A DNA stretch of 64,000 bases from a virus. Shown one piece after another: positions 1-64,000 of the stretch (positions are counted from its first letter, which is position 1; the number at the start of each line of letters is the position of its first letter). Under the pieces are notes generated by a model. That model ran no database searches. It was given only the letters and a program-made list of their open reading frames with translations, and had not been told where the DNA came from. The stretch lies in IMG/VR virus record IMGVR_UViG_3300020578_000058, positions 4,828-68,827 of that record, one strand, 5' to 3'. The position numbers were made by a program, and so were the translations under genes.

Positions 1-822
1 GAGGCCGAAGGCATTGCTTACGAGAAGGAGGCCCTTGTCACGGTCGCCGCGCTGACCGAGTGCCACATTCGGGACGCCCTCAAGACCGTCGAGGGTGTCG
101 CCATGCTCGGAGGCGTCACCAAGCAGACCGTCTCGCAGTACCTACGGCTCGACGCCAACGAGACGGTTCTCGACCTCCTGCTTGCGGTTGGGAGGCGCGA
201 CACCGCCGAGTGTGTGCGGTTGGCTGACGCCCTCTCCACTACGCTGTCGCCCTCGGCTGCTTACGAGCGGTTGGCCGAGGCTTGCATGGTGGTCTACCGG
301 CACCGGCTTGGGGTCACGCCCCCACCTGCTTATTGGAGCCGTGAGCGCGTCACGGCGGTTGCCGACGCTTTGGGGGACGCGGTTCTGCATGTGGCGGCGA
401 CCTTCGCAGACCCGCCGCGCCGCCCCGCGCCAGCGTCGTTGGCGCTCGATGTCGCGCAGGCTTGCTTTGCGCTCTCGGGTGCCCCTGTTGTTCATAGGGT
501 TCCCGCGGAAGTTGTCGCGGTTCCCACAACTTCGACACCCGCGCCGTCAACACCCGCGGTAAGTTCCCGCGTGGGTAGTGTGGCACCAGCCGCCACCTCT
601 CGACCAACGACACCCGCGCCGAACGCTGCCCCCCATGAAACCCCAAACGGGGTCTACATTGACCCGCGAGCGGTGCGAAAGTCTACCTCAATGGAAGGAA
701 CCTCTCCTGCTCGCCCTTCTGCGCTATCGCCAACGCTCTTTCGGGACGCTCTTGCGACCCGTCTCTCGGAGTTGAGAGATGAGGCGCGACGAACGGGACG
801 CTCAAACATGGGCGGTGCTTGA
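1..822 (+). CDS. DNA polymerase III gamma/tau (DnaX)-like clamp-loader subunit, 5'-truncated by the window edge
   Basis: Frame 1 is open from base 1 (EAEGIAYEKEALVTVAALTECHIRDALKTVE...), resembling the AAA+ lid 'E.I..E.EAL..IA....G..RDAL' of DnaX/RFC. A helical domain and a Pro/Thr-rich linker follow. Confidence 0.7.
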   Translation, partial: EAEGIAYEKEALVTVAALTECHIRDALKTVEGVAMLGGVTKQTVSQYLRLDANETVLDLLLAVGRRDTAECVRLADALSTTLSPSAAYERLAEACMVVYRHRLGVTPPPAYWSRERVTAVADALGDAVLHVAATFADPPRRPAPASLALDVAQACFALSGAPVVHRVPAEVVAVPTTSTPAPSTPAVSSRVGSVAPAATSRPTTPAPNAAPHETPNGVYIDPRAVRKSTSMEGTSPARPSALSPTLFRDALATRLSELRDEARRTGRSNMGGA

Positions 823-1336
823 ACTCACCCGTGCAGGTGAGCGGCTCATAGAAGAAGGGAAGATGGAGGAGGCGCTTCGGCGGCACCTCAAGTGCGGAGA
901 CGAGCACCGTATCTTCATTCCCGCCGTTTTCTACCCCCCTGTCCGGCCTGACGACACGCCCATTGTCCTGTCCGTCACGGAGGGGTATGTCTTTGTTGCT
1001 ACCGGGCTTCCCGATAGCAACCTCTACGCCCTTGAAGCAACCCCGCTCGTTCGGAAGGTGCTCCACACGCGCAGCCCCAACGGGATGCGCGTGCTCATGA
1101 CGGTGCCCGACCACTCTTTGTCGGAACTGCGTCGAGGGCTGGCAAAACTCGTCGCCTCGTCCATTTCTGCGGGAATGCCCGTTCTTGTCCTGCACGGTCT
1201 ACTTGCAGGCTTGGAGGGCTCCGTAGTCTCGGACAACGGGGAGACGATAGATGTGTATGTGGAGATGCGTTCATTGCGCCTCCTGCGACGACTTCCCAAG
1301 ACTTCGGTAAGACCTGTGAAGTCAACAGGGGGCTGA
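779..1336 (+). CDS. NusG/RfaH-like transcription antitermination factor
   Basis: NGN-like N-terminus (WAVL...IFIP...EGYVFV...LVRKVL) and a C-terminal KOW motif (GMPVLVLHGLLAGLEGSV). Confidence 0.75.
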   Translation: MRRDERDAQTWAVLELTRAGERLIEEGKMEEALRRHLKCGDEHRIFIPAVFYPPVRPDDTPIVLSVTEGYVFVATGLPDSNLYALEATPLVRKVLHTRSPNGMRVLMTVPDHSLSELRRGLAKLVASSISAGMPVLVLHGLLAGLEGSVVSDNGETIDVYVEMRSLRLLRRLPKTSVRPVKSTGG

Positions 1337-1360
1337 CCCTTCACCTTGGGGCACCTCCGC

Positions 1361-1972
1361 ATGTCGAACTACTGGAACGGGCTTCGGGTCATGGACCCGA
1401 GCGATATGGAGCGGTTCTTCTCCGAGGAGGACACTCTCGGCAACATTAGCATCACCGGCTCTGACATGCTTTCGGACGAGAGCGAGGTCCAAGTCGAGAT
1501 GGTGCGGAAGGTGCTTGACCGCTTGCCACCCCGCGAAGCCGACTTCGTGGAACTTTACTTTTTCAAGAAGATCCGGCAGACAACCATTGCATCCATGTTC
1601 AATGTCTCGCAGCCGACCATCTGCTACCGCTTGCAGCGGGCAGCAGCGCGCATCAAGTACCTGCTCTCGCTCCCCGAACTTGCGCCGGGCGAGTTGGAGA
1701 AGGCCATGCGGGGCGTCATTTCCGACGAGATGGACATTCGGATTATGGTCGGCATGGCCGATACGACTTGCCAAAGCGGGGTCGCCAAGAGCCTCGGGGT
1801 GAGCCAAGGGCTCGTGCGCCACAGGTTCTTCCGCACGCTGAACCGGCTCAAAGCCCTCGACGGCATGGAGAAGTATGTCCTTCTCTTTCAAGCCGTGGCC
1901 GACAACCTCAACATCATGCGCGAGGTCTACCGCGCCGAGTGGGATGAGCCTGTCATTCACTTCGTCATGTAA
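1361..1972 (+). CDS. Sigma-70 region-4-like protein with two HTH motifs (candidate phage transcription regulator)
   Basis: LDRLPPREADFVELYFF...QTTIASMFNVSQPTICYRLQRA is a typical region 4. A second HTH reads QSGVAKSLGVSQGLVRHR. No clear region 2. Confidence 0.7.
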   Translation: MSNYWNGLRVMDPSDMERFFSEEDTLGNISITGSDMLSDESEVQVEMVRKVLDRLPPREADFVELYFFKKIRQTTIASMFNVSQPTICYRLQRAAARIKYLLSLPELAPGELEKAMRGVISDEMDIRIMVGMADTTCQSGVAKSLGVSQGLVRHRFFRTLNRLKALDGMEKYVLLFQAVADNLNIMREVYRAEWDEPVIHFVM

Positions 1973-2054
1973 GCCGTGGCGGTGACTACGCTATGAAGAA
2001 CCGCAGGGGTGGAGGCGTCCGGTGTCCCACCATTCTTGCGTAAAGCGGATTGTC

Positions 2055-2333
2055 ATGGCGAAGCGGGTTGCTGCGCGTTGGGTTGAGGCCCATGCGACCC
2101 CGCACCACCGCCTGACGGTCTACTTGTCCGCCGACAACATGACCAACATCCCGGCGGCGCTGCGCTCCTTCCGTAACGGGAACATGCGCCTTGCCTCCGT
2201 GCCTCCCATTCCCGACCTCGGGCTGCAAGTGGAGTTCGACCACCTCACCGTGTGGTCGCAGAACCGCACGGCCATGCTCGCCTTGGAGAAGTGGTTGCAG
2301 GCCCGAGGGTGCGAAACCATCGGAGTTTGGTGA
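2055..2333 (+). CDS. Hypothetical protein with N-terminal RVAARW motif
   Basis: ORF follows a late-promoter-like motif, and its stop overlaps the next start (TGATG). Start uncertain (2022 or 2055). Confidence 0.6.
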   Translation: MAKRVAARWVEAHATPHHRLTVYLSADNMTNIPAALRSFRNGNMRLASVPPIPDLGLQVEFDHLTVWSQNRTAMLALEKWLQARGCETIGVW

Positions 2334-2761
2334 TGGCCGCGTCTCTCATTCAGTCGGAGTTCGTCTACCGCTCGGGCCTTCCCTCCGAGCAGTACACCTT
2401 CACCATTGTCTCCAATAGCGTCGGCGTGCTCGCGGTGCGGGACATTCAGAATCCTTACGGGTTCATTATCAGCCCGTACTCGCCCATTCCGCAGACCGTT
2501 ACCAACGACATCAGCACCGCCATGCAACAGGTGGAGGCACTCTTGGCTGCTACCTCTGCCGTCAACGGCACCCTCACCTTCGTCACCGAGAACACCAAGA
2601 CCTACACTTTTGCCTCGGCGCTTGCAACGGCGAACTACCGCGTGCAAGTCACGACAAATTCCTTTGTGCCGCTGCGCGTCACGGGGCAGACGACCACCTC
2701 GTTCACCATCCAAGCCGCCGCGACCTTCACGGGAACGGTCGGCTTCGATGTGTTCATCTAA
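2333..2761 (+). CDS. Putative virion protein (beta-rich C-terminal domain)
   Basis: MAASLIQSEF...; the C-terminus (NYRVQVT...TTTSFTI) resembles the C-terminal domain of the next ORF (NYTVLL...TATDFTV). Confidence 0.6.
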   Translation: MAASLIQSEFVYRSGLPSEQYTFTIVSNSVGVLAVRDIQNPYGFIISPYSPIPQTVTNDISTAMQQVEALLAATSAVNGTLTFVTENTKTYTFASALATANYRVQVTTNSFVPLRVTGQTTTSFTIQAAATFTGTVGFDVFI

Positions 2762-2773
2762 CGGACGCCCACC

Positions 2774-4330
2774 ATGCCGCAGCCGCCGTTTCTCATTGAC
2801 CAACTGCAAGTTGAGCCGGGTTCGGGGCAAACGCTCCTTATCAACCGGGACTCGGCCACCGGGTCATTGAAGTTCACCGACGCCGTGGTGACCACCGGGG
2901 CCTTGCTCAAAGACCTATTGAGCCTCAATGGCGTCACGGGCACCTTCATTGTCGGGTCGGGTGGTTCGGGGGCCGACTACACCTCCATTCAAGACGCCCT
3001 CGACGCTATCCCGAACACCTCGTCGCCCTTGGCCCCGTCTCTCGTGCTGGTCCTGCCGGGGGAGTACACCGAGAACTTGACCATTGAGAAGGACGGCGTG
3101 GCGCTCGTTGGCCTCGGCAGCGTCTACTTGCAGAACTCGGGCGCGAGAGACACCGTTACGGTCGTCGCTTCGCCGGGGGCCACGCCCGAGAATGTCGTTT
3201 TGCGCGGGTTGACCATCACCAACAACCAAGTGGGCTACGCCTGCGTGAAGGTGGACGGCGCGTTCACCTTTGCCTCGGCCACGGTGACGGTGAACTCGGC
3301 TCCTCTCGCGGCGGGGGACACCATCGTTATCAACGGGGTCACGCTCACGGCGGTCTGCCCCTCTCGCACTTCGGGCAGCGACGATTTCAGCGTGGCGTTC
3401 TTGACCCCCACCGCTATTGCAGCGGAGATTGAGGCGGCGGTCAACGACCCGGCCAACTCGTTCGCCTCGTTCGTGACGGCGACGGCGGTTGGCCCCGTCG
3501 TCACCCTGTCCGCCAACACGCCGGGCGCGGGCGGGAACGCCTACACGCTTACGGCGACCACGACCCCGGCGGGCGGCTTCACCCTGTCGGGGGCAACCTT
3601 CGCGGGAGGCGGCTCGGCAGGCAGCACCGTCGCTCTTGGGGAGGTGTTGGTCGAGGGTTGTATTCTCGTGGCGAGCGCGGCGGGCGGCTACACCGTTCGC
3701 GGGGACACGGCGAACCACATTCGGGTGCAAGGCGGCACCTGCCGAGGCTCGTCCTCCACGGCGCAAGTCCTTGTGGAGAACTGCGCGGCCCTGCGTATGT
3801 TCGGCGTAGAGCAAGTGCCGAATGTGAGCCTGTCCTACGACACCACGGCTGACCGACCCTCGGACTTGTCTTGCGCGTACCTGCTCTCGGGGTGCGGCGA
3901 AGTTGGGGATGTGCTGTGCGACCTCAACGGGGCGGGTTCGCTCACCCTTGCGAACTGCCCCGTGGTCGGCACGGTCGGGCAGGCGGGCGACCAAGTTCTT
4001 TCGGTGGTGCGGTCCTCTCTTGGGGTACTCACCCTCAATGACACGACGGCGGCGACCCTCTCGCAGTCCACCCGTGGTGCGGTGGCCGCCGACCCCACGG
4101 CTACGCTCGCAGAGACGACCGCTTCGGGCAGCGTGGTCTTTGCTGCTTCTGTAAGCGAGACGGTGAACCTTGACGCCCCCGCCCCCAATGCGAACTACAC
4201 CGTGTTGCTCGACACCGGCAGCACGGCTGAAACCTTCGCCGTGACGGCGCGCACGGCCACCGACTTCACCGTGGACGCCTCCATTGCTGCGACCACGACC
4301 GTTCGGTACACCATTCTTCGGAGCGTGTGA
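2774..4330 (+). CDS. Putative virion structural/fibre protein with beta-helix-type start and a sheath-like insertion module
   Basis: GADYTSIQDALDAI...VLVLPGEYTENLTI is a parallel beta-helix N-cap motif. The protein is Ala/Gly/Thr-rich and carries the 'IAAEIEAAVN...VVTLSA' module. Confidence 0.6.
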   Translation: MPQPPFLIDQLQVEPGSGQTLLINRDSATGSLKFTDAVVTTGALLKDLLSLNGVTGTFIVGSGGSGADYTSIQDALDAIPNTSSPLAPSLVLVLPGEYTENLTIEKDGVALVGLGSVYLQNSGARDTVTVVASPGATPENVVLRGLTITNNQVGYACVKVDGAFTFASATVTVNSAPLAAGDTIVINGVTLTAVCPSRTSGSDDFSVAFLTPTAIAAEIEAAVNDPANSFASFVTATAVGPVVTLSANTPGAGGNAYTLTATTTPAGGFTLSGATFAGGGSAGSTVALGEVLVEGCILVASAAGGYTVRGDTANHIRVQGGTCRGSSSTAQVLVENCAALRMFGVEQVPNVSLSYDTTADRPSDLSCAYLLSGCGEVGDVLCDLNGAGSLTLANCPVVGTVGQAGDQVLSVVRSSLGVLTLNDTTAATLSQSTRGAVAADPTATLAETTASGSVVFAASVSETVNLDAPAPNANYTVLLDTGSTAETFAVTARTATDFTVDASIAATTTVRYTILRSV

Positions 4331-4902
4331 CCATGAGCCAAGACTTTTGGGCTTCCCTGACCGAGAACTCCTCCTCGCAGTTGCTTACGGCTGCTATGGA
4401 CACGCACCTGTCGGGCAAGGCTATTGGCGAGTCCTTTGAGGGCGTTCGTGCTCTCACCGACGCGGGCCGGGCCAAGCAGGCGCTTTCTCTCCCGGTCGAA
4501 GTCGGCACCCGTGTCGCTTTCGTCGGCGGGCTTGGTGCGGTTCTCACCTACGAGAACCCTCCCGAGACGGGCAGCATGGGCAGCGTTGTCCATGTCAAGA
4601 GCGCGGGCGGGAACCTCACCTCGCACGAGGGCAAGGTGTTCGTGTCGTGGGATGACGGGCGGTTCCTTCCCGTCCACGCCGAGCACTTGCGGTTGGCGGG
4701 CCAGCCTGCGGGACGGGTCAAGCGGCAGGCGTCCGTGCGCCGTATTGCCAGCCTCGGAGACTTGACCTCGTTCTTCACCAAGGTCGGCACCGATACGCTC
4801 ATCCACAAGAGCACCCGCGACCTGTGGGCCTTGAAGCAGGACGCCGGGGGCTACCTTATTGAGCGGCTCTTTGACGACAGCGGCGAACCCCTCAAAGGAT
4901 AG
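4327..4902 (+). CDS. Hypothetical protein (SH3-like region, RQAS linker)
   Basis: Clean ORF with GTGA overlap to the upstream gene. Confidence 0.6.
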   Translation: MTMSQDFWASLTENSSSQLLTAAMDTHLSGKAIGESFEGVRALTDAGRAKQALSLPVEVGTRVAFVGGLGAVLTYENPPETGSMGSVVHVKSAGGNLTSHEGKVFVSWDDGRFLPVHAEHLRLAGQPAGRVKRQASVRRIASLGDLTSFFTKVGTDTLIHKSTRDLWALKQDAGGYLIERLFDDSGEPLKG

Positions 4903-4953
4903 CGTGGGGGCGGTAGTCGCCTTATCGCTCGACTTCCCGTAGGAGCGTTCGCC

Positions 4954-5655
4954 TTGTCCGCTGACCCGAACCGCGTACTTGCCGCCTATCTTGCCCGCCC
5001 CCCCAAGGTGGCGGGCGAAGTGCGCTTCGTCAAAGACCGCTCGGGCGACAAGTCCGAGTGGGGTTGGGGGCCTCCCGGCCCTGCCGAGCGGGACATTGAC
5101 GAGCAGTTCGTGTTCAATGCCAAGCACCTCAAACCGCTTGCGCTGACCCTGCGCTCGTCGCTCATGGCTCTCGGTCATGTGGCTTCGGCCTACACGCGCT
5201 TCACGAAGATCAAGTCCTCCAATGTGTCTCCTGACGGGAACCTCGGCGGCAAGGGGTACATTCAGAAGATTGCCGATATGCGGCGGCAGTTGGTGAACTG
5301 CGTAGAGGCGTTGTCGTCGCTCACGGACACCATCTACGACGAACTCAATGCACCGCATTGGAACCCTGCCGAGGACACCATGTCCCCCCGTGACCGGGAT
5401 GAGGTCAAAGAAATCGTCCAAGAGGCCGAGGAAATCAAGGAAGATCCCGAAGCGTGGGCGCAAGAGGAGGAGGACACCACCCTCTCCATGACGACCGGGC
5501 CTCGCAAGACGGCCTCGGGCAAGCAGGCGCAAGTCACGCGCTCGCTGCGGTTCCTCCGCGCAGCAGCCACCAGCGGGCACCTCTCCTCCGAGCAGATGCA
5601 GCGGTTGGCGCATGAACTTGCCCGCATTGAGCAGACCCTCGTGGAGCAACAATGA
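4954..5655 (+). CDS. Hypothetical protein, candidate head/internal protein
   Basis: RBS-like AGGAG upstream, RVLAAY, KVA and KTAS motifs, and an ATGA overlap with the next gene. Confidence 0.6.
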   Translation: MSADPNRVLAAYLARPPKVAGEVRFVKDRSGDKSEWGWGPPGPAERDIDEQFVFNAKHLKPLALTLRSSLMALGHVASAYTRFTKIKSSNVSPDGNLGGKGYIQKIADMRRQLVNCVEALSSLTDTIYDELNAPHWNPAEDTMSPRDRDEVKEIVQEAEEIKEDPEAWAQEEEDTTLSMTTGPRKTASGKQAQVTRSLRFLRAAATSGHLSSEQMQRLAHELARIEQTLVEQQ

Positions 5656-8084
5656 AGAAGAAGCCTGTCATTGCCTCCGTTGAGGTTCTTGGCGAAGCCC
5701 ACCTTCCCGCAGACCTTCTCACGCCCACGATGGGGTCGAACTACGGCCTCGACGGCTACGAGGACATGGACTACGGCTCGGGCGTCATGTACGGCGGGCG
5801 CGGACTTGCGCCCGTGACCCAAGAGGCTCCTGCCACCCCCACGGGCATCAACCGGGGCGCGTCGGAACACCTCGTTTTGGACGACATGCTCAAAGAGGCG
5901 TCGAACCTTGCGGAGCACTCGTGGCTCTCCGAGGCGGTGCAGGACTTGGAGCGGTTGCCCGAGAACCCCGTCCACATTGTCCCCGAGTTGGAAGAACTGT
6001 GGGGGGCCAACCGCCCTACGGACGGCCTTCGGGTCTATGAGCGGGACTTGAAGCAAGCCTCGTTTGAGGAGCAAGACGACGAGCCGACCGTCAAGCACGC
6101 CACCGAGCGCGACCTTGCGGCGTTCGTCGCGCAGGCCATGCGCCGTTCCGCTGCGGGCCACCCGCTCGCGGACATTCTTCGCGCGACCTACCTCGATGTC
6201 GGCAAGCACGACGCTCCCCGTATTCGCGCTGCCATGCAGTTGGTGCAGGCCGAGCACGGCCTTGCCGGGAATGTGTTCGTCCGGCACTCGGCGTACCCGA
6301 AGTACGAGCAGGGCAAGTGGACGGAGCACCTTCGCCGCACGGCCAAGGACGCCCGCTACCTCGTCGTGGCTCCGCAAGTTCTCAAGTCGGCAACATGGGT
6401 GCAGGACGGGCGTTGCACTCTGACCGGGCGGTGTGTGGTCACCGAAGTCCCGTGGCGCGAGGCACACGCCTACTACGCTCCCCGGCTGCGGGACGCAGGG
6501 CGCCGCGTAGCGTCGGGCGACCCCCGCGAGGCGTTGCGGGTCGCGTTCCTGTCTCTCCCCGAGAAGCGGGTGGCGACGGGTGAGAACTTGCCCACGCATG
6601 TCACGCCGTCCGAGCGTGTGTCGAGCGGAGAGGCCCGCACGGCGTTCGCCAACACCAAGGTCGAGCGCAAGGTCTACGACCCTACGCCCGCCCACGACGC
6701 GAGGGTTCGTGCTGCACTTCACCGCAAGTTGGCGAGCATGGCCGAGAACCACCTGCTCGCCCCCGGTGACCGGGACCGGCTTGTGGCGTCCACGGCGCAC
6801 CCGAAGGAAGTGTTGAAGGCTGCTGCGGCGCTCGCGGGAGCCGCGAAGAACGGCACCTATGAGGGTGCCCGCATGGGGGTCTTCGCGGGACTTGCCCGCG
6901 CTGTTCCGGTTGAGCAGGTCGAAGGGGCGTGGCAGGCACGGGAGGGTGCCAAGCAGCGGGCTCGCGTTGCTGCGGCGGTGGAGAAGATCAAGACCTCCAT
7001 CGAGCACGGCATCCGAGGGGGCGCACTCCAACAGGCCATATCTCGCACGGTTCACCCCGAGGACTTCCGGCTTGTAAGTGCCGAAATCTCCCCGCTTCTG
7101 CGGGCGACCAATGCCCTTGCCGAACCCGACCGCACCCCGACCAAGTACGCGGGAGAGCAACTGCGCCCCTTCACGGGCGCGGTGAAGCACACCCCCACCG
7201 AGCAGGTTGCGGGCGCATGGCAGGCGAGCGCACAGACCAAGCAGGCGTCTCGTGTGGCCTCTGCGGTGGAGAAGGTCAAGAAGGCGGTCGAGCACGGCCT
7301 TCGTGGTGCTGCTCTCAAAGAAGTCATCACCCGCACGGTCCACCCCGAAGATGTCCGGCTTGCGGGCCGGGCACTCGACCCGCTCTTGCGGGAGACGAAC
7401 GCGCTTGCCGAGCCTGACCGCACCCCCACCCGGTACTCGGGGGCCAAGTACGCCGCGCATGTGGCAAAGAAGGCTGCGAGCGCGGTTTCCCCGAACACGG
7501 TGCAGTCCGTGGTCGGGTGGGTGCGCCGGGCCATGAACGAGGGCTTTGCAGGCAATGACCTTGACGCGCTCGTGGAGAAGCGGTTCGCCTCCGAGGTGCT
7601 CGCCGCCGCCCGTGAGAACATCACGGCAGCACGGCGCGAGCACGAGGGCGGCGCAGGCTTCCTGTACATTGAGGCGTCGGCCTATGCGACGGCGGACGGC
7701 GTGAAGGGCTGCGAGCAGGGTGCGCTCAAACACCGCGCCAACCAAGTCAAGACGCTGCTTGCCATCCCGAACAAGTGCGGCTCCTGTGTCCACGCCCGCG
7801 CACTTGCGGACGGCACGCAGAAGTGTGCCCTCTACAACAAGGTGCTCGTCGCCCGAGACGACTTCGGTGCGACCCTCGACAACATGAAGCGGGCCAACAT
7901 CCGGTCGGCCAACATGGACGACCAAGAGGCCACCGCTTCGCTTTTCGCTCCGTCCTACGACGAGGGTGAGTTCAACCTGCACAACGCTTCCCTTGACGGC
8001 TTCTCCCTCACCGCGTTCCCCGAGAACGACAAGGTGAACGAGGTCGCCTTCGGCGGGTTGTTCGTCAGCAACCCGTGGGAGTAG
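5652..8084 (+). CDS. Large hypothetical protein with a 96-aa internal duplication and Cys-rich C-terminus
   Basis: 810-aa ORF with KEAS/KQAS/RVAS linkers and CGSC...C motifs near the C-terminus. Confidence 0.7.
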   Translation: MKKKPVIASVEVLGEAHLPADLLTPTMGSNYGLDGYEDMDYGSGVMYGGRGLAPVTQEAPATPTGINRGASEHLVLDDMLKEASNLAEHSWLSEAVQDLERLPENPVHIVPELEELWGANRPTDGLRVYERDLKQASFEEQDDEPTVKHATERDLAAFVAQAMRRSAAGHPLADILRATYLDVGKHDAPRIRAAMQLVQAEHGLAGNVFVRHSAYPKYEQGKWTEHLRRTAKDARYLVVAPQVLKSATWVQDGRCTLTGRCVVTEVPWREAHAYYAPRLRDAGRRVASGDPREALRVAFLSLPEKRVATGENLPTHVTPSERVSSGEARTAFANTKVERKVYDPTPAHDARVRAALHRKLASMAENHLLAPGDRDRLVASTAHPKEVLKAAAALAGAAKNGTYEGARMGVFAGLARAVPVEQVEGAWQAREGAKQRARVAAAVEKIKTSIEHGIRGGALQQAISRTVHPEDFRLVSAEISPLLRATNALAEPDRTPTKYAGEQLRPFTGAVKHTPTEQVAGAWQASAQTKQASRVASAVEKVKKAVEHGLRGAALKEVITRTVHPEDVRLAGRALDPLLRETNALAEPDRTPTRYSGAKYAAHVAKKAASAVSPNTVQSVVGWVRRAMNEGFAGNDLDALVEKRFASEVLAAARENITAARREHEGGAGFLYIEASAYATADGVKGCEQGALKHRANQVKTLLAIPNKCGSCVHARALADGTQKCALYNKVLVARDDFGATLDNMKRANIRSANMDDQEATASLFAPSYDEGEFNLHNASLDGFSLTAFPENDKVNEVAFGGLFVSNPWE
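6912..7445 (+). repeat. Intragenic tandem duplication, ~288-bp period
   Basis: EQVEGAWQA...RTVHPED...NALAEPDRTPTKY (from 6912) matches EQVAGAWQA...RTVHPED...NALAEPDRTPTRY (from 7200). Confidence 0.85.
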
Positions 8085-8086
8085 TC

Positions 8087-8965
8087 ATGCCTTCGCCCTC
8101 CACTCAACAGTCCGAGGTCGTTGCCATGCGCTTGCAGGGCATTCTTTCGGTGCTGCGGGCGCAGTATATGTCCTACCAAACCTCGCATTGGCAGGCGCGT
8201 GGGCAGGCGTACTACGGGAACCACCTCCTGTTCCAACGGCTCTACGAATCGGTGCAGGCCGAAGTAGACGCCGTGGCCGAGAAGGCGGTTGGCTACCTCG
8301 GTGCCGACGCCGTAGAACTCGTCCCGCAAGTCGAACTCGTGTTCTCGTGGGTGTCCCGGTGGTCGAAGGTGTCCGACCACCACATGCGGGGCTTGCAGTC
8401 CGAGCGTGATGTGCAGGCAGTTCTGCAAGCCGCCTACGACGCCATCAAGGCGGCTCGGGCCATGACCCTCGGCCTCGATGATTGGATCATGGCGACGGCG
8501 AACGCCCACGACACGAACGCCTACCTGCTCCAACAGGTCGTGCAGGCCCCTGCGGGGCGCGTGGCCTCCCTCGTCAACAAGCGGTTCGCTGCGCCGTCCG
8601 ACTCGGGGGCGCCGTCTGCCGAGGGCGCGTTTCGCAACATGAACCCCAAGTTCCACGAGACGCGGCAGTTCGCGGAGACGGGGGCCATCACCAACAGCAA
8701 GACCGTCGCGCAGAAGGCTGCACCCATCCTCGACATCTCCAAGTCCGAGGCGAAGGAGGGCGTCAACCAAACGCCTCCTACCACCAAGGAAATCTTGCAA
8801 GAGCCGGGCGGCAAGACGCTTTCCACGCTGAACCGCGCTCTCTACGACACCGTGGACCCGAAGGTGGAGAAGGACAAGGGCAGGCGCGCGAAGGGGGCGA
8901 CCCTTGCGGCTTGGACCTACCTCACCCCCGAGGGCGGGTGGACGCTTGCCCGTAGGAGCGAGTGA
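8087..8965 (+). CDS. Dps/ferritin-like protein with C-terminal extension
   Basis: HWQARGQAYYGNHLLFQRLYE...VDAVAEK matches the Dps pattern HW...H..F..LY......D..AE. The second half follows an RVAS linker. Confidence 0.75.
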   Translation: MPSPSTQQSEVVAMRLQGILSVLRAQYMSYQTSHWQARGQAYYGNHLLFQRLYESVQAEVDAVAEKAVGYLGADAVELVPQVELVFSWVSRWSKVSDHHMRGLQSERDVQAVLQAAYDAIKAARAMTLGLDDWIMATANAHDTNAYLLQQVVQAPAGRVASLVNKRFAAPSDSGAPSAEGAFRNMNPKFHETRQFAETGAITNSKTVAQKAAPILDISKSEAKEGVNQTPPTTKEILQEPGGKTLSTLNRALYDTVDPKVEKDKGRRAKGATLAAWTYLTPEGGWTLARRSE

Positions 8966-9543
8966 TGAACAAGAAGGTCGTCGGGGGGCAGAAGCCCTTC
9001 ACCATCCTCGTCGCCAACCTCAAAGGGGGGTCTGACCCGTCCCGTGGGGCTGCGTTCAACCCCGTGAAGCAGCGCACGGCGTTCACCATGCAGCACTTCG
9101 TTGAGGTCGGCGGGCGCGGCGAGACGACCTTCCCCCTATCCCGGTCCACCCCCGGCACCGCCACCCGCGTTGGGTACGCGACCTACACCGTGGCGGACAC
9201 CCCCGTTCGGGGTTCTGGCACCGTGACCGTGGCGAACAACTCGTTCCTCGGCCCGACTACCGTGACGGTGGGCAAGTACGAGTTCTTGTCGGGGTCTGAC
9301 TTCGCCATTGGGGCCGGGGTCAACAACACCGCCACGAACCTCGCAGCGGCTATTGACGCCACGTCCGAGTATTCGGCAAGTGCCGTAGGAGCCGTGGTGA
9401 CGGTCACGGGGCTGACCGGCCCGCTCGGCAACGAGGTCGCCTTCTACGCGGGTGGGGCTTCCCCCAACAACTTCACCTTCTCCCCGGCCAACCGCATGGC
9501 AGGGGCCGAGCCGTACATTGGCCCCGTGCTCATCGTGCCGTAG
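8962..9543 (+). CDS. Putative virion structural protein
   Basis: Gly/Thr/Ala-rich, with a TATNLAAAID...GAVVTVT module shared with other structural ORFs. Confidence 0.55.
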   Translation: MMNKKVVGGQKPFTILVANLKGGSDPSRGAAFNPVKQRTAFTMQHFVEVGGRGETTFPLSRSTPGTATRVGYATYTVADTPVRGSGTVTVANNSFLGPTTVTVGKYEFLSGSDFAIGAGVNNTATNLAAAIDATSEYSASAVGAVVTVTGLTGPLGNEVAFYAGGASPNNFTFSPANRMAGAEPYIGPVLIVP

Positions 9544-9582
9544 GGCGGCGGTAAGGTGGGGGCACAACGGTAGAGGTGCCTC

Positions 9583-10260
9583 ATGACGGCAGAAGAACGC
9601 GCCCAACTACTCGCCATGTTGCCCCAAGGCATTTCCCGCGTTCGTGTCACGAACGCGGAGGGCAAGCAGTACTACAAGGCAGTTCCAGACATTCTTGACA
9701 CCGACACGGTGGACCTGACCGCTGCGGGTAAGCCTATTGTCATGCGGGCACCTCCCGGTCGCCCGGTCGGCTCCACCGCGAAGCCTGCGTTGCCCCCGGT
9801 GTCGAAGCAGGCCGAAGAAGTCTCGCAGGCGAAGGACAACCACGAGGCCCTTTCGGACCTCGTGGCCGTCACGAAGCAGAACTCCGAGGCTGACGCGGTG
9901 TTCCACACGCTCATGAACGGGCTTGCGGTGGAAATCACCTCTTTGGAGTTTGAGCGCCGGGAAGCCGAGCGCAAGGGCGAGGACACCTCCAACATCTCGT
10001 CCAAGCGCGTCCGCGCTATCAAGACCATGACCGACGCATGGTTGAAGAAGCGGGAGAAGGTGGACTCGGGCACCATTGACATGGAAGGGGTGGCCTTCAA
10101 GACGCTGTTCTCGTTCACCCTTGAAACGGTGCGCGCGGCTATGGGCGATAGCGGTATGCGCCCCGAGCACATCGAGACGGTCTTTGCGAAACTCTCCAAG
10201 CGGCTTGCGGACGGGTGGGCCGAGGACGCCAAGGCCCGTATGCGTGAGGCAACGAAGTGA
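9583..10260 (+). CDS. Putative terminase small subunit
   Basis: Helical protein directly upstream of and overlapping the large terminase. Call is based on position. Confidence 0.45.
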   Translation: MTAEERAQLLAMLPQGISRVRVTNAEGKQYYKAVPDILDTDTVDLTAAGKPIVMRAPPGRPVGSTAKPALPPVSKQAEEVSQAKDNHEALSDLVAVTKQNSEADAVFHTLMNGLAVEITSLEFERREAERKGEDTSNISSKRVRAIKTMTDAWLKKREKVDSGTIDMEGVAFKTLFSFTLETVRAAMGDSGMRPEHIETVFAKLSKRLADGWAEDAKARMREATK

Positions 10261-12179
10261 GCCTTGCGGACCTTGCCATCGCAGCGGGTCGGCGCACCAC
10301 TTCGGACGCGACCGACACGGGTGTAGATGTCATCACCTTCATTGAGGCCCCGTGGGGGCTTGGGCTACGCCTGTTCCCCGTGCAACGGGTCATCCTCAAA
10401 GCCCACTACGGCTTGGAGTTAGACGACAACCCGCACGGGTTCGACCTCGCACAGCCTGTTCCGGCAGACCACCCCGAGTACCGCCTCGACCTCGTGGACG
10501 ACGACGGGTTCTACGCGCTTCGCATTCCGGTCACAGACTGGCGGCGGCAGAACCTTCGGTACTTGACCGAAGCGGGCTACCTCCGCTACCTGTACGACGA
10601 CGGGCGGTGCAATGTCCGTGAGGTCGTTCCCGGCAAGGAGCGCCGGGAAATGGTGCTCTCGGTCGGACGGCGTTCGGGCAAGACGCTCATCACTTCCTGC
10701 ATTATTGCCTATGAAACCTACAAGTTGCTCCTCAAAGGCAACCCGCAGGCGTACTACGGCTCGTCGCAAAGCAATGTCGTGCAACTTATCTCGGTGGCAA
10801 CGGACAAAGACCAAGCGGGTCTGCTGTACCGGGAGGCAAGCGGCCACTTCTCCAAGTGCGACTTCTTCAAGGCGTACATGGCGAACGCCACGCAGTCGTT
10901 CGCCACCTTCCAGACGCCCTTCGACATTGAGCGGTACGGCTCCTACAAGGACAACCCGAAGGCCCGCTACTCGATCAATGTGACCTTTCGCTCTTGCGTG
11001 GCGAAGGGGCTGCGCGGCGGTGCCAACATTCTCGTTGCCTTGGACGAGGTTGCCCACTTCACCGACGAGGGGCAGTCGTCGGCGGACGATGTGTACCAAG
11101 CCGTCGAGCCGTCTACCCGAACCTTCTCCCCGAAAGACCCAAAGAACACCACCAAGCCCATCGGAGAGAACGAGGGTCGCATCATCCTCATCTCGTCGCC
11201 GCTCGGTAAGCAGGGGTTGTTCTACAAGCAGTACACGCTCGGGTTCACGGGTGGTGTGGCCGCCGACAACATGCTCTGCATTGAGGCCCCGACTTGGGAG
11301 GTCAACCCGACCGTCCCCGCAGGCACCTTTGAGGGCTCGTACCTCAAAGACCCCCGTGTGTTCTTCACCGAGTTCGGCGCGCAGTTCACCGACCGGACCC
11401 GTGGTTGGATTGAGAGCGCGGACGACCTGTTCGCTTGCATTGACCCCGACGCCCGCCCCAAGACCCGTGGGGCTCCGCGCTACCCGCACTTCATGGGCCT
11501 CGATGTGGCGCTCGTGGGCGACTACACCTCCGTCGCTATTGGGCATGTCACGCCCGAGGGCAAGGTGGCCCTCGACTACATTGACCGCATTCGTGCCGGG
11601 GAGGGCGACTACCGCAACCAAGAGCGGTTGGAGTTTGACGATGTGGCCGATTGGGTAGAGCGCCTCTCCAAGCAGTTCTACATAAGCGAAGGCATCTTCG
11701 ACCAATGGGCCGGTATCCCAATGGAGCAGGCTCTTGCCAAGCGCGGGCTCGGGCAAATGAAGTCCGTCCACCACACGCGCTCGCTCACCTCGCAGATGTT
11801 TCAGAACTTCAAGGACATGATGCTCGACAAGCGGCTGGTCTTGTTCGACTGGCCCAAGCCCGAGGGCGAGGATCACGCGGAGTACCTTCAAGAACTGCTG
11901 GAACTCCAAGCCGAGGTCGTCAGCAAGTATGTCATCCTCGTGTCCGCCCCCAACATGGACGGCAAGCACGACGACTACGCGGACGCCCTCGCGCGCATGG
12001 TGTGGGTTGCCACCGCCAAGGCAGGCAAGCCCGTCACTATCACCGGGGTCCACTCCTCCCGCTCGCTTGCCTCTATGTCTCGCACGGTGTCGCCGGTTGG
12101 CAACCTTCTCCGTCTCAAACGGACGGGGAGCCATCCCGACCGCATGGTGCCCAAGGCCCACAAGAAGAACAGGCGGTGA
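10257..12179 (+). CDS. terL: Terminase large subunit
   Basis: LFPVQ adenine-binding motif, Walker A GRRSGKT, Walker B VALDEVAH, coupling motif ISSP, RNase H-like GLDVA...D and HDDYAD. Confidence 0.93.
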   Translation: MSLADLAIAAGRRTTSDATDTGVDVITFIEAPWGLGLRLFPVQRVILKAHYGLELDDNPHGFDLAQPVPADHPEYRLDLVDDDGFYALRIPVTDWRRQNLRYLTEAGYLRYLYDDGRCNVREVVPGKERREMVLSVGRRSGKTLITSCIIAYETYKLLLKGNPQAYYGSSQSNVVQLISVATDKDQAGLLYREASGHFSKCDFFKAYMANATQSFATFQTPFDIERYGSYKDNPKARYSINVTFRSCVAKGLRGGANILVALDEVAHFTDEGQSSADDVYQAVEPSTRTFSPKDPKNTTKPIGENEGRIILISSPLGKQGLFYKQYTLGFTGGVAADNMLCIEAPTWEVNPTVPAGTFEGSYLKDPRVFFTEFGAQFTDRTRGWIESADDLFACIDPDARPKTRGAPRYPHFMGLDVALVGDYTSVAIGHVTPEGKVALDYIDRIRAGEGDYRNQERLEFDDVADWVERLSKQFYISEGIFDQWAGIPMEQALAKRGLGQMKSVHHTRSLTSQMFQNFKDMMLDKRLVLFDWPKPEGEDHAEYLQELLELQAEVVSKYVILVSAPNMDGKHDDYADALARMVWVATAKAGKPVTITGVHSSRSLASMSRTVSPVGNLLRLKRTGSHPDRMVPKAHKKNRR

Positions 12180-12181
12180 CC

Positions 12182-12439
12182 ATGCCCTCGTACTCCTCCG
12201 AAACCCCCGTGCGCGCAAGTCACCGCTACATTGCCCGGCTGCTCAAGACCGACTTCAAGGACAAGCACCGCTTGCCCGACCCCGAGGCGTGCGACCGCGT
12301 GAGCGAGGTGTTCGCACGCCTCGGGGGGTCGTGGGCTGACCTGTTTCTCGGCTCCTCGGAACAGGTGGCTCTGCTTCGCAATGTCATTACTGCGGCTATC
12401 AGTAGCGGTGTGCTGCCGCCGAAGCCGAAGTGGAGTTGA
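12182..12439 (+). CDS. Hypothetical protein
   Basis: MPSYSSETPV...KPKWS fills the gap between terL and the next gene. Confidence 0.55.
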   Translation: MPSYSSETPVRASHRYIARLLKTDFKDKHRLPDPEACDRVSEVFARLGGSWADLFLGSSEQVALLRNVITAAISSGVLPPKPKWS

Positions 12440-12442
12440 ACC

Positions 12443-13033
12443 ATGCCCCCCACCCGTCAAATCATTCAGAACTCCTCCGTCGAGGACTGCGGGGATGTGG
12501 AACTGCACCTTCGCGGTGACCGCTTCTTCGTGCAGCCGGGTCCGGTGCTGCTCTCGACGGGCTGGCGCGGCGGGCTGTGGGTTCGCTATGTCTCCGGTGA
12601 CTACGACTTCACCGTAGAAGCGAGCGACGGGAACACCTGCACCGGCTTCCTGCTCTTTCAGTCCGAGGACTACCAGCCATCCCCCCCGCCTTTCGGCACA
12701 GGCGTCGGCTCTCCCGAGAACTACCTTGCCCACCAGTTCCTTGCGAACGGGCAGGGCGGGCAGAACATCGCCACCCTCATCGCAGGTGGAACGCGCTGCT
12801 ACTTCAAGGTCTACGAGCAGTTTCAACTGAACGGCGGGGTCCGCGACCCGAACCTCCCCATCACCTATGTCCTCAATGAGAACTTGAAGGTGAGTGAGAA
12901 CGGCTTTCTTTGCAACGACAGCGATGTGGAACTTGCGCTCGCGGGTGTGACTACCCCGAAGGTCGTGGGCGTGTGCTCGGCGGTGCCGAACGACACCAAC
13001 CAGAGCCGTCTCGGCTTCGACCTCAAGTACTGA
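12443..13033 (+). CDS. Hypothetical virion protein, possibly a capsid decoration/cement paralogue
   Basis: C-terminus (LKVSENGFL...VVGVCSAVP...LGFDLKY) resembles that of 24429-25142 (LIASLNGYL...IAILRMPA...IVFDQRI). Confidence 0.5.
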   Translation: MPPTRQIIQNSSVEDCGDVELHLRGDRFFVQPGPVLLSTGWRGGLWVRYVSGDYDFTVEASDGNTCTGFLLFQSEDYQPSPPPFGTGVGSPENYLAHQFLANGQGGQNIATLIAGGTRCYFKVYEQFQLNGGVRDPNLPITYVLNENLKVSENGFLCNDSDVELALAGVTTPKVVGVCSAVPNDTNQSRLGFDLKY

Positions 13034-13058
13034 CGGGTACTCTGTCCGTGAGGTCGTC

Positions 13059-13379
13059 ATGCCGCGCCCCACAACCCTCGACCCCGCCGAAGTAGACCGC
13101 ATGGTGGAGCGGCAGGTGCGCTCTGCGGCGCAAGCCGTGGCATCGGCGTTGCGGGCGGTAGAGCAGACGCACACTCCCCGTTCTCGGCGGGTGGCGCGGC
13201 ACCTTGCAGGCGTGCTGCGAATGCTCCAAGACACGGGCAGGGTCACCTCACCCTTCGACCCCGTGGACGAGCCCTCCACAGGTCGGGCGGCAAAGGTCGC
13301 CGCCCCACTCCCCGAGCCCCCTCCTCCCGTCGAACCTCCTGCACCCCCGGCAACAGAAGTAGAGGCACCCGATGCGTGA
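13059..13379 (+). CDS. Hypothetical protein (Pro-rich tail)
   Basis: GAGG upstream; overlaps the portal start. Confidence 0.55.
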   Translation: MPRPTTLDPAEVDRMVERQVRSAAQAVASALRAVEQTHTPRSRRVARHLAGVLRMLQDTGRVTSPFDPVDEPSTGRAAKVAAPLPEPPPPVEPPAPPATEVEAPDA

Positions 13380-15075
13380 GCAAGACGACGCTACGCCGGT
13401 CGGGCATGTTCCCTCGGGTGACGGCAAGTCCAAGGCCAAGACGGGCAAGCCCCGCAAGGTCGCCACGACGGCCATGCGCTCCAAGTTCGCCTCCATCGGA
13501 GGGGGTTTGGGCGGTGCGGGCACCGTGCAGGGCATGGGCGGCAACTTCTACTCGCCCGAACTCTCAACCGACTTCCTTGAACTCCCGCAAAGCCTTCACG
13601 AACAATGGAACTACTATCGGTTCTTCTACCGTTCCGAGCCGTTCGTCGGGCAGGCCATTGATCTCCACACCGAACTCCCGCTCTCCAAGATCCGCATTGC
13701 TCGCCCGAAGGCCAAGAATGTGGAACTCGCACAGGAGGCCACGCGCTTCTGCGAGCGGTGGGCGCAGCGCATTGGGCTGCTCCACCGGCTCATCGCCATC
13801 GTCCACGAACGCAACCTCATTGGCGAGGTGTTCATTTGGTGCGAGGACGCCAACCCCGACATGCCCCGCGAGGTGCGCGAAGAAGTCCTGCGTGAACTGA
13901 ACGAGGACGGCGAAGCCGTTGAGCGGTGGGTGGTTCGGGACGACGCCGACGAGCGCGCCGCCCGGTGGCTGCGGAAGAACTACAAGGGGTGGACGGGCGT
14001 GCGGTGCTTGCCCCCCGAACAGGTGCGCGTCGAGTCGTTCAACTTCACCGACGAACGCATCTTTGAGTTGATCCCCGACAGCAAGACCAAGAGCATTATT
14101 GAGAAGTCCGACTCGGGGGACGCGAACGCGCAGCGCGTGGTGGCGTCCATGCCACCGGATGTGGTGGCGGCGGTGCGTAACGGCGCGAACATTCCGTTGA
14201 ACACCGACCCCGACGCGGGCTCCTTCGTCTACTACATGGCGAACCGCAAGTCGGACTACGAGCAGCGTGGGCGCAGCATTCTTGAACGCTGTATGCGCGT
14301 CTTGGTGTACCGGGACAAGTTGCGGCAGGCGCAGACAAGCATCGCTTCGCGGCACATGACCCCCATTCGGCTCGTGTACGCCGAGGACATGGATCAAGCC
14401 GATGTGGAGGCGTTGCGTGAGCAGGTAGACCTTGCCCTGCAAGACCCCGACTACTCCATCATTGCGAACTTCCAAGTGAACTGGGAAGAAATGGGGGCCG
14501 ACCAACGGCTTCTCGATCTTGGGACCGAGTACGACATGACCGACCGGCAGTTGTACGCGGGCTTGGGCGTGACGGAGGGCTTGCTCTCGGGCGAGAGCGC
14601 CTACTCGGGCGACCGCATCAACTTGGAGGTCATCAACACGCGCTACATGCTGCTGCGGGAGCAGGTGCAAGACCTCGCGGAGAACGCCTTCTTCCGGCCC
14701 ATGTGTGCGCGCATGGGCTTTGTGGAGGAGGACGAGTACGGCGAAATGCAAGTTCTTGTGCCGCGCTTGTCGTTCACGCGGCTTGCGCTCCGCGACAACT
14801 CCGACACCTTCGACGCCCTCTACAACCTCTACACGAAGGGGTCGCTCGATGTGGACACCATCCTTGAACTTCTGAACCTTGACCCTATTGCGGTCAGGGA
14901 GAAGGTCGAGCGTGACCTGTTCACGGTCAATGACCCGACCTTCAATGAAGTCATGCGGGGCATCTACGGAGACGCGGGCCGCAAGTTGGCCGAGGAGAGC
15001 GATGTTGTCACCAAGATCGCCAAGGGTCTTGGCCTCAAACACACGCCCCCCAAGGAGGGGGGCGACCGCTTTTAG
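13372..15075 (+). CDS. Portal protein
   Basis: 567 aa downstream of terL. YRFFYRSEPFVGQAIDLH, GEVF, RGRSILERC and LYAGLGVTEGLL are typical of portal proteins. Confidence 0.85.
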   Translation: MREQDDATPVGHVPSGDGKSKAKTGKPRKVATTAMRSKFASIGGGLGGAGTVQGMGGNFYSPELSTDFLELPQSLHEQWNYYRFFYRSEPFVGQAIDLHTELPLSKIRIARPKAKNVELAQEATRFCERWAQRIGLLHRLIAIVHERNLIGEVFIWCEDANPDMPREVREEVLRELNEDGEAVERWVVRDDADERAARWLRKNYKGWTGVRCLPPEQVRVESFNFTDERIFELIPDSKTKSIIEKSDSGDANAQRVVASMPPDVVAAVRNGANIPLNTDPDAGSFVYYMANRKSDYEQRGRSILERCMRVLVYRDKLRQAQTSIASRHMTPIRLVYAEDMDQADVEALREQVDLALQDPDYSIIANFQVNWEEMGADQRLLDLGTEYDMTDRQLYAGLGVTEGLLSGESAYSGDRINLEVINTRYMLLREQVQDLAENAFFRPMCARMGFVEEDEYGEMQVLVPRLSFTRLALRDNSDTFDALYNLYTKGSLDVDTILELLNLDPIAVREKVERDLFTVNDPTFNEVMRGIYGDAGRKLAEESDVVTKIAKGLGLKHTPPKEGGDRF

Positions 15076-15515
15076 TAGAGCGGGCCGAATTCCGCCCGCC
15101 GCAGGGCGAGCGTCTCGGCCATGTCCTCGGGGTGCGGGTCTTCCCACCCCTCGTCCAGCATGTCGAGGGCGGTGGCGAGCGCCTTGCGCTCCCCGGTCAC
15201 CCGCACCCACTCGGGGCGGGCGAAGTTCACCACCCACCGCTCGGTGACGGCGAGGGCGTGCTTGCACGCCCCCACCCGCCCGTGGTCGGGGCAAGTACAG
15301 TTGAAGGTGGCGCGGTCGAGGTCCACGCGCACCGCGTATTCCTCGCTGCCGAGGACGCGGGCGACGAGGAGTCCCCCGTTGTTACGGGCCACGGCCCACG
15401 CCACCTTGACGGTGGCGGCGCGCTCGCGCCGGGCGCGGTTCGCGCCGTCGAGGAGGCGGCGAGCCGCCTGCCCACGAGCGCGGAGGGTGGCGAGCGCGGC
15501 GTCGAAGTCGTTCAT
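15072..15515 (-). CDS. SWIM zinc-finger protein
   Basis: YAVRVD...FNCTCPD...ACKHALAV (CxC...CxH). AAGGAG RBS before the ATG at 15515. Confidence 0.8.
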   Translation of the reverse strand: MNDFDAALATLRARGQAARRLLDGANRARRERAATVKVAWAVARNNGGLLVARVLGSEEYAVRVDLDRATFNCTCPDHGRVGACKHALAVTERWVVNFARPEWVRVTGERKALATALDMLDEGWEDPHPEDMAETLALRRAEFGPLY

Positions 15516-15556
15516 GCGGTGCTCCTTGCCTGTGAAACAGGACGGGCGGGGTGAGA

Positions 15557-15590
15557 GGGGTACGCGGCACCGGGCTACCGCGAAACCCCC
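15557..15590 (-). promoter_or_regulatory. Conserved phage promoter-like motif, copy 1
   Basis: Minus strand reads GGGGG TTTCGC-N17-TACCCC. Confidence 0.7.
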
Positions 15591-16009
15591 TCCACGAACG
15601 AAATGTCGAGGGTCCACTCATGCCGGGACCGCTCCTCCCATTCAGCCCGCGCCCGGTCAAGGTAGTCGGCGCACTCCTGCTCCGACCAACCGTTCACTTT
15701 GCGGAGGTGCTTGACGGCTTGCGGACCACGCCCAACGGCGAACGCCCGCCCAATGTGCTTGACCTCGTGGCAGGACGGGCAGAGGGCCACGAGCCCCACG
15801 AGCCGTTGGACCCGTGTGGTGTCGTCGTACTCCCACCGCTCGTGCGCCTCGACGGGCCACTTGCGGCCCTTGCCGCCGCAGACCTCGCACCTGTGCCCTG
15901 CCGCCTCGTAGCAGGCACGGCGCAGCCTGTCCCACTCCGAGGGGCGCAACCGCGAGCGTAGGTTGTCGCCCCATTGGCTCGCGGGCACGAGGTCTACTGT
16001 GAGCCTCAT
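15575..16009 (-). CDS. HNH-like endonuclease
   Basis: WDRLRRACY...CEVCG...EAHERW...LVALCPSCHEVKH. GGAGG RBS. Confidence 0.8.
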   Translation of the reverse strand: MRLTVDLVPASQWGDNLRSRLRPSEWDRLRRACYEAAGHRCEVCGGKGRKWPVEAHERWEYDDTTRVQRLVGLVALCPSCHEVKHIGRAFAVGRGPQAVKHLRKVNGWSEQECADYLDRARAEWEERSRHEWTLDISFVEGVSR

Positions 16010-16029
16010 GCGGCCTCCGACCAATCCAG

Positions 16030-16063
16030 AATGTACGCAGCACCCTTGTCCCCCGAAACCCCC
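16030..16063 (-). promoter_or_regulatory. Conserved phage promoter-like motif, copy 2
   Basis: Minus strand reads GGGGG TTTCGG-N17-TACATT. Confidence 0.65.
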
Positions 16064-16131
16064 TCCTGCATGAAAAGTTCGGGGGCGGTGACGAGCCTAT
16101 GCACCGTCCCGAAGCAAGGTGAACCACGCCC

Positions 16132-19100
16132 ATGCTCCGTCGCCACGCTGCCACACCCAAGAAGTACGAGCACATCGACTTCACCCCGCCCGAGGGTGCG
16201 GCCAATGCTGCTGCGAAGGGCTTGGAGTACCGTGAGAAGGCCAGCCCTTCCAACAAGGGCGGGCTTACGCCTGCCGAGGCGAGCAAAGAGGGCATTGGTT
16301 CGGGCGTGCAGCGTGCGGTGAACTTGAAGAACCGCAACACGCTCTCACCCGACACCATCAAGCAGATGCACGGCTTCTTCTCGCGCCACGAGAAGAACAA
16401 AGGTGTGGCCCCCGAACACAAGTCCGAGCCGTGGAACGACAAAGGGCATGTGGCGTGGCTTCTGTGGGGGGGAGACGCAGCAAGGTCGTGGGTCGATAAG
16501 GTTCTCGGGCAAATGGAGAAGGCCGACGAGAGAGAGGCCGTGAAAAAGGCTGCTCGGTTCCTCGCTTCCGGCCCGTCCCTGTCATTGGACGACCTCGGCT
16601 ACGGGAGCCTCACGACGGACGAGGAAGCCTTGTTGCTCACCCCCTCGGCTGCGTTCCCGGCGAATGTGCTTGCGTTCATTCCGCAGGTGCCTTGCCCCGA
16701 GAACTCGTCTTTGGAGACGCGGCGGGAACTTGCCCACTTGCTTCGGTTGCAGCACGAGGCCCGGCCCTACCTCGCACAGCAGGTAGCCGCGACCGACGAG
16801 AACGCTACGGCCACCTTGGAGGCGTACTGCGCCGAGCACGGGTTGGACGCAAGCGGTGTGCTCCCCATCACGAACGCTGCCCGCCCGGTGATCCTGCAAG
16901 TCAAGCGGCTCTATAACCGCCCGCGCCCGTACCAACTGGCCGAGTTCTTGGAGCCGGGGTTCCGCCCCATGTCGTCCACGACGGCCCACACGCCGTCGTA
17001 TCCGAGCGGTCATTCGGCGCAGGCGGTGCTTGTCGCGCTGCTCCTGTCGGGGCTTTACCCCGAGCACCGGGACGCTTTCATGGCTCTCGCCCAAGAAGTC
17101 GGCACACACCGCATGGTCGGCGGCTATCACTTCCTTTCGGACATTACCTACGGCGAGCAAGTCGGGCGGGTGCTCTACGAAAGCATGGCCCGCGCCTCGG
17201 TGCGTACCGCTGCCGCCAAGTACGCTGCCGCCAAGTACGCTGCCGCCAAGTACGCTGCCGCCAAGTACAAGGAAAAGAAGAAGGTTCCCAAGGCGGACGG
17301 GTCGGGCAAGACGACCGTGTATGTCTACTCCGAGCGGCAGGTGGCGAACCGTCACCGGGAGAAGGCCGAGCGGTTGGAGGACTTCAAGCCCGCTCTCGCG
17401 GAACTTCGCGCACAGGTCAAGAAAGACCTCGACGCGAATGACCCGAAGAAGAACTTGGTCGCCCTCGCCGTGGGCCTCATTGACGCGACTTACGAGCGGG
17501 TCGGCAACGAGGACAGCGCCGACAATGGGCACTACGGGGTCACGGGGTGGCTCCGCAAGCATGTGACCTTCAAGGGCAAGCGTGCCGTCATTCGCTATGT
17601 GGGCAAGTCGGGCGTCAAGCACGAGAAGTCGGTGGACGACGAGGCTCTTGTCGGCGCATTGAAGAAATGCTGCGGAGACAAGGACGGGGACGAGGCCGTG
17701 CTCTCCCTTGGCAAGCACACCGTCACCTCCGATGAGGTGAACAAGTACCTCAAACCCTACGGCATCACCGCCAAGGACTTGCGGGGGCTGCACGCCAACC
17801 GGGAGATGCAGGAGCGCCTGCGCGCTATCCGCAGCAAGGGGCCGAAACTGCCCCGGCTTCGGAAGGAGCGCGACCCCATTCTCAAAGAGGAGTTCCAGAA
17901 GGCGTTGGAGGGTGCCGCCGAAGCCGTGGGGCATGAGCCTGCGACCTTGCGGAAGCAGTACCTCGTCCCCGGCATCGAAGAAGCCTACATGAAGGACGGC
18001 ACGGTGACCCGCGACCTCACGGCGAGTACCCGTGTCGCCGCCCTCTACTTGCGGGCGACCAAGACCGACGCCGAGCGCGAGGACGAGGAGGCCGAGCGGC
18101 TGCTCAAACCCGAGCCGAAGTACAAGCCACCTCGGAACGACTTGCGCCGTCGCCGTGTCGAGACGGAGCAGGACGCCGACCCCGACAAGAAGCAAGACGA
18201 CAAGGACAGGTCGCAGAACTACAAGGACGCTGCTCACCGAGCGTTGGTGCAGCGCGTGGCCGCACGCTTCTTGTTTGCGAAGTCCGGTCCCGGTGGGAGT
18301 GCTACCAACACCTTGCAGGAGCGCGCACAGAAGGAGTTCGACGCCTACGAGAAGGAACACCCCGACACCGAACTCAAGGTCGAGGACTTCGTAGAGCGCA
18401 TCCAGAAGCAGCAGCAGGGGTCCAGCGGTGGGGCTCCACTCAATGAGAAGGCCCAAGCCGCCCAACAGAAAGCGGAGTTGGCAGCGTTAGAGGTCAAGCG
18501 AAAGTCCGAGGGTGTGCAAAAGGCCGTGGACAAGGTTTCGGCTATGTGGAAGGACATGCCGAACCTTCCCGGCATGTCCAAGCAGAACCACGAGCGCATC
18601 AAAGAAGCCGTCTCGTCCTTTGGCCCCAAGCAGCGCGAGGAGTTCCTTGCCGCCTTTGAGACAGAGAAGGACGCCCTCGTAGGCAAGTACGCCGGGGACA
18701 AGAGCGAGTACGACCCGGCGTTTGTCGAAGAAGCCCTGCAAAGCATGGAGAACACCCCGAAGGGCAAAGACCCCAAGGCCGTGGGAAAGAAAGCCATGCA
18801 GGCCATCTTCACCGACCGTGTGCTGCTCAACCCGCTTATGCTCACACCCTCGGATCCCTTGTCAGACAACCCTGACAAGGGAGACGAGCGACACCCCCCT
18901 GCCAAGGCAGCGAAGCGGGTGGGCCAAGCCGTCAAGCGGTTCTCCCGCGCTTCCAAGGCCGAAGTGGACGCCATGAGCGGCAGGCTCAAGTCTGCCCTCA
19001 AAGCGTGTGAGCCCGGCTCCCCCCAACACGAGGAGTTGCTTGCCATGCAGTATGGCATGGCGGTGGCCGCTGCCATGCCCAAGGCGAAACCCAAGGGCAG

Positions 19101-19803
19101 GCACGGAGACGAGCCCGAAGGAGAGGGGGGGAAGCCCGAGAAGGCCGCGAAGCCTCCCGAGGGCATGTCCGGCGTCGAGTTCGGCTTGCTCCAACACCTG
19201 CACAAGAAGGGGGACGACACATCCGAGTTGGTGGGGTTGTCGTTCCGCAATAGCCGGGACGACAAGAGCGCCGTGGCAGACACCAAGAAGTTTGTCCGCG
19301 AACAGGCAGATGGCATGAGCATGGGCGAGTTGAACGACATGCTCCCCCCGAACATGCAAAGTCTCTCTGCGTCGTTCCTCGCCTTGAAGAAGTCGCTCCC
19401 CTTTGTGAGCGAGGGGTTGTTCTCGGGCTTCTCGGAAAAGTCGCGCTCCAAGCAGCGTGCAGAGCAAGAAGCCGGGTGGAGCAAAGACGAGGCTCGGATC
19501 GCAGACGAACTCCGCACGACGCTCGTAGACTGCGTTTCCGAGACGGTCGGCAAGGACGAGAAGGCGGTCACACGAGCAAGCAGGTCCGTCAAGGACTACG
19601 CTCATGACACCGCAACGCCCAAGGGGGACGCAAGCAAGTCCGGCAAGTCGTGGGCAGACTGGTTGCAAGGGTTGCGGGCAGACTTCATGAAGGCGCTTGG
19701 CTCGTCCTCCAAGACGGGTTCCCGTCGAGTGTGGTCACCCACCGTGCCCGGCTACGCGCTTGACGCGCCTCCGCTCTCGGTAGCGGCTCTATACACCCTC
19801 TGA
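16132..19803 (+). CDS. Multidomain polyprotein: head-associated N-terminal domain + PAP2/haloperoxidase-type phosphatase + DNA topoisomerase IB + charged helical C-terminus
   Basis: PAP2 motifs KRLYNRPRP, PSYPSGHS and RMVGGYHF (~16680-17190). Topo IB motifs ERVGN, YVGKSG, TAKDLR and VGHEPATLRKQYL (~17270-18010). Confidence 0.85.
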   Translation: MLRRHAATPKKYEHIDFTPPEGAANAAAKGLEYREKASPSNKGGLTPAEASKEGIGSGVQRAVNLKNRNTLSPDTIKQMHGFFSRHEKNKGVAPEHKSEPWNDKGHVAWLLWGGDAARSWVDKVLGQMEKADEREAVKKAARFLASGPSLSLDDLGYGSLTTDEEALLLTPSAAFPANVLAFIPQVPCPENSSLETRRELAHLLRLQHEARPYLAQQVAATDENATATLEAYCAEHGLDASGVLPITNAARPVILQVKRLYNRPRPYQLAEFLEPGFRPMSSTTAHTPSYPSGHSAQAVLVALLLSGLYPEHRDAFMALAQEVGTHRMVGGYHFLSDITYGEQVGRVLYESMARASVRTAAAKYAAAKYAAAKYAAAKYKEKKKVPKADGSGKTTVYVYSERQVANRHREKAERLEDFKPALAELRAQVKKDLDANDPKKNLVALAVGLIDATYERVGNEDSADNGHYGVTGWLRKHVTFKGKRAVIRYVGKSGVKHEKSVDDEALVGALKKCCGDKDGDEAVLSLGKHTVTSDEVNKYLKPYGITAKDLRGLHANREMQERLRAIRSKGPKLPRLRKERDPILKEEFQKALEGAAEAVGHEPATLRKQYLVPGIEEAYMKDGTVTRDLTASTRVAALYLRATKTDAEREDEEAERLLKPEPKYKPPRNDLRRRRVETEQDADPDKKQDDKDRSQNYKDAAHRALVQRVAARFLFAKSGPGGSATNTLQERAQKEFDAYEKEHPDTELKVEDFVERIQKQQQGSSGGAPLNEKAQAAQQKAELAALEVKRKSEGVQKAVDKVSAMWKDMPNLPGMSKQNHERIKEAVSSFGPKQREEFLAAFETEKDALVGKYAGDKSEYDPAFVEEALQSMENTPKGKDPKAVGKKAMQAIFTDRVLLNPLMLTPSDPLSDNPDKGDERHPPAKAAKRVGQAVKRFSRASKAEVDAMSGRLKSALKACEPGSPQHEELLAMQYGMAVAAAMPKAKPKGRHGDEPEGEGGKPEKAAKPPEGMSGVEFGLLQHLHKKGDDTSELVGLSFRNSRDDKSAVADTKKFVREQADGMSMGELNDMLPPNMQSLSASFLALKKSLPFVSEGLFSGFSEKSRSKQRAEQEAGWSKDEARIADELRTTLVDCVSETVGKDEKAVTRASRSVKDYAHDTATPKGDASKSGKSWADWLQGLRADFMKALGSSSKTGSRRVWSPTVPGYALDAPPLSVAALYTL
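17209..17268 (+). repeat. Perfect tandem repeat (GCTGCCGCCAAGTAC)x4 encoding (AAAKY)4
   Basis: Seen directly at the phosphatase/topoisomerase junction. Confidence 0.95.
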
Positions 19804-19881
19804 ATGGTAAGCCCCCTTGCGCTCCGCATTCGGGCGGGGCAGTTTCACTCCCATTCCCTCCGAAACCGCAGGAGTTCTCCA

Positions 19882-20550
19882 ATGGCCCGTCTCACCCGCC
19901 AAGGGGCGCGCAACCTCACCGCAGCCCTCGACAACATCGCCCAAGTCGTCCAGCAGCGCGCCGCGTTGCTCGGCCTCGACACGCGCACGGCTACCGACTT
20001 CGCGTACCGTTGCGACCTCTTGTCGGACGCTATTGAGCGCACCGCTTCCGCGAACTTCCCGCTCTCCCGGCAGGCCACAGACGCCTATGGCAAGGGCAGC
20101 GACGACGAGGGCATGAGCGTCGAGCACGGCGAGGGTGGGTTCGACCCGAACTTGATTGGGGACGAGGTTCCCGGCCCGTTGGAGATCATCGAGCCCCCGA
20201 GCGAGCCGTGGATGGACGGGCACTTCACGCAGGAGAAGTACCACGTCCTCGGTGAGTTGCAGGAGGCGGGCGAACTCGGCCCCGTTCACCTCGCTTCGCT
20301 TCTGACCAAGGCTGCGGGCATCATCCTCGCGCAAGAGAGCGACAAGGAGGAGCAGGAGGAGGAGCAGCAGGAGGTCAAGAAGTCGGCCAAGAAGGGCCAG
20401 CAGAAGGGCAAAGTTCCTCCGCAGTTCCTTGAGCAGCAGAAGAAGAACAAGGGTGAGGAGCAGCAGGCCGAGAAGGAGGAGCAGCAGGAGAAGGGCGCCA
20501 AGAAGAAGGCGTCGGCTGCGAATGATTGGGGCTTCAACCTCACCCGCTGA
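19882..20550 (+). CDS. Head/scaffold-associated hypothetical protein (E/Q/K-rich)
   Basis: AGGAG RBS. The low-complexity EEQQ/KKGQQK segments are shared with the scaffold ORF. Confidence 0.65.
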   Translation: MARLTRQGARNLTAALDNIAQVVQQRAALLGLDTRTATDFAYRCDLLSDAIERTASANFPLSRQATDAYGKGSDDEGMSVEHGEGGFDPNLIGDEVPGPLEIIEPPSEPWMDGHFTQEKYHVLGELQEAGELGPVHLASLLTKAAGIILAQESDKEEQEEEQQEVKKSAKKGQQKGKVPPQFLEQQKKNKGEEQQAEKEEQQEKGAKKKASAANDWGFNLTR

Positions 20551-20573
20551 ACCTCTTGCTGCGAGGCGAGCCC

Positions 20574-21140
20574 GTGAGCCGCACCCACCGCACCGCACAG
20601 AACTATGTCAACTACCAAGAACGGGCTTCCGAGTTCGCGGTAGGTGATGTAGTCGTTCCCTTCGGCTATTGGCCGGGGGTGTCGGGCCGTATTGTGGCCT
20701 TGTGGCCCGCTATCGGCATGGCCGATGTGCAGTTCACGGGCGGGACAAAGCGGTATCCCGTCGAAGAACTGCAACGCATTGACGCTGATGGCAATGCCAA
20801 CCCCCCGCGCACCGATAGCGTGCCGGGGGGCAAGGGCACGGTGCCGGTTCCCACGACATCGCCCCCGCAGCGGGACGACATTGACGCGCTCGCCACGCGG
20901 GTCGCGCACGGCTTCGTGCGGAACGCGCTCTACTGGTCGGCGCCGGGGCGCAAGTACCGCTTGACCCGCTCCGAACAAGACGCAGGCTGCTACAACTGCC
21001 CGAAGTGTGACGACTCCCCCTTGCGCCGCACCGTGTACAAGCGCATGAACGGGGTGAGCGAGCGGTTGCTCGGCTGTCCCGCCTGTCTCTTTCTCATCAA
21101 GGAAGGGGACATTCTCGGGCACGACCGCGAGGGTGGGTGA
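20574..21140 (+). CDS. Hypothetical protein: SH3-like domain + zinc ribbon
   Basis: FAVGDVV...GRIVALW...VQF, followed by CPKC...CPAC. Confidence 0.6.
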   Translation: MSRTHRTAQNYVNYQERASEFAVGDVVVPFGYWPGVSGRIVALWPAIGMADVQFTGGTKRYPVEELQRIDADGNANPPRTDSVPGGKGTVPVPTTSPPQRDDIDALATRVAHGFVRNALYWSAPGRKYRLTRSEQDAGCYNCPKCDDSPLRRTVYKRMNGVSERLLGCPACLFLIKEGDILGHDREGG

Positions 21141-21143
21141 CGC

Positions 21144-22619
21144 ATGGCTTTCATGAAGTACGCTCGCGCGCAGGTCATGCACCCCCGCATCACGGGGGCC
21201 GCGTGGCAGGGCATCCGTAAGCAGGCGTCGTCTGCCCCCACGGCGTCAAAGAACCTCGTGGCGCAAGCAGGCGAGATCCTCGGGGAGACTTTCTCCCCTG
21301 AGCGGTACTTGTTGACACACTGTTCGATTGTGGCAAGCGTCGATGTGGATACGGTGCCGAATGTGAAGTTGGGCACCGAGAAGGTCGGCTCCCGCACCGT
21401 CACGCGGAAGTGGGCCGACTACTACATCAAGCCAGAGTGCGCGCAGTTTGTGAACAACAACGGCGACTCGTGGTCCCGCGAAGTGCTCATGAAGTCGTTC
21501 CGCACCTTCATTGGGGCGCACAACTTCTTGGAGCATGTGCAAATCGAGGAGCAGTCGAAGGGCCGCATCATTGACGCCGTGGCCCGCAACATTGGCCCTT
21601 CGGTCTATGTGGACATTCTCGTGGCGACCGACCGCAAGCACGCCCAACTCGTGCAGGACATTGAGAGCGGTAAGATGAGCACGCTCTCGATGGGCTGCTC
21701 CTGCGAGTTCACGCTTTGCTCTCAATGCGGGAATGTCGCGGTGGACGAGACGGACCTTTGCGAGCATGTGAAGTACTCCAAACTCAACACCTTCTTCGAT
21801 GCCCGTGGGCAGCGGCGGGTCATTGCAGAACTGTGTGGGCACTCCTCTCACGGGGAAACGGGTGGGGTTCAATTCATTGAGGCGTCTTGGGTCGCCGTTC
21901 CGGCCTTCGCAGGCGCGGTCATGCGGAACATCCTTGACCCCGGTTCCGTCTCGCCCGAGAAGGCCAAGCATTTCTCCGAGGTGCTATCGGCACCTCCTGC
22001 CGAGTGGGGCACCAACATCCTCCGCGCTGCGTCCGAGCACCGCACGGCGCAGCAGTTCGACTTCGGGGACGAGGGTGGCGACGAGGGTGGTGAAGGGGAG
22101 GGGGACACCAAACCCCCCGAGAAACCTTCCAGCCCTTTCGCGGACATGGAGGACGAACTCTACACGGCGGTCAAGAACCGCGTGAAAGAGCGGTTGGAGA
22201 AGGAACTGCGTGAGCAGAATGTCGAGAAGGCTCTCGACACCCCGACCGCCCCGAACGAGAGCGTCATCAAGGAAGCGGCTATAACCAAGGCCGCTGTGCA
22301 GAAGTTCGCCCGTGAAGCCCATGCCAAGAGCGTTGACACGCTTCTTCGGGTAGCATCCTCGGACGCTGCTTTCGTGGACGGGCTTGTGGAAATCGACCGT
22401 TCTTTTGGACTTCGCGTTCCACAGTCTGTCTATCGCACGGCCCTTACGGTAGGTGCGACCACGAACTACCTTTCTCCTGACGACTACTTCTGCGCCTGTC
22501 ATAAGCAAGCGCGGAGGGTGCTCTCCCCTTCCGAACTTCGGGTCGCATACCGAATCGGCAACCTGCTCACCCGAAAGGGGAGCATTCACCCCCGCAACCG
22601 AGGACACAACCATGCGTGA
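21144..22619 (+). CDS. Prohead (capsid maturation) protease with zinc-ribbon insertion
   Basis: NNNGDSW, FLEH, KGRIIDA, LSMGC...CSQC...CEH and FIEASWVAVPA follow the HK97/assemblin-fold protease pattern. Located before the scaffold and MCP. Confidence 0.8.
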   Translation: MAFMKYARAQVMHPRITGAAWQGIRKQASSAPTASKNLVAQAGEILGETFSPERYLLTHCSIVASVDVDTVPNVKLGTEKVGSRTVTRKWADYYIKPECAQFVNNNGDSWSREVLMKSFRTFIGAHNFLEHVQIEEQSKGRIIDAVARNIGPSVYVDILVATDRKHAQLVQDIESGKMSTLSMGCSCEFTLCSQCGNVAVDETDLCEHVKYSKLNTFFDARGQRRVIAELCGHSSHGETGGVQFIEASWVAVPAFAGAVMRNILDPGSVSPEKAKHFSEVLSAPPAEWGTNILRAASEHRTAQQFDFGDEGGDEGGEGEGDTKPPEKPSSPFADMEDELYTAVKNRVKERLEKELREQNVEKALDTPTAPNESVIKEAAITKAAVQKFAREAHAKSVDTLLRVASSDAAFVDGLVEIDRSFGLRVPQSVYRTALTVGATTNYLSPDDYFCACHKQARRVLSPSELRVAYRIGNLLTRKGSIHPRNRGHNHA

Positions 22620-24195
22620 GCGTCTGACTTGGAAGCGCGGCGGGGCTCTCAATGCTCCCCCGCGCCGTGCTTCTGCCCACCCCGCCTACCCCGACGAGGG
22701 TGCCGCCTCCCCGGCTTACCAGCCCGACCCCGAGGCCGACGCCTACGAGAACGGCAATCCTTCTGCGTGGGCCGAAGACCCGAACCCCGGCCCGTACCCG
22801 CAGTCGGCGCACCCCTCGTACCCCGACGAGGGGCCTGCCTCTCCCGCCTACATCGCCAAGCAGGGCAGCGTTGCCCTCGCCTTGGAGCGCAAGGCCGCCA
22901 AGTGCGTTCGCCTCGCTTCGGCCATGCTCGGGCCGACCGCTTCGCAGCACGAAGTCGAGAGCCAAGCGTTCGCGTTCATGGACATGAGCGAGCGCGCCCT
23001 CCAAGCCTCCCTCTCCCGTCTCGCGCAGCAGGACGAGGAGGAGCAGCAGGACGCCGAGGAGCAGCAGGCCGAGGAGCAGGCCAAGAAGGCCGCCCTCCGT
23101 CGCCGCGCGCAGCAGGCCAAGAAGGACGCCGAGGAGCAGCAGGCCGAGGAGCAGCAGGCCGAGGAGCAGCAGGAGGTCAAGGGTGGCAAGAAGGCCGCTC
23201 TCGCCAAGGCTGCTTACTTGCGCCGCCTCGCGCAGCAGATTGAGGAAGAAGTCGAGGAGGAGGTCGAGGACGACGACTCCGACGAGGACGAGGACGAGGC
23301 GCAGCAGGAGAAGGGAGCCAAGAAGGCTTCCGTTCTTGACGCCCGCCTTGCCCGCATCGAGCGCCTCCTGACCGCTGGCGTTCCCGGCATGTTCATGCAG
23401 CACAACATGGCGCAGCAGAAGTCTCCCGAGGAGGCCATGTTTGAGGCCATGCAGGACGAGGCCATGCAGGACGAGGCGCAGTCCTTGGAGGAGATGCTCT
23501 TGGAGGAGATGCAGGACGAGGCGCAGCAGGACGAGGCGCAGCAGGACGAGGCGCAGTCCTTGGAGGAGATGCTCTTGGAGGAGATGCAGGACGAGGCGCA
23601 GCAGGCCCCCAAGCCCTTCGGCATGATGGCCGAGCAACTTGCCATGCAGGGCGACAACGCTGGCCCGATGGTCGAGTCCATGCGGCACAACATGGCGCAG
23701 CAGGCTCCCATTGAGGCGCAGTTGGCCGAGATGCTCCAAGAGGAGGGCATGGCCGGTGTGCTTGGTGCCGAGTACGCGGACGAAGCCGAAGCCATGCTCG
23801 TTGACCCGAGCGGCGACGACTACATCGGCGCAGACGGGATGCTCGTTGACCCGAGCGGGGACAACTACGACGACGGCATGGTGGCCGACCCGATGGGCCT
23901 CATGGGTGACGGCGGCAACGAGGACGACGCCATTCTTGCGTCCCTCTTTGGTGGCGAGGCCATGAAGTACGCCAAGAAGGGTCAGCAGGGCCATGCCGAC
24001 GCCGAGGCGCAGGAGGAGGAGCAGGAAGCCGACGAGCCCAAGAAGGGCCAGCAGAAGGCCGCTGCCCTTCGCCCGCAGCCCCGCAAGGCGTCCACGGGTG
24101 CCACCCGCCTCGGGGGCATCACGAAGGAGGCTGCCGAGGTTGGCGACCTGTCGAAGTTGTGGGAGTCGGCCCCCGATGTGAGCAAGTACTTCTAA
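22612..24195 (+). CDS. Capsid scaffolding protein (very acidic, repetitive)
   Basis: GAGGA RBS, E/Q/D/M-rich repeats, many K/R-x-A linkers, and position between the protease and capsid genes. Confidence 0.7.
   Translation: MRERLTWKRGGALNAPPRRASAHPAYPDEGAASPAYQPDPEADAYENGNPSAWAEDPNPGPYPQSAHPSYPDEGPASPAYIAKQGSVALALERKAAKCVRLASAMLGPTASQHEVESQAFAFMDMSERALQASLSRLAQQDEEEQQDAEEQQAEEQAKKAALRRRAQQAKKDAEEQQAEEQQAEEQQEVKGGKKAALAKAAYLRRLAQQIEEEVEEEVEDDDSDEDEDEAQQEKGAKKASVLDARLARIERLLTAGVPGMFMQHNMAQQKSPEEAMFEAMQDEAMQDEAQSLEEMLLEEMQDEAQQDEAQQDEAQSLEEMLLEEMQDEAQQAPKPFGMMAEQLAMQGDNAGPMVESMRHNMAQQAPIEAQLAEMLQEEGMAGVLGAEYADEAEAMLVDPSGDDYIGADGMLVDPSGDNYDDGMVADPMGLMGDGGNEDDAILASLFGGEAMKYAKKGQQGHADAEAQEEEQEADEPKKGQQKAAALRPQPRKASTGATRLGGITKEAAEVGDLSKLWESAPDVSKYF
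23452..23604 (+). repeat. Intragenic repeats encoding QDEA(Q/M) units and QDEAQSLEEMLLEEM twice
   Basis: CAGGACGAGGCGCAGTCCTTGGAGGAGATGCTCTTGGAGGAGATG occurs twice. Confidence 0.9.
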
Positions 24196-24222
24196 CCCCT
24201 GACGGGGGGAGAAGTCCCTGAC

Positions 24223-24264
24223 GGGGGGCGGGAGGCACAACCTCTCGCCCCCCGGTTCGTTTTT
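24223..24264 (+). terminator. Possible intrinsic terminator/hairpin after the scaffold gene
   Basis: GGGGGCGGGAGG-cacaa-CCTCTCGCCCCC followed by GGTTCGTTTTT. Confidence 0.5.
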
Positions 24265-24428
24265 GGCACCCACTTCCGTCAATAGTGAGTGCATACCAAC
24301 CCGCATGGGTACAGCCGCAAACTTCTTTGGAAGGGTGTGGTTGCGGGTTGGGGGGCAGTTCCGCTCACCGCTCTGATTTCGGCAACACCCCATCCCTGTA
24401 AACAGGGAGCAACGCCAAGAGGTTCATC

Positions 24429-25142
24429 ATGGCTATGCTTGGACAGGCGAGTGGTGGGTTTACGGAGTCGTCCTCGGCTTTGCGCTTGCTGCATGTCGGC
24501 ATTCGCAACACGAACGCCATCCTCACGGACGACGCCTTCACCCAGACCAACCCGCCCATCATCACCACCGCTTCCACCATCTCCGACACCGTGGACACCT
24601 CGGTTCTCGGCGTTCTGTCCGGCTCGGTCGCCATTGCGCGCCCCGACCAAGGCAGCAACTATGTTGGTGGCCCCGGCTCCTCGACCCTCATCACCGTAGG
24701 CGGTGGTGGCGGTACGGCATCCACGGCGTCCGCGACGAGCCTCCCGCGCAACTACACGCCGGTCGGCTTGTTCATCAACAACGCCGTTGGCAACGCCTAC
24801 GAGAACACCCCCGGCCCCGCGTCGGGCCTCGGCCCGTATGTGTCGGCAATGGGCACCTACGCCTCGCAGTTGTACGAGACGCAGGCCCTCGCCGCCATCG
24901 GCGCAATCGCTGCCGGTGGCGACCTCCCGTACATCTCGGGTGTCGCGCTCATCGCTTCGTTGAACGGCTACCTCATGCCCGCTCGGGTGTGGACGGGTGC
25001 CGCCGACGCGAGCGCCGACCTCGTGACGACCGCCCTTCAGTCCGCCGTCTTGAACTCGGCTGGCGCCTCTACCACCATCGCGATTCTTCGGATGCCTGCT
25101 GACAGCACGCAGCCCGAGATCGTGTTCGACCAGCGCATCTGA
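24429..25142 (+). CDS. Capsid decoration / minor capsid protein
   Basis: Immediately upstream of the MCP, small-residue-rich, with strongly biased codon usage like the MCP. Confidence 0.6.
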   Translation: MAMLGQASGGFTESSSALRLLHVGIRNTNAILTDDAFTQTNPPIITTASTISDTVDTSVLGVLSGSVAIARPDQGSNYVGGPGSSTLITVGGGGGTASTASATSLPRNYTPVGLFINNAVGNAYENTPGPASGLGPYVSAMGTYASQLYETQALAAIGAIAAGGDLPYISGVALIASLNGYLMPARVWTGAADASADLVTTALQSAVLNSAGASTTIAILRMPADSTQPEIVFDQRI

Positions 25143-25157
25143 CGGGAGGGCACGAGC

Positions 25158-26033
25158 ATGTCTGTCAACAACAGCGTCAAGCAGAAGTTGATCTCGGAGT
25201 ACATCAACACTCCGCAGGGTCGCGCCAAGTTGGCCGCGTCGATGACGCAGCCGCTCCGTCTGCGCCGTGACTACATGGCGGTTGGTCGCAAGACCTTCCT
25301 CGTGGAGCAACTGCCGGACGGCGCGCTGCCGATCTACGACAAGGATCCCGATGTGACCGCGTTCGTGGTCGGTGAGGAGGGCGAGAACATCGTCGCCATC
25401 ACCAAGCCCCGCCGCGTCATCTTCCCCCTGTTTGAGATCGCGTCCAACCCCGAGATCCCCCTCACGCAAATCAAGGAGCGTCGGTTCGACCTCATTGAGC
25501 GCGCACAGGACTTGGCTCGGGCGCAGATCCAAGCAGCCGAGGACGAGCGGGTGTTCTCCGTTCTCGACGCCATCGCCACCAACGGCTTCGACTCGGTTTC
25601 GGGGCAGTTCAACCCCGACATCCCGGTTGTCGCCCCCATCAGCGGTGCCGTCCTCGCGGACGCCTACGCCGAGATCGAGCGGAACGACCTCCGCGTTGCC
25701 CGCGTGTTCATGAACGCTCGGGACTACGCGGACCTCCGCAAGTTCGGTCGGGACATCCTCGACATCGAGAGCCAGCGCGAGTTGCTCAAGACGGGCCTCA
25801 TGGGCACGCTTTGGGGCGCGCAGATCATCGTGTCGCGTCTCGTCCCGGTCGGCACGGTCTATGTCTGCTGCGAGCCCGAGATGTTCGGTCGGATGCCCGT
25901 CCGTACCGAGTTGACCGTGCTCTCTGCCGACGACCCGAAGGCCCGCACCATCGGCTTCTCCGTGTTCGAGAACATCGGTATCGGGGCCTACAACCCGAAG
26001 GGCCTCACGCGGTTGACCATCACCCGCGCGTAA
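25158..26033 (+). CDS. Major capsid protein (short HK97 fold)
   Basis: GGAGG RBS and 291 aa after protease/scaffold/decoration. FEIASNP, AQIQAAEDERVF, VFMNARDY and GTLWGAQIIVSRLVP resemble HK97-fold P/A domains. Strong terminator downstream. Confidence 0.85.
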   Translation: MSVNNSVKQKLISEYINTPQGRAKLAASMTQPLRLRRDYMAVGRKTFLVEQLPDGALPIYDKDPDVTAFVVGEEGENIVAITKPRRVIFPLFEIASNPEIPLTQIKERRFDLIERAQDLARAQIQAAEDERVFSVLDAIATNGFDSVSGQFNPDIPVVAPISGAVLADAYAEIERNDLRVARVFMNARDYADLRKFGRDILDIESQRELLKTGLMGTLWGAQIIVSRLVPVGTVYVCCEPEMFGRMPVRTELTVLSADDPKARTIGFSVFENIGIGAYNPKGLTRLTITRA

Positions 26034-26052
26034 GCCTCCTACCGGGGTTTCC

Positions 26053-26094
26053 TGCAAGGCCGCACACCGCGAGGTGTGCGGCCTTCGCACTTTT
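26053..26094 (+). terminator. Rho-independent terminator after the MCP
   Basis: AAGGCCGCACACC-gcga-GGTGTGCGGCCTT followed by CGCACTTTT. Confidence 0.85.
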
Positions 26095-26194
26095 GGGGTG
26101 GCAGCGGTGGCGCATTTCCGGCACATTGTTGGGGGGCGGTAGCCCTTCGATACTCAAAGGGGGTGGTACACACCTCCTTGTCGAGTAGGCCCAC

Positions 26195-27508
26195 ATGAAC
26201 CGCACCGCAGCCGAAGAAGTTCGTCTCGTCGCCTACTTCGGCAAGACGCCCGACCCCACGCCTTCGGCCAAGTCCCGCTACGAGTGGGAACTTGCCGGGG
26301 ACGACGCGCTCACCCCTGCCGCCGAAGCCGCTCTCGTGGACAACTTGCGGAAGCGCATCTTTGGGCAGCGCACCGTGGGGCTCGTGGTTCGCATTCCCTT
26401 GTTCGGGAAGTCTCCCGTTTCGTTCTCGGGGCTGACCCTGCAAGACCTTCCGAAGAAGTTGCAGGGTGAGGTGTCGAACCTCGTTGCACCTTCGGGGGGT
26501 TCGCGCACCGTGAGCCACCCCAACCCCACGAACCTTCCCGAAGCCCCGCAAGGCACCATGCTCCGCGAGTTCGCGGCACCTGCGCCCGACCCCGACAGCC
26601 TCACCTCGCGCACCACGAAGTTGGCGGCGGGCCTCCCTCACGGCTCTCCTCTGCGCCGGTTCCTCGTGGCGACCGTGAAGGCTGCGTGCCCCGGTCACCT
26701 TGGGAACCCCATGCAGACCCCGCCGCAGTTGAGCCGCGCAAGCGCGCCGGGCGTGTCGTGCGGTTCCTGCACCTACTTCTGCCCGACCCGCAATGTCTGC
26801 AAGGCGTTCGGGGACTTCCCGGTGTCCGCTGACATGGTGTGTGCGGCATGGCAGGCCGAGGGCGAAGCAGGCATGGGCCAGCCTTCCGAGTTCGGGCTGC
26901 TCACGGCGTCCACAAAGAGAATGGCAAAGGGCACCCCCCGCTCCTTCTTGGAGCAGAACCCGACCGCACAGGTCGAGGTCATGCCCGAAGCAGGTATCAC
27001 CGTCATTCGGTACAACGGCGCCAAGTCGGGCAAGCCCGCCGCAGCCGTCTACTCGGGCAAGAGCGACAGCCCCTTGTGGGACTACTTCTTCGGGTCCGAG
27101 AGTGCCCGCGAGCAGTACATTGCCGACCAAGTGGAAAAGAGCAAGGCCGCCATGTCTGCTCGGCAAGAGCGGGCACAGGCCAAGCGGGACTTCCAACACG
27201 GCTTGAAGGACGGCGACATTCTCTATTCGTCGTGGGGCTACGACCAAACGAACATCAACTTCTACGAGGTCGTCGGCGTCGTCGGCAAGCAGGTGCTTAT
27301 CCGCGAAGTCGAGTCGAAGGCCGTCCGACACGAGCGCGGCGCTGACTATGTGGTGCCGGTCCCCGGTCGATACACGGGTGCGGTCTTGAAGAAAATCCCG
27401 CAGAAGGGCTACCGCGACCAAGCGTATGTGAAGGTGACCACCTCGCAGAACGCCTACCCGTGGGACGGCAAGCCCAAGTACGAGACGGCAGGGGGCTTCG
27501 GCCACTAA
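26195..27508 (+). CDS. Multidomain hypothetical protein (internal cargo-leader motif, HiPIP-like Cys domain, C-terminal WGYDQTN domain)
   Basis: CGSCTYF...C...F...V.....CAAW, followed later by GDILYSSWGYDQTNINFYEV. Confidence 0.65.
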   Translation: MNRTAAEEVRLVAYFGKTPDPTPSAKSRYEWELAGDDALTPAAEAALVDNLRKRIFGQRTVGLVVRIPLFGKSPVSFSGLTLQDLPKKLQGEVSNLVAPSGGSRTVSHPNPTNLPEAPQGTMLREFAAPAPDPDSLTSRTTKLAAGLPHGSPLRRFLVATVKAACPGHLGNPMQTPPQLSRASAPGVSCGSCTYFCPTRNVCKAFGDFPVSADMVCAAWQAEGEAGMGQPSEFGLLTASTKRMAKGTPRSFLEQNPTAQVEVMPEAGITVIRYNGAKSGKPAAAVYSGKSDSPLWDYFFGSESAREQYIADQVEKSKAAMSARQERAQAKRDFQHGLKDGDILYSSWGYDQTNINFYEVVGVVGKQVLIREVESKAVRHERGADYVVPVPGRYTGAVLKKIPQKGYRDQAYVKVTTSQNAYPWDGKPKYETAGGFGH

Positions 27509-27552
27509 CCTTCCGCGTGGGTAGGGTGGTCCCGTAGGGGGGGGCGTGGAAG

Positions 27553-28152
27553 GTGCTGATCGCCGTTTCGGGAAACATCGGGGCTGGAAAGTCTACTCTC
27601 GCCAAAGCCTTATGTGAGCGAGGTGGGCTTCACCTCATTCCCGAGCCGGTTGAGGACAACCCCTACCTCGCGGACTTCTACGCCGACCCTGTGCGGTGGG
27701 CGTACCACGCGCAGACCTTCATTATGGCCGTCCGGCATGAGCAACAGAAGCGGGCACACGATTTCTCCCGGTCGGGGACTTCGTGCTTGCTCGACAGGTG
27801 CTTGCACGAGGACCGCATCTTCGCAGCCGTGGCCCGCGACAAGGGGTATTTGGCCCCAAGGGAGTGGAACACCTACGCGACCTTGCACCGGGCGTTGCTC
27901 GCGTCGGCGCCGCCTCCCGAAGTAGTGGTTTACCTTCGCACCACGCCCGAGGTCGCGCAGTCCCGTATCTCGCTACGGGGCCGCACCGAAGAAGCGACCA
28001 TCCCGCTCGACTACCTCGCGGCGCTTCACGCCGAGTACGAGCAATGGGCCGAGAGCATGGAACTCACGACCCGCGTGCTCGTCGTGGACGCTTCGGAGAA
28101 CTTTGCTGACGCCGACGCCGTGTGGGCCGAGGTTCAAGCCTTCCGGTTGTAG
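27553..28152 (+). CDS. Deoxynucleoside kinase
   Basis: GNIGAGKST P-loop, EPV, DRCLHED (ERS/DRS-like) and lid RISLRGR..E. Confidence 0.9.
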   Translation: MLIAVSGNIGAGKSTLAKALCERGGLHLIPEPVEDNPYLADFYADPVRWAYHAQTFIMAVRHEQQKRAHDFSRSGTSCLLDRCLHEDRIFAAVARDKGYLAPREWNTYATLHRALLASAPPPEVVVYLRTTPEVAQSRISLRGRTEEATIPLDYLAALHAEYEQWAESMELTTRVLVVDASENFADADAVWAEVQAFRL

Positions 28153-28649
28153 CGGGCGAGCAGGGCGCGCACGGCTTCTTCGTCCGAAGCGTTCTCAATG
28201 GCGTTCGCCAAGTCGTCGTCCCCTTCTTCGGGTTCGGGTTCCATGCCCCCATCCTCGTCCATGCCCCCATCTTCGTTGTCGAGTTCGTCCTCCTCGTAGT
28301 AGGCGAACCTGTCCTCCAAGACAGGTTCTTCGACGGGAAGCGGGGTCAAGGGTGCCGGGGGTGCTGCGGGCCTCGGAGCCGCGACCACGGGCTGCGCCGG
28401 AAGCAGGGCCAACAACCCCTTCAATGCGGCCACCTCTCCTGCAAGGAAGTCGGCACGGCTCTGCACCTTCTTGCGAAGGCTTTCCACCTCGTCGTGGATT
28501 GCCTTCACGCGCCCTGCGGCGTCCTGTTCAACCTCTGCGATTTTGGTGTCGAACTGTGCTTTGAGCGTGTCGAACTGCTGCGGCAGCGCGCCGCGCTCTT
28601 GCGTCAAGAGGTTGATTTGCTCGGTCAGGTAGGCGCGAAGGTCGGTCAT
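28134..28649 (-). CDS. Coiled-coil protein with acidic tail
   Basis: Heptad-like N-terminus, Pro-rich linker and D/E-rich C-terminus. Confidence 0.7.
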   Translation of the reverse strand: MTDLRAYLTEQINLLTQERGALPQQFDTLKAQFDTKIAEVEQDAAGRVKAIHDEVESLRKKVQSRADFLAGEVAALKGLLALLPAQPVVAAPRPAAPPAPLTPLPVEEPVLEDRFAYYEEDELDNEDGGMDEDGGMEPEPEEGDDDLANAIENASDEEAVRALLARYNRKA

Positions 28650-28652
28650 GGG

Positions 28653-29021
28653 CTAACACACTCCCGGTTTCACGAACGATACCCGTAGCCCGGCCCCCGC
28701 CCCTCCCCCGGTGTCGCTGAACAAGTCCACCTCTTGTTCTGCGCTAATTGTGAGCGATGTCAAGGGCTCCGTTCCCTGCATGACCCCGTAGAGCACAATG
28801 GCGTCCGAGAGGTACGAGGGGACGGTCACGGTGTAAGCGAACCGCCCCGTGTCTCCCGGCACCGCCGTCATTGGAGTCGCGGGGGGCACGAGCACCGTCT
28901 TGACGCCGTTCACGAAGTAGAAGGCATAGATAGTCGGGTCGGCGGGCACAACGGGATCTCCGGCCCCGTCGAGGAACAGGACCGTGAAAGTGAACGGTTG
29001 ACCAATGACCGCCTTCGCCAT
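28653..29021 (-). CDS. Small beta-sandwich hypothetical protein
   Basis: AAGGA upstream. Resembles the Ig-like N-terminal part of 40743-41639 (P..P......Y...G...L..P....P.......G.Y/F). Confidence 0.6.
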   Translation of the reverse strand: MAKAVIGQPFTFTVLFLDGAGDPVVPADPTIYAFYFVNGVKTVLVPPATPMTAVPGDTGRFAYTVTVPSYLSDAIVLYGVMQGTEPLTSLTISAEQEVDLFSDTGGGAGAGLRVSFVKPGVC

Positions 29022-29404
29022 GTTGGGTCAGTCCTTCTTGGCGCGGGCTTCCCACGCGGCCTTCGGCACCCAAGTCGCACCGTCCCACACCATGCCGTCG
29101 CGCTCCTCACCCACCGCTACGGAAGGCGCGTGGAGGTTCGGAAGGCTCGTTGACTTCGGGGCCGTGACGGACACGCTGCGCTTCAAGAAGGCCATGTTCT
29201 ACTCCTTTCCGACTACGGGAGCATAGCACCGCTACCGGCACAAAAACTTCTGCGGTTGCCCGCCTATGCAACCCTATATGGGCAAGGGCACCACGGCACG
29301 GGCCGCTCAACCTACGACACGATCCGTGCGAGTGTCCACCCCTCCTCCCGTCGCGCTTTCCCCTCGGGCTTCGCTCACACAATTCCTCCCAAGAGGTAGT
29401 CCAC

Positions 29405-32400
29405 ATGGCTACGCAGGACAAGAACCTGATCGTTCTCAACAGCGGTCAGTTGGAGAAGGCCGCCGCCACCGACACCATTCGGGTTTACAGCCTGACGGTG
29501 GACGCGGGCGCCGACATCACGGGCGACACCAAGATCACGGGTGATCTGGAAGTCACCGGCACCATTGTCAGCAAGGACACCGAGAACGTCGTCATCAGCG
29601 ATGCGTTCCTCGACCTTGCTTTCGGCAACACCACGACCACGCCCTCGGCGGGTGGTATCACCGTCACGATGAACCGTGCCTCGGGCTTCACGCTTGAGAC
29701 GGTCACGGCCTTCACGGCGGGTTCGGCTCCCACTACCCCCCCGACCTTCACCGTGTCGGGCGGCTCCACCGCTCTCGCGGCTGGCGACATTGTTGCCATC
29801 ACGGGTGCAACCGATGTGAACAACGACGGCTTGTTCGTCGTTGCGGGCGTTGCGGCTGGCGTCGTGACCATCAAGGGTATCGGCGGCACCTCCCCGAGCG
29901 GCTCTGTCCCCTTCGTGCAGAACCAGTTCACGGCGGGCACGGCGCAAACTGCTTCGGCCTACAAGGTGGACCTCTCGGCCTTCGCGTTTGCGGACGGCAC
30001 GGCCTCCTTCAAGGAGCCGGGTGGCGCTTCTTGGGGCAAGGGCACCTTCGTCACGGCCTACGCCTCGAACGCCACCGAGAGTGACTTCACCGGCAACGGC
30101 GATTGGGACTCGGCAGCGCAGACCTCCTTGCAGGAGGCGTATATCGTCGGCAACACCATCACCACGTCTGTTGGTGAGGGCGATGTTGTTGTTGCGGGCA
30201 CCGAGAAGTTGGATGTGACCGCCACGGGCGGCGTGTCCATCAGCACCATCCTCGACCTCAACGGCTCGATGGACGCCGATGTTACCACCTACGATGTGGA
30301 CGCCTCTGGCGCGTACACGGTCACGGCGGGCGCAGCGTCGAAGATCAACACCACGGCTGGGGACTTGACCCTCGACGCCGAGGCGGCGAGCCTCGTCCTC
30401 GACGGTGGTGAAGCCGCTGCCGACGCGGTGCGTATCGTCGCTTCCAACGCGGGCGGCGGTATCGACATCGACGCGGGCACGGCGGGTATTGCCCTCGACA
30501 GCACCGGGGCCATCAGCCTCGCTGCGGTTGGCGCTTCGGACTTCACGGTGGCGGGCAACCTCACCTTGGAGACGAGCGGCGCGGGCATCACCGATGTGAA
30601 GTCGGCTGCCGAAGTGCAGGTCACCACGCTCCTGCTCGATGTGAACGCCTCGGGCGCGGTCGAAGTGAACGCCGCTGCGGCTTCGCACTTCACGGTCGCG
30701 GGCGCTGCCCTCACCCTGTCCACCACCACGAGCGGCAACCTCGTTCTCGGCGCCGCTGGCAACATCGACGCCGACGCCGTGCAAGTCACCGTTGACGCCA
30801 CCAACTTGGTGTCCATCGGTGCCGGTGCCGCCTCCAACTTCACCGTGTCCACGGGCGACCTGTCGCTCACCGCCACGGCGTCTTCGGTGGTCATCACGGG
30901 CGGCGAGGCCGCTGCCGACGCCGTGACCATCACCGCTTCCAACGCGGCGGGTGGCCTCGACCTCAACGCGGGCACGGGTGGCATCACCCTCGACACCTCG
31001 GGCGCGTTGAGCCTCGACTCGACCGGCACCGCCTCCAACCTGTCGCTCACCGCGAACGACGCTGGCACCGCCACGTTGACCATCGCGGCGACCAACGCGG
31101 GTGCGGGCGTTGCCGACCTCGACATTGACGCGGACGGGGCCATCACCGTTGACGGTGCCTCGTTCAGCGTTGACGGTACGAGCGCGTCGAACATGACCGT
31201 GACGGGGGGCAACCTCACCGTCAGCACGGTCACGAGCGGTGTTCTCGCCGTCACGGCGGCGGGCAACCTCGACATGGACGCGGGTGGCGCCGTCACCCTC
31301 GACGCCTCCGGTGGTTCCATCAGCATCGGCGGCAACGCCAACGCCCACGGGATCAACATCGGCACGGGTGCGGCGGCTCGCACCATCACGGTCGGTAACA
31401 CGACGGGGGCCACCGCCCTCGATGTGAACCTCGGCACGGGTGGTATGACCGTTGACACGCAGTCCGGCGGGGCCATCAGCCTCGACGCGGTGGGTGCGGC
31501 CTCCAACTTCTCGGTTGACGGCGGCAACCTCACCCTGTCCACGGCCACGAGCGGCAACCTCATCCTCGCCTCGGCTGCTGCCGTGGACATGGACGCGGCG
31601 ACCGATGTGACCGTTGACGCGGGCGGGCTCATCAGCCTCGACGCGGCGACCTCCTCCAACTTCACCGTCACGGGCTCGGGTCAGGACTTGACCCTCGCGG
31701 TGGCGGGCGGCGGCGCGCAGAAGTTGGTGGCTTCTTCGGCGGGTACGGGCGCGGACGCGGTTCGCGTCAACGCCTCGGCAGGCGGTATCGACATCGACGC
31801 TTCGGCGGGCGGCATCACCGTGGACACCACGGGCGTTCTGTCCCTCGACGGCGGTGACTTCACCGACCTGACCATGAGCGCCAACAACGCCGCGGGCAAG
31901 ACCCTCACCATCGAGGCCAAGAACGCGGGTGCGGGCACCGCCAACATCGCCGTGAAGGCCAAGAGCGTCATCCAGTTGGGCGACTCGTCCACCTACTCCT
32001 CGGCGTTCATTCAAGCGCAGCACTTCCTCGTGTTCCAGCAGGCCGCAGGCTTGGATGTCGAGGCGGGTGAGGCGTTGGCGCAGGGTGATGCGGTTGTCGC
32101 CAAGTGGGACGCGGGTGCCTCCAAGGTCCGCTACTTCAAGGCGGCGAACAACGCCGGTTCCGACTTGGAGCGCAATGTCCACGGCATCGCGCAGAACCCG
32201 GCGGGTGCTGCGGGCAACATGATCAAGATGGGCTCCGTGCCCGGCGTGCAGATGACCACCGCTCTCACCAGCCTCACCAGCGCGGACATCGGCAAGCCCC
32301 TGTTCCTCGGAACGGGTGGTGCGCTCTCGGTCACCCCGCCGACCGCTTCGGGCACCTCGGTGTTCCGTGCGGGCTTCGTGATCAGCCACAACGGCGGTCC

Positions 32401-32455
32401 CGGCGGCAAGGCCATTGTGCTGTTCCAGCCGCAGTTCATCGCCAAGATCCTCTGA
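29405..32455 (+). CDS. Long fibre protein (repetitive beta structure) with C-terminal capsid-cement/head-fibre-like domain
   Basis: 1,016 aa, G/A/T/S-rich, with recurring ASNFTVxxGxLTLST and GGIxIDAGTGGITLD units. C-terminus reads AGEALAQGD...GKPLFLGTGGALSVTPP. Confidence 0.7.
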   Translation: MATQDKNLIVLNSGQLEKAAATDTIRVYSLTVDAGADITGDTKITGDLEVTGTIVSKDTENVVISDAFLDLAFGNTTTTPSAGGITVTMNRASGFTLETVTAFTAGSAPTTPPTFTVSGGSTALAAGDIVAITGATDVNNDGLFVVAGVAAGVVTIKGIGGTSPSGSVPFVQNQFTAGTAQTASAYKVDLSAFAFADGTASFKEPGGASWGKGTFVTAYASNATESDFTGNGDWDSAAQTSLQEAYIVGNTITTSVGEGDVVVAGTEKLDVTATGGVSISTILDLNGSMDADVTTYDVDASGAYTVTAGAASKINTTAGDLTLDAEAASLVLDGGEAAADAVRIVASNAGGGIDIDAGTAGIALDSTGAISLAAVGASDFTVAGNLTLETSGAGITDVKSAAEVQVTTLLLDVNASGAVEVNAAAASHFTVAGAALTLSTTTSGNLVLGAAGNIDADAVQVTVDATNLVSIGAGAASNFTVSTGDLSLTATASSVVITGGEAAADAVTITASNAAGGLDLNAGTGGITLDTSGALSLDSTGTASNLSLTANDAGTATLTIAATNAGAGVADLDIDADGAITVDGASFSVDGTSASNMTVTGGNLTVSTVTSGVLAVTAAGNLDMDAGGAVTLDASGGSISIGGNANAHGINIGTGAAARTITVGNTTGATALDVNLGTGGMTVDTQSGGAISLDAVGAASNFSVDGGNLTLSTATSGNLILASAAAVDMDAATDVTVDAGGLISLDAATSSNFTVTGSGQDLTLAVAGGGAQKLVASSAGTGADAVRVNASAGGIDIDASAGGITVDTTGVLSLDGGDFTDLTMSANNAAGKTLTIEAKNAGAGTANIAVKAKSVIQLGDSSTYSSAFIQAQHFLVFQQAAGLDVEAGEALAQGDAVVAKWDAGASKVRYFKAANNAGSDLERNVHGIAQNPAGAAGNMIKMGSVPGVQMTTALTSLTSADIGKPLFLGTGGALSVTPPTASGTSVFRAGFVISHNGGPGGKAIVLFQPQFIAKIL

Positions 32456-32544
32456 TCTTTCGGTGAACTGAAACCAGCGGGGGTGGGGGGTGAGAGCCCT
32501 CCATCCCCGTTCGGTTTATGGGTATTGTCCACCTCGGAGGCTAC

Positions 32545-33048
32545 ATGGCTACGCCCGCTACCCAACCTGTCGCCAACAAGCAGATGCGTGTCGGGCTCGG
32601 AGAAGCCATTCAACGCCTCTTGCGAGTTGAGGCCCGTCTTATGAACGGCTTTGCCGCCGTCGAAGAAGAAGACCTCGCGCAGCGACAACTCATTCTTGAC
32701 GCGCTCAACCTCACGCAACTTGACCTCGGGTTCGACTGCGACGGGGACGACATTCCCGACACGGTGGACATTTTTGAGAAGGCGGCGCAGACCTCGTGCT
32801 GCCGCATTGTCACCGAGGCCCCCAAGCAGAAGAAGGCGAAGGGCAAGTCCCGTGTGGCCGAGGAGAAGGCGGCGGCTCCTGCGCCCGTCTTTGAGGTGGT
32901 GGCCCCCGCACCTGCGCCCCCCGAACTTCCGCCGGTTCCCGCCCCGGCTTCCGAGGCGCAAGCAGACACCAACCCCACCGCCAAGAAGCAACCAAAGAAG
33001 TCCAAGGGCTTCTTCGGAACGCTGTTCGGCGGCTCCAACGACGAGTGA
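32545..33048 (+). CDS. Hypothetical protein (possible fibre chaperone)
   Basis: GGAGG RBS, DCDGDDIPD Ca-binding-like loop and Pro-rich tail. Confidence 0.55.
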   Translation: MATPATQPVANKQMRVGLGEAIQRLLRVEARLMNGFAAVEEEDLAQRQLILDALNLTQLDLGFDCDGDDIPDTVDIFEKAAQTSCCRIVTEAPKQKKAKGKSRVAEEKAAAPAPVFEVVAPAPAPPELPPVPAPASEAQADTNPTAKKQPKKSKGFFGTLFGGSNDE

Positions 33049-33056
33049 GGTGACCC

Positions 33057-33392
33057 GTGCCGACCTTCCTGTTTCTTTGTGCGGCCTACGGCTTGTGCTT
33101 CGGGCTCATGAACGACAAGGCACCTCTCGTGCCCTTGCTTCGCAAACTTCCGCTGTTCCCTGACGCGGAGGGGCGGACCTTCTTCTCGCGCATGTTCGCA
33201 TGTCCCTACTGCACGGGGTTCCATGCAGGGTGGCTCACTTGGTTGCTCCTGCGCCTGCCGGGACACCTCGTAGCAGGGGGCCTCGACCCTCTCGTGCTCG
33301 GGGGTGAGGTTCTTGCTCACGCCTTTGCGGCGAGTGCGTTCTGCTACCTTGCGGACATTGTGGCCCAATGGGTCGAAGAACAGACTTCCTGA
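33057..33392 (+). CDS. Small membrane protein (DUF1360-like, CPYC motif)
   Basis: Hydrophobic segments and MFACPYCTGFHAG. Confidence 0.6.
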   Translation: MPTFLFLCAAYGLCFGLMNDKAPLVPLLRKLPLFPDAEGRTFFSRMFACPYCTGFHAGWLTWLLLRLPGHLVAGGLDPLVLGGEVLAHAFAASAFCYLADIVAQWVEEQTS

Positions 33393-33410
33393 CCCTTACC
33401 GGGTGCGCGC

Positions 33411-33710
33411 ATGTCCCGTCCTACTGACAGCAGGGCAATGGTCCGGTGTGAGGTGACAATGGGGGGCGAAAGCCCCTTCGGCACCTACGCCAATGCCTTC
33501 CGCATTGTCCCCGACAATGAGCATGAGGTGTTCTTGGACTTTTGCATCTACTCGGCGCACACCAACACCGCCCAAGTGGTGTCCCGCGTCCGCGTGGCCG
33601 TGGAGTTCCTTGCGACCGTGCAAGAGCGGATTGCTCGGGATGTTGAAGCCGCCCCGACGCGCAATACGCTGTTTTTGGTGAACCTTCCGAACGGTGGTGA
33701 GGAGAACTGA
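33411..33710 (+). CDS. DUF3467-like protein
   Basis: YANAFRI...EVFLDF...VVSRVRV pattern. Start uncertain. Confidence 0.55.
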   Translation: MSRPTDSRAMVRCEVTMGGESPFGTYANAFRIVPDNEHEVFLDFCIYSAHTNTAQVVSRVRVAVEFLATVQERIARDVEAAPTRNTLFLVNLPNGGEEN

Positions 33711-33711
33711 C

Positions 33712-34128
33712 ATGCCCGTTGCGCGTGGCACCAACGCTATCGGAACAGGGGCCTTCGTTACGCTCCCCAATGTGCTCGCCTCGGAGTCATTGGCTACGGG
33801 GCTGGCCGTAGGGCTGAACCCCTCGGGAGAAGTGGTGCGGTGCTCGGCGGCTACTCTCGGCTACACCTTCCTTGGGTTCATGTTGACAAGCGCGGCAACC
33901 GGCGCTCCTGTCTCCATTGTCTCCATGCGCGGGTCCGCCGTCGTGCCCGTGGTCGAAGGCGGCGGGCCGCTCACCCCCGGCGACAAGGTGTTCCTCTCGG
34001 GGACTTTGGGCGAAGTGTCGCACACGCCTCCCACGGGCGCGGGCTTCACCTCGGTCCAAGTAGGCATTGCGACCTCGGCCACGCAAATGGTTCTGCTCAC
34101 CGACCAACGGGTGCTGTTGCTCGGGTGA
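33712..34128 (+). CDS. Capsid-cement/head-fibre-base-like protein, paralogous to the fibre C-terminus
   Basis: ASESLATGLAV...LTPGDKVFLSGTLGEVSHTPP...VQVGIA aligns with the C-terminus of 29405-32455. Confidence 0.6.
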   Translation: MPVARGTNAIGTGAFVTLPNVLASESLATGLAVGLNPSGEVVRCSAATLGYTFLGFMLTSAATGAPVSIVSMRGSAVVPVVEGGGPLTPGDKVFLSGTLGEVSHTPPTGAGFTSVQVGIATSATQMVLLTDQRVLLLG

Positions 34129-34182
34129 GGCGGGTACGGTTCTTCACCCGCTCTCGCCTTTCCTTTCAGTCAGGAGAACTTC

Positions 34183-35241
34183 ATGCAAGCCGACACCGCG
34201 TTCCGTGCCTACCGCGCCATCTACAAGATTCATGTGGGAGGATTGGAGCGGGACATTCTCAAAGACGATGTGGTTCACTTCGACGGGACGAGCATGAAGG
34301 TGGGCGACAAAGCGGTGGAAGCCCCCACGCTCGTCGCCGCTATCAAGGTCGGGTGGCTTGTTCCCTTTGACCAGCAGGGGGGCGAGTACAAGCCTGCACC
34401 GGCCAATGTGCAGATGCACAAGGCGGCTCCTACCGGCCCCGAGCGCAAGCCCATCGCCAAGACCGTCGTTCACGACGAGGAGCGCGATGTGGGCCACCTG
34501 TCCCGTGTCCGTGGTGCGAACGCCCCCGAGACGCACACCGCGAAGAACGCGGGCATGACCCACAAGGCTGCGAGCGCCAAGGAGGAAGCAGGCTCCGTGG
34601 ACGACGGCGTGGTGGTCGGGCGTTTCAAGACCCCTGCGCGTGCCGGGGCCATTGAGGTGGGCAAGGACGATCAGCGCGTGATACGCGACCTTGACCCGCT
34701 CACGGGTCGCAAGTTGGAGAGCCTCGTCGTCAAGACGGCTACGGGGGATGTGCAGGAACCTCGGGTGGGAGACACGCTGGACGAACTTCTGCCCGACGCG
34801 GCTTCGTCCTCTGTGCCCGATCCGGGCACCACCGACCCTGACACGCGCGCCCGCAACTACCGGGACATGGACACCCGCGCCAAGACCTTCGTGGGCAGTT
34901 CTTCGGTCGGCGGCATGGAGGAGGGCACCGTTATCGGCAAGGTCGGCACCAAGACCGCGACTTCCGAGAAGCAGGAGGCCCCCGCTATCGAACTCCCCGC
35001 CGAGAAGCAGGAGGAAACCGTCGTGGACGAGGTGCCGCCCGAGGCCATCGTCCAAGCCAAAATCGAGATGATTCAACAGTTCGTGCCGGGGTTCTCGTGG
35101 GACATGAAGGAGAACTGGATGGTGCGGGCCAAGACCGCCCTCGACAAGTACAAGGGCAACATGCCGGTTCTCAACGCCATTCTGTCCATTGAGACGCCCC
35201 CCGTCCGCAAGCGCATCATGAAGGCGCTCTACGGGGAGTAG
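34183..35241 (+). CDS. Hypothetical protein
   Basis: AGGAG RBS, 352-aa ORF with the phage codon pattern. Confidence 0.7.
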   Translation: MQADTAFRAYRAIYKIHVGGLERDILKDDVVHFDGTSMKVGDKAVEAPTLVAAIKVGWLVPFDQQGGEYKPAPANVQMHKAAPTGPERKPIAKTVVHDEERDVGHLSRVRGANAPETHTAKNAGMTHKAASAKEEAGSVDDGVVVGRFKTPARAGAIEVGKDDQRVIRDLDPLTGRKLESLVVKTATGDVQEPRVGDTLDELLPDAASSSVPDPGTTDPDTRARNYRDMDTRAKTFVGSSSVGGMEEGTVIGKVGTKTATSEKQEAPAIELPAEKQEETVVDEVPPEAIVQAKIEMIQQFVPGFSWDMKENWMVRAKTALDKYKGNMPVLNAILSIETPPVRKRIMKALYGE

Positions 35242-35303
35242 GCTCTTTCGGTGGCGCGGCTATCCCCCACCACACCGTAGGCGTGTGAGAAGGAGCGGTA
35301 GCC

Positions 35304-36257
35304 GTGCCCCGTAAGTCCGCAAGCACAGGTACACCCCTCGCGTGGTCGCTCCTCACCGAAGGGGCGACCAACGCCTCGTTGGAGGCGCACCGCTTGCGGC
35401 AGATGGTGAACCGGCTGCTCGTGCTCGTGGAGGCGTCCGAGAAGCGCGACCACCTGTACGAAGTGGCCGGGGACATCATCGTGGACTTCCCGCGCCACTT
35501 GCAGAACCTTGAGCGGCACCTCGACCGGCTCAACTACGCGCTTGCCTCGGTGGGGAAGAAGCAGTACCGCGACCGCATCCCCCTCACCGACAGGTACAAG
35601 GTGGACTACGCCATGCAAGACGCGGCGTTCCCCCTTGTCTCGGACGAGGCCCAAAGCCCGTTCCCCCCGCCGAAGCCCGAGACGGCGGCGCAGCGGGTGG
35701 CTCGGCGCTACGCCCAACAACGGCGGGCGGACCTGTCCCCGCCTCTCGGCGTCCCCGGCGGGCCGTGCCAAGTCATGAGGCGCATTGAGGACCGGGTGCG
35801 GAACCCGAGGGTGCGGGAAGAACTCATTGAGGATGTGGAGAGCGGCGGCGACCTCGACAACCAAGAGGCGTCGAAGGTCTACTCCCTTGAAGGTGAGAAG
35901 GGGGTGGACGGCACCCCCTTCAAGAGCCTCGTGCTGACCGCCCATGTGCAGTTTCGCATGGATCAACGCGCCGTGTCGGTGGCCGATGTGAAGGCGGCGC
36001 TGCTCAAGTTCCACGAGGCTTACGGCAAGGAGAAGTCCACCAACTCGCCCAAGTGGAAGGCGTGGGAGCAAGACCTCGACCGAGGGGAGCCTATTCGGTG
36101 GGACTCCCCCACGGGGCTGACCGTGGTGTTCACCGCTCGCGCGGTGGGTGTGGACCCCAAGGGGCGCAAGTTGCGGCAGGCTACGCTCGTGACGACCTAC
36201 TGGACCGGCAAGCCGAACCCCCGTCCGACCCCGGTGAACTCGTGCCCCGCCATGTGA
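35304..36257 (+). CDS. Multidomain hypothetical protein with RVARRY linker and C-terminal DUF4258/RelE-like domain
   Basis: AAGGAG RBS. C-terminal TAHVQFRMDQRAVS...LTVVF...LVTTYW. Confidence 0.55.
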   Translation: MPRKSASTGTPLAWSLLTEGATNASLEAHRLRQMVNRLLVLVEASEKRDHLYEVAGDIIVDFPRHLQNLERHLDRLNYALASVGKKQYRDRIPLTDRYKVDYAMQDAAFPLVSDEAQSPFPPPKPETAAQRVARRYAQQRRADLSPPLGVPGGPCQVMRRIEDRVRNPRVREELIEDVESGGDLDNQEASKVYSLEGEKGVDGTPFKSLVLTAHVQFRMDQRAVSVADVKAALLKFHEAYGKEKSTNSPKWKAWEQDLDRGEPIRWDSPTGLTVVFTARAVGVDPKGRKLRQATLVTTYWTGKPNPRPTPVNSCPAM

Positions 36258-38284
36258 AGGACGCGGCGAGCGCCGTGCCGGGCATTTCTACGGTTGTCTC
36301 GGACAAGTCGAAACTCAACCTGCCCACCGACATTGACCGGGAGAAGGAGAGTGTTCTGCCCCCCGGCTCCGCACACCCCGGCAGCGGCGGGCGGGACATT
36401 CGACAGCGGTTTGAGTTCAACACCCCTGACAACGACATTGACAAGCGCCCTCGCACCAAGGGGGTGGAGGGGGACCAGTACGGCAACCCGTCAAAGGACG
36501 ATACAGCGGGCGTCACGCGGCGCACCATGACGGCGTTTCTGACCAAGACCGCCTTCATGGAGATGGTCGCTCGGGTGGTCGAAGCCTACCAGCGGCGGCG
36601 TGTTCGCACGCGCAAGCAGCGGGGGCGTGCCCGCACCAAGTCGCGGCAGTACTATCAGCGGAACCGCACGAAAATCAAGATGCGGAGCCGCGCTTGGCGC
36701 AGGCGGAACAAGAACAACGCGCAGCACAAGGCGAATGTCCGGCACTACCGGAAGCACCCGAGTATGCACCGCCGTCTTGCGTGGCAGACCACGACGACAC
36801 AGCCGACCTTCCAGCACAAGCAGAACCCGCAGAAGAAGCGCAAGGACAACCGCGCGTACAAGGCGCAGCGCAGCCTCAAAAACAAGAAAGCCCTCATTCG
36901 CTACCACAAGTTCTGCAAGCACAACTCCATGTGCTTGCGGCAGCGGGAGCAGCAGCGGGAGCACCCCAAGCGGTTCAAGCGCAGGCCCTTCCGCACCGAG
37001 GAGCAAGTGAAGAAGGACCGGCGGGAGCGTGAGCAGGCGCAGCGGGACAAGCAGGCGCAGTTCGACACGGGCGGGTCGCTCTTGGTCGGGCAGAGTGTCG
37101 GCTTCTCGCTCGCCCCGAGCATGGACGCTGCGTATGTGAACAACATCAACCCCGAGACGGGCGAGGTGACTTTCACTTACGAGGTGGAGGACGCCACCGA
37201 AGTCCCCGAGCAGGGCACGCTGCCTTTGCCCGTGTTCTTGGAAGCGGCGGTGTTCTACGACGACGAGGGCGAGGACGCCTTCTTCGACCTCATTGACACC
37301 ACGCTCGGGGTGGAAGCCTACGAGGAGTTGGACGAGGCGACCGTGCAGGCGTGCGCGGTGCTATTTGACCACGACCCTGACGCCCCTGACTTCCAAGCCC
37401 GGTGTCGCCGCCTGCTCGACGGAGGAGAACTTGCCAAAGCGGACCCCGGTGAACTCCGCAGCGTGCTCGACCTCGTGGTTCGTGCCCCCGAGGGCGAGGA
37501 CATTCTCGACGCTGTGACGCGGGTGGCCCGTCGCAAGTTGGCGGGTGACCTCATCCTTTACGACAAGGAGAACCCGAAGCAGGAGACAGACCAACCGGGA
37601 GCCAACACGCAGTATTCGGCTGTGGGGCCGGGGACTTATCAGCGCAAGCCTGACGAGAAGGAGGGCTTGCCAAGTGGTAGTCAGATGCCTGACAACCACA
37701 CGGACAATGTTCCCGCAGGTTCGTCCCGCGTCGTGCCCAACGGGCAAGGGCAAATGTGGTCGGGGGACGCGACCTACATGCAGGCGTCCCTTGGCTCCGG
37801 TGCGCGCCACAAGGTCGCCGTGACCATTGCAGAACTGCTCTCGGCAACCGACCCCGCCGTGGTGGTTCGTGGCAAGGGCATTGTGCCCAAGTTGAAGCGG
37901 GCGCGGCCTGACAAGGGATTTTGGGCGTTCACGGTTTCCGGTAGCAAGGGTGCTACCTACACCGTGAAGGTCAAGGCTGTCGTGAAGGGCGCAACCAAGT
38001 ACATTGAGAAGGGGCAGGTGCAGGTGTCCTGCACCTGCGAGTTCTTCCGGTGGCAAGGCCCCGAGCATTGGGCCAAGGTTCAGAAGTACCTGTACGGGAA
38101 GCCCGTGGGCACGGCAAGCAAGCCCTCGGTCAAAGACCCCGACGCCCGCAACCGGATTTGTAAGCATGTCGCAGGAGTGCTCTCCTTCGCACGCAAGAAC
38201 AAGTACCGGGTGGCTTCGGAGAATCACCTTCCGGCATGGGTGCTCGACACCGAGTGGGTTCCCGTCCTCGACGCGGGGGGGTAG
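36254..38284 (+). CDS. Multidomain protein: extremely basic segment, acidic segment, C-terminal SWIM-like zinc finger
   Basis: R/K-rich stretch at ~36590-37060 and VSCTCEFFRWQG...ICKHV. GTGA overlap with the upstream stop. Confidence 0.7.
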   Translation: MKDAASAVPGISTVVSDKSKLNLPTDIDREKESVLPPGSAHPGSGGRDIRQRFEFNTPDNDIDKRPRTKGVEGDQYGNPSKDDTAGVTRRTMTAFLTKTAFMEMVARVVEAYQRRRVRTRKQRGRARTKSRQYYQRNRTKIKMRSRAWRRRNKNNAQHKANVRHYRKHPSMHRRLAWQTTTTQPTFQHKQNPQKKRKDNRAYKAQRSLKNKKALIRYHKFCKHNSMCLRQREQQREHPKRFKRRPFRTEEQVKKDRREREQAQRDKQAQFDTGGSLLVGQSVGFSLAPSMDAAYVNNINPETGEVTFTYEVEDATEVPEQGTLPLPVFLEAAVFYDDEGEDAFFDLIDTTLGVEAYEELDEATVQACAVLFDHDPDAPDFQARCRRLLDGGELAKADPGELRSVLDLVVRAPEGEDILDAVTRVARRKLAGDLILYDKENPKQETDQPGANTQYSAVGPGTYQRKPDEKEGLPSGSQMPDNHTDNVPAGSSRVVPNGQGQMWSGDATYMQASLGSGARHKVAVTIAELLSATDPAVVVRGKGIVPKLKRARPDKGFWAFTVSGSKGATYTVKVKAVVKGATKYIEKGQVQVSCTCEFFRWQGPEHWAKVQKYLYGKPVGTASKPSVKDPDARNRICKHVAGVLSFARKNKYRVASENHLPAWVLDTEWVPVLDAGG

Positions 38285-38457
38285 CACCCCTCTTTACGGG
38301 TAGGGGTGGGCCATGCTCACCTTCCTGTCCGGCTTCGCCTGTGGGGCCATCTCTACGGCAGCGTTTGTCGTCGTGCTTTGCTTCGCGCTCGACCGGGCGG
38401 TGCAGCCTCCGAACGGCGGGTAGCGTCCACCCGTCAACAAACGGAGTTCTATTCCCC

Positions 38458-38844
38458 ATGCCCATCTACGGCTACAACTGCCCCGCGTGCGGGCACCAGT
38501 TCGACCGCAGGCTCCCCATCGCGCAATACGACGAGCCGCAGTCGTGCCCCGAGTGCGGAGCCCAAGCCAAGAAGCAAGTTTCCTTGCCCATGTTCAACCT
38601 CGTCGGAGATGACTGGCCGGGCAAAGCCAACCGCATCAACTCTCAAATGGCCGAGAAGAACAAGCGGCTCTCGGCCCGTCAGGCGGCGAACCACGGCGCA
38701 CCGGCACGCCTCGTTCCCAATGTGGAAGGCGAGCGCACCGAGTCGTGGTCCGACGCTGCGAAGTTGGCGAAGGACAAGGGCAAGGACGCGAGCGGCTACG
38801 AGCGCATGGCCGCAACGGAGAAGGTCAAGCCTTCGACCTCGTGA
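38458..38844 (+). CDS. FmdB-family zinc-ribbon protein
   Basis: MPIYGYNCPACGHQF...CPECG; GGAG RBS. Confidence 0.8.
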   Translation: MPIYGYNCPACGHQFDRRLPIAQYDEPQSCPECGAQAKKQVSLPMFNLVGDDWPGKANRINSQMAEKNKRLSARQAANHGAPARLVPNVEGERTESWSDAAKLAKDKGKDASGYERMAATEKVKPSTS

Positions 38845-38894
38845 GGTGCGTTAGGCTATCTATCCGCCGCGAGGGGGCACGGAGGTAGCCCCGC

Positions 38895-39602
38895 GTGGAA
38901 CCCTGTCCCCTGCTCATTGAGCGCAAACCGGGAGTGGTGAGCCTTGCCGTCCGCACGACGGCGGGTGTGCAGTCCTACTCCTTTGGGGCGGCGTTGTCCC
39001 TCGACGCGGCCTTCTCGGGCGTTACCGCCATGTTTGAGGTGCCTGCGAATGGCTCTTTCTCGTCGCCCACCCTCCGCAAGTCACGGGTGAACGCGGTGCA
39101 GGAGAGCAACCGGGGGCTGACCCGCGTGCAGTTCGCCCCGGTGGACTACGCCTCGGCCACTATCCCCGGCGACACCTACACGACCTTCTTGCGGGTGCGA
39201 GAGCGGAACTCTGCGGGCACGCTGCTCGCGGCAGGCCCCATTCTTGTGGTGCCTCCCGGCGACTTCTTCTGGACGAACCGGCGCAGCCTCGTGCTCAATG
39301 GCACAGCACCGGACGTGTCGGGCGCGGGCGCGAACAACTACCCGCCGCCGGGGGCCATGCGGTTCGTGCTGCCACAGTTCGCGGACCAACTGCAAATCAT
39401 GAACACGGGCGCAGTCAACACCCTGTATGTGTCCTTCGGTCAGGGGTTGCAGGAAACGCCCATTCCACCTACGGGTGCGGGCGCCCCCGTGGTTTCGGTC
39501 CCGTTTTGGCAAGCCGGTGCTTCGGAACTGTTCGTGCGAGCCCAAGGTGGCACCACCCCGTTCACCGTCATTGCGGCGGTCGTGAATGGCCTGCACGCTT
39601 GA
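38895..39602 (+). CDS. Hypothetical virion protein
   Basis: GGAGG RBS, beta-rich, preceded by a late-promoter-like motif. Confidence 0.6.
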   Translation: MEPCPLLIERKPGVVSLAVRTTAGVQSYSFGAALSLDAAFSGVTAMFEVPANGSFSSPTLRKSRVNAVQESNRGLTRVQFAPVDYASATIPGDTYTTFLRVRERNSAGTLLAAGPILVVPPGDFFWTNRRSLVLNGTAPDVSGAGANNYPPPGAMRFVLPQFADQLQIMNTGAVNTLYVSFGQGLQETPIPPTGAGAPVVSVPFWQAGASELFVRAQGGTTPFTVIAAVVNGLHA

Positions 39603-39682
39603 CCTCCCCTCCCGGTAGTCCGTCAATACAGGGCCGCTTGTAGGAAGCCTCCCCTCACCCTTCTTCTTCGGAGAACACCCCC

Positions 39683-40330
39683 ATGCCGTTCATTGCCATG
39701 CGCCGCACGGACATCCCCAACGGTGTCCTGCAAGTCCTCGACCTCGTTCCGAACACCTCCCTTCGGAACCAAATCTACGACCCCATCGGTCAGACCAAGT
39801 ACATCAACCGCTTCTCCACGGACACGGTTGCGGCCCTGTCCGCGAACGCGACGGTTGCCGAGTACTCGGGCCTCGCCGCCTACCTGCTCGACCATGTGAC
39901 GGACGCCGGAACCGCCGTGACCATCACCGTCACCGTGGCGAACGCGACGGCGGTTGCTATCGAGGCACTTCTCGACGCGGGTAGCGCGGTCACCGTCGCG
40001 GCGGTGAACGCGGCCCTTATCGCGGCGGGCGCGGGCGCGGGCACGGGGCTGGCGACGGCTCCCTCTGACGGTGCCATTGCCGACATCCTGCAAATCCTCG
40101 CGGGTGGGCAGTATGTTCTTCCGGCAGGCAGCGTGGTCGGCAACGAGGCCGCTCCTGCGGGCCTCGGCTCCTTCACGAGTGGTGTCTACCTCTCGACCTA
40201 CGACACGGGCGCGTTCCAAATCTCCCTCGGGAGCGGGCAACTCTCCGTGTTCACCTCGTCCGCGTTCGACTACCTCGGCACGACCGGCGCGGCCCTCGCC
40301 GTCTACAACGACGACGGCACGCTCGCCTAA
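39683..40330 (+). CDS. Putative virion structural protein
   Basis: GGAG RBS, Ala/Gly/Thr-rich, followed by hairpins. Confidence 0.65.
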   Translation: MPFIAMRRTDIPNGVLQVLDLVPNTSLRNQIYDPIGQTKYINRFSTDTVAALSANATVAEYSGLAAYLLDHVTDAGTAVTITVTVANATAVAIEALLDAGSAVTVAAVNAALIAAGAGAGTGLATAPSDGAIADILQILAGGQYVLPAGSVVGNEAAPAGLGSFTSGVYLSTYDTGAFQISLGSGQLSVFTSSAFDYLGTTGAALAVYNDDGTLA

Positions 40331-40435
40331 CCAGCGAGCCTCCCCGCTTGGGGTTGAGGGGCTTCCTCGGGCCTCGGCGGGTAGCGTGAAGCGACCCGCC
40401 GAGGCCCGACTTCTTTACCAAGGTGCCCGCACTTC

Positions 40436-40696
40436 ATGGAACCCATGTACCGCACAACCGACCTCTACTACGCCGCCTACTTGAAAGTGGCGGGCGTGTC
40501 CTTTCAAGGGACCGAGCGCGAGGGCGGGCGCGTGTTCTTCTTGTTTGACGACCAAGGCCCGCTCGTCATGCGCGACTTGCGGAACGCCTACTTCACCGAC
40601 ACGGCGAAAGTCGCCCCGCTCATGTTCGTGCAAGCCATCAAGACCATGAAGGCGCTGACCTTCAATGACCGTGGCGAACGGCCCCCTTCTACTTGA
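40436..40696 (+). CDS. Small DUF5659-like protein
   Basis: YRTTDLYYAAYL...GRVFFLF pattern. Confidence 0.55.
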   Translation: MEPMYRTTDLYYAAYLKVAGVSFQGTEREGGRVFFLFDDQGPLVMRDLRNAYFTDTAKVAPLMFVQAIKTMKALTFNDRGERPPST

Positions 40697-40730
40697 CCCG
40701 CCCTCTACTTGACCCGCCCTACTTGACCCG
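40689..40730 (+). repeat. Three direct copies of CTACTTGACCCG
   Basis: Copies start at 40689, 40705 and 40719. Confidence 0.9.
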
Positions 40731-40742
40731 AAGGAGCACTCC

Positions 40743-41639
40743 ATGAGCGTCGTCTACCAACAGGGGCAGGTGCTTGGGCGTGGGGACTTGGACATCTACC
40801 TCACGAACTCGGCGGGCAACCCCGCGAACGCCTACACCATCACCTACGCCGTCTACTATGTGGACCCGACCTCGTGTGTAGAGGTTCTCATTGGGCCACC
40901 TGACCGGACGCCCGTGAACCCGGCGGTGGGTGAATACTACGCAGCCCTGCAAGTTCCTGCGGGAGCCGCACCGGGGACATACCGTATTCGGTGGTTGTTC
41001 CAAGAGACGGCGGCCACTCCGCAAGCAGGAGCGGTGCAGGAGTTCGGTGTCGTTTCTTCGCAGGTGCAGACGAGCACGAACACCATGACAGGCTGCATGG
41101 CTGACCTCGTGCGGAAGATGCGGGTCATGACCCGCGACAACAACCCCGACCGCAACTACCGCTTCCGACCCCCCGAGGGTGAGGGCACCATCGGGTGCTA
41201 CAACCAAGTGTTCGGCTATGTGTGGACGGACGAGGAGTTCGCAGACTACCTCACCATCGCTCTCGACAAGTGGAACCTCCACCCGCCCGAGACGGAAGAA
41301 CTGCGGACGGTGGACATGGTGTGCTCGCAGAAGCCCGCGTGGCGTGCGGCTCTCCTGTGGGGGGCCTTGGTGAACGCCGCACAGGCGCTTGCTTACAACT
41401 GGACTGTGAACGAGTTCTCGTATTCCATTGGCGGCATCTCCCTCGACATTCAGCGCACCTCGTCCTACATGGACTTGAAGCGAAATGCCGAGGAACAATG
41501 GGACAAAATGACGGAAGCCAAGGCACGCACGACAAAGTTCTTGCGCGGCTTGCAGCAGCCCCGCTTCGGACGCGGCGTGCGTAGTGCCTTCGGCCCTTAT
41601 GTCGGAAAGGGGGTTTTGTCGCCCCGTAACTTCGTGTAG
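40743..41639 (+). CDS. Head-tail adaptor/neck protein with N-terminal Ig-like domain
   Basis: AAGGAG RBS. LVRKMRVMTRD...WTDEEFADYL...FSYSIGGISLDI resembles head-completion (gp15/gp6-like) proteins. Confidence 0.6.
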   Translation: MSVVYQQGQVLGRGDLDIYLTNSAGNPANAYTITYAVYYVDPTSCVEVLIGPPDRTPVNPAVGEYYAALQVPAGAAPGTYRIRWLFQETAATPQAGAVQEFGVVSSQVQTSTNTMTGCMADLVRKMRVMTRDNNPDRNYRFRPPEGEGTIGCYNQVFGYVWTDEEFADYLTIALDKWNLHPPETEELRTVDMVCSQKPAWRAALLWGALVNAAQALAYNWTVNEFSYSIGGISLDIQRTSSYMDLKRNAEEQWDKMTEAKARTTKFLRGLQQPRFGRGVRSAFGPYVGKGVLSPRNFV

Positions 41640-41761
41640 TTTTTTAGCCTCTACATCGGGAACGGGGTATGGGTTGTTGGAGGCTCTCCGACATGCCGAC
41701 CACCTGTCCCAACTGCTCTCGTGAGTTCAAGGGTTCTCGGGTAGACGGATAGAGGCAGACC

Positions 41762-42118
41762 GTGGCGACAGGAACCGCAACCAAAGAACTCCGCAAGGTC
41801 GTCCGTGAGGCAAAGGCCCACGGCGTACCTGTCCTCGTGGACTTTTGGGCTCCGTGGTGCGGGCCGTGTCGTGCGCTCGCCCCCCACTTGGAAGTTCTTG
41901 CCCGCGAGCACGGTGACCGGCTTCTCATCTTGAAGGTGGACATTGAAGCCCACCCCGATGCCGCCACCACCTACGAGGTGCGGGCACTCCCGACGCTCGT
42001 GTTGTTCCGCGACGGGAAGGAGGCCAAGCGCCATGTCGGGGCTGCGAACCTCGCACTCCTGCAAGACCTCGTGGCCCCTCCCGCTCCTACCCCCCCTGCT
42101 CCTACCCCCGCATCGTAG
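41762..42118 (+). CDS. trxA: Thioredoxin
   Basis: PVLVDFWAPWCGPC...KVDIE...VRALPTLVLFRDGK. Confidence 0.93.
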   Translation: MATGTATKELRKVVREAKAHGVPVLVDFWAPWCGPCRALAPHLEVLAREHGDRLLILKVDIEAHPDAATTYEVRALPTLVLFRDGKEAKRHVGAANLALLQDLVAPPAPTPPAPTPAS

Positions 42119-42596
42119 CGGTAGGGGGGGTGGTGACCCGCGTGACGCGGGCGAACCCCTCGCGCACATGGGGCGGGAAGCGGCTCAACTTGTCGGCCAT
42201 GCCTCGCACCGTCTCCTCGGGCACCTGTCTGTCGGGCGTGCGGGCCGCGTTGCGGGCCAAGCACACCGCGAGCGGGGTGTCGAGCCACACAACCTCGACG
42301 GGCTTGTTCATGCTGCGGGCGAGCGTGACGAACTCGGCCCGCGCCTTGTCTCCGCAGAGGGTCGCGTCGAAGTACACCGCGCCCTGCTCCCCGTGGGAGC
42401 CGAGCCAAGTGCTCTTGCCCGCGCCGGGGATGCCGACCATGAGCACGAGCCGCTCGGCGTCGGGCAGCACCGCCCGAAGGTGTGCGCGGGCCATGTCCCA
42501 CGCGCGGGCCACGCGGGGGACAGACCACTCGTACTGCCCCGCCTCGTTCACGAGGTGGGCGTCGGGGGACACGACGGTGACGGGGGATTTGCCCAT
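42102..42596 (-). CDS. P-loop kinase (polynucleotide-kinase/AAA_33-like)
   Basis: LMVGIPGAGKSTW, YFDAT, LDTPLAVCLARNAAR...VPEE. Confidence 0.8.
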   Translation of the reverse strand: MGKSPVTVVSPDAHLVNEAGQYEWSVPRVARAWDMARAHLRAVLPDAERLVLMVGIPGAGKSTWLGSHGEQGAVYFDATLCGDKARAEFVTLARSMNKPVEVVWLDTPLAVCLARNAARTPDRQVPEETVRGMADKLSRFPPHVREGFARVTRVTTPPTATMRG

Positions 42597-42600
42597 ACTC

Positions 42601-42634
42601 GGAGTACGCACGAACACCTCTCCGCGAAAGCCTC
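42601..42634 (-). promoter_or_regulatory. Conserved phage promoter-like motif, copy 3
   Basis: Minus strand reads GAGGC TTTCGC-N17-TACTCC, four bases before the ATG. Confidence 0.65.
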
Positions 42635-42639
42635 TTGGT

Positions 42640-42816
42640 TCATCCACGCCCTGTTCCGGCTTCGTGTTCGGGAACGGTGAGGTCGTGAACCCTGTCGGAC
42701 CAGCGGCGCAGCCCGACTTGGAACAGAAGTTCTGAAAGCGGGTGCGCCACGAGGTTGTGCAGCGACCACTGGAACCGCTCGGGCAACTTGCCGAGCAAGT
42801 GGGGCAAGCGGTTCAC
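42640..42816 (-). CDS. Small hypothetical protein, 58 aa (not in ORF track)
   Basis: Translated by hand: MNRLPHLLGKLPERFQWSLHNLVAHPLSELLFQVGLRRWSDRVHDLTVPEHEAGTGRG*. GTGA overlap with the upstream gene. Confidence 0.6.
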   Translation of the reverse strand: MNRLPHLLGKLPERFQWSLHNLVAHPLSELLFQVGLRRWSDRVHDLTVPEHEAGTGRG

Positions 42817-43220
42817 GGCTCGTCCTGCTCTTGGCGACGGGGTGACAAGTGCTCACGGGACTTCATGGCGTCCACGAACGCGCACCACATAGCCCGAGCC
42901 GCAGCCTCGACCGTGGGCAGCACCTCCTCAACCTCCTCGCGCTTTATCGAGTAGATGGTGGCTCGGAGCCAACGCCCGTCACCCGCCTCGCCCCCCACAT
43001 CGAACTCCACCGACCCGTCGAACTTGTCTCCCGTCGAAGGGTGTCGAAAGTCCGCGTAGGCGTTCACATGCACGCTCGGCGGCTTGTCGTTGCACGCGCA
43101 GTCGGGTGCGCCCACGAGCCGTGCCATGCCAAAGCAGCGCGTTCCTTCGGGCTTGGTGCGGTCGGTGTACTCCTTCCCCCCGAGCCGGATGAGCAGGTCA
43201 CAGGTTTCCTCGTGGGTCAT
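42813..43220 (-). CDS. Hypothetical protein
   Basis: MTHEETCDLL..., GAGGA RBS, ATGA-coupled to the upstream mini-ORF. Confidence 0.6.
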   Translation of the reverse strand: MTHEETCDLLIRLGGKEYTDRTKPEGTRCFGMARLVGAPDCACNDKPPSVHVNAYADFRHPSTGDKFDGSVEFDVGGEAGDGRWLRATIYSIKREEVEEVLPTVEAAARAMWCAFVDAMKSREHLSPRRQEQDEP

Positions 43221-43375
43221 GTCATCCTCATGGTTCGCCGCAGGTACTCCACGGCCTGTTGCACACGCTCGTCGTCGGGCAATGCCTCGGAGGTCTGTTC
43301 GACCGCGAGGATGCAGTCGTAGAGGCGCACGCCTGTCAAGGCGCGAACCCGCACGGCGAGCGTCCGTGTTCTCAT
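43217..43375 (-). CDS. 52-aa protein resembling the EF-Ts N-terminal (UBA-like) domain (not in ORF track)
   Basis: AAGGAGG RBS; MRTRTLAVRVRALTGVRLYDCILAVEQTSEALPDDERVQQAVEYLRRTMRMT*. Confidence 0.55.
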   Translation of the reverse strand: MRTRTLAVRVRALTGVRLYDCILAVEQTSEALPDDERVQQAVEYLRRTMRMT

Positions 43376-43396
43376 GCCTCCTTCTTACGCGGGCGG

Positions 43397-43903
43397 TCAA
43401 GACCACGACACCCCCCAGCCCTGTTGGGCGCAGGTGGAGAGCAAGTCCCGTACTTGCGATACGCAGCGCACCACTCGCTCGTCCTCCACGGCCCCCATGA
43501 ACACGCGCGGCCCCGTGGTGATAGCCGGAAGCCCGTCCTCACACACTCCCACGCGCACGGTGCGGGGGGCTTCGCCTCCTTCGGAGAGGTGGGGGACGCG
43601 CACACCCTCCTTTCCGAGCACGACCATGCACCGCTGCAAGAGGAACGGCAGGGCAGCGTGCTCAATGGAGCCGACCAACCCGTGCTCGCTCTCGCCCTCA
43701 ATGGCAAGGAGGTCGAACACCACCCGCGCCATAGCGTTGGTCATGTCCACGGGCGGCACGGCGTACTCGTCCGCCCACTCCTGCCCGTCCTCGCAGTAGC
43801 CGCACCGCTCCTCTGCGGTGCAGGTCAGCCCCATGCTCGGGGACGAGCATGGGCGGCGCACCGACTCGCACGGTGCGCCGGTCGCGGCGAAGGTGACGCT
43901 CAC
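43397..43903 (-). CDS. Hypothetical protein (Cys cluster)
   Basis: GGAGG RBS before the GTG at 43903, overlapping the upstream stop. Confidence 0.55.
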   Translation of the reverse strand: MSVTFAATGAPCESVRRPCSSPSMGLTCTAEERCGYCEDGQEWADEYAVPPVDMTNAMARVVFDLLAIEGESEHGLVGSIEHAALPFLLQRCMVVLGKEGVRVPHLSEGGEAPRTVRVGVCEDGLPAITTGPRVFMGAVEDERVVRCVSQVRDLLSTCAQQGWGVSWS

Positions 43904-44223
43904 GCGCCCTCCACGCGGGCGCGGGCGGCGGCGAAGCCCGCCGCAATTTCGATGCGGGTGGGAGCGAACTCCACCCCGCAGTCTTCCCACCGCTCCGCGA
44001 TCAAGGACGCCGCAGCGTCCATCACCTCGTCGGAGGTGTTGCCGAGTGCTCGGGCCACACCACCGTTGTTGAAGTGGCCGAAAATGGCCTCCCCCACCGT
44101 CTCGTTGCTAAACTGGGACCACCCGCCGAAGGCGGTGGCGAGCGCGTCGAGGACGAGGCCCGCCGCCTCGGTGGCGGCGGCGGTGGGGGCGGCGGTGAGG
44201 GCGACGGTGGCGGGGGTGGTCAT
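43900..44223 (-). CDS. Hypothetical protein
   Basis: GGAG before MTTPATV; first gene after promoter motif copy 4. Confidence 0.55.
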   Translation of the reverse strand: MTTPATVALTAAPTAAATEAAGLVLDALATAFGGWSQFSNETVGEAIFGHFNNGGVARALGNTSDEVMDAAASLIAERWEDCGVEFAPTRIEIAAGFAAARARVEGA

Positions 44224-44250
44224 TTGGGGCTCCATGTTGGGGTGACACAT

Positions 44251-44285
44251 GGGGTACGCTTGACCCGCTTATGGCGAAAGCCCCC
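44251..44285 (-). promoter_or_regulatory. Conserved phage promoter-like motif, copy 4
   Basis: Minus strand reads GGGGGC TTTCGC-N17-TACCCC. Confidence 0.7.
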
Positions 44286-44303
44286 ACGGGAGAGTTTTTC
44301 AGC

Positions 44304-44816
44304 GTGAACCCGAAGCACCTCGACCTTCGTATCCGTCAATGCCTCATTCTCGCGGAGGCAAGCAACTGCCCGCGCAGGAAGTTCGGGGCGTTACTCCTTG
44401 ACCCGCTCCGCAATGTCGTGCTCGCGGACGGCTACAACGGTGCGCCTCGGGGTGGCTCGCACCTGTGCGGCACCGACACCGTATGCGAGCGCGACCGGCT
44501 CGGAGTCGTGTCGGGGACACGCATGGAGGTCGGGTGCCACCATGCCGAAGCGAATGTCGTCTGCAACGCAGCGGCGAATGGCACACCTACTCGGGGGGCC
44601 GTGCTTGTGGTGACGGGCGAGCCGTGCCTCATGTGTGCCAAACTTCTTCACCACGCCGGGGTGTGTGAAGTCGTGGTCGTGCGGGGTGGCTACGCAGGCG
44701 GCACGGACGGCACCGACTACTTGGAGCGTCACGGGGTCAAGGTCACCTACCGTGAAGGCCCCCGCGACCCTCGGGCAAGTGGTCCCGGCGAGAGCGCGCC
44801 CTACGAAATGACTTGA
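44304..44816 (+). CDS. dCMP deaminase
   Basis: SNCPRRKFGA, GYNGAPRG, HAEAN and EPCLMC zinc-deaminase motifs. Confidence 0.92.
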   Translation: MNPKHLDLRIRQCLILAEASNCPRRKFGALLLDPLRNVVLADGYNGAPRGGSHLCGTDTVCERDRLGVVSGTRMEVGCHHAEANVVCNAAANGTPTRGAVLVVTGEPCLMCAKLLHHAGVCEVVVVRGGYAGGTDGTDYLERHGVKVTYREGPRDPRASGPGESAPYEMT

Positions 44817-44819
44817 CCC

Positions 44820-45038
44820 TCACCGCTTCAAGAACGAGGCGGCAGCGGTGAACCCCTTCGCGGAGACGCGCGGTGGGTTGGACTTCGTGAGCCAGCCCTT
44901 GTCGAGCGCGCACTTGACATACGGGCTGCTTGTGTCCGCATCGAAGTCGAGCGCCAAGCCCCGCACGCAGCGGTCGGCCCACACCACGAGCAGGCTGCGG
45001 GTGTACTCCTCCACGAAGTCAGACTCGGCTTGCGTCAT
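44820..45038 (-). CDS. Small hypothetical protein (possible winged-helix fragment)
   Basis: GAGGAG RBS on the minus strand; 72 aa. Confidence 0.6.
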   Translation of the reverse strand: MTQAESDFVEEYTRSLLVVWADRCVRGLALDFDADTSSPYVKCALDKGWLTKSNPPRVSAKGFTAAASFLKR

Positions 45039-45157
45039 GGGGTAGGCTCCTCAAAGGGCGGGCCGGTTCGTTGGCCGTTCTATACGGCACAGAGAGGTGG
45101 ACGCCCTCGATCCGCCCCCCCGGTTTCTCTACCCGTCCCTTCAAGGAGACTTCACCC

Positions 45158-46009
45158 ATGTCCGACACCGTGCTTCGTCAACGGCTCATTCGTGTCGCTT
45201 CGCAGTTGCCGAAGGGCAGCGCGGAGCGTCGGCAAGTTCTCGCCCTCCTCGCGCCGGACACCCTGCGGAGCAAGGTCGCCGTCAACCAAAAGACGCAGGA
45301 CTTCGTGGAGTGGGTGGTCAACACCGACCCGGTTCCTATGTCCGAGGCCGAGATTGTGAAGTTCGTGAAGGGCACGCTCCGCATGGAGATCAAGCCCCCC
45401 ATTCAGAAGCGTGAAGGTCCGCGCTTTCAACCGGGTGACCGGGTGAAGGTCCAGAAGGACAAGCACAAGGACGAGGCGACTTCCGGCCCGTACATCGAGT
45501 TCAACGGCAAGATTGGTACGGTGGTTACCGTTGAGGGGCAGGACGCCCTCGTGAAGATGGACAGCGGCCCGTCCGAGCCCGTCCGCTTCATTGGTGCGCT
45601 CAAGCCCCGTGGTGTCGGCCTGTTCAAGTACACCCCCGCCTTCGTCATGGAGGGCTCCGTGGCGGTGGAGATGGTCTACTACATGGACGCCGAGGCCGAT
45701 GTGAAGGAGGAGCAGGCGGTCGTGGTTGAGCAGTACATGGGCCGTGCCCGTCAGGGCGAGAAGCGGTCCATGAACTACTACACGGGCCACCTGTTCAATG
45801 CGCGGCTCAATCAAGCGGGTCAGGTCTACTTCCAGATGTTCCCGCAGCAGCGCGTCGAAGTGGACCCCGAGAGCGAGGGGGGTTTCTTGGCCCGCTCGTT
45901 CAACCCGTCGAAGGGCAAGGTGCTCTACATCGGTCGCCTCAACACCGACCGCCCGACCGGGTGGGAGAAGGAGTTGGCCGACATGCGTGCGAAGGCGGGC
46001 GTCCCGTAG
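45158..46009 (+). CDS. Cargo-leader protein with KOW/SH3-like domain
   Basis: AAGGAG RBS, N-terminal LIRVASQLPKGSAERRQVLA leader and FQPGDRVKV...FNGKIGTVV. Confidence 0.7.
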   Translation: MSDTVLRQRLIRVASQLPKGSAERRQVLALLAPDTLRSKVAVNQKTQDFVEWVVNTDPVPMSEAEIVKFVKGTLRMEIKPPIQKREGPRFQPGDRVKVQKDKHKDEATSGPYIEFNGKIGTVVTVEGQDALVKMDSGPSEPVRFIGALKPRGVGLFKYTPAFVMEGSVAVEMVYYMDAEADVKEEQAVVVEQYMGRARQGEKRSMNYYTGHLFNARLNQAGQVYFQMFPQQRVEVDPESEGGFLARSFNPSKGKVLYIGRLNTDRPTGWEKELADMRAKAGVP

Positions 46010-46044
46010 TGTACGGGTAGCGTGTCCGGCAGGAGAAGAACTTC

Positions 46045-46317
46045 ATGTCGGACACGCCCTCGACTTACGGACAGGTGGACAACAAGGTGCTCAATGCCGT
46101 CTCGCGGCTCAAAGCACGGGTGCGCGACCTCACCTCCGAGGTCGGGCGCGTCGAAGTCCACAAGTCGCGCCTCCTTGCAGAAATCGAGCACCTTGACGCA
46201 GAGGCGGCGCGTCTTCTCACCGAGGAGGCTCGCCGCCTTGGTGTTCCCGAGGGCACCCCTTGGCGTATCGGAGAGGACGGGCACGCAGAGGCGGTGCCCC
46301 AACCCGCAGGAGGCTGA
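46045..46317 (+). CDS. Small coiled-coil protein
   Basis: AGGAG RBS and heptad pattern. Confidence 0.6.
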   Translation: MSDTPSTYGQVDNKVLNAVSRLKARVRDLTSEVGRVEVHKSRLLAEIEHLDAEAARLLTEEARRLGVPEGTPWRIGEDGHAEAVPQPAGG

Positions 46318-46320
46318 ACC

Positions 46321-48447
46321 ATGACGGCGACAGGATGGACGCCTACGGCGGGGGAGTTCCCCTTCGCACCTGCCAACGGCACCGTCATGTCGGCGTTCAC
46401 CGGCAACGCTTTCGACATTCGGTGGGACGACCCCTCCACGCTGAACACGGGGCCTGCCACGCCAAGCGTGCGGGCTTCCGTTACGGTCACGGTGGTCGGG
46501 ATGCCCGTGACGCGGAGTGCCGCCACAGGCACGCTTACGGTGGTCACGGCTCCCGTTCCCGTGGGGGCCAATGTCACCATTCAAGGCACGACCTTCTACT
46601 CGGTCGCAGGTGTGCCGGGGGCCAATCAGTTCAACGGTTCTTCGGCCTCCGTGTCCACCGTTGCTGCGAACCTCGCCGCAGCCGTCAATTCAAGCCCGCT
46701 CTACTCGGGCGGGGTCGTTGCGGCCTCGTCCGTGGGGGGTGCGGTCACTCTCACGGCGCGTACCGAAGGGGCAACGGGCAACTTGGTCACGCTCGGTTCG
46801 GCCACACCCACGGTGGTTGTCTCGGGGGGGACACTCTCGGGCGGGGGTGACGGGGCGTACATCTTGCTCGCCACGCAGTACCTCTACGCGGCTACCACGC
46901 GCACGTCGGGGGGCATGGACTTCGCGGTGAGCGCAAGCCCCTACGAGACGGCGCAGAGCATTGCCGCAGCCATCAACGACAAGGCGAACTCGGTCGGGTT
47001 CGTCACCGCTTCGGCCTACGAGAATGTCGTGACCCTCTACGCAGCCATTGACGGGAGCGTGGGCAACGGCGTCATGGTCGAGACGAACGACGCGGCCCTC
47101 ACTCTTTCGGGAAGTCAGACCTCGGGAGGCTACGGTGTCCCCTGCTTGGGGAAGTCGAACTCTCGGTGGAACATCATTGGGGTCAATGTCTACCGCTCGG
47201 ACACGGGCGAGCGCGGCCCGTACTTCCGCGTGAACAAGGTTCCTGTCGGGAGTGATTTCTTCCGCGACCGCACGGACATTGTGCTTGTAGAGGACGAGGT
47301 TGTTGATTGGTCTTGGGGGTGGGTCTACAAGGGTGACGCCCCGAACTTGAACCTGTGGCGGCTCCGCACGCGGCACCGGCCCCTCGTGAAAGAGGCCGGG
47401 GACGCGGTGCCCGCGAACTCACCCGCCGATGTGCTTGTGACGGTGGACGGGCGCGTGGCCCCTGTCTCGCGGGTCTTGGGGCAGTCGGGGGAGATAGACC
47501 TCGACCCCGACCCGGTGTGGAACCCTGCGACCGAGAACTATGTCTACCCCCCGGTCCCGAAGCCTGACGGTACTTCGGTGGTCACGGTGTCCTACCGCTA
47601 CTCGCGGCTGAACCTCGTGACTTCGCTCGACGCGAACTCCAAGGTGTTCTACCGTCTCACGACGGTTGCGGTGGACCCCACGGGGACTTCACCTTCGGGC
47701 TTGGTCGAAACCCCGCTCGGGTACTCGGAGCCCTTGTCTGCGCTCAACAGCGAAAAGACCGACTACATTTGGACGGAGGCCGTTCGCCGGAACCGTTGGA
47801 TCTTGGAGCAGGGTGGCGAGCGGGTCAAGTTGTTCATTCGCCGGGTGACGGGCGTACCCTGTCCTTGTCAATGGGATGTGGCGGTGTTCGCGTTCGCCAA
47901 GCAGCCCTACAACTACTGTTCGTGCTGCTACGGCACCGGCTTCTTGGGCGGCTACGAAGGCCCTATTGACATTATCGTGGCCCCCGACGAGAGCGAACGC
48001 CGCGTCACGCAGACTCCAATGGGCCGTCGTTTGGAGAACACCTACGAGGTGTGGACCGGCCCGCGCCCCATGCTCTCGCAGCGGGACTTCATTGTGAAGC
48101 AGAACGGCGAGAGGTTCAGCGTCGGCCCCGTGCGCCGCACACAGGTGCGGGGCTACACCTTGCAACAGGCGTTCTCTATCGGGAACCTTGACGAGAAGGA
48201 CATTCGGTACTGCGTTCCGCTCACGGGGCTGGAAACCCTGCCGTGGCCCGAGACGCGCTACACCAACCCCGAGAACGCTTACGAGCGTCCCGAAAGCCCC
48301 TGCGCCGAGGGCGACCCGTTCCCCGTGGGCTATGACTACCAAGCCACGCCTATGGGCACCAATGTCCCGAAAGTGCCCGAAGGACGCCAACTTCGCGGGC
48401 GTACTCCGGTGTGGGCGAACATCATGTACGGGGGCAAAGGCCCATGA
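46321..48447 (+). CDS. Neck/head-closure-type virion protein with two sheath-like insertion modules and a Cys cluster
   Basis: GGAGG RBS, two 'AANLAAAVN/AQSIAAAIN' modules, and C-terminal GERVKLFIRR...CPC...CSCCYGTGFLGGY. Confidence 0.6.
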   Translation: MTATGWTPTAGEFPFAPANGTVMSAFTGNAFDIRWDDPSTLNTGPATPSVRASVTVTVVGMPVTRSAATGTLTVVTAPVPVGANVTIQGTTFYSVAGVPGANQFNGSSASVSTVAANLAAAVNSSPLYSGGVVAASSVGGAVTLTARTEGATGNLVTLGSATPTVVVSGGTLSGGGDGAYILLATQYLYAATTRTSGGMDFAVSASPYETAQSIAAAINDKANSVGFVTASAYENVVTLYAAIDGSVGNGVMVETNDAALTLSGSQTSGGYGVPCLGKSNSRWNIIGVNVYRSDTGERGPYFRVNKVPVGSDFFRDRTDIVLVEDEVVDWSWGWVYKGDAPNLNLWRLRTRHRPLVKEAGDAVPANSPADVLVTVDGRVAPVSRVLGQSGEIDLDPDPVWNPATENYVYPPVPKPDGTSVVTVSYRYSRLNLVTSLDANSKVFYRLTTVAVDPTGTSPSGLVETPLGYSEPLSALNSEKTDYIWTEAVRRNRWILEQGGERVKLFIRRVTGVPCPCQWDVAVFAFAKQPYNYCSCCYGTGFLGGYEGPIDIIVAPDESERRVTQTPMGRRLENTYEVWTGPRPMLSQRDFIVKQNGERFSVGPVRRTQVRGYTLQQAFSIGNLDEKDIRYCVPLTGLETLPWPETRYTNPENAYERPESPCAEGDPFPVGYDYQATPMGTNVPKVPEGRQLRGRTPVWANIMYGGKGP

Positions 48448-49064
48448 AGGTCAGCCTCAAACCCAAGGGCCGCAGGGTCTACGGTCGCCCTCTCTTGAAG
48501 AAGTTCGGCGGGGACGGCGCACCCGTGGACTTGACCCCCGAGGTGTTGGAGGAAATCGGCAAGACCATCCTCGATTCGGTGAAGCACGAGGCGCGTATCG
48601 AGATTGCCAAGTACATGAACAAGCCCACCCGCGACGGCGGTGGAGACACGCCTGCTTACATTCGGGACATGAAGGCGTTTCTTGCGATGCTCAAAGTGCG
48701 GGTCGGCGGCAAGAGCAGCGTTGAGTTCTACTTGGCCGAAGGTAAGCGCAAGAAGCGCGTGGGCGACCGCTTGCACACGGTCAACCCGTACCACCACAGG
48801 TTCATCAGCAGCGACCCCAAGGACCAAGCACCCTTCGTCATGGACACCCTCAAGTCGAAGGTTGGCAAGACGGTGCCCCTCGTGGAGTTGGACGGTGAGG
48901 TGGTGTTCCGTGTTGTGCTGCCGAACGCGGCTTGGGTTCACCCCGGCTTCTTGAAGTACACCTTCCTTGAACGAGGCATAACGAAGGGTCGGGCCAAAGC
49001 CGCCGATATTATCCGCGAGAAGGTCATTGTGCCCCTCATTGCCAACGGAGACATTTTCACATGA
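48444..49064 (+). CDS. Putative tail-completion/neck protein (basic; WVHPG...FLERG)
   Basis: HPG motif and FLERGI end typical of HK97 gp10-like virion morphogenesis proteins. ATGA overlap. Confidence 0.5.
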   Translation: MKVSLKPKGRRVYGRPLLKKFGGDGAPVDLTPEVLEEIGKTILDSVKHEARIEIAKYMNKPTRDGGGDTPAYIRDMKAFLAMLKVRVGGKSSVEFYLAEGKRKKRVGDRLHTVNPYHHRFISSDPKDQAPFVMDTLKSKVGKTVPLVELDGEVVFRVVLPNAAWVHPGFLKYTFLERGITKGRAKAADIIREKVIVPLIANGDIFT

Positions 49065-49753
49065 CCGAACTGCGCGTGACCGAACTGCGCGTGGAGTGCA
49101 TGGCTGACCGCGCAGAAATGCCTGACCTCGGCCTCTCCTTGCGCCGAGGCCAAGTGGCGTGGGTGCCTGCCGACAGCGGTGCCAAGTCTGCTTGCCTTCG
49201 GGCTTTGCGTGACATTCGCGCCGTGTCGGTAGTATCAGCGCAGAGGTGTTCCGCCATGCGAAGTCCGCCACCCCCCTCCTTCCGCCTTGCGCGGAAGGGC
49301 ACCACGCCCCGAGTGCCGACCAGCGGCCCTGTACCCGTGGTTGTGCAGGGGGGTGTTCCCGTCGAAGAACTGGACGCGCGTATTGAGCAGGCCGTCGCAG
49401 GAGCCGTGGACAAGTTGGCCGACCGCCTTGTGGCCGCGCTCGGGCAGCAGCGGACTGCACCTGCAAGCAGCGCGCCTCTCAATGAGGAAGCCCTCTCGCG
49501 GGCCGTGGCGGACGCTGTATCGCAGGCTCTTTCGCAGCAGGTGGGCGGCGCCCTTCGCTCGGGAGGTGGGGGCTCTCGGGCCTTGGTGAGCGGCCCCGAA
49601 GAACCTGTTTACATTCCCTCGGGTATCGTCTCGTCCGAGACGGCCACCGACCTTCAAGTGACGGCGCAGGCTACGGACGCGGGCGACCTTGCCGGTGCCG
49701 CGTCTGCCCTTCGCAAGACCCGCACCCGCAAGACCACAGGAACCCCCGAATGA
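49061..49753 (+). CDS. Hypothetical protein, translationally coupled to the actin-like ATPase
   Basis: ATGA overlaps on both sides; begins with a 15-bp duplication (TELRV x2). Confidence 0.6.
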   Translation: MTELRVTELRVECMADRAEMPDLGLSLRRGQVAWVPADSGAKSACLRALRDIRAVSVVSAQRCSAMRSPPPPSFRLARKGTTPRVPTSGPVPVVVQGGVPVEELDARIEQAVAGAVDKLADRLVAALGQQRTAPASSAPLNEEALSRAVADAVSQALSQQVGGALRSGGGGSRALVSGPEEPVYIPSGIVSSETATDLQVTAQATDAGDLAGAASALRKTRTRKTTGTPE

Positions 49754-50769
49754 GCACCGACAAGAGCGACAAGACCAAGCCCAACCGTGGGGTCGGGCTC
49801 GACCTCGGGACAATGAACATTGTCTCGGCTCGCTCTCGCAGCGGCAAGGTGGACTTCTCTCGCATCCGAGACGCCTTCCTCGACCTCGACATCAGCGCCA
49901 AGAAGATGCTCAAGTTGAGCGGCGTGTCCTACATTGAGCGCGGTGAGAACATCGTCGTCATCGGTGACGCCGCTATGGAAATGGCGAACGTCTTTGGTCG
50001 GGAGGCCCGTCGCCCTCTGTCCCGTGGCTTGGTGGCCGCAGGTGAAGTCGAAGCGTTGGAAGTCCTCGGGGTCATGGTCAAGAATGTCCTCGGCGCCCCC
50101 GTGGAGCCGAACGAGGTCTGCTACTTCTGCGTGCCCGCTGCGCCCGTGGACGAGGACCGGGATGTGGTCTACCACCGGGGCGTCTTTGAGCGCATTGTGA
50201 CCGAGTGCGGCTACAAGGCCATCTCCTCCAACGAGGCTATGGCGATTATCTACTCCGAGACGGCCAACGAGGGCTTCTCGGGCCTCGCCATCTCCTTCGG
50301 CAGCGGCATGTGCAATGTCGCCCTTGCCGTCAACGGCATTGAGGGATTCTCGTTCTCCGTTGCCCGTGGGGGCGATTGGATTGACGAGGGTGCAGCCCGC
50401 GCCGTGGGCAGCACCCGCTCCCGTATCTGTGCCTTGAAGGAGAAGGGCTTCGACTTGCTCGCGCCCGTGGGCCGGGAGCAGGAGGCGCTTGCCCTCTACT
50501 ACAAGAGCCTCATCGAGTACTGCTTGGAGACGACCGCCCGCGAGTTCCTTCGCATCAAGGACAAGTTCTCGCTTCCCAAGGCTGTGCCCTTCGTGGTGTC
50601 GGGCGGGACGAGCCTGCCCACTAACTTCGTGCCATTCCTGACCTCGGTGTGGAGCCGCATGAAGAAGAAGTTCCCGTTGGAGGTGAGCGAGGTTCGCCAC
50701 GCCTCCGACCCCATGAACGCCGTCGCTCGGGGTTTGCTCGTGCTCGCCCTGCAAGAGTACGACGACTGA
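49750..50769 (+). CDS. Actin-like ATPase (MreB/MamK/ParM superfamily)
   Basis: Phosphate-1 GLDLGT, connect-1 NEAMA, phosphate-2 SFGSGMCN, GGDWID, adenosine VVSGGTS and connect-2 PMNAVARG. Confidence 0.88.
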   Translation: MSTDKSDKTKPNRGVGLDLGTMNIVSARSRSGKVDFSRIRDAFLDLDISAKKMLKLSGVSYIERGENIVVIGDAAMEMANVFGREARRPLSRGLVAAGEVEALEVLGVMVKNVLGAPVEPNEVCYFCVPAAPVDEDRDVVYHRGVFERIVTECGYKAISSNEAMAIIYSETANEGFSGLAISFGSGMCNVALAVNGIEGFSFSVARGGDWIDEGAARAVGSTRSRICALKEKGFDLLAPVGREQEALALYYKSLIEYCLETTAREFLRIKDKFSLPKAVPFVVSGGTSLPTNFVPFLTSVWSRMKKKFPLEVSEVRHASDPMNAVARGLLVLALQEYDD

Positions 50770-50813
50770 TAGGGCGGGCGTGCCTATTGCCCGCGTGAGG
50801 TCGGAGAAGGCCC

Positions 50814-52061
50814 ATGTTCGCTAACCTCACCGAGTCCATGAAGCGGCGCATCCTCTTGGAGTTGCGCCGCTTTTGGTCTTTCGACCCGAAGTACCGCGAC
50901 ACCCTTGTTGACAACATCCAAGGGAAGTACGCTTTCTCCGAACGCCCCCAAGTGGGCATTATCCTCAAAGGCTCGTCTGCCAGCCCTATGCAGTTGTCCG
51001 CCGACAACTTCCAAGGCACGGTCGTCTCCTACTGCCACCTTGCCAAAGTCTACGGGAAGCCGGGGTTGAGCATTGAGTGGGTCCGCGAGGACTCCCGCGC
51101 CATCCAGAAGAACGGCGGCGTGTTCCCCTCGCCCCGTGGCATCTACTTCATTGAGGTTCGCTTGGAGGAGGTCAGCCTCCCGGTCGAAGCCTGCCCAACG
51201 CCCATGAACGGCGAGCAACTCGTGTTCTATGTGGACCCGCTGCTCGATGTCATTGACGAACGGGCTGCTCGGCTTACCGCGTTTCAGTACCAAGTGGCGC
51301 AAGGTGAGTTCTACGACGGCTCCCTGCGCGTCTACGAAATGCCGGGGAACATTCCCCTCACCTTGGGGCTGGACTACACCGCCGACCCCGCCACAGGAAC
51401 CATCACGCTCGTCCGCCCTGTACCTTCCTCGGACTTCTTGTCCGTGGACTACCGCTACGCGGGCGAGAGTGTCGGGCCGTTTCCCGTGCCGCAGGACGGC
51501 TCCAACAACACGGCCATTCCCGGCGTCGTGCTTGCCTTCGGGCGGCGCTCCGAGGACGGCGACATCATGCTCGTCGTGGTCGGGGACACACGCGAGGCGT
51601 CCGCTCGGGAGTACGGCGGGCGGTGGGAGATGAACTTCGACCTCGACATTATGGCGCGGGACACGGCGGCGCAGCAGGAGATCACCGACCGGACCCTCAT
51701 GTTCTTCCACGCCGTCGCCCGCAACCGGCTCTCGGAGGAGGGCATTGAGATCACGCAAGTCTCAATGGGCGGCGAGGCCGAAGAAGTCTACGACGAGACG
51801 GGCGACGACTACTACTTCACCGCAAGCATCAGCCTCACCATTCTCACAGACTGGTGCCTGTGGGTGCCGCTCGACCATGCTTTCACGCGGATCATTCCGG
51901 TGGCGTTGGCTTCGGAGCGGGCGGTCACGGGTCTGACGGACGACCAACTTGCGGCGTCGGGTTCTCCGACGAGCCTGTATGTGGCGCAGGACTTGCGGTT
52001 CCTGTCCCCGACCGACCCGTTCTTTCGGGACCGGACGCGGGACTACGAGTTGATCCGGTAG
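50814..52061 (+). CDS. Putative tail terminator/completion protein
   Basis: Located in the neck cluster. Contains the WEMNFDLDIMARD...EITD pattern and a DYTAD..TGTITL insertion. Confidence 0.55.
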   Translation: MFANLTESMKRRILLELRRFWSFDPKYRDTLVDNIQGKYAFSERPQVGIILKGSSASPMQLSADNFQGTVVSYCHLAKVYGKPGLSIEWVREDSRAIQKNGGVFPSPRGIYFIEVRLEEVSLPVEACPTPMNGEQLVFYVDPLLDVIDERAARLTAFQYQVAQGEFYDGSLRVYEMPGNIPLTLGLDYTADPATGTITLVRPVPSSDFLSVDYRYAGESVGPFPVPQDGSNNTAIPGVVLAFGRRSEDGDIMLVVVGDTREASAREYGGRWEMNFDLDIMARDTAAQQEITDRTLMFFHAVARNRLSEEGIEITQVSMGGEAEEVYDETGDDYYFTASISLTILTDWCLWVPLDHAFTRIIPVALASERAVTGLTDDQLAASGSPTSLYVAQDLRFLSPTDPFFRDRTRDYELIR

Positions 52062-52422
52062 CCTGCTTGCGCTGCTCGTGGCGGCGCACAATGCGCTGCT
52101 CGGTGTTGGGCACGCGCTCCCGACCGGCAACGGGGCCACGGCGACCAATGCGCTTGCGCTCACCCGTGCCAATCTCCTGTATGCCCGTGAGTGCGCCTTG
52201 CTCGTCCACCGTGCCGACGAACCGCACGGTGTTCGACGGCGGCGTGGACCTCTTGGGCTGCGGCTTCTTCGTCGTGACCCGACCCTTCTCCTTGCCACGG
52301 AACAGGTGTGCGACCTCACCCGACTTCGGGTGGACCTTGGTGTGGTAGTAGAGTTCTTCGATCACCCGTCCCTGCCTTCGCAGCAGGGTGTGTGCTGCCA
52401 TGAGCAGGGCGTCGGGGGTCAC
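51925..52422 (-). CDS. Basic hypothetical protein (3' end uncertain)
   Basis: GTG overlaps the stop of the upstream minus gene, but the ORF runs ~135 bp into the convergent + gene. Confidence 0.35.
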   Translation of the reverse strand: MTPDALLMAAHTLLRRQGRVIEELYYHTKVHPKSGEVAHLFRGKEKGRVTTKKPQPKRSTPPSNTVRFVGTVDEQGALTGIQEIGTGERKRIGRRGPVAGRERVPNTEQRIVRRHEQRKQATGSTRSPASGPERTGRSGTGTASPAPHTGSSENPTPQVGRPSDP

Positions 52423-52631
52423 GAGCCGTGCCCCCCACGGCGACCGGAGCGGCAGTAGCGACACCACGATTGGTTTCGCACCACATCTTCGCCGTTCGGT
52501 CCCGCGTGCTTCATGCGCCGAAGGCCGAACTCGTTGAGGGGCTTTGTGACCCCGCAGGACGGGCACTTGCGGTTCACCGCGCCCGTCTTGTGGTCCCGCT
52601 CTCCCTGCACTACTACGATGTCGCGCTGCAT
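52419..52631 (-). CDS. Small zinc-finger protein (CxxC...CxxC)
   Basis: GGAGG RBS; RKCPSCGVTKPLNEF...QSWCRYC. Confidence 0.65.
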   Translation of the reverse strand: MQRDIVVVQGERDHKTGAVNRKCPSCGVTKPLNEFGLRRMKHAGPNGEDVVRNQSWCRYCRSGRRGGHGS

Positions 52632-52712
52632 GGTTCCACCTCCCATGAACGCATACACGACGAGGGGGGTGCTTCCACCCCCCACCACCGCGCCCTTTCC
52701 GAGAGGGGGCGG

Positions 52713-53600
52713 CTACGCCGGAACCGGATAGTCGCGCTTGTCGGTCCACCGGAGGAGCGCCTTGCCCGTCTCGGGGCAGAGCAGGCTGCGCCCGGTGACC
52801 ACTTCACCGTCCACACTCTCGCCCATGTACTCCATGTTGGAGTGGGCGATCCACCGCGACCCCACGGGGCCGAGCACATACTCCCGGCCAGCGAAGGTGA
52901 CGCGCTCGCCCGCTGCCTTGTAGGCCCCGCCCGAAGCCTGCCACTCGGCGGCGAGCGCCTTGCGGGCCTCACCGGCCTTGCGGGCCTCCTCACGCTTGCG
53001 GGCCTCAACAGCGCGCCGCTCGGCGCGAGCGACCAGCGTGCCCGCGTCCCCCGCCCCCATGAGGGCGCGGAGGCCCAACTTGGCCTCCGCGTCGTGAAGG
53101 GCAATGAACGCCTCCACCTCGGCGACCACCGCGCGGGCCAGCGCCACGAGCGCGTCGGCCTCCTCGACCGTGAACCACCGCACATCGAACCATTCACCCA
53201 GGCGGGTGCCGACCTCGGCGTAGCGGGCCGTGAGGGCGGCGCGCTCCTGCGCCACGGCGGGGAGGGGCACCACGCCCGTCTCCACGAGCACGGCGGGGTG
53301 GTTCGGCCCCCGCCGCACGCAGCGCACGGTGGGCCGCACATAGCCGGTGCGGCCCCCGCCAACCTGATAGTCAAAGCCCGTCGTGCGGGCGTAAAGATCG
53401 CCGGGCAGGAGCCCGTGGTGCTCACGGCGAGCCGTGTGGTAGGTGGTGCGGCGCACCTCCACAATACAATCCTCGCACCCTTCACAGCCCGAAACCACGC
53501 CCTCGCCGCCGCAGGACGACGGCGATTCGTCGCCGTCGTCCTCGACGCCGCAGCAGGGGCAGTAGGAACAGGAGTAACCACGGCAGACTTCGCACGACAT
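52713..53600 (-). CDS. Hypothetical protein with Cys-rich N-terminus and coiled coil
   Basis: GGAG RBS before MSCEVCRGYSCSYCPCCG; follows promoter motif copy 5. Confidence 0.6.
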   Translation of the reverse strand: MSCEVCRGYSCSYCPCCGVEDDGDESPSSCGGEGVVSGCEGCEDCIVEVRRTTYHTARREHHGLLPGDLYARTTGFDYQVGGGRTGYVRPTVRCVRRGPNHPAVLVETGVVPLPAVAQERAALTARYAEVGTRLGEWFDVRWFTVEEADALVALARAVVAEVEAFIALHDAEAKLGLRALMGAGDAGTLVARAERRAVEARKREEARKAGEARKALAAEWQASGGAYKAAGERVTFAGREYVLGPVGSRWIAHSNMEYMGESVDGEVVTGRSLLCPETGKALLRWTDKRDYPVPA

Positions 53601-53644
53601 TCGGAACTCCGTGCCCGCTCGGCGGGACAGGTGGGGGTGTGAGA

Positions 53645-53678
53645 GGGGTACGCGGCACCTCCTCGGAGCGAAACCCCC
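53645..53678 (-). promoter_or_regulatory. Conserved phage promoter-like motif, copy 5
   Basis: Minus strand reads GGGGG TTTCGC-N17-TACCCC TCTCAC, nearly identical to copy 1 around the -10 element. Confidence 0.7.
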
Positions 53679-53719
53679 ACGGGTAAGGTTTTTCGTCCTT
53701 CGCTTCATGGAGCAGGGTC

Positions 53720-54211
53720 ATGCCCGTCTACGAGTTCACCTGCCATTCCTGCGGCCTTCGGTTCGACAAGTTGTTCCGGCGCATGGAGAGCAGCGACACC
53801 CTTGCGGAAACCCCGTGTGACTCCTGCGGGGAGCCTGCTTACCGACAGGTCACGGCAGCGGCGTTCAAGTTCTCGCACGCCCCCTCCCAAGTACGAGGCG
53901 CGGCTCCCCCGAACACCGGCACGAGCGACGATTGGAACTACGACAAGGCCATTGGCCGAGACGCCGAGCAGAAGTGGAAGGTAGTCGAGAAGCGGGACGC
54001 GGAGAAAGCCCGCGTCATCCGGCAGGGGCGCGAAAACGGGCTTGCTCTCAACAACGGTCAACTCGTGCGCTCGCGGGAGGACGGCTCTTACCGGGCCATC
54101 ACCGAGCCCGAGCGCAAGGTGGTGAACGAGCGTCGGGATGTAGCGTTCCAAGTGGCGCAAGCGGCACGGGAGCAGTCGAAGAAGAAGCCGCCCGAGGGGA
54201 CCGGCGGCTGA
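53720..54211 (+). CDS. FmdB-family zinc-ribbon protein (second copy)
   Basis: MPVYEFTCHSCGLRF...CDSCG; GGAG RBS. Confidence 0.8.
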   Translation: MPVYEFTCHSCGLRFDKLFRRMESSDTLAETPCDSCGEPAYRQVTAAAFKFSHAPSQVRGAAPPNTGTSDDWNYDKAIGRDAEQKWKVVEKRDAEKARVIRQGRENGLALNNGQLVRSREDGSYRAITEPERKVVNERRDVAFQVAQAAREQSKKKPPEGTGG

Positions 54212-54343
54212 TAGCGTCCCTATACGGGGCAGGAAGGAAAGAACTCCCCCACGAGGGGACGGCTACGACCTATACCGCCGTGCTTGCACTTCTCGGCCCT
54301 CTCGCACCGTGAGCGGGTTCGCACCACTTCTCCGAGGTTCCCA

Positions 54344-57300
54344 ATGGCCTTCCCCGGCAGCGTCTATGCCCCTCCCGGCGTTTACACGCAGACCAACTTT
54401 GAGTCCCCCGTGCAGGGCATTGCCGCGAACCTCCGCGTTCCGGTGTTCATTGGCACCGGCAACGAGATCCTCGCGCAGTCGAACCTTGAAGTCGTGCGCG
54501 GTTCTTCCGCGAGCGTTGACCAGCGGGTTGTCGAGGAGGACGAGACGGGCCGTGCGGTCACCTTCGTCTCCCCGAGCGGGTCGGTGACCCTCGGTGCTTT
54601 CAATGGCACCTATGACCGTGTGCAGGTGCGGCACTTCCCCATCGTGACCGGCAACGGCACGGGGACGACGGCGACGGACACCTCCTCGGTGAGCGTCACT
54701 GTGAACGGCGACCCCGTGGTTGTCCTGTCCATGAACGCGGCCCTTGGCATTCTCAAGTTGAGTGTGGCCCCGGCTGCGACCGACACCGTGCGCGTCACCT
54801 ACTACTTCGACCGCACCGACACGCTCATCACCGATGACCTCTCCGAGCAGGTGACGCCCGAGGCCCCCGTGCTCTACGGCGCGGTGGGGCAGAACTACAC
54901 CATCACGACGGGCAGCAACGACACGCTCTCCTTCACGGTGGACGACACGGACACGGTGAGCGTCACCATTTCTGCTTCTCCGAGCGGCGGGTGGACGGCG
55001 GCGCAGGTGGCGGCGTTCATCAACAGCGCGGCGACGGGCACGAGCCTCGTGGCCGGTACGGCGACCAACAACTTCGGGCAGGTGGTCCTCACGCTGACTG
55101 CCGACCGCGATGTGACGGTCGGGAACGGGACCGCGAACACGACCCTCGGCTTCTCCTTCGGGGACACGACGGCGCGCAACAAGGTGTTCTACACCTTCCA
55201 GCAGCCCATTGTGGACGGCTCGGGCGGCGGCGTCACCACGACCGACCCTTCCGATGTGACGGTGAAGGTGGACGGCGTGCAGGTCATCCCCTCGGCGGTG
55301 GACGGGCAGTCCGGTGCCGTGACCCTGCCCTTCGCCCCCGAGGTTGGGGCCACGGTCACGGTGGAGTACTACTTCAACTCGTGGCAGGACACCTTCGACT
55401 ACTTGGCGAACCGCAACATCACGGACATCACGCTCTGCGGCGTGGCGCCCGACCGTTCGGACTATGTGGACGGAACGGACTTCGTGCTCCAAGACGACAA
55501 GATTGTTTGGGGCACGGCGGTTCTTGTGGCGTCCGGCACGCACACCTCGGGCGCTACTTACTTGGACGAGTCGCAGGTGACGCCGACCCTCGTGGACGCC
55601 CGGCAGTACCTCGCCCCTTGTGCGACCGTGAGCGCGACCACCTTCACGCTGCCTTTGCAGCCCACGACGGGCAACGGGCGTGACACCCCGCTCGGCACCG
55701 CGACCTACAACAAGGTCGCCAACGGGCGCATCGACCTCCCGACGAACCGCCCCGACCTCGTGTACGCCTATTGGGGCTACTCGGTCGAGGACGCGCTCGA
55801 CCGTGGCCGCGTGACCGTGACCAAGGTGGACAGCGCCACGAGCACCATCACGCTCTCCGAGCCGGTGCCCACGGGTGCGACGGTCTACGCGACTTTCTAC
55901 TACAACACCATCGTTGACCAAGCCTACACGCTCACGAGCGTCACGCCGGGTCCGAGCGGCGTTGGCACCTACACCGTGAGCAACGAGGACGGCACGCTTC
56001 TCGTGACCCCGACCTCGGGCAGCAAGTCCGCCGGGCTTGCCACCATTGAGTTGGTGTTTCCGAGCGGCTCCGAGAGCCTGCCCGACTTCCGCTACGAGAC
56101 GCCGTTCGACGCCGACCTGTTCACGGGAGCCGTCGAAGAAGATGTCACGGTGACCTTCGCATCCAAGGACGCGACCCCCGCCAAGTACGCGGTCCCGTCG
56201 AGCGGGCCGTACTACGCGGTGTCGGGTTCTTCCGACCGCTTCCGCTTGAAGGTGGACGGCTCTGACCTCGTGAGCGGTGCAGCGGGTCTGAACCTGTCTC
56301 GTCCTCTCGCGGGGGTCACGGGGCTCGGCTTCCCGGCGCAGTTGGTCGGCAACGAGGCCGTGTACGACGCTCCGAGCGGTGGCGCTTCCTTTGAGGTGGA
56401 CGCGACCAACAACACGGTCAACATGGAAGTGGACGGGGTGCTCGTGCAGGCGGTGGCCGACGACAACGCCTCGGCTACGCTGGCCGACTTCGCGGCTGCA
56501 ATCAACCGCGCCGCTTCGGGCGAGGTGGACACGGCGGCGGGCGGCGGCGCTTCGACCATCACCCTTGCGGCCTCCGCGTCGTCGCAGGACGACTTCTATG
56601 TGGGCTACAAGGTGCATGTGACGGCGGGTGCCGCCATTGGCGACATTCGCACCGTGACCGCCTACAACGGCACCACTCGGGTCGCCACGGTGACGCCCGC
56701 TTGGACGGGTGCTCCCGGCGGCGGCGACACCTACTCGGTGTACGACGAAGCCACCCTTCCGCAGTATGTGACCGGCACGGCGTTCACCTCTCCTGTGGTC
56801 ATTTCGGCGGGCGACTACGACCAACTCCGGTTCGTCTACTCGGGCGATACCTCGGCGTCCTTGGGCACGCTCACCGCGACCCTCACTCCTGGCACCTACA
56901 CCTCCTCTGCGGCTCTTGCGGCGGCGGTGCAGACGGCAATTGACGCCGCCATCGCGGCGGCTCCTCCCGCTGCCTACGGTGCATTCTCGGTGGTGGTCGC
57001 TGCGAACACCTCGGGCAAGTTGGTGTTCTCGCTCGTGCGCGACCCGACCGACACGAACGGCTACTTGGAGTTCGTCACCAACGCGGCCCCGGCGCGGGAC
57101 TTCGCGGTTCTTGCGGGCATCTCCGCTGCAAGTGCTGCGAACGGCGCACAGGCCAAGTTGGTGAACGGGGCCATTGCTCGTCACTTTACGGTTGGCGCTG
57201 CTCCGCTCCTGTACGACCGCTTGGTGCTCCGTTCTCGGTTGGTGCCGGGCAGCGGCAGCGTGGACGGTCAGGGTGTTCTTGCCGTCACGCAACTCAAGCA

Positions 57301-59542
57301 ACTCGGCGGCACCGGGGCTTCGCTCGCGGGCCTTACCGCCAACGAGAACGCCTACGCCGGGTTGAAGGGCACCATTCTGCCCGCCACCCTGCTCGGGACG
57401 GTCGGCCTTGCGGGCGGGCAGGTTCCGGCTGCGGCCTACGGTGACGCCCGCGACGGTCAGCCCGTGGTGACCTTCTTCGCGGCGGGCGGCACGAGCGCGC
57501 AGAACAACGAGTTCAAGTTCACCTTCGACAATGTGCCGGTGACGGTGGTGTTCACCGACGCGGCGGGTGCGGCTATCCCCTCGGGTGGCAGCGCCGATGT
57601 TCCGCTCGGTCCTGCAACGACGGCCAACACCGTTCTCAACCAAGTGGCGGCGGCTATGGCTTCCGTTGGCTTGGGTGCGAGCGCGGCAGCGGTGGTGTCG
57701 GCGGGCTTGGTGCGGCAGGAGGGCGCAAGCATTCGCTTCCGCTCGGCCCTGTCCACCCCGACCTCGGGCATCGTGGTCGGCACGGCGAACGCGAACGACA
57801 CCCTCGGGTTCGGCGCGGGCGACAGCGCGGAGCGCACGAACCTGCAAGTCGAAGTTCTTGTCTCGGCGCTCATGGCGCACTTCGACGGCTCGGTGGCGAA
57901 CTCGCTGCTCAACTGGTCGTCGGGCGGCGCGGCGACGTACTTCGCGGGCGAGGCTCTTGCCAAGCGCGTGACGGACGCCAGCAACGCCGAGTACCTCTAC
58001 TTGCAGTCGTTGGGCAACGCGGGCTTGGGCACGACTTCTTCGGTCGAGTTCGCGGCTGCTACTTCGGCAAGCGTCACGCTTCCCGGCGTCGGCTTGGGGG
58101 TCATCGCGGGCGACGGGGCGACGGGCGAAGCGGCTATCAGCGGCTTCTATGTCACCTCGACCGACATTGTGAGCGGCTCGGGCACGGCCAACACCTCGTA
58201 CCTCAACAGCGGCACGGGGCAGGACGGCGTGGTGGGGCAGACCTACCGTGACGCGGTGACGGGCTTGACCTTCACGGTTCTTCCGCGAGCGGGCAACCTC
58301 GCCTACCCGAGCGGGCAGTTCTTCACCATCGTCGCTCGCAAGTTGGTCACGACTGACGCCAACACCCCGGTCAACACGCTTCCCGGTGTGGCCCTCACGG
58401 TGAGCAACACGCTCGGTGTGGCGGCGGGGGACACGGCGACGGTCACGACCTACGCGCGCAGCGGGTCGCAGCCTGCGGTGGGGGATGTCTACTATGTCTC
58501 CTACACCTACACGAAGCAGGACTACAACACGGCCCTCTACACCAAGTTGTCGGCTATTGAGGCTGCTTACGGCCCCAACAGCCCGCTCAACCCGGTGGTG
58601 CTCGCCTCCTACCTCGCCATTCTCAACGGCGCGGTGCTGGTCGGCATCAAGCAGGTGCAGAAGGACACGGACGCCGACAACAACGGCGAGTTCGATACGG
58701 CCTCCGAGAGCGCGTACCTCGCGGCCATTGACGACCTTGAAGGGCAGTTGCCGGGGGGCATCCTCCCCGACATTCTGACCCCGCTCAAGGGCGACAGCGT
58801 GAACCTGTTCCAGTACCTCGCCAAGCAATGCGACATTCAGAGCAGCATTCGCTACCGTGCCGAGCGCACGGGCGTAGTCGGGTTCTCGGCGGGCACGCAG
58901 CCCACGGCGGCAGGCAACGCGGCGGTCGCGGTCGGTCGCACGCGCCTTCGGTGTGTGTACCCCGACATTGCGAACCTCACGCTCTCCCGTGCGGACGGTG
59001 CGACGGACACCTACTTGGTGGACGGCACCTTCCTTGCGGCGGCTCTCGTGGGCTCGCTCGTGTCCCCGACGACCGATGTGGCTACCCCGTGGACGGGTCG
59101 CCGCCTGTTCGGCTTCGACCGTATCGCCCGCATCCTCGACGCGGTTCAGCAGAACCAAGTCGCGGTCAAGGGCATCACGATCCTTGAAGATCGCAACCCG
59201 GTCATTCGCGTTCGGCAGGGCTTCTCTACCGACATGACGAATGTGCTGACCCGTACCCCGACCGTCATCACCATTGCGGACGAGGTGCAGCAGCAGACCC
59301 GCGCCACGCTCGACAGGTTCATCGGCATCAAGTTCTTGCCGGGGGTCACGTCGCAGATCGAGGGGCAGGTGAGCAACACGCTCAAGCAGTTGGTCGCCGC
59401 GCAGATCATCACGGCGTACACCGGGGTCAAGGCCAAGGTGTCCGAGGACGACCCCACGGTGGCCGAGGTCGAGGCGTACTATCAGCCCGTGTTCCCACTT
59501 TTGTATATCGTGGTCACATTCAACCTGCGGTCGAGCCTCTAA
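54344..59542 (+). CDS. Tail sheath protein, very large (~1,732 aa)
   Basis: N-terminal YAPPGVYTQT...VPVFIG and C-terminal sheath core (RAERTGVVG, VYPD, GITILE, VEAYYQPVFPLLYIVVTFNL), with ~1,200 aa of inserted domains. Confidence 0.9.
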   Translation: MAFPGSVYAPPGVYTQTNFESPVQGIAANLRVPVFIGTGNEILAQSNLEVVRGSSASVDQRVVEEDETGRAVTFVSPSGSVTLGAFNGTYDRVQVRHFPIVTGNGTGTTATDTSSVSVTVNGDPVVVLSMNAALGILKLSVAPAATDTVRVTYYFDRTDTLITDDLSEQVTPEAPVLYGAVGQNYTITTGSNDTLSFTVDDTDTVSVTISASPSGGWTAAQVAAFINSAATGTSLVAGTATNNFGQVVLTLTADRDVTVGNGTANTTLGFSFGDTTARNKVFYTFQQPIVDGSGGGVTTTDPSDVTVKVDGVQVIPSAVDGQSGAVTLPFAPEVGATVTVEYYFNSWQDTFDYLANRNITDITLCGVAPDRSDYVDGTDFVLQDDKIVWGTAVLVASGTHTSGATYLDESQVTPTLVDARQYLAPCATVSATTFTLPLQPTTGNGRDTPLGTATYNKVANGRIDLPTNRPDLVYAYWGYSVEDALDRGRVTVTKVDSATSTITLSEPVPTGATVYATFYYNTIVDQAYTLTSVTPGPSGVGTYTVSNEDGTLLVTPTSGSKSAGLATIELVFPSGSESLPDFRYETPFDADLFTGAVEEDVTVTFASKDATPAKYAVPSSGPYYAVSGSSDRFRLKVDGSDLVSGAAGLNLSRPLAGVTGLGFPAQLVGNEAVYDAPSGGASFEVDATNNTVNMEVDGVLVQAVADDNASATLADFAAAINRAASGEVDTAAGGGASTITLAASASSQDDFYVGYKVHVTAGAAIGDIRTVTAYNGTTRVATVTPAWTGAPGGGDTYSVYDEATLPQYVTGTAFTSPVVISAGDYDQLRFVYSGDTSASLGTLTATLTPGTYTSSAALAAAVQTAIDAAIAAAPPAAYGAFSVVVAANTSGKLVFSLVRDPTDTNGYLEFVTNAAPARDFAVLAGISAASAANGAQAKLVNGAIARHFTVGAAPLLYDRLVLRSRLVPGSGSVDGQGVLAVTQLKQLGGTGASLAGLTANENAYAGLKGTILPATLLGTVGLAGGQVPAAAYGDARDGQPVVTFFAAGGTSAQNNEFKFTFDNVPVTVVFTDAAGAAIPSGGSADVPLGPATTANTVLNQVAAAMASVGLGASAAAVVSAGLVRQEGASIRFRSALSTPTSGIVVGTANANDTLGFGAGDSAERTNLQVEVLVSALMAHFDGSVANSLLNWSSGGAATYFAGEALAKRVTDASNAEYLYLQSLGNAGLGTTSSVEFAAATSASVTLPGVGLGVIAGDGATGEAAISGFYVTSTDIVSGSGTANTSYLNSGTGQDGVVGQTYRDAVTGLTFTVLPRAGNLAYPSGQFFTIVARKLVTTDANTPVNTLPGVALTVSNTLGVAAGDTATVTTYARSGSQPAVGDVYYVSYTYTKQDYNTALYTKLSAIEAAYGPNSPLNPVVLASYLAILNGAVLVGIKQVQKDTDADNNGEFDTASESAYLAAIDDLEGQLPGGILPDILTPLKGDSVNLFQYLAKQCDIQSSIRYRAERTGVVGFSAGTQPTAAGNAAVAVGRTRLRCVYPDIANLTLSRADGATDTYLVDGTFLAAALVGSLVSPTTDVATPWTGRRLFGFDRIARILDAVQQNQVAVKGITILEDRNPVIRVRQGFSTDMTNVLTRTPTVITIADEVQQQTRATLDRFIGIKFLPGVTSQIEGQVSNTLKQLVAAQIITAYTGVKAKVSEDDPTVAEVEAYYQPVFPLLYIVVTFNLRSSL

Positions 59543-59586
59543 GGGCAGCCTCACAGTAGCAGGAAGCCACTTGCTAATATAGTGGG

Positions 59587-59632
59587 TTGATAGTAGACCT
59601 CCATTCGGGTACACTCCCGAGTGGAGGTCTAC
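59587..59632 (+). promoter_or_regulatory. Sigma70-like promoter embedded in an inverted repeat that also covers an RBS
   Basis: TTGATA-N17-TACACT. Arms GTAGACCTCCATTCGGG / CCCGAGTGGAGGTCTAC flank the TACACT. Confidence 0.6.
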
Positions 59633-59638
59633 CTGCTC

Positions 59639-59719
59639 ATGGAGTGCCCTGTCTGTCAGTTCTCGGTCACCGACCTGCGTGGCCTTGCCGCGCACCGCTT
59701 CTCGACAGGTAGGCGGTAG
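59639..59719 (+). pseudogene. Truncated zinc-finger ORF (26 aa), probable remnant of a deleted insertion
   Basis: MECPVCQFSVTDLRGLAAHRFSTGRR* is a C2H2-like start lacking the second His; GGAGG RBS. Confidence 0.45.
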
Positions 59720-59780
59720 TGGTTCTATTCCCCGCGCACGGGCGCAGAGCCGCTGAACCCGCCACAGGGGAGTACCCATC

Positions 59781-60230
59781 ATGTCCACGACTGCCCTCAC
59801 CGCCTCCGAACGGGCCGTCCTCCTCCGCTACGCTTCGTCTCTCCCCAAGGGGAGCGAGACGCGCCGCGCCATTGTCGCAGCCGTGAAGGTCGCGGGCTGG
59901 ACGGACTTCATGAACTTCGTCCAAGGCTCGGACGCGAATGAATGCTTCCGCGAGGCTCAAGAAGACGCGGCTGCGGAGCATCGTGCGGATTGGGAGTCCG
60001 ACTACGACGAGGACGACGATTACGAGGCGTCCTACACCGGGACCATCGCAGAGAAGTCCAGGTTCGTGTTCCGTAGCCGAGAGCCTATGTCGAAGGCTGA
60101 CGCCTATAAGTTCGCAGACAAGGACATCAAACACAACGACAAGTGGGGGCCTGCGTTCGCTATTCCTGTTGCTGACCCCTCGGGCAAGCGCACCATTGGC
60201 TACTTGTTCTACGGTTACGCGTCGAGTTGA
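59781..60230 (+). CDS. Cargo-leader protein, unknown C-terminal domain
   Basis: GGGAG RBS; leader LTASERAVLLRYASSLPKGSETRRAIVAAVKVA. Confidence 0.75.
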   Translation: MSTTALTASERAVLLRYASSLPKGSETRRAIVAAVKVAGWTDFMNFVQGSDANECFREAQEDAAAEHRADWESDYDEDDDYEASYTGTIAEKSRFVFRSREPMSKADAYKFADKDIKHNDKWGPAFAIPVADPSGKRTIGYLFYGYASS

Positions 60231-60241
60231 GGCACCTCCAC

Positions 60242-61402
60242 ATGACCCTCACCGCCTCCGAGCGTGCTGACCTTCTCCGGTACGCTTCTTCTCTCCCCGT
60301 GGAGAGCGAAGTGCGACGGGCCGTGCTTGCGAGCCTGTCCCGTATTGCAGCGGGAACCGAGGACGACATTCGGCAGTACCTACCCGTCTTGAAGTCGGGC
60401 TACGCGGGCTATGTGCGGGCCATTCGTGACGCGGAAGCGCGTGCCTTGTCGGGCGACTCTATGGTTGTTCGACATTGGGCCAACCAACCGTGGTTGGACA
60501 TTATCGAAAGCGGCGGCAAGGTCGTGGCCGGGGTCTTGTCCGTCCGCAGCATCCCCGACAAGAGCGCGAAGCCCTTGGAGATGGTCTACCGGCTCATGGA
60601 AAACAGCCGCCGTATGCCGCAGGACATTTACAAGTGGTGGGAGGACAACGGCAAGCGGGTCAAGTTTCTCATTGAGGCCGCAGAGAACTGGCCCGCCAAG
60701 TCCGAAGGCACCGATGAGTTGTTCACGCTCGGGCCGTTCAAGGTCCACAACACCGTGGGCGCCAAGGGCGCAGAACTTGACTCCTTGAAGAAGGGCTTGG
60801 AGCGCGTCGAGAAGGCCGTGAAGTCAAACCCCGTGCCCGGCTTCGCCCGCGTGCTCTACGGGGATGTGCATGTCGTGCCGCGCATCACGAAGGCCCACCA
60901 TGCCGCGTGGTACTACCCCGGTGACGACAGCCTCTACTTGCGGCGTGCGAAGTCCACGGGCATTGACGAGGTTCACGCTCTCATCCACGAACTCGGCCAT
61001 AGGTACTGGCACAAGTTCGCTGCCGAGCCGCAGAAGAAGGCGTGGGCTTTGCACCACTCGCGCGCTGCGAGCAAGACCGTCGAGGTCGAACTCCCCAAGG
61101 TCGGGGACGAACTTCCCGTCGCCATCAAGGGCGTCAAGAACCGCTACCCCACCATTGTCGCCGTGGAGCCGGGTGTGTTCCGCTACGCGATTGACATTGA
61201 CGGGAAGCCCTACACGAACTCCATTTCGACCAAGACCGTGTACGACTTCTATCGGGGGCAGCAGAAGGCCACCAAGAACTTCCCGACGAAGTACTCGGCC
61301 ACGAGTGAGCAAGAGCACTTCTGCGACTCGGTGGCGATGCTCGCGCTGGGCAACCTGCCCGACGAGTTCGCGGTTCCGTTCAACGCCGTGTGGAACCCCT
61401 GA
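60242..61402 (+). CDS. Cargo-leader protein with zincin-type metallopeptidase domain
   Basis: Same leader (LTASERADLLRYASSLP.ESEVRRAVLA). HELGH (HExxH) with downstream YSATSEQEHFCD, like anthrax-LF-type/phage zincins. Confidence 0.75.
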   Translation: MTLTASERADLLRYASSLPVESEVRRAVLASLSRIAAGTEDDIRQYLPVLKSGYAGYVRAIRDAEARALSGDSMVVRHWANQPWLDIIESGGKVVAGVLSVRSIPDKSAKPLEMVYRLMENSRRMPQDIYKWWEDNGKRVKFLIEAAENWPAKSEGTDELFTLGPFKVHNTVGAKGAELDSLKKGLERVEKAVKSNPVPGFARVLYGDVHVVPRITKAHHAAWYYPGDDSLYLRRAKSTGIDEVHALIHELGHRYWHKFAAEPQKKAWALHHSRAASKTVEVELPKVGDELPVAIKGVKNRYPTIVAVEPGVFRYAIDIDGKPYTNSISTKTVYDFYRGQQKATKNFPTKYSATSEQEHFCDSVAMLALGNLPDEFAVPFNAVWNP

Positions 61403-61434
61403 CCCTCCCCCCGCACCCCAAGAGAGACGCGCCC

Positions 61435-61950
61435 ATGCCCTACGACCCCGAGAAGTCCGGTGATGTGAAAAAGATCACCGAGAAACTCCGCAAGACCTAC
61501 AAGAACATCTCGGACACCGCTGCCCGGCAGGCCATTCATGTGTTCAACTCCGTCATGGACTCGACGGGGGACGAGGGCAAGGCGTGGGCCTCGGTTTACT
61601 CCAAGATGAACGAGCGGGGGCTTGCCAAGAACGCGGGTGTCGAGCATGACATTCTCGGGTCGTCCTACTACGAGGTCAAAGTCGGTGGCTTTGAGTTGCA
61701 GGTGTACCCGTTGACCCAAGCCGACGACGATTGGGAGCGAACGGGCGACGGTGGTGTTCGCATTGACATGGGCAAGAACGGTCGCGGGGGGTACGCGCTG
61801 CTCAACAAGCAGCAGTTCGCCCTGCTCATGGTCGAGTTGAAGAAAGCGGCAGCGTTGGTGGAGGAGGTTCACACCACCAAGAAGTCTGCCTCGCAGACCT
61901 TGGCCGCGAAAGTGGCTGCTCGGTACGCGGCTTCGCGGCGTCACGGCTAA
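61435..61950 (+). CDS. ChaB-like domain protein with C-terminal KVAARY motif
   Basis: MPY...AARQAIHVFNSV...DEGKAWASVYS resembles ChaB; ends KKSASQTLAAKVAARYAA. Confidence 0.55.
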   Translation: MPYDPEKSGDVKKITEKLRKTYKNISDTAARQAIHVFNSVMDSTGDEGKAWASVYSKMNERGLAKNAGVEHDILGSSYYEVKVGGFELQVYPLTQADDDWERTGDGGVRIDMGKNGRGGYALLNKQQFALLMVELKKAAALVEEVHTTKKSASQTLAAKVAARYAASRRHG

Positions 61951-62036
61951 CGCCACAACCCCGACCCTGACGCGCTATCCGTTCTATCCGGCAGGGGAAG
62001 GCAACTGACCCTCCCGCCTGTTGGAGACGCCCTCCC

Positions 62037-62555
62037 ATGCCCGACAAGCCTAACGACGGTATCTACGCAGCCGTAGACGAGGTTCGCCGCAAGACCGAGT
62101 TCTTGCACACGCGGGTCGAAGAAGTGAAGGAGCAAGTCTCCTCCTTGGAGAACCGCATTGAGCGGTTGGAGGAGCAGATGAAGGCGTCGAACCGGCACCT
62201 CACCACGCTCGTCACCGAAGCCAAGACAACGAACGCCATTCTGCGGGAAGACCTCGACCACCGCAAGACACTCGACCAGCACCGCATGGTCATGGAGCGC
62301 GAGGAGAAGGAGTGGCGGCGCAAGGTCGAGGAGCGGTCCTTGGAGACGCAGGCGCAGGCGTCACGCTTCAAGCGCACCCTCGTCCAAGAGGCGTGGGAGA
62401 TGTTCAAGCAGCCCGTGGGAATGCTCATCACCGCTGCCCTCGCGTGGGCGGGTTGGTACTACTTTACGGTCCCTTCGGCGCAGGTCACCGAAGCCGCACC
62501 CGCGCCGTCCGTGCAAGAGCCCCAAGAACCCCAAGAGGACGAGCAGGTTCCCTGA
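62037..62555 (+). CDS. Coiled-coil protein with one C-terminal transmembrane helix
   Basis: GGAG RBS, long heptad region, then PVGMLITAALAWAGWYYF. Confidence 0.7.
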   Translation: MPDKPNDGIYAAVDEVRRKTEFLHTRVEEVKEQVSSLENRIERLEEQMKASNRHLTTLVTEAKTTNAILREDLDHRKTLDQHRMVMEREEKEWRRKVEERSLETQAQASRFKRTLVQEAWEMFKQPVGMLITAALAWAGWYYFTVPSAQVTEAAPAPSVQEPQEPQEDEQVP

Positions 62556-62575
62556 CCGCAAACTTCGCGGTCGAG

Positions 62576-62620
62576 CGAAAGCCCCTCCCGGCTTGTGACC
62601 GGGAGGGGCTTCGTCGTTTC
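62576..62620. terminator. Hairpin between convergent transcripts (likely bidirectional terminator)
   Basis: AAGCCCCTCCCGG-cttgtga-CCGGGAGGGGCTT. Confidence 0.75.
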
Positions 62621-62627
62621 GGGGAAG

Positions 62628-62714
62628 TGGTGCCTCGGGCGGGACTTGAACCCGCAAGCCCGCAGGGGGCGGGGGATTTTGAGTCCCCTGTGTCTGCCAT
62701 TCCACCACCAAGGC
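62628..62714 (-). tRNA. trnL: tRNA-Leu(CAA)
   Basis: Minus strand GCCTTGGTGGTGGAATGGCAGACACAGGGGACTCAAAATCCCC...GGTTCAAGTCCCGCCCGAGGCACCA: CAA anticodon, long variable arm, encoded CCA. Confidence 0.96.
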
Positions 62715-62758
62715 GGCAGCACCACCTTACCCGCGCACCACCACCGCTACGGGAGCCG

Positions 62759-63334
62759 TTAGCCCGCCATAGCCTTGTCCTTCCACCATGCGAAGGCGGT
62801 GCGAAGGGCTGCGACGAACTGCTCGTCACTCATGCCCGTAGCCGTACCACCGGACGAGCCGAAGTGGTTGTGCATCAGCACCATCGGGTCGATGGGCATG
62901 TCGCCCTCGACGGGGGAAGCGTTGAGGGAAATCAACTCCCACCCACCGCTGTCGGCGGGGAGGGTGTTGTCGCCGCCCTCCGCGAGCACATCGGCACGGT
63001 AGAGCACCGCGTAGGCCGAGAGGGCGGGCATCTTGGTTGCGCCCTTGGCGAGCACCTGTTGACGCGGCTCCTCGCCCTTGCGGCGGGCCTTGAACGCGCC
63101 GACCAGTTCCGCGCCCTCTGTGAGCGTCACCACGCCCGAGAGGATGTCCTCGGGCGCAATGTCCACGAGCACCACCCCGTCGCGGTAGCCGTCCCGCACC
63201 GCGCCCGCCTCGAAGGCGGCACGGATGCGGGCGACGAGGGTGTCCCACCCCCCCTCCCCCGTGAAGCACGAGAAGGGCGAGTCCGCCGTTTGGCGGACGA
63301 CGAAGGGGTTGGCGACGATGGTGGCGGTGGTCAT
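62759..63334 (-). CDS. DUF3228-like protein
   Basis: NPFVVRQ, DGYRDGVVLV, VLYRADVL and PIDPMVLMHNHFGSSGGT; GAGG RBS. Confidence 0.6.
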   Translation of the reverse strand: MTTATIVANPFVVRQTADSPFSCFTGEGGWDTLVARIRAAFEAGAVRDGYRDGVVLVDIAPEDILSGVVTLTEGAELVGAFKARRKGEEPRQQVLAKGATKMPALSAYAVLYRADVLAEGGDNTLPADSGGWELISLNASPVEGDMPIDPMVLMHNHFGSSGGTATGMSDEQFVAALRTAFAWWKDKAMAG

Positions 63335-63357
63335 GGTGAGTACCTCGCAGGGTGGGT

Positions 63358-63395
63358 GGAGTACGCGGGACGAGGGGGGGCTGCGAAAGCCCCCC
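63358..63395 (-). promoter_or_regulatory. Conserved phage promoter-like motif, copy 6 (19-bp spacer)
   Basis: Minus strand reads GGGGGC TTTCGC-N19-TACTCC; the spacer contains a C7 run. Confidence 0.6.
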
Positions 63396-63407
63396 TCGGG
63401 CGAAAAG

Positions 63408-63740
63408 TTAGGCGGTGGCGACGAGGCGGGTGACGCCGATGATGTGCCCCGCCTCGTTGCCGGGGACGAACACATCGGTGCGGCCCTTGCCCGCGAGGGC
63501 CGAGCCGACCATGCCCGACACAATGAACGCGGTGCCCGCGCTCGGGTCGGGGAGGCCCGTCACTTCCCCGAACACGGTCGGAGACGCGACCGCGCAGGGG
63601 AACCCGTCGCGTGCCCCCACCGTGCCGGGGGTCGAGGCGACACGCGCCACCGACCCGCTCGGGGGGAGGACGGTGTGCTCCCCCGTCGCGGAGACGAGGG
63701 TGAGGGCGTGGGGGGTCAGGTTCACGAGGGTCAGGGACAT
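63408..63740 (-). CDS. Small phage protein with NLTPH motif
   Basis: MSLTLVNLTPH...PPSGSVARV...GEVTGLPDP...IVS...RTDVFVP is a common phage hypothetical pattern; GGAG RBS. Confidence 0.7.
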   Translation of the reverse strand: MSLTLVNLTPHALTLVSATGEHTVLPPSGSVARVASTPGTVGARDGFPCAVASPTVFGEVTGLPDPSAGTAFIVSGMVGSALAGKGRTDVFVPGNEAGHIIGVTRLVATA

Positions 63741-63765
63741 GAGAGGCTCCGGTGATGGTGTGAGT

Positions 63766-63800
63766 GGAGTACGCGGGACAGGGCGAGGGCGAAAGCCCCC
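63766..63800 (-). promoter_or_regulatory. Conserved phage promoter-like motif, copy 7
   Basis: Minus strand reads GGGGGC TTTCGC-N17-TACTCC. Confidence 0.7.
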
Positions 63801-63888
63801 GTGGCGAAGTTGTTGGGGGGTTGCGCTTGCCCCCCGTAGACGCCCGCACCTTGTCGGAGCGGACACCCACAGGTGAACTTTTTTAGCG

Positions 63889-64000
63889 TTAGCGGATTGC
63901 CTTGGCCGACACGACCACGACCGTCCCGACGACGGGGAAGCCCAAGACCGCGCTCGCGGTGGGGTTCGGGGGAAGCCCGATGAGGAGTCCCTCCTCGTTC
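63889..64000 (-). CDS. 3' end of a DUF3846-like protein (truncated by the window edge)
   Basis: ...NEEGLLIGLPPNPTASAVLGFPVVGTVVVVSAKAIR*. Confidence 0.5.
   Translation of the reverse strand, partial: NEEGLLIGLPPNPTASAVLGFPVVGTVVVVSAKAIR

Follow-up and report, generated by a model that had tools for sequence, protein, structure and literature searches.

What signal does the prohead protease of this giant-phage head module recognize, and after which residue does it cut? The analyzed stretch of 64,000 nucleotides (the window) comes from an uncultured giant phage of the phage G lineage and constitutes its head module. Its genes are ordered portal, a 1223-aa protein, two small ORFs, protease, scaffold, a decoration-like protein, and MCP, and the order is identical in LR745208.1, Tunturi_5, and phage G. 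The protease gene, ORF 21144, lies within this module near the scaffold and MCP genes. A preliminary description had proposed that ORF 21144 cleaves many head proteins after K/R-x-A with an assemblin-like specificity, in contrast to the T4 and phiKZ enzymes that cut after Glu. From the patterns in the protein sequences, we consider that [KR]-x-A followed by S, A, or G is probably the cut signal of the ORF 21144 protease, with the scissile bond after Ala. The features are compiled in Table 1.

Table 1. Positions of the protease, its candidate sites, and its candidate substrates in the window.
Feature	Position (nt)	Strand	Details
ORFs 4327-4902 (RQAS, RIAS) and 4954-5655 (KTAS, RAAA), candidate substrates	4327..5655	+	Syntenic orthologues in LR745208.1
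ORF 5652, 810 aa, candidate substrate	5652..8084	+	15 motif copies, including KEAS, KQAS, RVAS
Dps/ferritin-like protein (ORF 8087)	8087..8965	+	RVAS and RFAA directly past the ferritin-like domain
Portal protein	13372..15075	+	phrog_16240, E = 7.7e-31
1223-aa PAP2 and topoisomerase IB protein, possible polyprotein	16132..19803	+	PF01569, PF01028
ORF 19882, 222 aa	19882..20550	+	RTAS at nt 20038-20049; KKAS at nt 20503-20514
Prohead (head maturation) serine protease (ORF 21144), 491 aa	21144..22619	+	phrog_18299 'head maturation protease', E = 1.4e-14
Protease KQAS, aa 26-29, candidate N-terminal self-cleavage site	21219..21230	+	Motif at column in 34/66 relatives
His131 (FLEH), candidate catalytic His	21534..21536	+	Invariant in 66/66 aligned relatives
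Ser182 (LSMG), candidate catalytic Ser	21687..21689	+	S182, M183, G184 invariant in 66/66
Protease RAAS, aa 294-297, end of protease domain, release-site analogue	22023..22034	+	Motif at column in 48/66 relatives
KEAA, aa 376-379, protease extension	22269..22280	+	K[EQ]A[AST] past conserved PN[DE] block in 6/7 full-length orthologues
RVAS, aa 402-405, protease extension	22347..22358	+	RVAS or RTAA in 5/7 orthologues; 23/66 in larger alignment
Scaffolding protein, 527 aa, acidic low-complexity middle	22612..24195	+	292 relatives; between protease and decoration/MCP genes
Scaffold RRAS, aa 18-21	22663..22674	+	Site within first 50 aa in 92/104 relatives
Scaffold RKAA (aa 93) and RLAS (aa 100)	22888..22920	+	[RK]KAA in 5/7 and R[LI]AS in 5/7 orthologues
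Scaffold KKAA158, KKAA193, KKAS237 in acidic repeats	23083..23331	+	Kept in close relatives; analogous KKA[AS] in L007, L001
Scaffold KAAA482, RKAS491, KEAA505, maturation-site analogues	24055..24135	+	Three sites ahead of C-terminal tail
Scaffold C-terminal tail EVGDLSKLWESAPDVSKYF, presumed shell-binding peptide	24136..24192	+	L, W, P, F invariant in 104/104
MCP, 291 aa	25158..26033	+	phrog_2522, E = 4.7e-53

The protease consists of a domain at approximately residues 40-290 followed by a C-terminal extension of about 195 aa, and 1828 relatives were found. It did not match any family in NCBIfam or, at E <= 0.01, in Pfam, and its domain had no match among the PDB sequences, including 5jbl. 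The AF2 model (pLDDT 83.4) aligned by VIA-align with the VZV protease 1vzv (Z 10.2, rmsd 2.4, 111 residues aligned) and with T4 gp21 5jbl_C (Z 9.6, rmsd 3.0, 127 residues aligned). The structural scores were Z 9.5 for pseudorabies and Z 8.4 for HSV-2, herpesvirus proteases and T4 gp21 account for all of the best 36 structural matches, and the top Foldseek match was 5jbl (E = 4.6e-3). The model thus predicts that ORF 21144 has the assemblin/T4 gp21 fold (MEROPS clan SH). This characteristic beta-barrel is common to herpesvirus assemblin (pUL26/pUL26.5; MEROPS S21) and to T4 gp21, phiKZ gp175, and SPN3US gp245 (MEROPS S77, S80). His131 is the candidate catalytic His on the basis of its conservation. 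It precedes Ser182 by 51 residues, and the clan SH expectation places the Ser about 50-70 residues past the His. Candidates for the third catalytic residue, expected in this clan to be a His or an Asp, are D201, H208, and H233, none of which is invariant among 66 relatives. An invariant Cys4 insert (C192, C195, C206, C231) follows the Ser182 block; this insert, the lack of a Pfam S21 match, and the bacterial host set the protein apart from herpesvirus S21. Some protease relatives contain inteins, and their insertion point is directly after the LSMG block.

The tetrapeptides listed in the preliminary description were all found in the scaffold, the protease, and ORFs 4327, 4954, 5652, 8087, and 19882, and its starts for ORFs 8087 and 19882 match those of the orthologues. 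Expected [KR]xA[SA] counts were obtained from 1000 within-protein shuffles per protein. The scaffold has 9 copies versus 1.8 expected and ORF 5652 has 15 versus 3.4, counts that were reached by 0/1000 shuffles in both cases. The protease has 4 versus 1.1 (P = 0.015). The excess was not significant in the small ORFs taken singly (P = 0.04 to 0.25), nor in ORF 8087 alone (2 versus 0.96 expected). These excesses could arise from composition or helix periodicity, given proteins rich in Ala and Lys and a genome with 64% GC. Ala makes up 12% of the residues of the window proteome, and the window as a whole contains 96 copies versus 44 in the shuffles. Shuffles alone are therefore a weak null, and directional controls with the mirror motif were used. 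The seven head-module ORFs contain 36 forward and 6 mirror copies, divided as 15:3 in the protease, scaffold, and ORF 19882 and 21:3 in ORFs 4327-8965, compared to 49:31 in the other 50 ORFs of the window. Motif density is 13.0 per 1000 aa in the seven ORFs versus 3.3 in the others, about 4-fold (Fisher P = 3.3e-9), and the density of [KR]xAS is 6.6-fold higher in the head-module ORFs (P = 1.1e-8). Clear non-head proteins (sheath, TerL, dNK, dCMP deaminase, sigma factor) have 3 copies in 2980 aa. The enrichment in head over non-head ORFs that the preliminary description had suggested checking is thus present and directional.

Unbiased pattern scans covered nine head-module proteins. KxA ranks first of 380 a-x-b patterns (68 versus 36.3 expected, P = 1.8e-6) and RxA ranks fourth. 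Among 2685 a-x-bc patterns, RxAS is third and KxAS sixth, and these two are the most widely spread, each occurring in 6/9 proteins. Permuted and mirror motifs were not enriched. The directional controls, the density test, and the pattern scans contradict a compositional origin. Motif positions are also conserved in orthologues at 35-50% identity, with K/R at P3 and Ala at P1 fixed while P2 is free. Phage G (6-8% Ala) retains its protease and portal sites, whereas the more distant BcepSaruman has 0 forward copies in its protease and in the neighboring gp084 (14.4% Ala). We consider composition so improbable a cause that it carries almost no weight. The 37 motif sites use five codons at P3, all four Ala codons, and Ser codons of both families; this variety rules out a DNA-level motif and places the signal in the protein. 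Across 1065 sites, the residue after the motif Ala is S in 52%, A in 33%, and G in 13%.

The same scans bear on the glutamate-cutting enzymes. The available parts of PMC5694885 and PMC10052503 describe an SPN3US prohead protease that cuts A-X-E| and phiKZ, 201phi2-1, and T4 enzymes that cut after Glu. In the nine proteins, AxE (46 versus 50.0 expected), SxE (25 versus 24.3), and GxE (20 versus 28.4) were not enriched, and LxE was weakly enriched (45 versus 32.9, rank 15/380). The nine head-module proteins favor KxA over xE, and a T4 gp21/phiKZ gp175-type (L/I or S/A/G)-x-E specificity was rejected, in agreement with the contrast drawn earlier. The herpes-type patterns VxA and LxA were not enriched in these proteins either.

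The motif occurs at the domain ends of the protease itself. Among 65 protease relatives, there are 248 forward and 79 mirror copies. The only internal or terminal segments of the model with pLDDT < 50 are residues 29-35 and 292-300, which adjoin KQAS26 and RAAS294. RAAS294 has counterparts in Tunturi_5 (KVAS) and phage G gp19 (KIAS), and RTAQ299 is also present. The KEAA376 column has the motif in 17/66 sequences of the larger alignment, where the region is poorly aligned.

The start codon of the scaffold is the ATG at 22612, preceded by GAGGA, rather than the GTG at 22453, and the scaffold ORF has a GC3 of 0.87 versus 0.74 for the overlapping minus-strand ORF. Its motif copies are RRAS18, RKAA93, RLAS100, KKAA158, KKAA193, KKAS237, KAAA482, RKAS491, and KEAA505; RKAA93, RLAS100, and KAAA482 add to those listed previously. 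The motif is directional in 120 scaffold relatives (1205 forward versus 275 mirror). A20 and S21 are conserved in at least 90%. RKAA93 and RLAS100 may be structural because they are part of a conserved helical block. The last 80 aa contain at least two sites in 102/104 relatives and exactly three in 74. The columns of the three C-terminal sites have K/R in 91, 104, and 97 and Ala in 85, 86, and 94 of the 104 sequences. The tail that follows presumably binds the MCP.

Because the whole stretch around the C-terminal sites is conserved (RPQP, LGG, and the tail), conservation of the sites taken by itself could be due to binding instead of cutting. The motif might then be an uncut docking or targeting signal, such as one that brings proteins into the prohead by contacting the shell, portal, or protease. 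Several ORF 5652 copies in predicted helices and the N-terminal L-L/I-R-x-A-S tags on ORFs 44930 and 60227, far from the head genes, would fit such a role. With ten copies in each scaffold, at positions that are not homologous, and further copies at the protease's own domain ends, a degradation signal is a better fit than a docking site. Docking in place of cleavage is unlikely, although we give it some weight. The two may also be complementary rather than exclusive, because targeting and cleavage coincide in the T4 capsid-targeting sequences as described in the available part of PMC5694885.

Further candidate substrates of the ORF 21144 protease carry the motif. In ORF 19882, the first site is [KR]xA[SGV] in 7/8 orthologues, and KKAS directly precedes the conserved C-terminal tail NDWGFNLTR, with [KR]xAS before the tail in 6/8. 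The portal has KFAS at aa 38-41 (nt 13483-13494), N-terminal to its conserved core, and the K-x-A is aligned in 4/4 portals, including phage G. ORFs 4327, 4954, 5652, and 8087 are candidate head proteins, and the family and fold searches gave no sign that they are in the virion. PHROGs and Pfam searches gave no family for ORFs 4327 and 4954, and the AF2 model of ORF 5652 had no fold match. The N-terminal 140 aa of ORF 5652 are predicted to be disordered. Its 86 distant relatives have 826 forward and 308 mirror copies, and 386 [KR]xAS versus 45 SAx[KR]. Segments with pLDDT < 50 (28% of the protein) hold 6/15 copies, close to the 4.2 expected by chance, so not every copy need be cut; RVAS285, which is the most strongly conserved of the copies, lies in a confidently modeled loop. 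The 1223-aa protein has a linker, RTAA-A-(KYAAA)x3, at nt 17203-17259 and RVAA (aa 634) past the topoisomerase IB domain, but no directional excess overall (9 forward versus 8 mirror). The MCP has KLAA at aa 24-27 (nt 25227-25238) in 7/8 aligned MCPs, absent from phage G, and this conservation says little because the entire region is conserved.

Phage G gp19, Tunturi_5 gp331, and Myrna gp97 are true homologues of ORF 21144 (36-38% and 26% identity), and these phages have the portal, scaffold-position protein, decoration protein, and MCP in the order of the window. The three proteins are head maturation proteases, either annotated as such or unannotated. All three retain [KR]xA[SA] past the protease domain. 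The phage G and Tunturi_5 proteases lack the long C-terminal extension of ORF 21144, and in Myrna the protease is part of a 1211-aa fusion protein whose annotation is tape measure. Forward:mirror counts are 9:1 in Tunturi_5 scaffold gp332 and 14:6 in ejection protein gp328, and 9:3 in Myrna gp97 and 10:2 in gp96. Phage G gp21, the scaffold-position protein, has no forward copy (0:2). A literature search found no [KR]-x-A specificity reported for phages, no cleavage specificity for the phage G, Tunturi_5, or Myrna proteases, and no mature terminus, peptide, or assay for this phage or any relative.

The motif could be cut by a host enzyme or an unrecognized phage protease instead of ORF 21144. 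The link between ORF 21144 and the motif is computational, and the contig covers 68.8 kb of a genome that is much larger and may encode further proteases elsewhere. The motif, however, follows the protease clade across the hosts Acidobacteriota, Lysinibacillus, and Mycobacterium, is missing beside the BcepSaruman protease, and marks the domain boundaries of ORF 21144 itself. Cleavage by another enzyme is very unlikely.

The position of the bond was assigned from the P3-x-P1 rule of characterized proteases of the superfamily, which maps K/R-x-A to P3-P2-P1 with the cut after Ala. By this analogy, the scissile bond would be Ala|Ser. The motif could instead be a recognition signal with the bond elsewhere, for example after the Lys/Arg. 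The K/R is as invariant as the Ala, and sequence alone cannot fix the register. In the HK97 capsid protein, the cut follows a Lys, which counts for this alternative. On the other side, the small residue past the Ala fits the Ser or Thr at P1' of the herpesvirus sites, and the characterized proteases of the same fold fix P3 and P1 and leave P2 free, as far as the available parts of PMC5694885, PMC10052503, and PMC4498786 describe them. We regard a bond other than the one after Ala as improbable. Cleavage after K/R-x-A by ORF 21144, as first proposed, is supported by every computational test that could have spoken against it, with the bond itself placed by inference.

The likeness to assemblin holds for the predicted fold and for an Ala at the presumed P1 followed by Ser. 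The available part of PMC4498786 gives the pseudorabies release and maturation sites as YLQA|T and VQA|S and describes how cleavage at the maturation site releases the scaffold from its capsid protein. The phage site at the end of the protease domain, ahead of the extension, resembles the release site. The scaffold sites about 20-45 residues from the C-terminus, ahead of the tail, resemble the maturation site described in that part of the source. P3 is Lys/Arg in the phage and V/L/I or Q-type in herpesviruses, so the specificity would be assemblin-like at P1/P1' only, and the earlier designation does not extend to P3. The phage substrates also have many more sites each than the herpesvirus ones. 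The scaffold is a separate gene unrelated to the 195-aa protease extension (BLASTP E = 2.8), and thus the nested-gene arrangement of herpesviruses is absent. ORF 21144 is like the T4 and phiKZ enzymes in being a large-myovirus prohead protease whose presumed targets are many P3-x-P1 copies, in its own sequence as well as in the scaffold, portal, and internal proteins, within what the available parts of PMC5694885 and PMC10052503 describe.

In the proposed mechanism, the protease in the assembled prohead would recognize [K/R]-x-A when a small residue comes next (S > A > G; P5 is often hydrophobic) and cut after the Ala. It would cleave itself at two places, KQA|S near its N-terminus and RAA|S where the catalytic domain ends, and the second cut would separate it from its C-terminal extension in the manner of the herpesvirus release site. 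The scaffold would be cut near its N-terminus, in its acidic middle, and at the three sites upstream of the tail. The last of these cuts would uncouple the scaffold from the shell, as at the herpesvirus maturation site, and the fragments would exit. The portal N-terminus and ORF 19882 would probably be trimmed, and the proteins of ORFs 4327-8965 and the PAP2-topoisomerase IB protein would probably also be processed. If true, this alanine rule departs from the cut-after-glutamate rule of the phage proteases that have been studied.

The window covers 64 kb of a 68.8-kb contig, has a GC content of 64%, and is coded almost entirely on the plus strand. The head module spans 4327–27508. ORFs are named by their start coordinates. 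The nearest named relative is the uncultured phage LR745208.1 (485 kb), with identities of 85% for its major capsid protein (MCP) and 42% for its protease. The corresponding values are 49% and 38% for Tunturiibacter phage Tunturi_5 and 40% and 36% for Bacillus phage G, and the cluster C mycobacteriophages and BcepSaruman are more distant relatives. Four long open frames, of a kind that high GC content gives rise to, have Arg/Ser/Pro/Thr-rich translations and are probably not genes, and the minus-strand ORF over the scaffold gene was ruled out by GC3 and the scaffold homologues.

Coordinates of the features discussed
Feature	Coordinates	Strand	Remarks
Dps/ferritin-like protein (ORF 8087)	8087–8965		directly upstream of the terminase genes
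Large terminase	10257–12179		head module
Portal	13372–15075	+	head module
Long frame, probably not a gene	15121–15714
PAP2 and topoisomerase IB protein, 1223 aa	16132–19803	+	between portal and protease; relatives 1429–2094 aa
Two small ORFs			head module, between the 1223-aa protein and the protease
Conserved 204-aa protein	20526–21140		directly upstream of the protease
Head maturation protease, 491 aa (ORF 21144)	21144–22619	+
Cys4 insert of the protease, aa 192–231	21717–21839
Scaffold, acidic, 527 aa (ORF 22612)	22612–24195	+
Minus-strand ORF over the scaffold	22567–24393	-	ruled out
Decoration-like protein			head module, between scaffold and MCP
HK97-fold MCP, 291 aa	25158–26033	+
Long frame, probably not a gene	42130–42735
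Long frame, probably not a gene	43259–44245
N-terminally tagged protein	44930–46009		far from the head genes
Long frame, probably not a gene	49287–49589
N-terminally tagged protein	60227–61402		far from the head genes

The preliminary description proposed that tetrapeptides of the form [KR]xA[SA] are sites for an Ala-specific, assemblin-like protease acting on many head proteins. All of the tetrapeptides it listed are found in the window, it placed the starts of ORFs 8087 and 19882 correctly, and enrichment in head-module ORFs was borne out, with 13.0 motif copies per 1000 residues compared to 3.3 in the remaining ORFs (Fisher P = 3.3e-9). Shuffling within each protein gave observed versus expected counts of 9 versus 1.8 for the scaffold, 15 versus 3.4 for ORF 5652, and 4 versus 1.1 for the protease. 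The window as a whole also exceeds its shuffle expectation (96 versus 44), which makes shuffling by itself an insufficient null. A better control was the mirror motif [SA]Ax[KR], whose composition is identical. The forward:mirror counts were 15:3 in the protease, scaffold, and ORF 19882 together, 21:3 in the ORFs between 4327 and 8965, 49:31 in the other 50 ORFs, and 9:8, no directional excess overall, in the 1223-aa protein. ORF 15121 was left out of these sets, and ORFs 42130, 43259, and 49287 were kept in the rest. The density of [KR]xAS is 6.6 times higher in the head set than in the rest (P = 1.1e-8), a conservative contrast because the rest holds several non-coding-looking frames and the two proteins with N-terminal tags. 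A scan of 380 a-x-b patterns in nine head-module proteins ranked KxA as the most over-represented and RxA fourth. Among 2685 a-x-bc patterns in nine head-module proteins, RxAS was third and KxAS sixth; only acidic repeats of the scaffold outrank them, and these two are the patterns found in most of the nine proteins. The codons at the motif sites are varied, which places the signal at the protein level and not in the DNA. The P5 residue is hydrophobic at about twice the background frequency (39% versus 20%, 53% versus 30%, and 45% versus 27%).

The strongest evidence for the motif, drawn from sequence comparison, is the conservation of its sites in relatives. The acidic middle of the scaffold is unalignable across seven orthologues, yet an N-terminal [KR]xAS, a pair of sites in a conserved helical block, and three sites directly before the invariant C-terminal tail, DLSKLWESAPDVSKYF, are kept. 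The 120 database relatives of the scaffold contain 1205 forward and 275 mirror copies. After removal of the 16 relatives close to the window (P0004–P0019), a site lies within the first 50 residues in 92 of the remaining 104 scaffolds and at least two lie within the last 80 residues in 102. At the three C-terminal sites, K/R is present in 91, 104, and 97 of the 104 sequences, the counts for Ala are 85, 86, and 94, and the residue between them varies freely; the alignment behind these counts was not conditioned on the motif. The protease comparison covered 66 intein-free sequences, namely the window's own and those of 65 relatives. Of these, 48 carry the site at the catalytic domain's end, which Tunturi_5 retains as KVAS and phage G as KIAS, and 34 carry the N-terminal site. 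All four portal sequences compared, including that of phage G, have K-x-A before the conserved core, and ORF 19882 has [KR]xAS ahead of its own conserved C-terminal tail in six of eight. In 86 distant relatives of ORF 5652, [KR]xAS occurs 386 times versus 45 for SAx[KR]. Forward:mirror counts are 9:1 for the Tunturi_5 scaffold gp332, 14:6 for its ejection protein gp328, and 9:3 and 10:2 for gp97 and gp96 of mycobacteriophage Myrna. The motif is absent from three Tunturi_5 tail proteins (2327 aa in total), from phage G gp21, and from both the BcepSaruman protease and its Ala-rich neighbor gp084. Pattern scans at the family level were excluded from the evidence, as individual conserved columns dominate them.

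The AF2 model of the protease domain has a pLDDT of 83.4, with a core above 90. Its 36 best structural matches are exclusively herpesvirus proteases or T4 gp21, with Z-scores of 10.2 for VZV, 9.6 for T4 gp21, and 9.5 for pseudorabies virus. Foldseek agrees weakly with this fold assignment. When the protease profile was searched against PDB sequences, low-complexity matches to the extension were the only ones, with none to the protease domain. All 66 sequences share the candidate catalytic residues His131 and Ser182 (of LSMG) and four cysteines (C192, C195, C206, and C231) in an insert directly after the Ser block. The insert is zinc-ribbon-like, and neither T4 gp21 nor the assemblins are known to have one like it. 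The model segments with pLDDT below 50 are residues 29–35 and 292–300, and two candidate self-cleavage sites adjoin them. There are 1828 detectable protease relatives. Many contain inteins, with Hint, Intein_splicing, and LAGLIDADG domains, that interrupt the sequence next to conserved blocks of the active site, as in the case of insertion straight after LSMG and before the Cys. The relatives at loci L007 (7908–10703) and L009 (8001–12425) have one and two, P0127 and P0176 have three Hint stretches apiece, and the window's own protease has none. Myrna gp97 (L011 7103–10738), annotated as a tape measure, starts with this protease domain (LDSVSMG...) and has KVAS, RTAS, and RVAA ahead of a terminal scaffold-like tail, so that its annotation seems to be incorrect. 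The 204-aa protein, which was found in all eight relatives compared, contains two pairs of CxxC and lacks the motif.

It is rather likely that the motif is a cleavage site, cut at [KR]-x-A↓. The characterized relatives follow a P3-x-P1↓ rule. According to excerpts of PMC5694885 and PMC10052503, the T4, phiKZ, 201phi2-1, and SPN3US (A-X-E) proteases cut after Glu, and so does every phage protease of this fold whose specificity has been measured. Herpesvirus proteases cut after Ala; pseudorabies virus, for instance, has the sites YLQA↓T and VQA↓S (excerpts of PMC4498786). Mapping K/R-x-A-S to P3-P2-P1-P1' accounts for the free second position and the small fourth one. A cut at the end-of-domain site would release the protease from its C-terminal extension. 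Cuts at the sites 20–45 residues from the scaffold C terminus would detach the scaffold from its conserved tail, which presumably holds the shell. Complex prediction for the scaffold tail (aa 470–527) and MCP gave scores of 0.40, 0.00, and 0.00, which say nothing for or against binding. The layout of the protease and scaffold sites parallels the herpesvirus release and maturation sites as outlined in those PMC4498786 excerpts. It differs in that P3 is basic, not hydrophobic, and the scaffold is a separate gene; comparison of the protease extension with the scaffold for a herpes-like nested arrangement gave no similarity.

ORFs 4327, 4954, 5652, and 8087 are candidate head proteins by motif density and by their location upstream of the terminase gene. 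For ORF 5652, searches gave no PHROG family, no Pfam family at E ≤ 0.01, no ESM Atlas lead, and a single chance-level NCBIfam match (E = 0.006, 16.7 bits versus a cut-off of 334). It has no annotated phage relative, the unannotated LR745208.1 alone matching. Its AF2 model has no recognizable fold (nothing in Foldseek at E ≤ 0.001), and the parts with a pLDDT under 50 hold 6 of its 15 motif copies, about the chance value, which is no concentration in disordered segments. In ORF 8087, RVAS and RFAA lie in a tail behind the Dps/ferritin-like domain (DUF5856/Ferritin and NCBIfam Dps, all matches below cut-off). The 1223-aa protein consists of a PAP2 phosphatase domain (aa 257–345) and a eukaryotic-type topoisomerase IB core (aa 406–608) joined by an RTAA-A-(KYAAA)x3 linker. 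The linker is suggestive, and the protein may be an enzyme polyprotein that is packaged or ejected. ORFs 44930 and 60227 have N-terminal L-(L/I)-R-x-A-S tags, MSDTVLRQRLIRVAS in the former, provided the real start is Met76, and ...ADLLRYAS...LSRIAAG in the latter. These tags are possible propeptides of packaged cargo.

In the literature searched, including passages of PMC12484599, PMC6690015, and PMC5646251, no cleavage specificity was found for the proteases of Tunturi, of phage G-like phages, or of cluster C mycobacteriophages, and no prohead protease of a phage was described as Ala-specific. PMC7316594, a structure paper on phage G outside that search, may hold mass spectrometry data on mature termini. 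We tentatively propose, at somewhat less than an even chance, that this giant-phage prohead protease clade of 1828 relatives combines an Ala-specific K/R-x-A↓S code with the release and maturation site logic of herpesviruses and that the same tag marks packaged cargo enzymes. The cleavage rule is directly testable in cultured relatives. If true, a rule of basic-x-Ala↓Ser would add a second class of specificity among phage proteases of this fold, and it would correct annotations such as the tape measure label of Myrna gp97. It would also provide a simple sequence rule by which packaged cargo, propeptides, and the mature forms of virion proteins could be predicted in the many uncultured phage G-like megaphages. 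The tag would direct cargo enzymes into the head and to processing there, the candidates being the PAP2 phosphatase–topoisomerase IB polyprotein, the Dps-like protein, and the N-terminally tagged proteins encoded elsewhere. Phage and herpesvirus capsid proteases would then have in common both the cut after Ala and the uncoupling of the scaffold through removal of its tail, neither being a herpesvirus peculiarity, and capsid maturation in the two groups would be linked by substrate logic beyond the fold.

What the first reader, a model, noticed from the sequence alone, without database searches (positions are those of the whole stretch)
16132..19803. Head-operon polyprotein joining a PAP2-type phosphatase and a topoisomerase IB with putative cleavage linkers
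Seen: a single 1,223-aa ORF between portal and protease with four parts. (i) A ~135-aa domain ending AWLLWGGD. (ii) Intact PAP2/vanadium-haloperoxidase motifs KxxxxRPRP, PSGH and RxxxGxH. (iii) A poxvirus/bacterial-type Topo IB with catalytic R, K, K/R, H and Y apparently intact. (iv) A long charged helical tail. The boundaries carry KKAARFLA, RTAAAKY, RVAALYLRA and RVAARFLFA. Inference: a precursor loaded into the prohead and cut into enzymes ejected with the genome, with Topo IB relaxing incoming DNA and the phosphatase acting on lipid or nucleotide signals, possibly as anti-defence. I do not know of this fusion being described.
Basis: partly seen in the sequence, partly recalled or inferred. 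Interest (0 to 1): 0.85.

Follow-up and report, generated by a model that had tools for sequence, protein, structure and literature searches.

The report
Huge-phage head-module topoisomerase–phosphatase cargo protein
An uncultured huge lake-water phage encodes, among its head-assembly genes, one long protein that strings a phosphatase and a DNA-relaxing enzyme together with short conserved tags, probably an enzyme kit loaded into the capsid, though packaging and cutting have not been shown.

Summary
ORF 16132-19803 (1,223 aa) lies between portal and head protease. It has a PAP2 phosphatase domain and a type IB topoisomerase, both with intact catalytic residues, an N-terminal helical domain and a 507-aa lineage-specific tail.

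The window is part of a 68.8-kb viral record rated 15% complete. Its capsid protein resembles those of a 485-kb uncultured phage and of Bacillus phage G.

This topoisomerase is a regular head-module gene: 69 of 80 related viral loci have portal, protease or capsid homologues within 10 kb. It occurs alone (about 280-400 aa) or in mosaics of up to 2,813 aa with phosphatase, 2H phosphoesterase, CCA-adding-like, SOD, pyrophosphatase and other modules in many orders.

The four "linkers" are copies of a clade-wide tag, [KR]-[VT]-A-[AS]-[RK]-[YFW]-L. The tag starts 57 of 83 stand-alone topoisomerases. Homology blocks break at it (282 of 387 alignment endpoints).

The best reading is a capsid cargo protein of the polyvalent-protein kind. 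Packaging, cleavage and ejection are inferred only.

I found no paper describing it. Earlier AI notes of this scan describe the same family and tag on other genomes.

The parts
16132..19803 (+). Whole ORF, 1,223 aa plus stop: modular head-module protein
   Evidence: full-length relatives of 57-86% identity over 86-88% of the query
16156..16536 (+). N-terminal all-helical domain (aa 9-135; phrog_2859, function unknown)
   Evidence: PHROG hit. AF2 pLDDT 86.8. No PDB match by sequence or fold. BFVD matches place the same fold in proteins named prohead protease, portal protein, XkdF, Dps and ParB. It stands alone in ORFs of 275 aa or less in 50 of 80 viral loci.
16543..16566 (+). Junction 1 (aa 138-145), K-K-A-A-R-F-L-A tag variant. 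The next residues, SGPSLSLDD, match the residues that follow ...A-R-T-A in relatives.
   Evidence: Relatives carry 1.0-1.7 kb of extra modules exactly here.
16567..17202 (+). PAP2 / class-A-acid-phosphatase-like module (aa 146-357; Pfam core 16900-17166)
   Evidence: PF01569, E 6e-16. PDB acid phosphatase 7f17 at 1e-13, PhoN 2akc at 8e-9. Motif residues located. No TM-like stretch: maximum Kyte-Doolittle 1.51.
17203..17268 (+). Junction 2 (aa 358-379): R-T-A-A-A-K-Y tag extended by a perfect 15-nt tandem repeat (17208-17268, 4.1 copies) that encodes (AAAKY)x4
   Evidence: The close relatives that carry this R-T-A-A-A-K-Y junction (P0002, P0003, P0005-P0012, P0014) have one copy.
17269..18030 (+). 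Minimal type IB topoisomerase (aa 380-633); catalytic R456, K492, R551, H601, Y610
   Evidence: PF01028, E 3e-22. Alignment to 2f4q. AF2 pLDDT 85.2. Foldseek top hits are 3m4a, 2h7g and 2f4q at E 3e-12 to 2e-11. The five residues are invariant in 60 sequences.
18031..18057 (+). Junction 3 (aa 634-642), R-V-A-A-L-Y-L-R-A tag. It is absent at this position in the more distant relative P0017.
   Evidence: predicted helix at model residues 280-293
18058..18252 (+). Conserved charged extension of the phage topoisomerase (aa 643-707), carrying the K-P-P-R and N-Y-K-D blocks
   Evidence: Follows the Topo module in 103 of 119 Topo-bearing homologues. KPPR occurs in 100 and NYKD in 68 of 120 proteins.
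18253..18279 (+). Junction 4 (aa 708-716), R-V-A-A-R-F-L-F-A: canonical tag
   Evidence: predicted helix at model residues 347-368
18280..19800 (+). Lineage-specific tail (aa 717-1223), charged, no known family
   Evidence: Only 7 hits at E<=0.001 among 1.84 billion representatives. Four (P0004, P0010, P0055, P0093) are long proteins that carry PF01028; three (P0242-P0244, 276-493 aa) were not examined. No Atlas hit. Found by BLAST in 29 of 120 homologues.
13372..15075 (+). Portal protein gene (context)
   Evidence: phrog_16240, E 8e-31
21144..22619 (+). Head maturation protease-like gene (context)
   Evidence: phrog_18299, E 1e-14; homologue within 10 kb of the topoisomerase in 65 of 80 loci
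25158..26033 (+). Major capsid protein gene (context)
   Evidence: phrog_2522, E 5e-53. 85% identity to LR745208 (485 kb), 49% to Tunturi_5, 40% to Bacillus phage G gp27.

Best explanation
The ORF is a modular cargo protein of the head module of an uncultured huge phage whose capsid protein resembles that of phage G. It is a form of phage 'polyvalent protein'.

Module order: a head-associated helical domain, a soluble class-A-type PAP2 phosphatase, a minimal type IB topoisomerase with its conserved charged extension, and a lineage-specific tail. The modules are joined by copies of a clade-wide peptide tag, [KR]-[VT]-A-[AS]-[RK]-[YFW]-L.

Shown here: domain identities and intact active sites; conserved position between portal and protease; the topoisomerase as a regular head-module gene in this clade; the tag at module borders and at the termini of single-domain proteins; module gain, loss and reordering at the tags.

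Inferred: the protein is made late with the head proteins. It is recruited into the prohead through the tags, with possible help from the N-domain or the tail. It is possibly trimmed at or near the tags by the head protease and is delivered with the DNA. There the topoisomerase would relax the packaged or incoming genome, as the virion topoisomerase of poxviruses is held to do (recalled). The phosphatase would remove phosphomonoesters from RNA ends or nucleotides.

This phage has the short form. Its close relatives carry a CCA-adding-type nucleotidyltransferase module and/or a 2H phosphoesterase module between the N-domain and PAP2.
For: - Domains and catalytic residues are intact.
- Head-operon position.
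- Synteny portal - big ORF - two small ORFs - protease - scaffold-like gene - capsid protein is kept in loci L002-L005, while the big ORF gains or loses whole modules.
- 69 of 80 IMG/VR loci that encode this topoisomerase have a homologue of the window's portal, protease or capsid protein within 10 kb. This includes loci where the topoisomerase is a stand-alone gene of about 350 aa.
- Fused partners in relatives include PAP2, 2H/LigT, PolyA_pol, InPase, SOD, GGACT, carbonic anhydrase, RNA ligase, cREC_REC and Ham1. InPase and 2H are named polyvalent-protein domains in Iyer et al. 2017 (PMC5512222, sections 20 and 23 read).
- Seven modules occur in 31 different orders among 120 homologues.
- Tag frequency: RVAA occurs 106 times against 7.3 expected. 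The consensus comes from 352 unique contexts. In six homologues and the query, the tags lie outside Pfam domains, apart from one conserved R-L-A-A-L segment inside the topoisomerase.
- 282 of 387 internal BLAST endpoints of the query fall within 12 aa of the four tag sites, which cover 11.8% of its length. The endpoints are not independent.
- 57 of 83 stand-alone topoisomerases carry the tag in their first 30 residues (68 of 83 with a looser pattern), against 0.01 in shuffles.
- In 68 distinct loci (1.28 Mb) the strict tag hits 73 plus-strand ORF positions and 1 minus-strand position. Other small head-module proteins start with the same tag.
- The N-domain fold is fused to prohead proteases and portal proteins in other phages.
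Against: - There is no direct evidence of packaging, cleavage or ejection. The clade is uncultured and no proteome was available.
- The 29-kb head regions of the cultured relatives phage G and Tunturi_5 have no tag and no such topoisomerase, so their virion data cannot be transferred.
- The tags are predicted as helices of moderate confidence and often lie 6-13 residues from a protein terminus. That suits a docking label better than a cut site.
- Junction 1 of this protein lacks the basic residue before A|S that relatives have.
- Many of the 120 homologues and 80 loci are close relatives, so the counts overstate independent events.
- The PAP2 substrate is unknown. In this phage the 2H and CCA-adding-type neighbours that suggest RNA-end healing are absent.
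- Iyer et al. 2021 (PMC7824862, passages read) list phage topoisomerase I of the tyrosine-recombinase superfamily among replication and topology genes of jumbo phages. A purely intracellular role is therefore an accepted alternative.
Confidence: 0.6

Rival explanations
1. The protein is packaged but not cut. It stays one polypeptide (a classical polyvalent protein), and the tags are only docking or address helices, or spacers that keep modules portable. They are not protease sites.
For: - The tag is predicted helical.
- It occurs within about 6-13 residues of the N- or C-terminus of single-domain proteins, where cutting would release only a tiny peptide.
- Iyer et al. 2017 note cases of polyvalent proteins transferred as full-length polypeptides (passages read).
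- A distinct, non-helical R-[TV]-A-S motif exists in relatives but is degenerate at junction 1 of this protein.
Against: - T4-type targeting peptides are both address and cut site (recalled; named in PMC5694885 by search listing only).
- Looser [KR]-x-A-[AS] sites recur in the acidic scaffold-like protein and in the protease's own C-terminal part, as expected of a maturation protease's substrates.
- A 134-kDa protein would be bulky cargo.
Confidence: 0.25
2. The protein is not ejected cargo. It is a late, head-assembly-associated enzyme that works during DNA packaging, for example a topoisomerase held at the portal or terminase vertex to release torsion while a roughly 0.45-Mb genome is packed. 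The phosphatase would be an unrelated passenger.
For: - The gene lies between terminase/portal and protease.
- The N-domain fold is fused to portal proteins elsewhere.
- The record is rated 15% complete at 68.8 kb, which implies a very large genome.
- Topoisomerase I of this superfamily is listed among DNA-topology genes of jumbo phages (PMC7824862).
Against: - The same tags and mosaics carry enzymes with no link to packaging: SOD, carbonic anhydrase, GGACT, InPase and RNA-end enzymes.
- The N-terminal tag is shared by unrelated small proteins.
Confidence: 0.1
3. The fusion is an assembly or frameshift artefact that joins separate genes.
For: - The PAP2-Topo junction contains a perfect 15-nt tandem repeat.
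- The repeat's copy number rests on this assembly alone.
Against: - The frame is open throughout.
- 34 of 120 homologue clusters from several sources have PAP2 and Topo IB in one protein.
- The repeat is in frame.
- Contigs of three other DNA runs reach into the repeat from both sides and bridge the other junctions.
Confidence: 0.02

Closest known systems
Phage polyvalent proteins (Iyer, Burroughs, Anand, de Souza, Aravind 2017, J Bacteriol, PMC5512222; abstract, sections 20, 23, 29, 32 and found passages read)
   Same: Several unrelated enzyme domains sit in one large protein encoded among virion and late genes. The protein is proposed to be packaged and delivered with the DNA. Relatives of this ORF carry the InPase and 2H phosphoesterase domains named in that paper.
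   Different: The main text does not mention PAP2, and mentions 'topoisomerase' only in its reference list; its supplements could not be seen. No MuF domain or zincin peptidase was found here by Pfam. Modules here are separated by one conserved tag, and the constant module is a topoisomerase IB.
Phage T4 capsid-targeting sequence on internal proteins IPI-III and Alt, removed by prohead protease gp21 (recalled; papers naming it seen only as a search listing)
   Same: A short peptide shared by unrelated proteins sits a few residues from the N-terminal Met, in proteins encoded with head genes.
   Different: The sequence is different. The tag here also occurs at C-termini and between modules, up to 8 per protein. 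Neither targeting nor removal has been shown.
Poxvirus and bacterial type IB topoisomerases (variola 2h7g/2h7f, vaccinia 1a41, D. radiodurans 2f4q/3m4a)
   Same: The catalytic fold and the R-K-R-H-Y pentad are shared. Poxviruses package the enzyme in the virion (recalled).
   Different: Identity is only 20-23%. The alignment to 2f4q starts at chain residue 77, and the model shows only a two-strand hairpin where those enzymes have an N-terminal domain. The window's enzyme also has a conserved charged C-terminal extension and flanking tags.
Topoisomerase I of jumbo phages PaBG, Lu11, Motura, NCTB, phiRSL1 (Iyer et al. 2021, PMC7824862, passages read)
   Same: A phage-encoded enzyme of the same superfamily. 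PaBG, Lu11, Motura and NCTB are hit by tblastn; phiRSL1 is not among the 14 records.
   Different: These are distant: 22-30% identity over 54-82% of the query. They are discussed there as DNA-topology genes. I did not examine their gene context.
Class A non-specific acid phosphatases (PhoN 2akc/2a96; acid phosphatase 7f17)
   Same: PAP2 fold family with all three signature motifs.
   Different: Those are secreted stand-alone enzymes (recalled). Here the domain is internal to a phage protein without a signal peptide or TM segment, and His replaces the usual Ser before R327.
Head-protein processing in phiKZ-like giant phages such as SPN3US (PMC5694885, PMC10052503, PMC7411985; search listings and abstracts only)
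   Same: Many packaged and ejected head proteins are cut by one prohead protease.
   Different: The phage lineage and the cut motif differ. Processing there is shown by mass spectrometry; here it is only inferred.

Membership tests
Type IB DNA topoisomerase (Pfam PF01028) | Profile match above the curated cut-off | tested here: met
   79.5 bits against a cut-off of 23.7, aa 406-608
Type IB DNA topoisomerase (Pfam PF01028) | Catalytic pentad Arg-Lys-Arg-His/Asn-Tyr in order | tested here: met
   R456, K492, R551, H601 and Y610 align with R137, K174, R239, N280 and Y289 of 2f4q. I counted the chain numbers in the alignment; the roles of those residues are recalled. All five are invariant in 60 sequences.
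Type IB DNA topoisomerase (Pfam PF01028) | Catalytic-domain fold | tested here: met
   AF2 pLDDT 85.2. Foldseek: 3m4a at 3e-12, 2h7g at 8e-12, human 1a35 at 1e-9. Tyrosine recombinases score far lower.
Type IB DNA topoisomerase (Pfam PF01028) | N-terminal DNA-binding domain of the poxvirus/bacterial full-length enzymes (accessory, not catalytic) | tested here: inconclusive
   The alignment to 2f4q begins at chain residue 77. The model has only strands 32-37 and 44-49 before the catalytic domain.
Type IB DNA topoisomerase (Pfam PF01028) | Relaxes supercoiled DNA through a 3'-phosphotyrosyl intermediate | not testable with these tools
   Needs a plasmid relaxation assay
PAP2 / class A acid phosphatase superfamily (Pfam PF01569) | Profile match above the curated cut-off | tested here: met
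   58.8 bits against a cut-off of 27.2, aa 257-345
PAP2 / class A acid phosphatase superfamily (Pfam PF01569) | Three signature motifs KX6RP, PSGH, (S)RX5HX3D (motif definitions recalled) | tested here: met
   K258...R265-P266; P291-S-G-H294; R327, H333, D337. The residue before R327 is His, not Ser.
PAP2 / class A acid phosphatase superfamily (Pfam PF01569) | Phosphomonoesterase activity and substrate | not testable with these tools
   Needs an enzyme assay
Phage polyvalent proteins (Iyer et al. 2017) | Two or more domains of disparate biochemical activity in one polypeptide | tested here: met
   PAP2 and Topo IB in one ORF. Relatives add up to four more Pfam families.
Phage polyvalent proteins (Iyer et al. 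2017) | Encoded next to virion/late genes of a phage | tested here: met
Phage polyvalent proteins (Iyer et al. 2017) | Link to a virion-anchoring domain (MuF or portal fusions in related proteins) | tested here: inconclusive
   No MuF was found. The N-domain fold occurs in BFVD proteins named portal protein and prohead protease.
Phage polyvalent proteins (Iyer et al. 2017) | Packaged in the capsid and injected with the DNA | not testable with these tools
   Needs virion proteomics or infection assays
T4-type capsid-targeting / protease-processed head cargo | Short peptide shared by unrelated head-module proteins near a terminus | tested here: met
   57 of 83 stand-alone topoisomerases. 23 plus-strand ORFs carry the tag within 25 aa of the first Met, including non-topoisomerase proteins. 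Window ORFs 2022-2333 and 61390-61950 also carry it.
T4-type capsid-targeting / protease-processed head cargo | The peptide is necessary and sufficient for capsid loading and is cut by the prohead protease | not testable with these tools
   Needs reporter-fusion and mass-spectrometry experiments

The most novel reading that the evidence does not exclude
A whole clade of uncultured huge phages with phage-G-like capsid proteins uses one portable peptide tag, read during head assembly, to load arbitrary enzymes into the capsid. A type IB topoisomerase is the near-constant cargo, so these tailed phages would have converged with poxviruses on delivering a virion topoisomerase. This ORF would be one such multi-enzyme precursor, cut into a head-associated domain, a phosphatase, a topoisomerase and a tail fragment.
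Probability: 0.45. Interest if true: 0.8.

Novelty: new variant of a known kind. Interest (0 to 1): 0.62.

Why it matters
- If the tag really addresses proteins to the capsid, it is a simple, transferable handle for loading chosen proteins into phage heads.
- It would explain how huge phages equip their virions with enzyme kits.
- A capsid-borne topoisomerase IB would be a functional parallel between tailed phages and poxviruses. It bears on how very long genomes cope with torsion during packaging, ejection or first transcription.
- The mosaic family shows domain shuffling at defined linkers in action.
- In relatives the CCA-adding-type, 2H and PAP2 modules lie next to each other, which suggests virion-delivered RNA-end repair. 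That hypothesis for counter-defence can be tested.

Tried and rejected
- **Protease with tag peptide (complex prediction).** I sent protease residues 1-295 (26-row alignment A3) with a 40-residue peptide around junction 4. The result was 'no answer', score 0.00 in both runs, and the controls were not run. It counts neither way.
- **RNA runs.** No RNA holder was listed for the stretch. Run X19 is labelled RNA-Seq but is probably DNA, and it holds only a 90-95% relative. Nothing can be said on expression.
- **Tandem repeat copy number.** In runs X6, X13 and X18 no listed contig piece bridges the 15-nt tandem repeat with 31 letters on both sides. Pieces end at 17134 or 17237 and restart at 17239. 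The copy number of four is therefore unconfirmed.
- **N-domain.** There was no PDB hit by profile at E<=10. The best Foldseek PDB hit had E 0.63. The best VIA-align Z was 5.1, within the noise for helical proteins. In the Atlas, all 30 listed clusters had no common Pfam family, and DUF6321 was nearest at 0.89. Its function remains unknown.
- **Tail.** There was no Atlas hit, only 7 sequence relatives, weak sub-threshold Pfam hits only, and no tblastn similarity to the Tunturi_5 'DNA ejection protein' or to phage G head-region genes.
- **Cultured relatives.** The Phage G, Tunturi_5, Vibrio phage 1.214.O and S-CBS4 loci hold no tag. The phage G multi-omics preprint (10.1101/2024.12.16.628780, passages read) gives no topoisomerase and no cleavage sites.
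- **Literature.** Seven searches found no paper on a head-module topoisomerase IB, a PAP2-topoisomerase fusion or this tag. Supplements of papers were closed and might list such architectures.
- **Membrane-lipid PAP2 role.** I considered it unlikely because no TM segment was found.
- **ORF 15121-15714.** Its translation is Arg/Ser-rich and ORFs overlap it on the opposite strand, so I did not use it as a gene.

Full report
**What is there.** The window holds an open frame at 16132-19803 on the plus strand, 1,223 codons from an ATG. An AAGGTG lies 7-13 nt upstream. Pfam places a PAP2 domain at aa 257-345 (58.8 bits, cut-off 27.2) and a topoisomerase I catalytic core at aa 406-608 (79.5 bits, cut-off 23.7). 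PHROGs adds an unnamed family, phrog_2859, on aa 10-133.

**Neighbours.** The nearby genes are a large terminase (10257-12179), a portal protein (13372-15075), a head-maturation-protease-like protein (21144-22619) and the major capsid protein (25158-26033). Two small ORFs stand between it and the protease.

**The enzymes look active.** Against PDB sequences the PAP2 part is closest to soluble acid phosphatases (7f17 at 1e-13; PhoN 2akc at 8e-9). The topoisomerase part is closest to D. radiodurans TopIB (2f4q, 3e-9) and variola/vaccinia topoisomerase.
- In the printed alignment to 2f4q, the query's R456, K492, R551, H601 and Y610 fall on the chain's R137, K174, R239, N280 and Y289. The roles of those chain residues are recalled.
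- The five positions are invariant in a 60-sequence alignment of phage relatives.
- An AlphaFold2 model of aa 350-725 (pLDDT 85.2) matches bacterial and poxviral TopIB structures first (E 3e-12 to 3e-11). Human and other long-form topoisomerase I follow, and tyrosine recombinases score far below.
- Only a two-strand hairpin precedes the catalytic domain, so this is a minimal enzyme.
- The PAP2 motifs are K258-x6-R265-P266, P291-S-G-H294 and R327-x5-H333-x3-D337. No stretch is hydrophobic enough for a membrane helix.

**What kind of phage.** The window is bases 4828-68827 of a 68,827-base viral record rated 15% complete. That implies a genome of several hundred kb. The capsid protein is 85% identical to that of a 485-kb uncultured phage (LR745208), 49% to Tunturiibacter phage Tunturi_5 (309 kb) and 40% to Bacillus phage G gp27. 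Near-identical DNA is held by 18 runs labelled lake-water or freshwater metagenome, each with at least half of the sampled words.

**The protein is one member of a large mosaic family.** A word-seeded search found 291 proteins of 672-2,141 aa at E<=0.001 among 8,000 scored candidates.
- Of the 120 listed, 119 hold the topoisomerase. By precomputed Pfam, 34 hold both PAP2 and the topoisomerase (my count).
- Other fused families are PolyA_pol, LigT/2H, InPase, Fe/Mn SOD, GGACT, carbonic anhydrase, RNA ligase, cREC_REC, Ham1 and DUF5661.
- I cut seven modules from this protein and its closest relative. The 120 proteins show them in 31 different orders, and this ORF's order (N-domain, PAP2, Topo, extension, tail) occurs in 2 of 120.
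- In syntenic loci the neighbours stay fixed while the big ORF changes. L002 has 1.7 kb more (CCA-adding-type plus 2H modules) and L003 has 1.0 kb more (2H) exactly at junction 1. L005 has PAP2 before the N-domain.

**The topoisomerase is a head-module gene in this clade.** A shorter-length search found 565 proteins of 30-671 aa. Many are stand-alone enzymes of about 275-400 aa on contigs of up to 549 kb. Of 80 IMG/VR loci fetched with the topoisomerase profile, 69 have a homologue of the window's portal, protease or capsid protein within 10 kb. In those loci the topoisomerase ORF ranges from 289 to 2,813 aa. Eleven loci showed no such neighbour by tblastn.

**The linkers are a tag.**
- RVAA is the only very frequent 4-mer that occurs several times per protein: 106 occurrences in 71 of 120 proteins against 7.3 expected.
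- 352 unique contexts give the consensus s-a-v-R-V-A-A-[RK]-[YFW]-L, with 1 to 8 sites per protein.
- In six relatives and the query, the sites lie outside Pfam domains, apart from one conserved segment inside the topoisomerase.
- 282 of 387 internal BLAST endpoints of the query fall within 12 residues of its four tag sites, which cover 11.8% of its length. The endpoints are not independent.
- 57 of 83 stand-alone topoisomerases carry the tag in their first 30 residues (68 of 83 with a looser pattern), against 0.01 in shuffles. Three carry it in their last 20 residues (12 with the looser pattern).
- Some stand-alone copies of the N-domain end with the tag: 8 of 50 short ORFs, 7 of them distinct.
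- Over 68 distinct loci (1.28 Mb) the strict tag hits 73 plus-strand ORF positions and 1 on the minus strand. Unrelated small proteins start with it.
- In the window a 6-residue pattern gives 8 plus-strand and 0 minus-strand hits. These include an N-terminal copy in ORF 2022-2333 and a C-terminal copy in ORF 61390-61950.
- The tag is kept in loci of 35-69% G+C, so selection acts on the peptide.
- The head regions of phage G and Tunturi_5 have none.

**A second motif.** In relatives these directly precede the 2H and PAP2 modules. In this ORF, junction 1 reads as a tag variant fused to the residues that follow that site in relatives. This looks like the scar of a deletion that removed the CCA-adding-type and 2H modules. 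Junction 2 carries a perfect 15-nt tandem repeat (17208-17268, 4.1 copies) that repeats AAAKY. The close relatives with this R-T-A-A-A-K-Y junction have one copy.

**The flanking parts.** The N-domain model is confident and all-helical, with no solved relative. In BFVD the same fold occurs in phage proteins named prohead protease, portal protein, XkdF, Dps and ParB. It stands alone in 50 of 80 loci. In Vibrio phage 1.214.O it heads a 659-aa coiled-coil protein two genes upstream of the capsid gene. It is therefore a head-module domain of unknown function. The tail has only 7 relatives among 1.84 billion representatives.

**Reading.** The anatomy fits the published idea of phage polyvalent proteins (PMC5512222). 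The position, the tag on termini of many head-module proteins and the fusion partners favour capsid cargo. Whether the tags are cut, or only dock, is open. Their helical prediction and terminal positions favour docking. The second motif, and looser [KR]-x-A-[AS] sites in the scaffold-like protein and the protease tail, favour processing. I put capsid cargo at about 0.6 and cutting at roughly even odds within that. The PAP2 role is inferred from neighbours in relatives: a 2H module directly precedes PAP2 in 13 of 36 PAP2-bearing homologues, many of them close kin.

**Known or new.** Phage topoisomerase I of this superfamily is noted in jumbo phages (PMC7824862), but those enzymes are only 22-30% identical. 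Seven literature searches found nothing on a head-module, tagged or PAP2-fused form. Earlier AI notes of this scan describe the same topoisomerase polyproteins and the same tag on many other genomes. They are leads, not independent evidence.

Noticed in passing
window 17208-17268: Perfect 15-nt tandem repeat, 4.1 copies, in frame, repeating AAAKY inside the PAP2-Topo junction. The close relatives that carry this junction have one copy. The copy number is not confirmed by other runs' contigs.
   Followed up: partly
window 20526-21140: A 204-aa ORF with paired Cys motifs (zinc-ribbon-like). It is the most constant neighbour of the topoisomerase, with a homologue in 67 of 80 loci. No PHROG hit.
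   Followed up: no
window 2022-2333 and 61390-61950: Two otherwise unrelated small ORFs carry the same tag, one a few residues from its likely start and the other 13 residues from its stop.
   Followed up: partly
window 8075-8965: A ferritin/Dps-like protein (phrog_3636 on aa 16-72) with an R-V-A-S site at aa 162, between its first part and an unrelated second part.
   Followed up: no
window 22612-24195: A very acidic, Gln/Glu-rich scaffold-like protein downstream of the protease. Its likely start is the Met at residue 54 of ORF 22453. It has several K-K-A-A/S sites followed by hydrophobic residues.
   Followed up: no
window 27553-28152: A thymidylate-kinase-like gene (phrog_761, E 1e-27) sits just after the capsid-gene block.
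   Followed up: no
window 15076-16131: The stretch between portal and the big ORF has overlapping high-GC3 ORFs on both strands. The plus-strand ORF 15121-15714 translates to an Arg/Ser-rich product that may not be a real protein.
   Followed up: no
L014 (Vibrio phage 1.214.O) 5072-7051: The N-domain heads a 659-aa 'coil containing protein' that lies two genes upstream of the capsid gene, roughly where a scaffold gene would sit, in a 44-kb phage that also has a separate MuF-type head morphogenesis gene.
   Followed up: no

Follow-up and report, generated by a model that had tools for sequence, protein, structure and literature searches.

The window, that is, the whole 64,000-nucleotide stretch of DNA analyzed here, is, judged by the homology of its genes, a portion of a phage-G-related megaphage genome, with a terminase large subunit (TerL), a portal, a prohead protease, a major capsid protein (MCP), and a tail sheath. 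These head and tail genes lie as follows:

10257..12179, + strand, terminase large subunit (phrog_2, E 8.6e-21)
13372..15075, + strand, portal protein (phrog_16240, E 7.7e-31)
21144..22619, + strand, prohead (head maturation) protease homologue, 491 aa long and extended at its C-terminus by ~200 aa
22609..24195, + strand, acidic, E/Q-rich scaffold-like protein between the protease and the MCP; start codon uncertain
25158..26033, + strand, MCP of 291 aa (phrog_2522, E 4.7e-53)
54284..59542, + strand, giant tail sheath protein of 1752 aa (phrog_2839; tblastn match to the Tunturi_5 sheath gp326)

The protease homologue was matched by tblastn to the 'head maturation protease' gp331 of Tunturi_5 (38% identity) and to gp19 of phage G (36%) and belongs to no Pfam family. 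The protein encoded next to it is homologous at both of its ends to an ORF at the same place in LR745208.1, and we assign it a putative scaffold role. The MCP shares 88 to 99% identity with the MCPs of the best 80 of 536 IMG/VR stretches, 85% with that of LR745208.1, 49% with that of Tunturi_5, and 40% with phage G gp27. An actin-family protein is also encoded in the window (PF25216 Volactin, E 4.7e-72).

A ~40-residue helix-loop-helix segment, hereafter the tag, is present within the window in three strong copies and one weak copy. These copies, and the cargo domain that follows the first of them, are:

59781..59897, + strand, tag copy 1: residues 1-39 of the 149-aa protein 59781-60230, with KVAG at the end
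59898..60230, + strand, cargo domain of 59781-60230, with conserved YTGTIAEK, WGPAFA, and C-terminal GYLFYGxASS motifs and no assigned function
60242..60364, + strand, tag copy 2: N-terminus of the 386-aa HExxH protein 60242-61402 (55.4 bits)
45158..45277, + strand, tag copy 3: N-terminus of the 283-aa protein 45158-46009 (50.3 bits)
26603..26686, + strand, tag copy 4, a weak copy inside the 437-aa protein 26195-27508 (residues 137-164), followed by a Cys-rich stretch

An earlier note on this DNA had named four shared segments, and each was found where it had been placed, on the + strand. Copy 1 scored 59.2 bits against profile A4 and 88 bits against profile A3; copy 4 scored 13.4 bits (E 0.0012 among the ORFs of the window). 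The pattern LP.[GE]S..RR matched the six-frame translation of the window four times, always within the four tagged ORFs, compared with 0.17 matches on average, and never more than 2, over 300 first-order Markov resamples. The three strong copies are far from the head genes, one at 45 kb and two, in 59781 and 60242, directly downstream of the sheath gene. The weak copy lies in the gene immediately downstream of the MCP gene, the place held by the post-MCP tagged genes of relatives, and it is truly internal, as had been claimed, because 26195-27508 shows a GC3 of 0.78 right from its first codon. The Cys motif behind it also trails internal tag copies elsewhere, and the C-terminal residues 263-430 of the same protein match phrog_37844. 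The late motif GTTCTATAC (at most one mismatch) occurs seven times in the window, against 2.3 expected, and only on the + strand; of the genes said to have it upstream, 45158 (at 45077) and 59781 (at 59722) do, but 26195 does not.

The tag profile matched 1935 metagenome protein clusters (50% identity) at E ≤ 1e-3 and 993 at E ≤ 1e-10. With the tag masked, 230 tagged proteins fell into at least 103 unrelated cargo groups, so that the profile search for many unrelated attached domains, which the earlier note had proposed as a check, came out strongly positive. There are four copies in the window's record and three to seven in each of five related records, and, going by these matches, the tag is restricted to a single lineage of phage-G-related megaphages. 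Most tags begin at the initiator Met, and the N-terminal consensus is M-S-R/K-T-L-T-A-S-D-R-x-x-L-I-R-L-A-S-S-L-P-K-G-S-E-E-R-R-A-I-L-A-G-L-x-K-x-A. The tag is a portable helix-loop-helix module of ~35-40 residues; in the AF2 model of protein 59781-60230 (P0003), its helices at residues 8-19 and 26-35 (pLDDT ~81) are followed by a floppy, low-confidence linker (36-40) and then by the cargo domain at pLDDT >95.

The module is basic, with near-invariant Arg and conserved Arg, Ala, and Pro positions, and its size and helix / G-S loop / helix layout presumably resemble those of ribbon-helix-helix (RHH), helix-hairpin-helix (HhH), and HeH/SAP motifs. Together with copies that are tandem or stand at any position, and with some cargo that is DNA-related (a ParB-like DGHHR motif, seen by eye; pentapeptide repeats), these properties speak for a small nucleic-acid-binding domain that tethers proteins to DNA. 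We nevertheless hold this to be improbable. The HeH, SAP, and Rho_N models (PF12949, PF02037, and PF07498) had no match in the window's record at E ≤ 10, whereas they did match control genomes, and they were absent from an hmmscan of 37 isolated tag modules. RHH and HhH families were missing from the Pfam matches of these modules (E ≤ 10) and of the four window proteins (E ≤ 1). No Pfam family was matched consistently by the 37 modules (E ≤ 10), and the PDB held no sequence relative of the tag. The best PDB match, a 16-residue stretch of mitochondrial NADH dehydrogenase (E 0.15), was discarded as chance.

Among 343 copies whose placement was determined, 200 were N-terminal, 102 internal, and 41 C-terminal. 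The tag had been described as a leader, but it is not a strictly N-terminal one, given the 143 of 343 copies at other places, the tandem copies, and the proteins with three tags. A removable N-terminal signal likewise fits poorly because of the internal and C-terminal copies. Proteins with a single tag carry it N-terminally in 127 of 136 cases. Some long proteins of low complexity carry two to four tags, often one N-terminal, one internal, and one C-terminal. Two tags are also found on the 87-aa mini-protein P0239, and linkers tagged at both the N- and the C-terminus occur after the MCP gene.

Most of the cargo has no known family. Pfam named only eight families in 125 tagged proteins, none of which covered the tag, and the term 'enzymes' applied earlier to the cargo is for the most part not backed by family matches. 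The statement that each leader is followed by a different domain stands as far as the domains do differ; the names given to them fared less well, since the Pfam matches behind the KOW/SH3 label of 45158-46009 are sub-threshold (E 0.009-0.13) and the HELGH protein 60242-61402 was assigned no family, although its HELGH is invariant in 11 homologues (its AF2 model is poor, at pLDDT 58). The cargo domain of 59781-60230 had no fold match in the PDB, and its BFVD matches were uncharacterised phage proteins only. In the ~285-aa family of 45158-46009, the tag is retained across many contigs (P0074-P0096), and P0085 joins the same tag to another C-terminal part. The zincin cargo of 60242-61402 also occurs without a tag, as a homologue of 359 aa and 37% identity in LR745208.1 and as one of 619 aa in the related genome G006, and the cargo family of 59781-60230 occurs with the window-type tag (P0003), with the LR-type tag (P0013), with half tags, with other N-domains, or untagged.

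That cargo families occur both tagged and untagged, and that the tag mostly begins at the initiator Met, would suit a mobile N-terminal cassette with no addressing role, spread among phage genes by recombination, for instance a module for starting translation or for expression, or a neutral domain that adds stability. We consider this very unlikely: throughout the 1935 clusters the protein sequence of the tag is strongly conserved, its Arg, Ala, and Pro positions being invariant; a copy inside a protein or at its C-terminus cannot serve as an expression module; and multi-copy hub proteins exist.

LR745208.1 (485 kb) carries a homologous tag variant at 11 places, N-terminal on unrelated ORFs; hhalign related the two variants with 89% probability (E 2.3e-6). 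This second variant was found in 110 copies in 79 IMG/VR loci, with 69 cargo groups among 89 cargo sequences. Its loop is three residues shorter and lacks the G-S expected of the conserved G-x-S/T loop of RHH and HhH motifs, and its helix 2 contains prolines, which argues against a loop-dependent DNA contact; two variants on one cargo family are also unexpected for a generic DNA binder. The tagged genes of LR745208.1 are scattered from 15 kb to 433 kb, beyond the head region. No tag was found at E ≤ 0.01 in G006, G007, and G008, whose MCPs are ~88% identical to that of the window (two of them are rated 100% complete, one 73%); neither Tunturi_5 nor phage G has a copy, and no cultured phage is known to carry one. 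Because these relatives lack the tag, the MCP alone cannot be its receptor, and the system is dispensable.

In the 80 MCP loci, 26 of 28 tag copies fall in the first 1.5 kb after the MCP stop, and 27 of 28 share the MCP strand. The density after the MCP is 0.26 per kb, compared with 0-0.013 per kb in ~700 kb elsewhere. The tag is most likely a shared address label, probably for head loading, and to our preferred reading, a portable tag for docking inside the prohead, we give slightly less than an even chance. The earlier note had read it as a capsid-loading signal, a reading that is supported in part: it gains from the protease gene, the sharp tag boundary, and the post-capsid clustering and loses from the non-N-terminal copies and the tagless relatives with 88% MCP identity.

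Those same tagless relatives with a near-identical MCP would be explained if the tag were an address or sticker for some other destination, such as a phage-built structure or compartment within the cell, the tail, or an assembly held together by tags that bind one another, multi-tag proteins being scaffolds and single-tag proteins clients. Such a label would suit tags in tandem, inside a protein, or at either terminus equally well, and it would account for the two-tag mini-proteins and the doubly tagged linkers after the MCP gene as well as for the dispersal of tagged genes in LR745208.1; the Volactin protein hints at organized intracellular structures. However, no candidate compartment protein was found, and the tight clustering of tags right behind the MCP gene speaks for the head. 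We judge another destination unlikely, though less so than the other alternatives.

The data show a helical module with many copies per genome, very many unrelated carriers, two homologous variants of which one cargo family carries either, and a positional link to the capsid gene; the common partner, the destination, the cleavage, and any injection are inferred. According to the prohead docking model, each tagged protein would be brought to one common phage-encoded partner, the likeliest destination being the assembling prohead (its scaffold core or the capsid interior), so that tagged proteins would end inside the giant head. Proteins with a single, mostly N-terminal tag would be cargo, and the long proteins of low complexity, with their two to four tags, would act as multivalent hubs within an internal core. 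Many non-structural proteins have been reported in phage G particles (10.1101/2024.12.16.628780). The fullest form of the model, a natural, modular head-loading and host-delivery system of this abundant environmental megaphage lineage, with a tag at either terminus or internal, at least two variants, dozens of proteins per genome, more than 1900 clusters, a multi-tag core, and release at K-x-A|G, is possible but in our view doubtful.

The closest known system is the capsid-targeting sequence (CTS) of T4, described in PMC5694885 as a short N-terminal peptide common to the otherwise unrelated head-internal proteins IPI-III and Alt, which takes them to the prohead core, is afterwards cut off by the prohead protease, and also works on foreign cargo (citing Mullaney and Black). 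The window tag is similarly a short peptide on otherwise unrelated proteins of one phage. However, the CTS has 10-20 residues, is strictly N-terminal, and is cut after Glu (PMC5694885), whereas the window tag has ~35-40 residues in two helices, is also internal or C-terminal with up to three to four copies per protein, has a K-x-A rather than an x-x-E boundary, and comes in at least two homologous variants; packaging is established for the CTS and putative for the tag. In the giant phages SPN3US, phiKZ, and 201phi2-1, many head proteins are loaded through propeptides cut by the prohead protease, and phiKZ-like inner-head or ejection paralogues have identical N-termini; these propeptides are mostly >100 residues long, occur within families of paralogues, and have A/S-x-E as their cleavage site (PMC5694885), in contrast to a single short module shared by 100 or more unrelated families.

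In encapsulins, which are credited with a 'dedicated cargo loading mechanism' (PMC8346489), varied cargo proteins attach to the inner face of an HK97-fold shell through a short peptide. Encapsulins are cellular compartments without DNA, and we liken their peptides to the tag by description. Their cargo-loading peptides can sit at either terminus and are extended rather than helical hairpins. The scaffolding protein of P22 docks on the coat protein inside the procapsid through a small, basic, C-terminal helix-loop-helix and loads foreign cargo; this coat-binding element, likened to the tag by its layout, occurs just once, at the C-terminus of one protein, and is not family-wide. In the cellulosome, one small docking module, dockerin, is found on many unrelated proteins and pairs with cohesins on multivalent scaffolds, with types that match their partners by species. 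This is an analogy only, as dockerin-cohesin pairs are extracellular, calcium-binding, and of another fold, and no cohesin-like receptor was identified for the tag.

If the tag does load the head, it would provide a simple sequence rule that predicts the packaged, probably injected, proteome of uncultured megaphages and would make thousands of proteins without known function prime candidates for host takeover and counter-defence. It would also carry the idea of the T4 CTS over to a tag that differs in structure, does not depend on position, and is multivalent, and it would tie phage heads in concept to the cargo loading of encapsulins; a short tag active at either end could be used to load proteins into large capsids. 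Whatever the destination, a portable module for docking that more than 1900 protein clusters share would amount to an undescribed protein-sorting code of phages.

The K-x-A|G/A/S boundary of N-terminal tags is, from its sequence pattern, probably the prohead protease site that would free the cargo. All four window copies have the K/R-x-A ending claimed for them (KVA, RIA, KVA, and KAA), but in 193 N-terminal metagenome copies it is a tendency (K in 44% and A in 50% at these positions); conservation ends there, and no conserved Glu was seen at the boundary of the window-type tag in this set. In the cargo family of 59781-60230, the junction is K-x-A|G throughout, and 7 of 7 untagged members begin with MG at the same G. 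The motif [KR]xA[GAS], chosen post hoc, occurs nine times in the scaffold-like protein 22609..24195, against 2.4 expected, a count reached in 0 of 2000 shuffles, a control that is blind to local low-complexity runs. It was not found in phage G gp21. The scaffold-like proteins encoded by LR745208.1 and Tunturi_5 are likewise enriched in this motif, as is the 'DNA ejection protein' of Tunturi_5.

The tag, a helix-loop-helix segment of about 35 to 40 residues, is present in each of the four window proteins in which the earlier note had placed it (26195-27508, 45158-46009, 59781-60230, and 60242-61402). The pattern LP.[GE]S..RR gave four matches in the six-frame translation, every one in one of these plus-strand ORFs, whereas 300 Markov resamples averaged 0.17 matches and never gave more than 2. 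When the window was scored with a profile built from 37 tag copies, three copies were strong (59, 55, and 50 bits), the fourth, within 26195-27508, was weak (13.4 bits, E 0.0012), and no further copy scored. The weak copy is truly internal, as the 135 residues that precede it show coding GC3. Visual inspection had suggested tag-like stretches in the scaffold-like protein, the C-terminal extension of the protease, and the N-arm of the major capsid protein (MCP); these gave no profile score even at E<=1000 and were discarded.

In the AF2 model of the 149-aa protein encoded at 59781-60230 (P0003; pLDDT 85.7), the tag is predicted to form two helices, at residues 8-19 and 26-35, followed by a low-confidence linker at the KVAG junction and then by a confident domain. 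A fold search with this model found no PDB match at E<=0.001 and, in BFVD, two uncharacterised phage proteins only, while tag residues 1-42 retrieved only generic helical hairpins from the ESM Atlas. The model of the HExxH protein (60242-61402) had a mean pLDDT of 58, too low for a fold search.

A search by word matches, with the 149-aa protein as query, recovered small proteins from metagenomes; their first 40 residues shared about 85% identity with the tag, and the rest of each was unrelated. A 13-tag profile matched 82 longer proteins, and the 37-tag profile, run against 1.84 billion cluster representatives, matched 1935 at E<=1e-3, of which 993 reached E<=1e-10. Five related viral records carry three to seven copies each; in cultured phages, tblastn with the 42-aa tag gave no match at E<=10. 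We examined 230 tagged proteins, comprising two earlier search sets and the best 150 of the 1935 profile matches, a subset that favours multi-copy proteins because the ranking was by total score. Once the tag was masked, their remainders, clustered at E<=1e-5, fell into 103 unconnected groups. Only eight Pfam families were found among 125 tagged proteins, none of them covering the tag; names on the cargo, that is, the protein part attached to the tag, include pentapeptide repeats, beta-solenoid, DUF2958, DUF3846, L5 gp82-like, and VP2-like motif, and the PHROGs that match tagged proteins bear no description. The outcome that the earlier note had named as support, many unrelated C-terminal domains in a profile search, was thus clearly obtained, and the shared segment it had observed is confirmed at a far larger extent, with a second variant besides. 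At locus L007, an ORF (3116-4072) has a domain that looks, by eye only, like a papain-like Cys peptidase, with an internal tag copy after it. This cargo is among the few that look enzymatic.

The segment had been described as a shared N-terminal leader. This holds for most copies (200 of the 343 in the 230 proteins) and for the tag in 127 of 136 single-copy proteins, but 102 internal and 41 C-terminal copies make it a module and not just a leader. Two or three copies occur in 94 proteins. Among these multi-tag architectures are hubs of 500-930 aa, which bear one tag at the N-terminus, a second, internal one with a Cys motif after it, and a distinct one at the very C-terminus; ParB-like proteins (DGHHR, by eye) with a C-terminal tag; small K/E/D-rich linkers with one tag per end; and an 87-aa protein that is two tags and nothing else. 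Conservation among N-terminal copies extends from the initiator Met through a K-x-A, with K at 44% and A at 50%, and drops off abruptly beyond it; internal copies often have KKA[S/A] before them.

The window covers 64 kb of an IMG/VR viral record that is 68.8 kb long and has an estimated completeness of 15% (CheckV); the G+C of the window is 63-67%. It encodes the head and tail genes listed here, along with two ORFs between protease and MCP.

Head and tail genes of the window and two ORFs among them (window coordinates; strand where assigned)
10257-12179, large terminase
13372-15075, portal
21144-22619, ORF homologous to head maturation proteases (38% identity with Tunturi_5, 36% with Bacillus phage G gp19)
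22609-24195, scaffold-like ORF, acidic and E/Q-rich, between protease and MCP
24429-25142, 237-aa ORF, between protease and MCP
25158-26033, plus strand, MCP (phrog_2522, E 4.7e-53)
54284-59542, plus strand, giant tail sheath (1752 aa)

The MCP matches 2067 clusters (90% identity) on contigs of up to 520 kb. Of 536 IMG/VR stretches, the 80 best encode an MCP 88-99% identical to it in amino-acid sequence. Its named relatives are those of the uncultured phage LR745208.1 (485 kb; 85%), Tunturiibacter phage Tunturi_5 (49%), and phage G (40%). Judged from these relatives and the abundance of the MCP, the window is part of an abundant lineage of phage-G-related megaphages. In a megablast search with 22 kb, no match was found among phages. 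The MCP is extraordinarily conserved, and its flanking genes vary (loci L011-L090). The sheath is unusually long, with a large insertion between two ends homologous to the Tunturi_5 sheath (1204 aa). Within the structural-gene block, a 339-aa plus-strand ORF (49750-50769) encodes an actin-like protein with a full-length match to the Pfam family PF25216 'Volactin' (actin family; E 4.7e-72). A 1223-aa plus-strand ORF (16132-19803) contains both a PAP2 phosphatase domain (E 6e-16) and the catalytic core of a eukaryotic-type topoisomerase IB (E 3e-22). Two small minus-strand ORFs separate it from the portal gene, which lies about 1 kb upstream, and at its N-terminus it matches phrog_2859, a PHROG also matched by six multi-tag hub proteins. 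A thymidylate-kinase-like P-loop protein (27553-28152, plus strand; phrog_761, E 1e-27) lies two genes past the MCP, inside the head block.

LR745208.1 lacks the window-type tag. An ORF downstream of its MCP starts with a similar two-helix peptide, which we call type 2 and which recurs at 11 places in the genome; in the eight that were read, it lies at or near the N-terminus, each time on an unrelated ORF. Alignment of the two types with hhalign covered 31 columns (89% probability, E 2.3e-6), the type-2 loop being three residues shorter. A scan of IMG/VR with the type-2 tag confirmed 86 stretches with 110 copies at 79 loci, of which 81 copies have Met at the model start; 89 cargo sequences formed 69 groups, and several large contigs carry four to six type-2 tags apiece. 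The ORF directly downstream of the LR745208.1 MCP (locus L093, 21074-24763, 1229 aa) replaces the tagged gene of other relatives. Read by eye, it has helix-turn-helix-like segments that recur, a part resembling a methyltransferase, and a tail rich in Cys.

The second variant also bears on the less likely alternative that the tag is a DNA-binding module, for which we found no positive support. Rho_N, SAP, and HeH models had no match in the record at E<=10, 37 isolated tags matched no Pfam family consistently at the same threshold, and the PDB holds no sequence relative of the tag. Moreover, the type-2 loop lacks G-S and its second helix contains prolines, which disfavours a loop-dependent DNA contact.

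The tag is exchangeable, as seen from the cargo domain of 59781-60230: among its homologues, some have the window-type tag (P0003) and others the type-2 tag (P0013), half a tag, other N-terminal domains, or none. In all tagged forms of this domain, the tag ends in K-x-A-G, and all seven untagged forms start with M-G, precisely at the junction glycine. If tagged forms were cut after K-x-A and untagged forms lost their initiator Met, both would have the same mature N-terminus. The evidence for a tag swap consists of P0003 versus P0013 and the AGCEKLP-type hub proteins; for orthologues of the four window proteins, tblastn against the tagged ORFs of LR745208.1 gave no match, and an SH3-like resemblance seen by eye at locus L103 was dropped for this reason. 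The domain itself (59898-60230; homologues P0005-P0035) is small and widespread in phages, has a confident AF2 model with no PDB fold match, always starts with Gly (after the initiator Met or K-x-A), and ends in GYLFYGxASS.

Gene position points to the head. The 80 MCP loci contain 28 tag copies, 26 of which fall in the 1.5 kb that follow the MCP stop codon (0.26 per kb, compared to 0-0.013 per kb over the remaining flanks of about 700 kb), and 27 of the 28 are on the MCP strand. A tag is present in this interval in 16 of the 59 loci with enough sequence, and the cargo in the slot differs between phages, the window's occupant being 26195-27508. The boundary motif [KR]xA[GAS] occurs more often than expected in the scaffold-like proteins of the window (9 versus 2.4 expected, reached in 0 of 2000 shuffles) and LR745208.1 (11 versus 3.0) and, in Tunturi_5, in gp332 (9 versus 2.3) and the 'DNA ejection protein' (14 versus 3.4), with the motif chosen post hoc and a shuffle control that ignores local low-complexity runs. 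No enrichment was seen in terminase, portal, sheath, MCP, or phage G gp21. This pattern fits a protease site. A multi-omics preprint on phage G (10.1101/2024.12.16.628780) reports the detection in particles of 55% of 69 nucleic-acid-metabolism ORFs, so the heads of this lineage may carry many enzymes.

Other observations weigh against the head. Three relatives, G006 and G007 (both rated 100% complete) and G008 (73%), have an MCP about 88% identical and no tag at E<=0.01, which weakens the MCP as sole receptor. Homologues of the zincin cargo without a tag are present in LR745208.1 and G006, the tagged genes of LR745208.1 are scattered from 15 kb to 433 kb, and the strong copies of the window lie far from the head genes, two directly after the sheath gene and one at 45 kb. 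A complex prediction for MCP (30 rows) and tag (37 rows), run without controls, gave no answer (score 0.00) and speaks neither for nor against. On balance, we consider an address tag, as a class of explanation, to be well supported, and place capsid docking slightly below an even chance; on that reading, tagged proteins would be destined for the head interior and may be cleaved and injected.

The capsid targeting sequence of T4, as described in PMC5694885, is an N-terminal stretch of 10-20 residues by which internal proteins are held to the prohead core; gp21 cleaves it off after Glu, and foreign proteins can be packaged with it. The propeptides of phiKZ-like giant phages are much longer and cut at A/S-x-E (same source). 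Like these signals, the tag is common to unrelated proteins of one phage and has a sharp boundary. Its size, fold, position independence, multi-copy hubs, boundary motif, and exchangeable variants set it apart. A literature search of limited scope found no comparable tag in huge phages.

With at most one mismatch, GTTCTATAC occurs seven times in the window compared to 2.3 expected, always on the plus strand (19786, 38446, 45077, 55186, 58690, 59722, and 61981). Several of these are found 18-80 bases ahead of a gene start, which suggests a possible promoter element.
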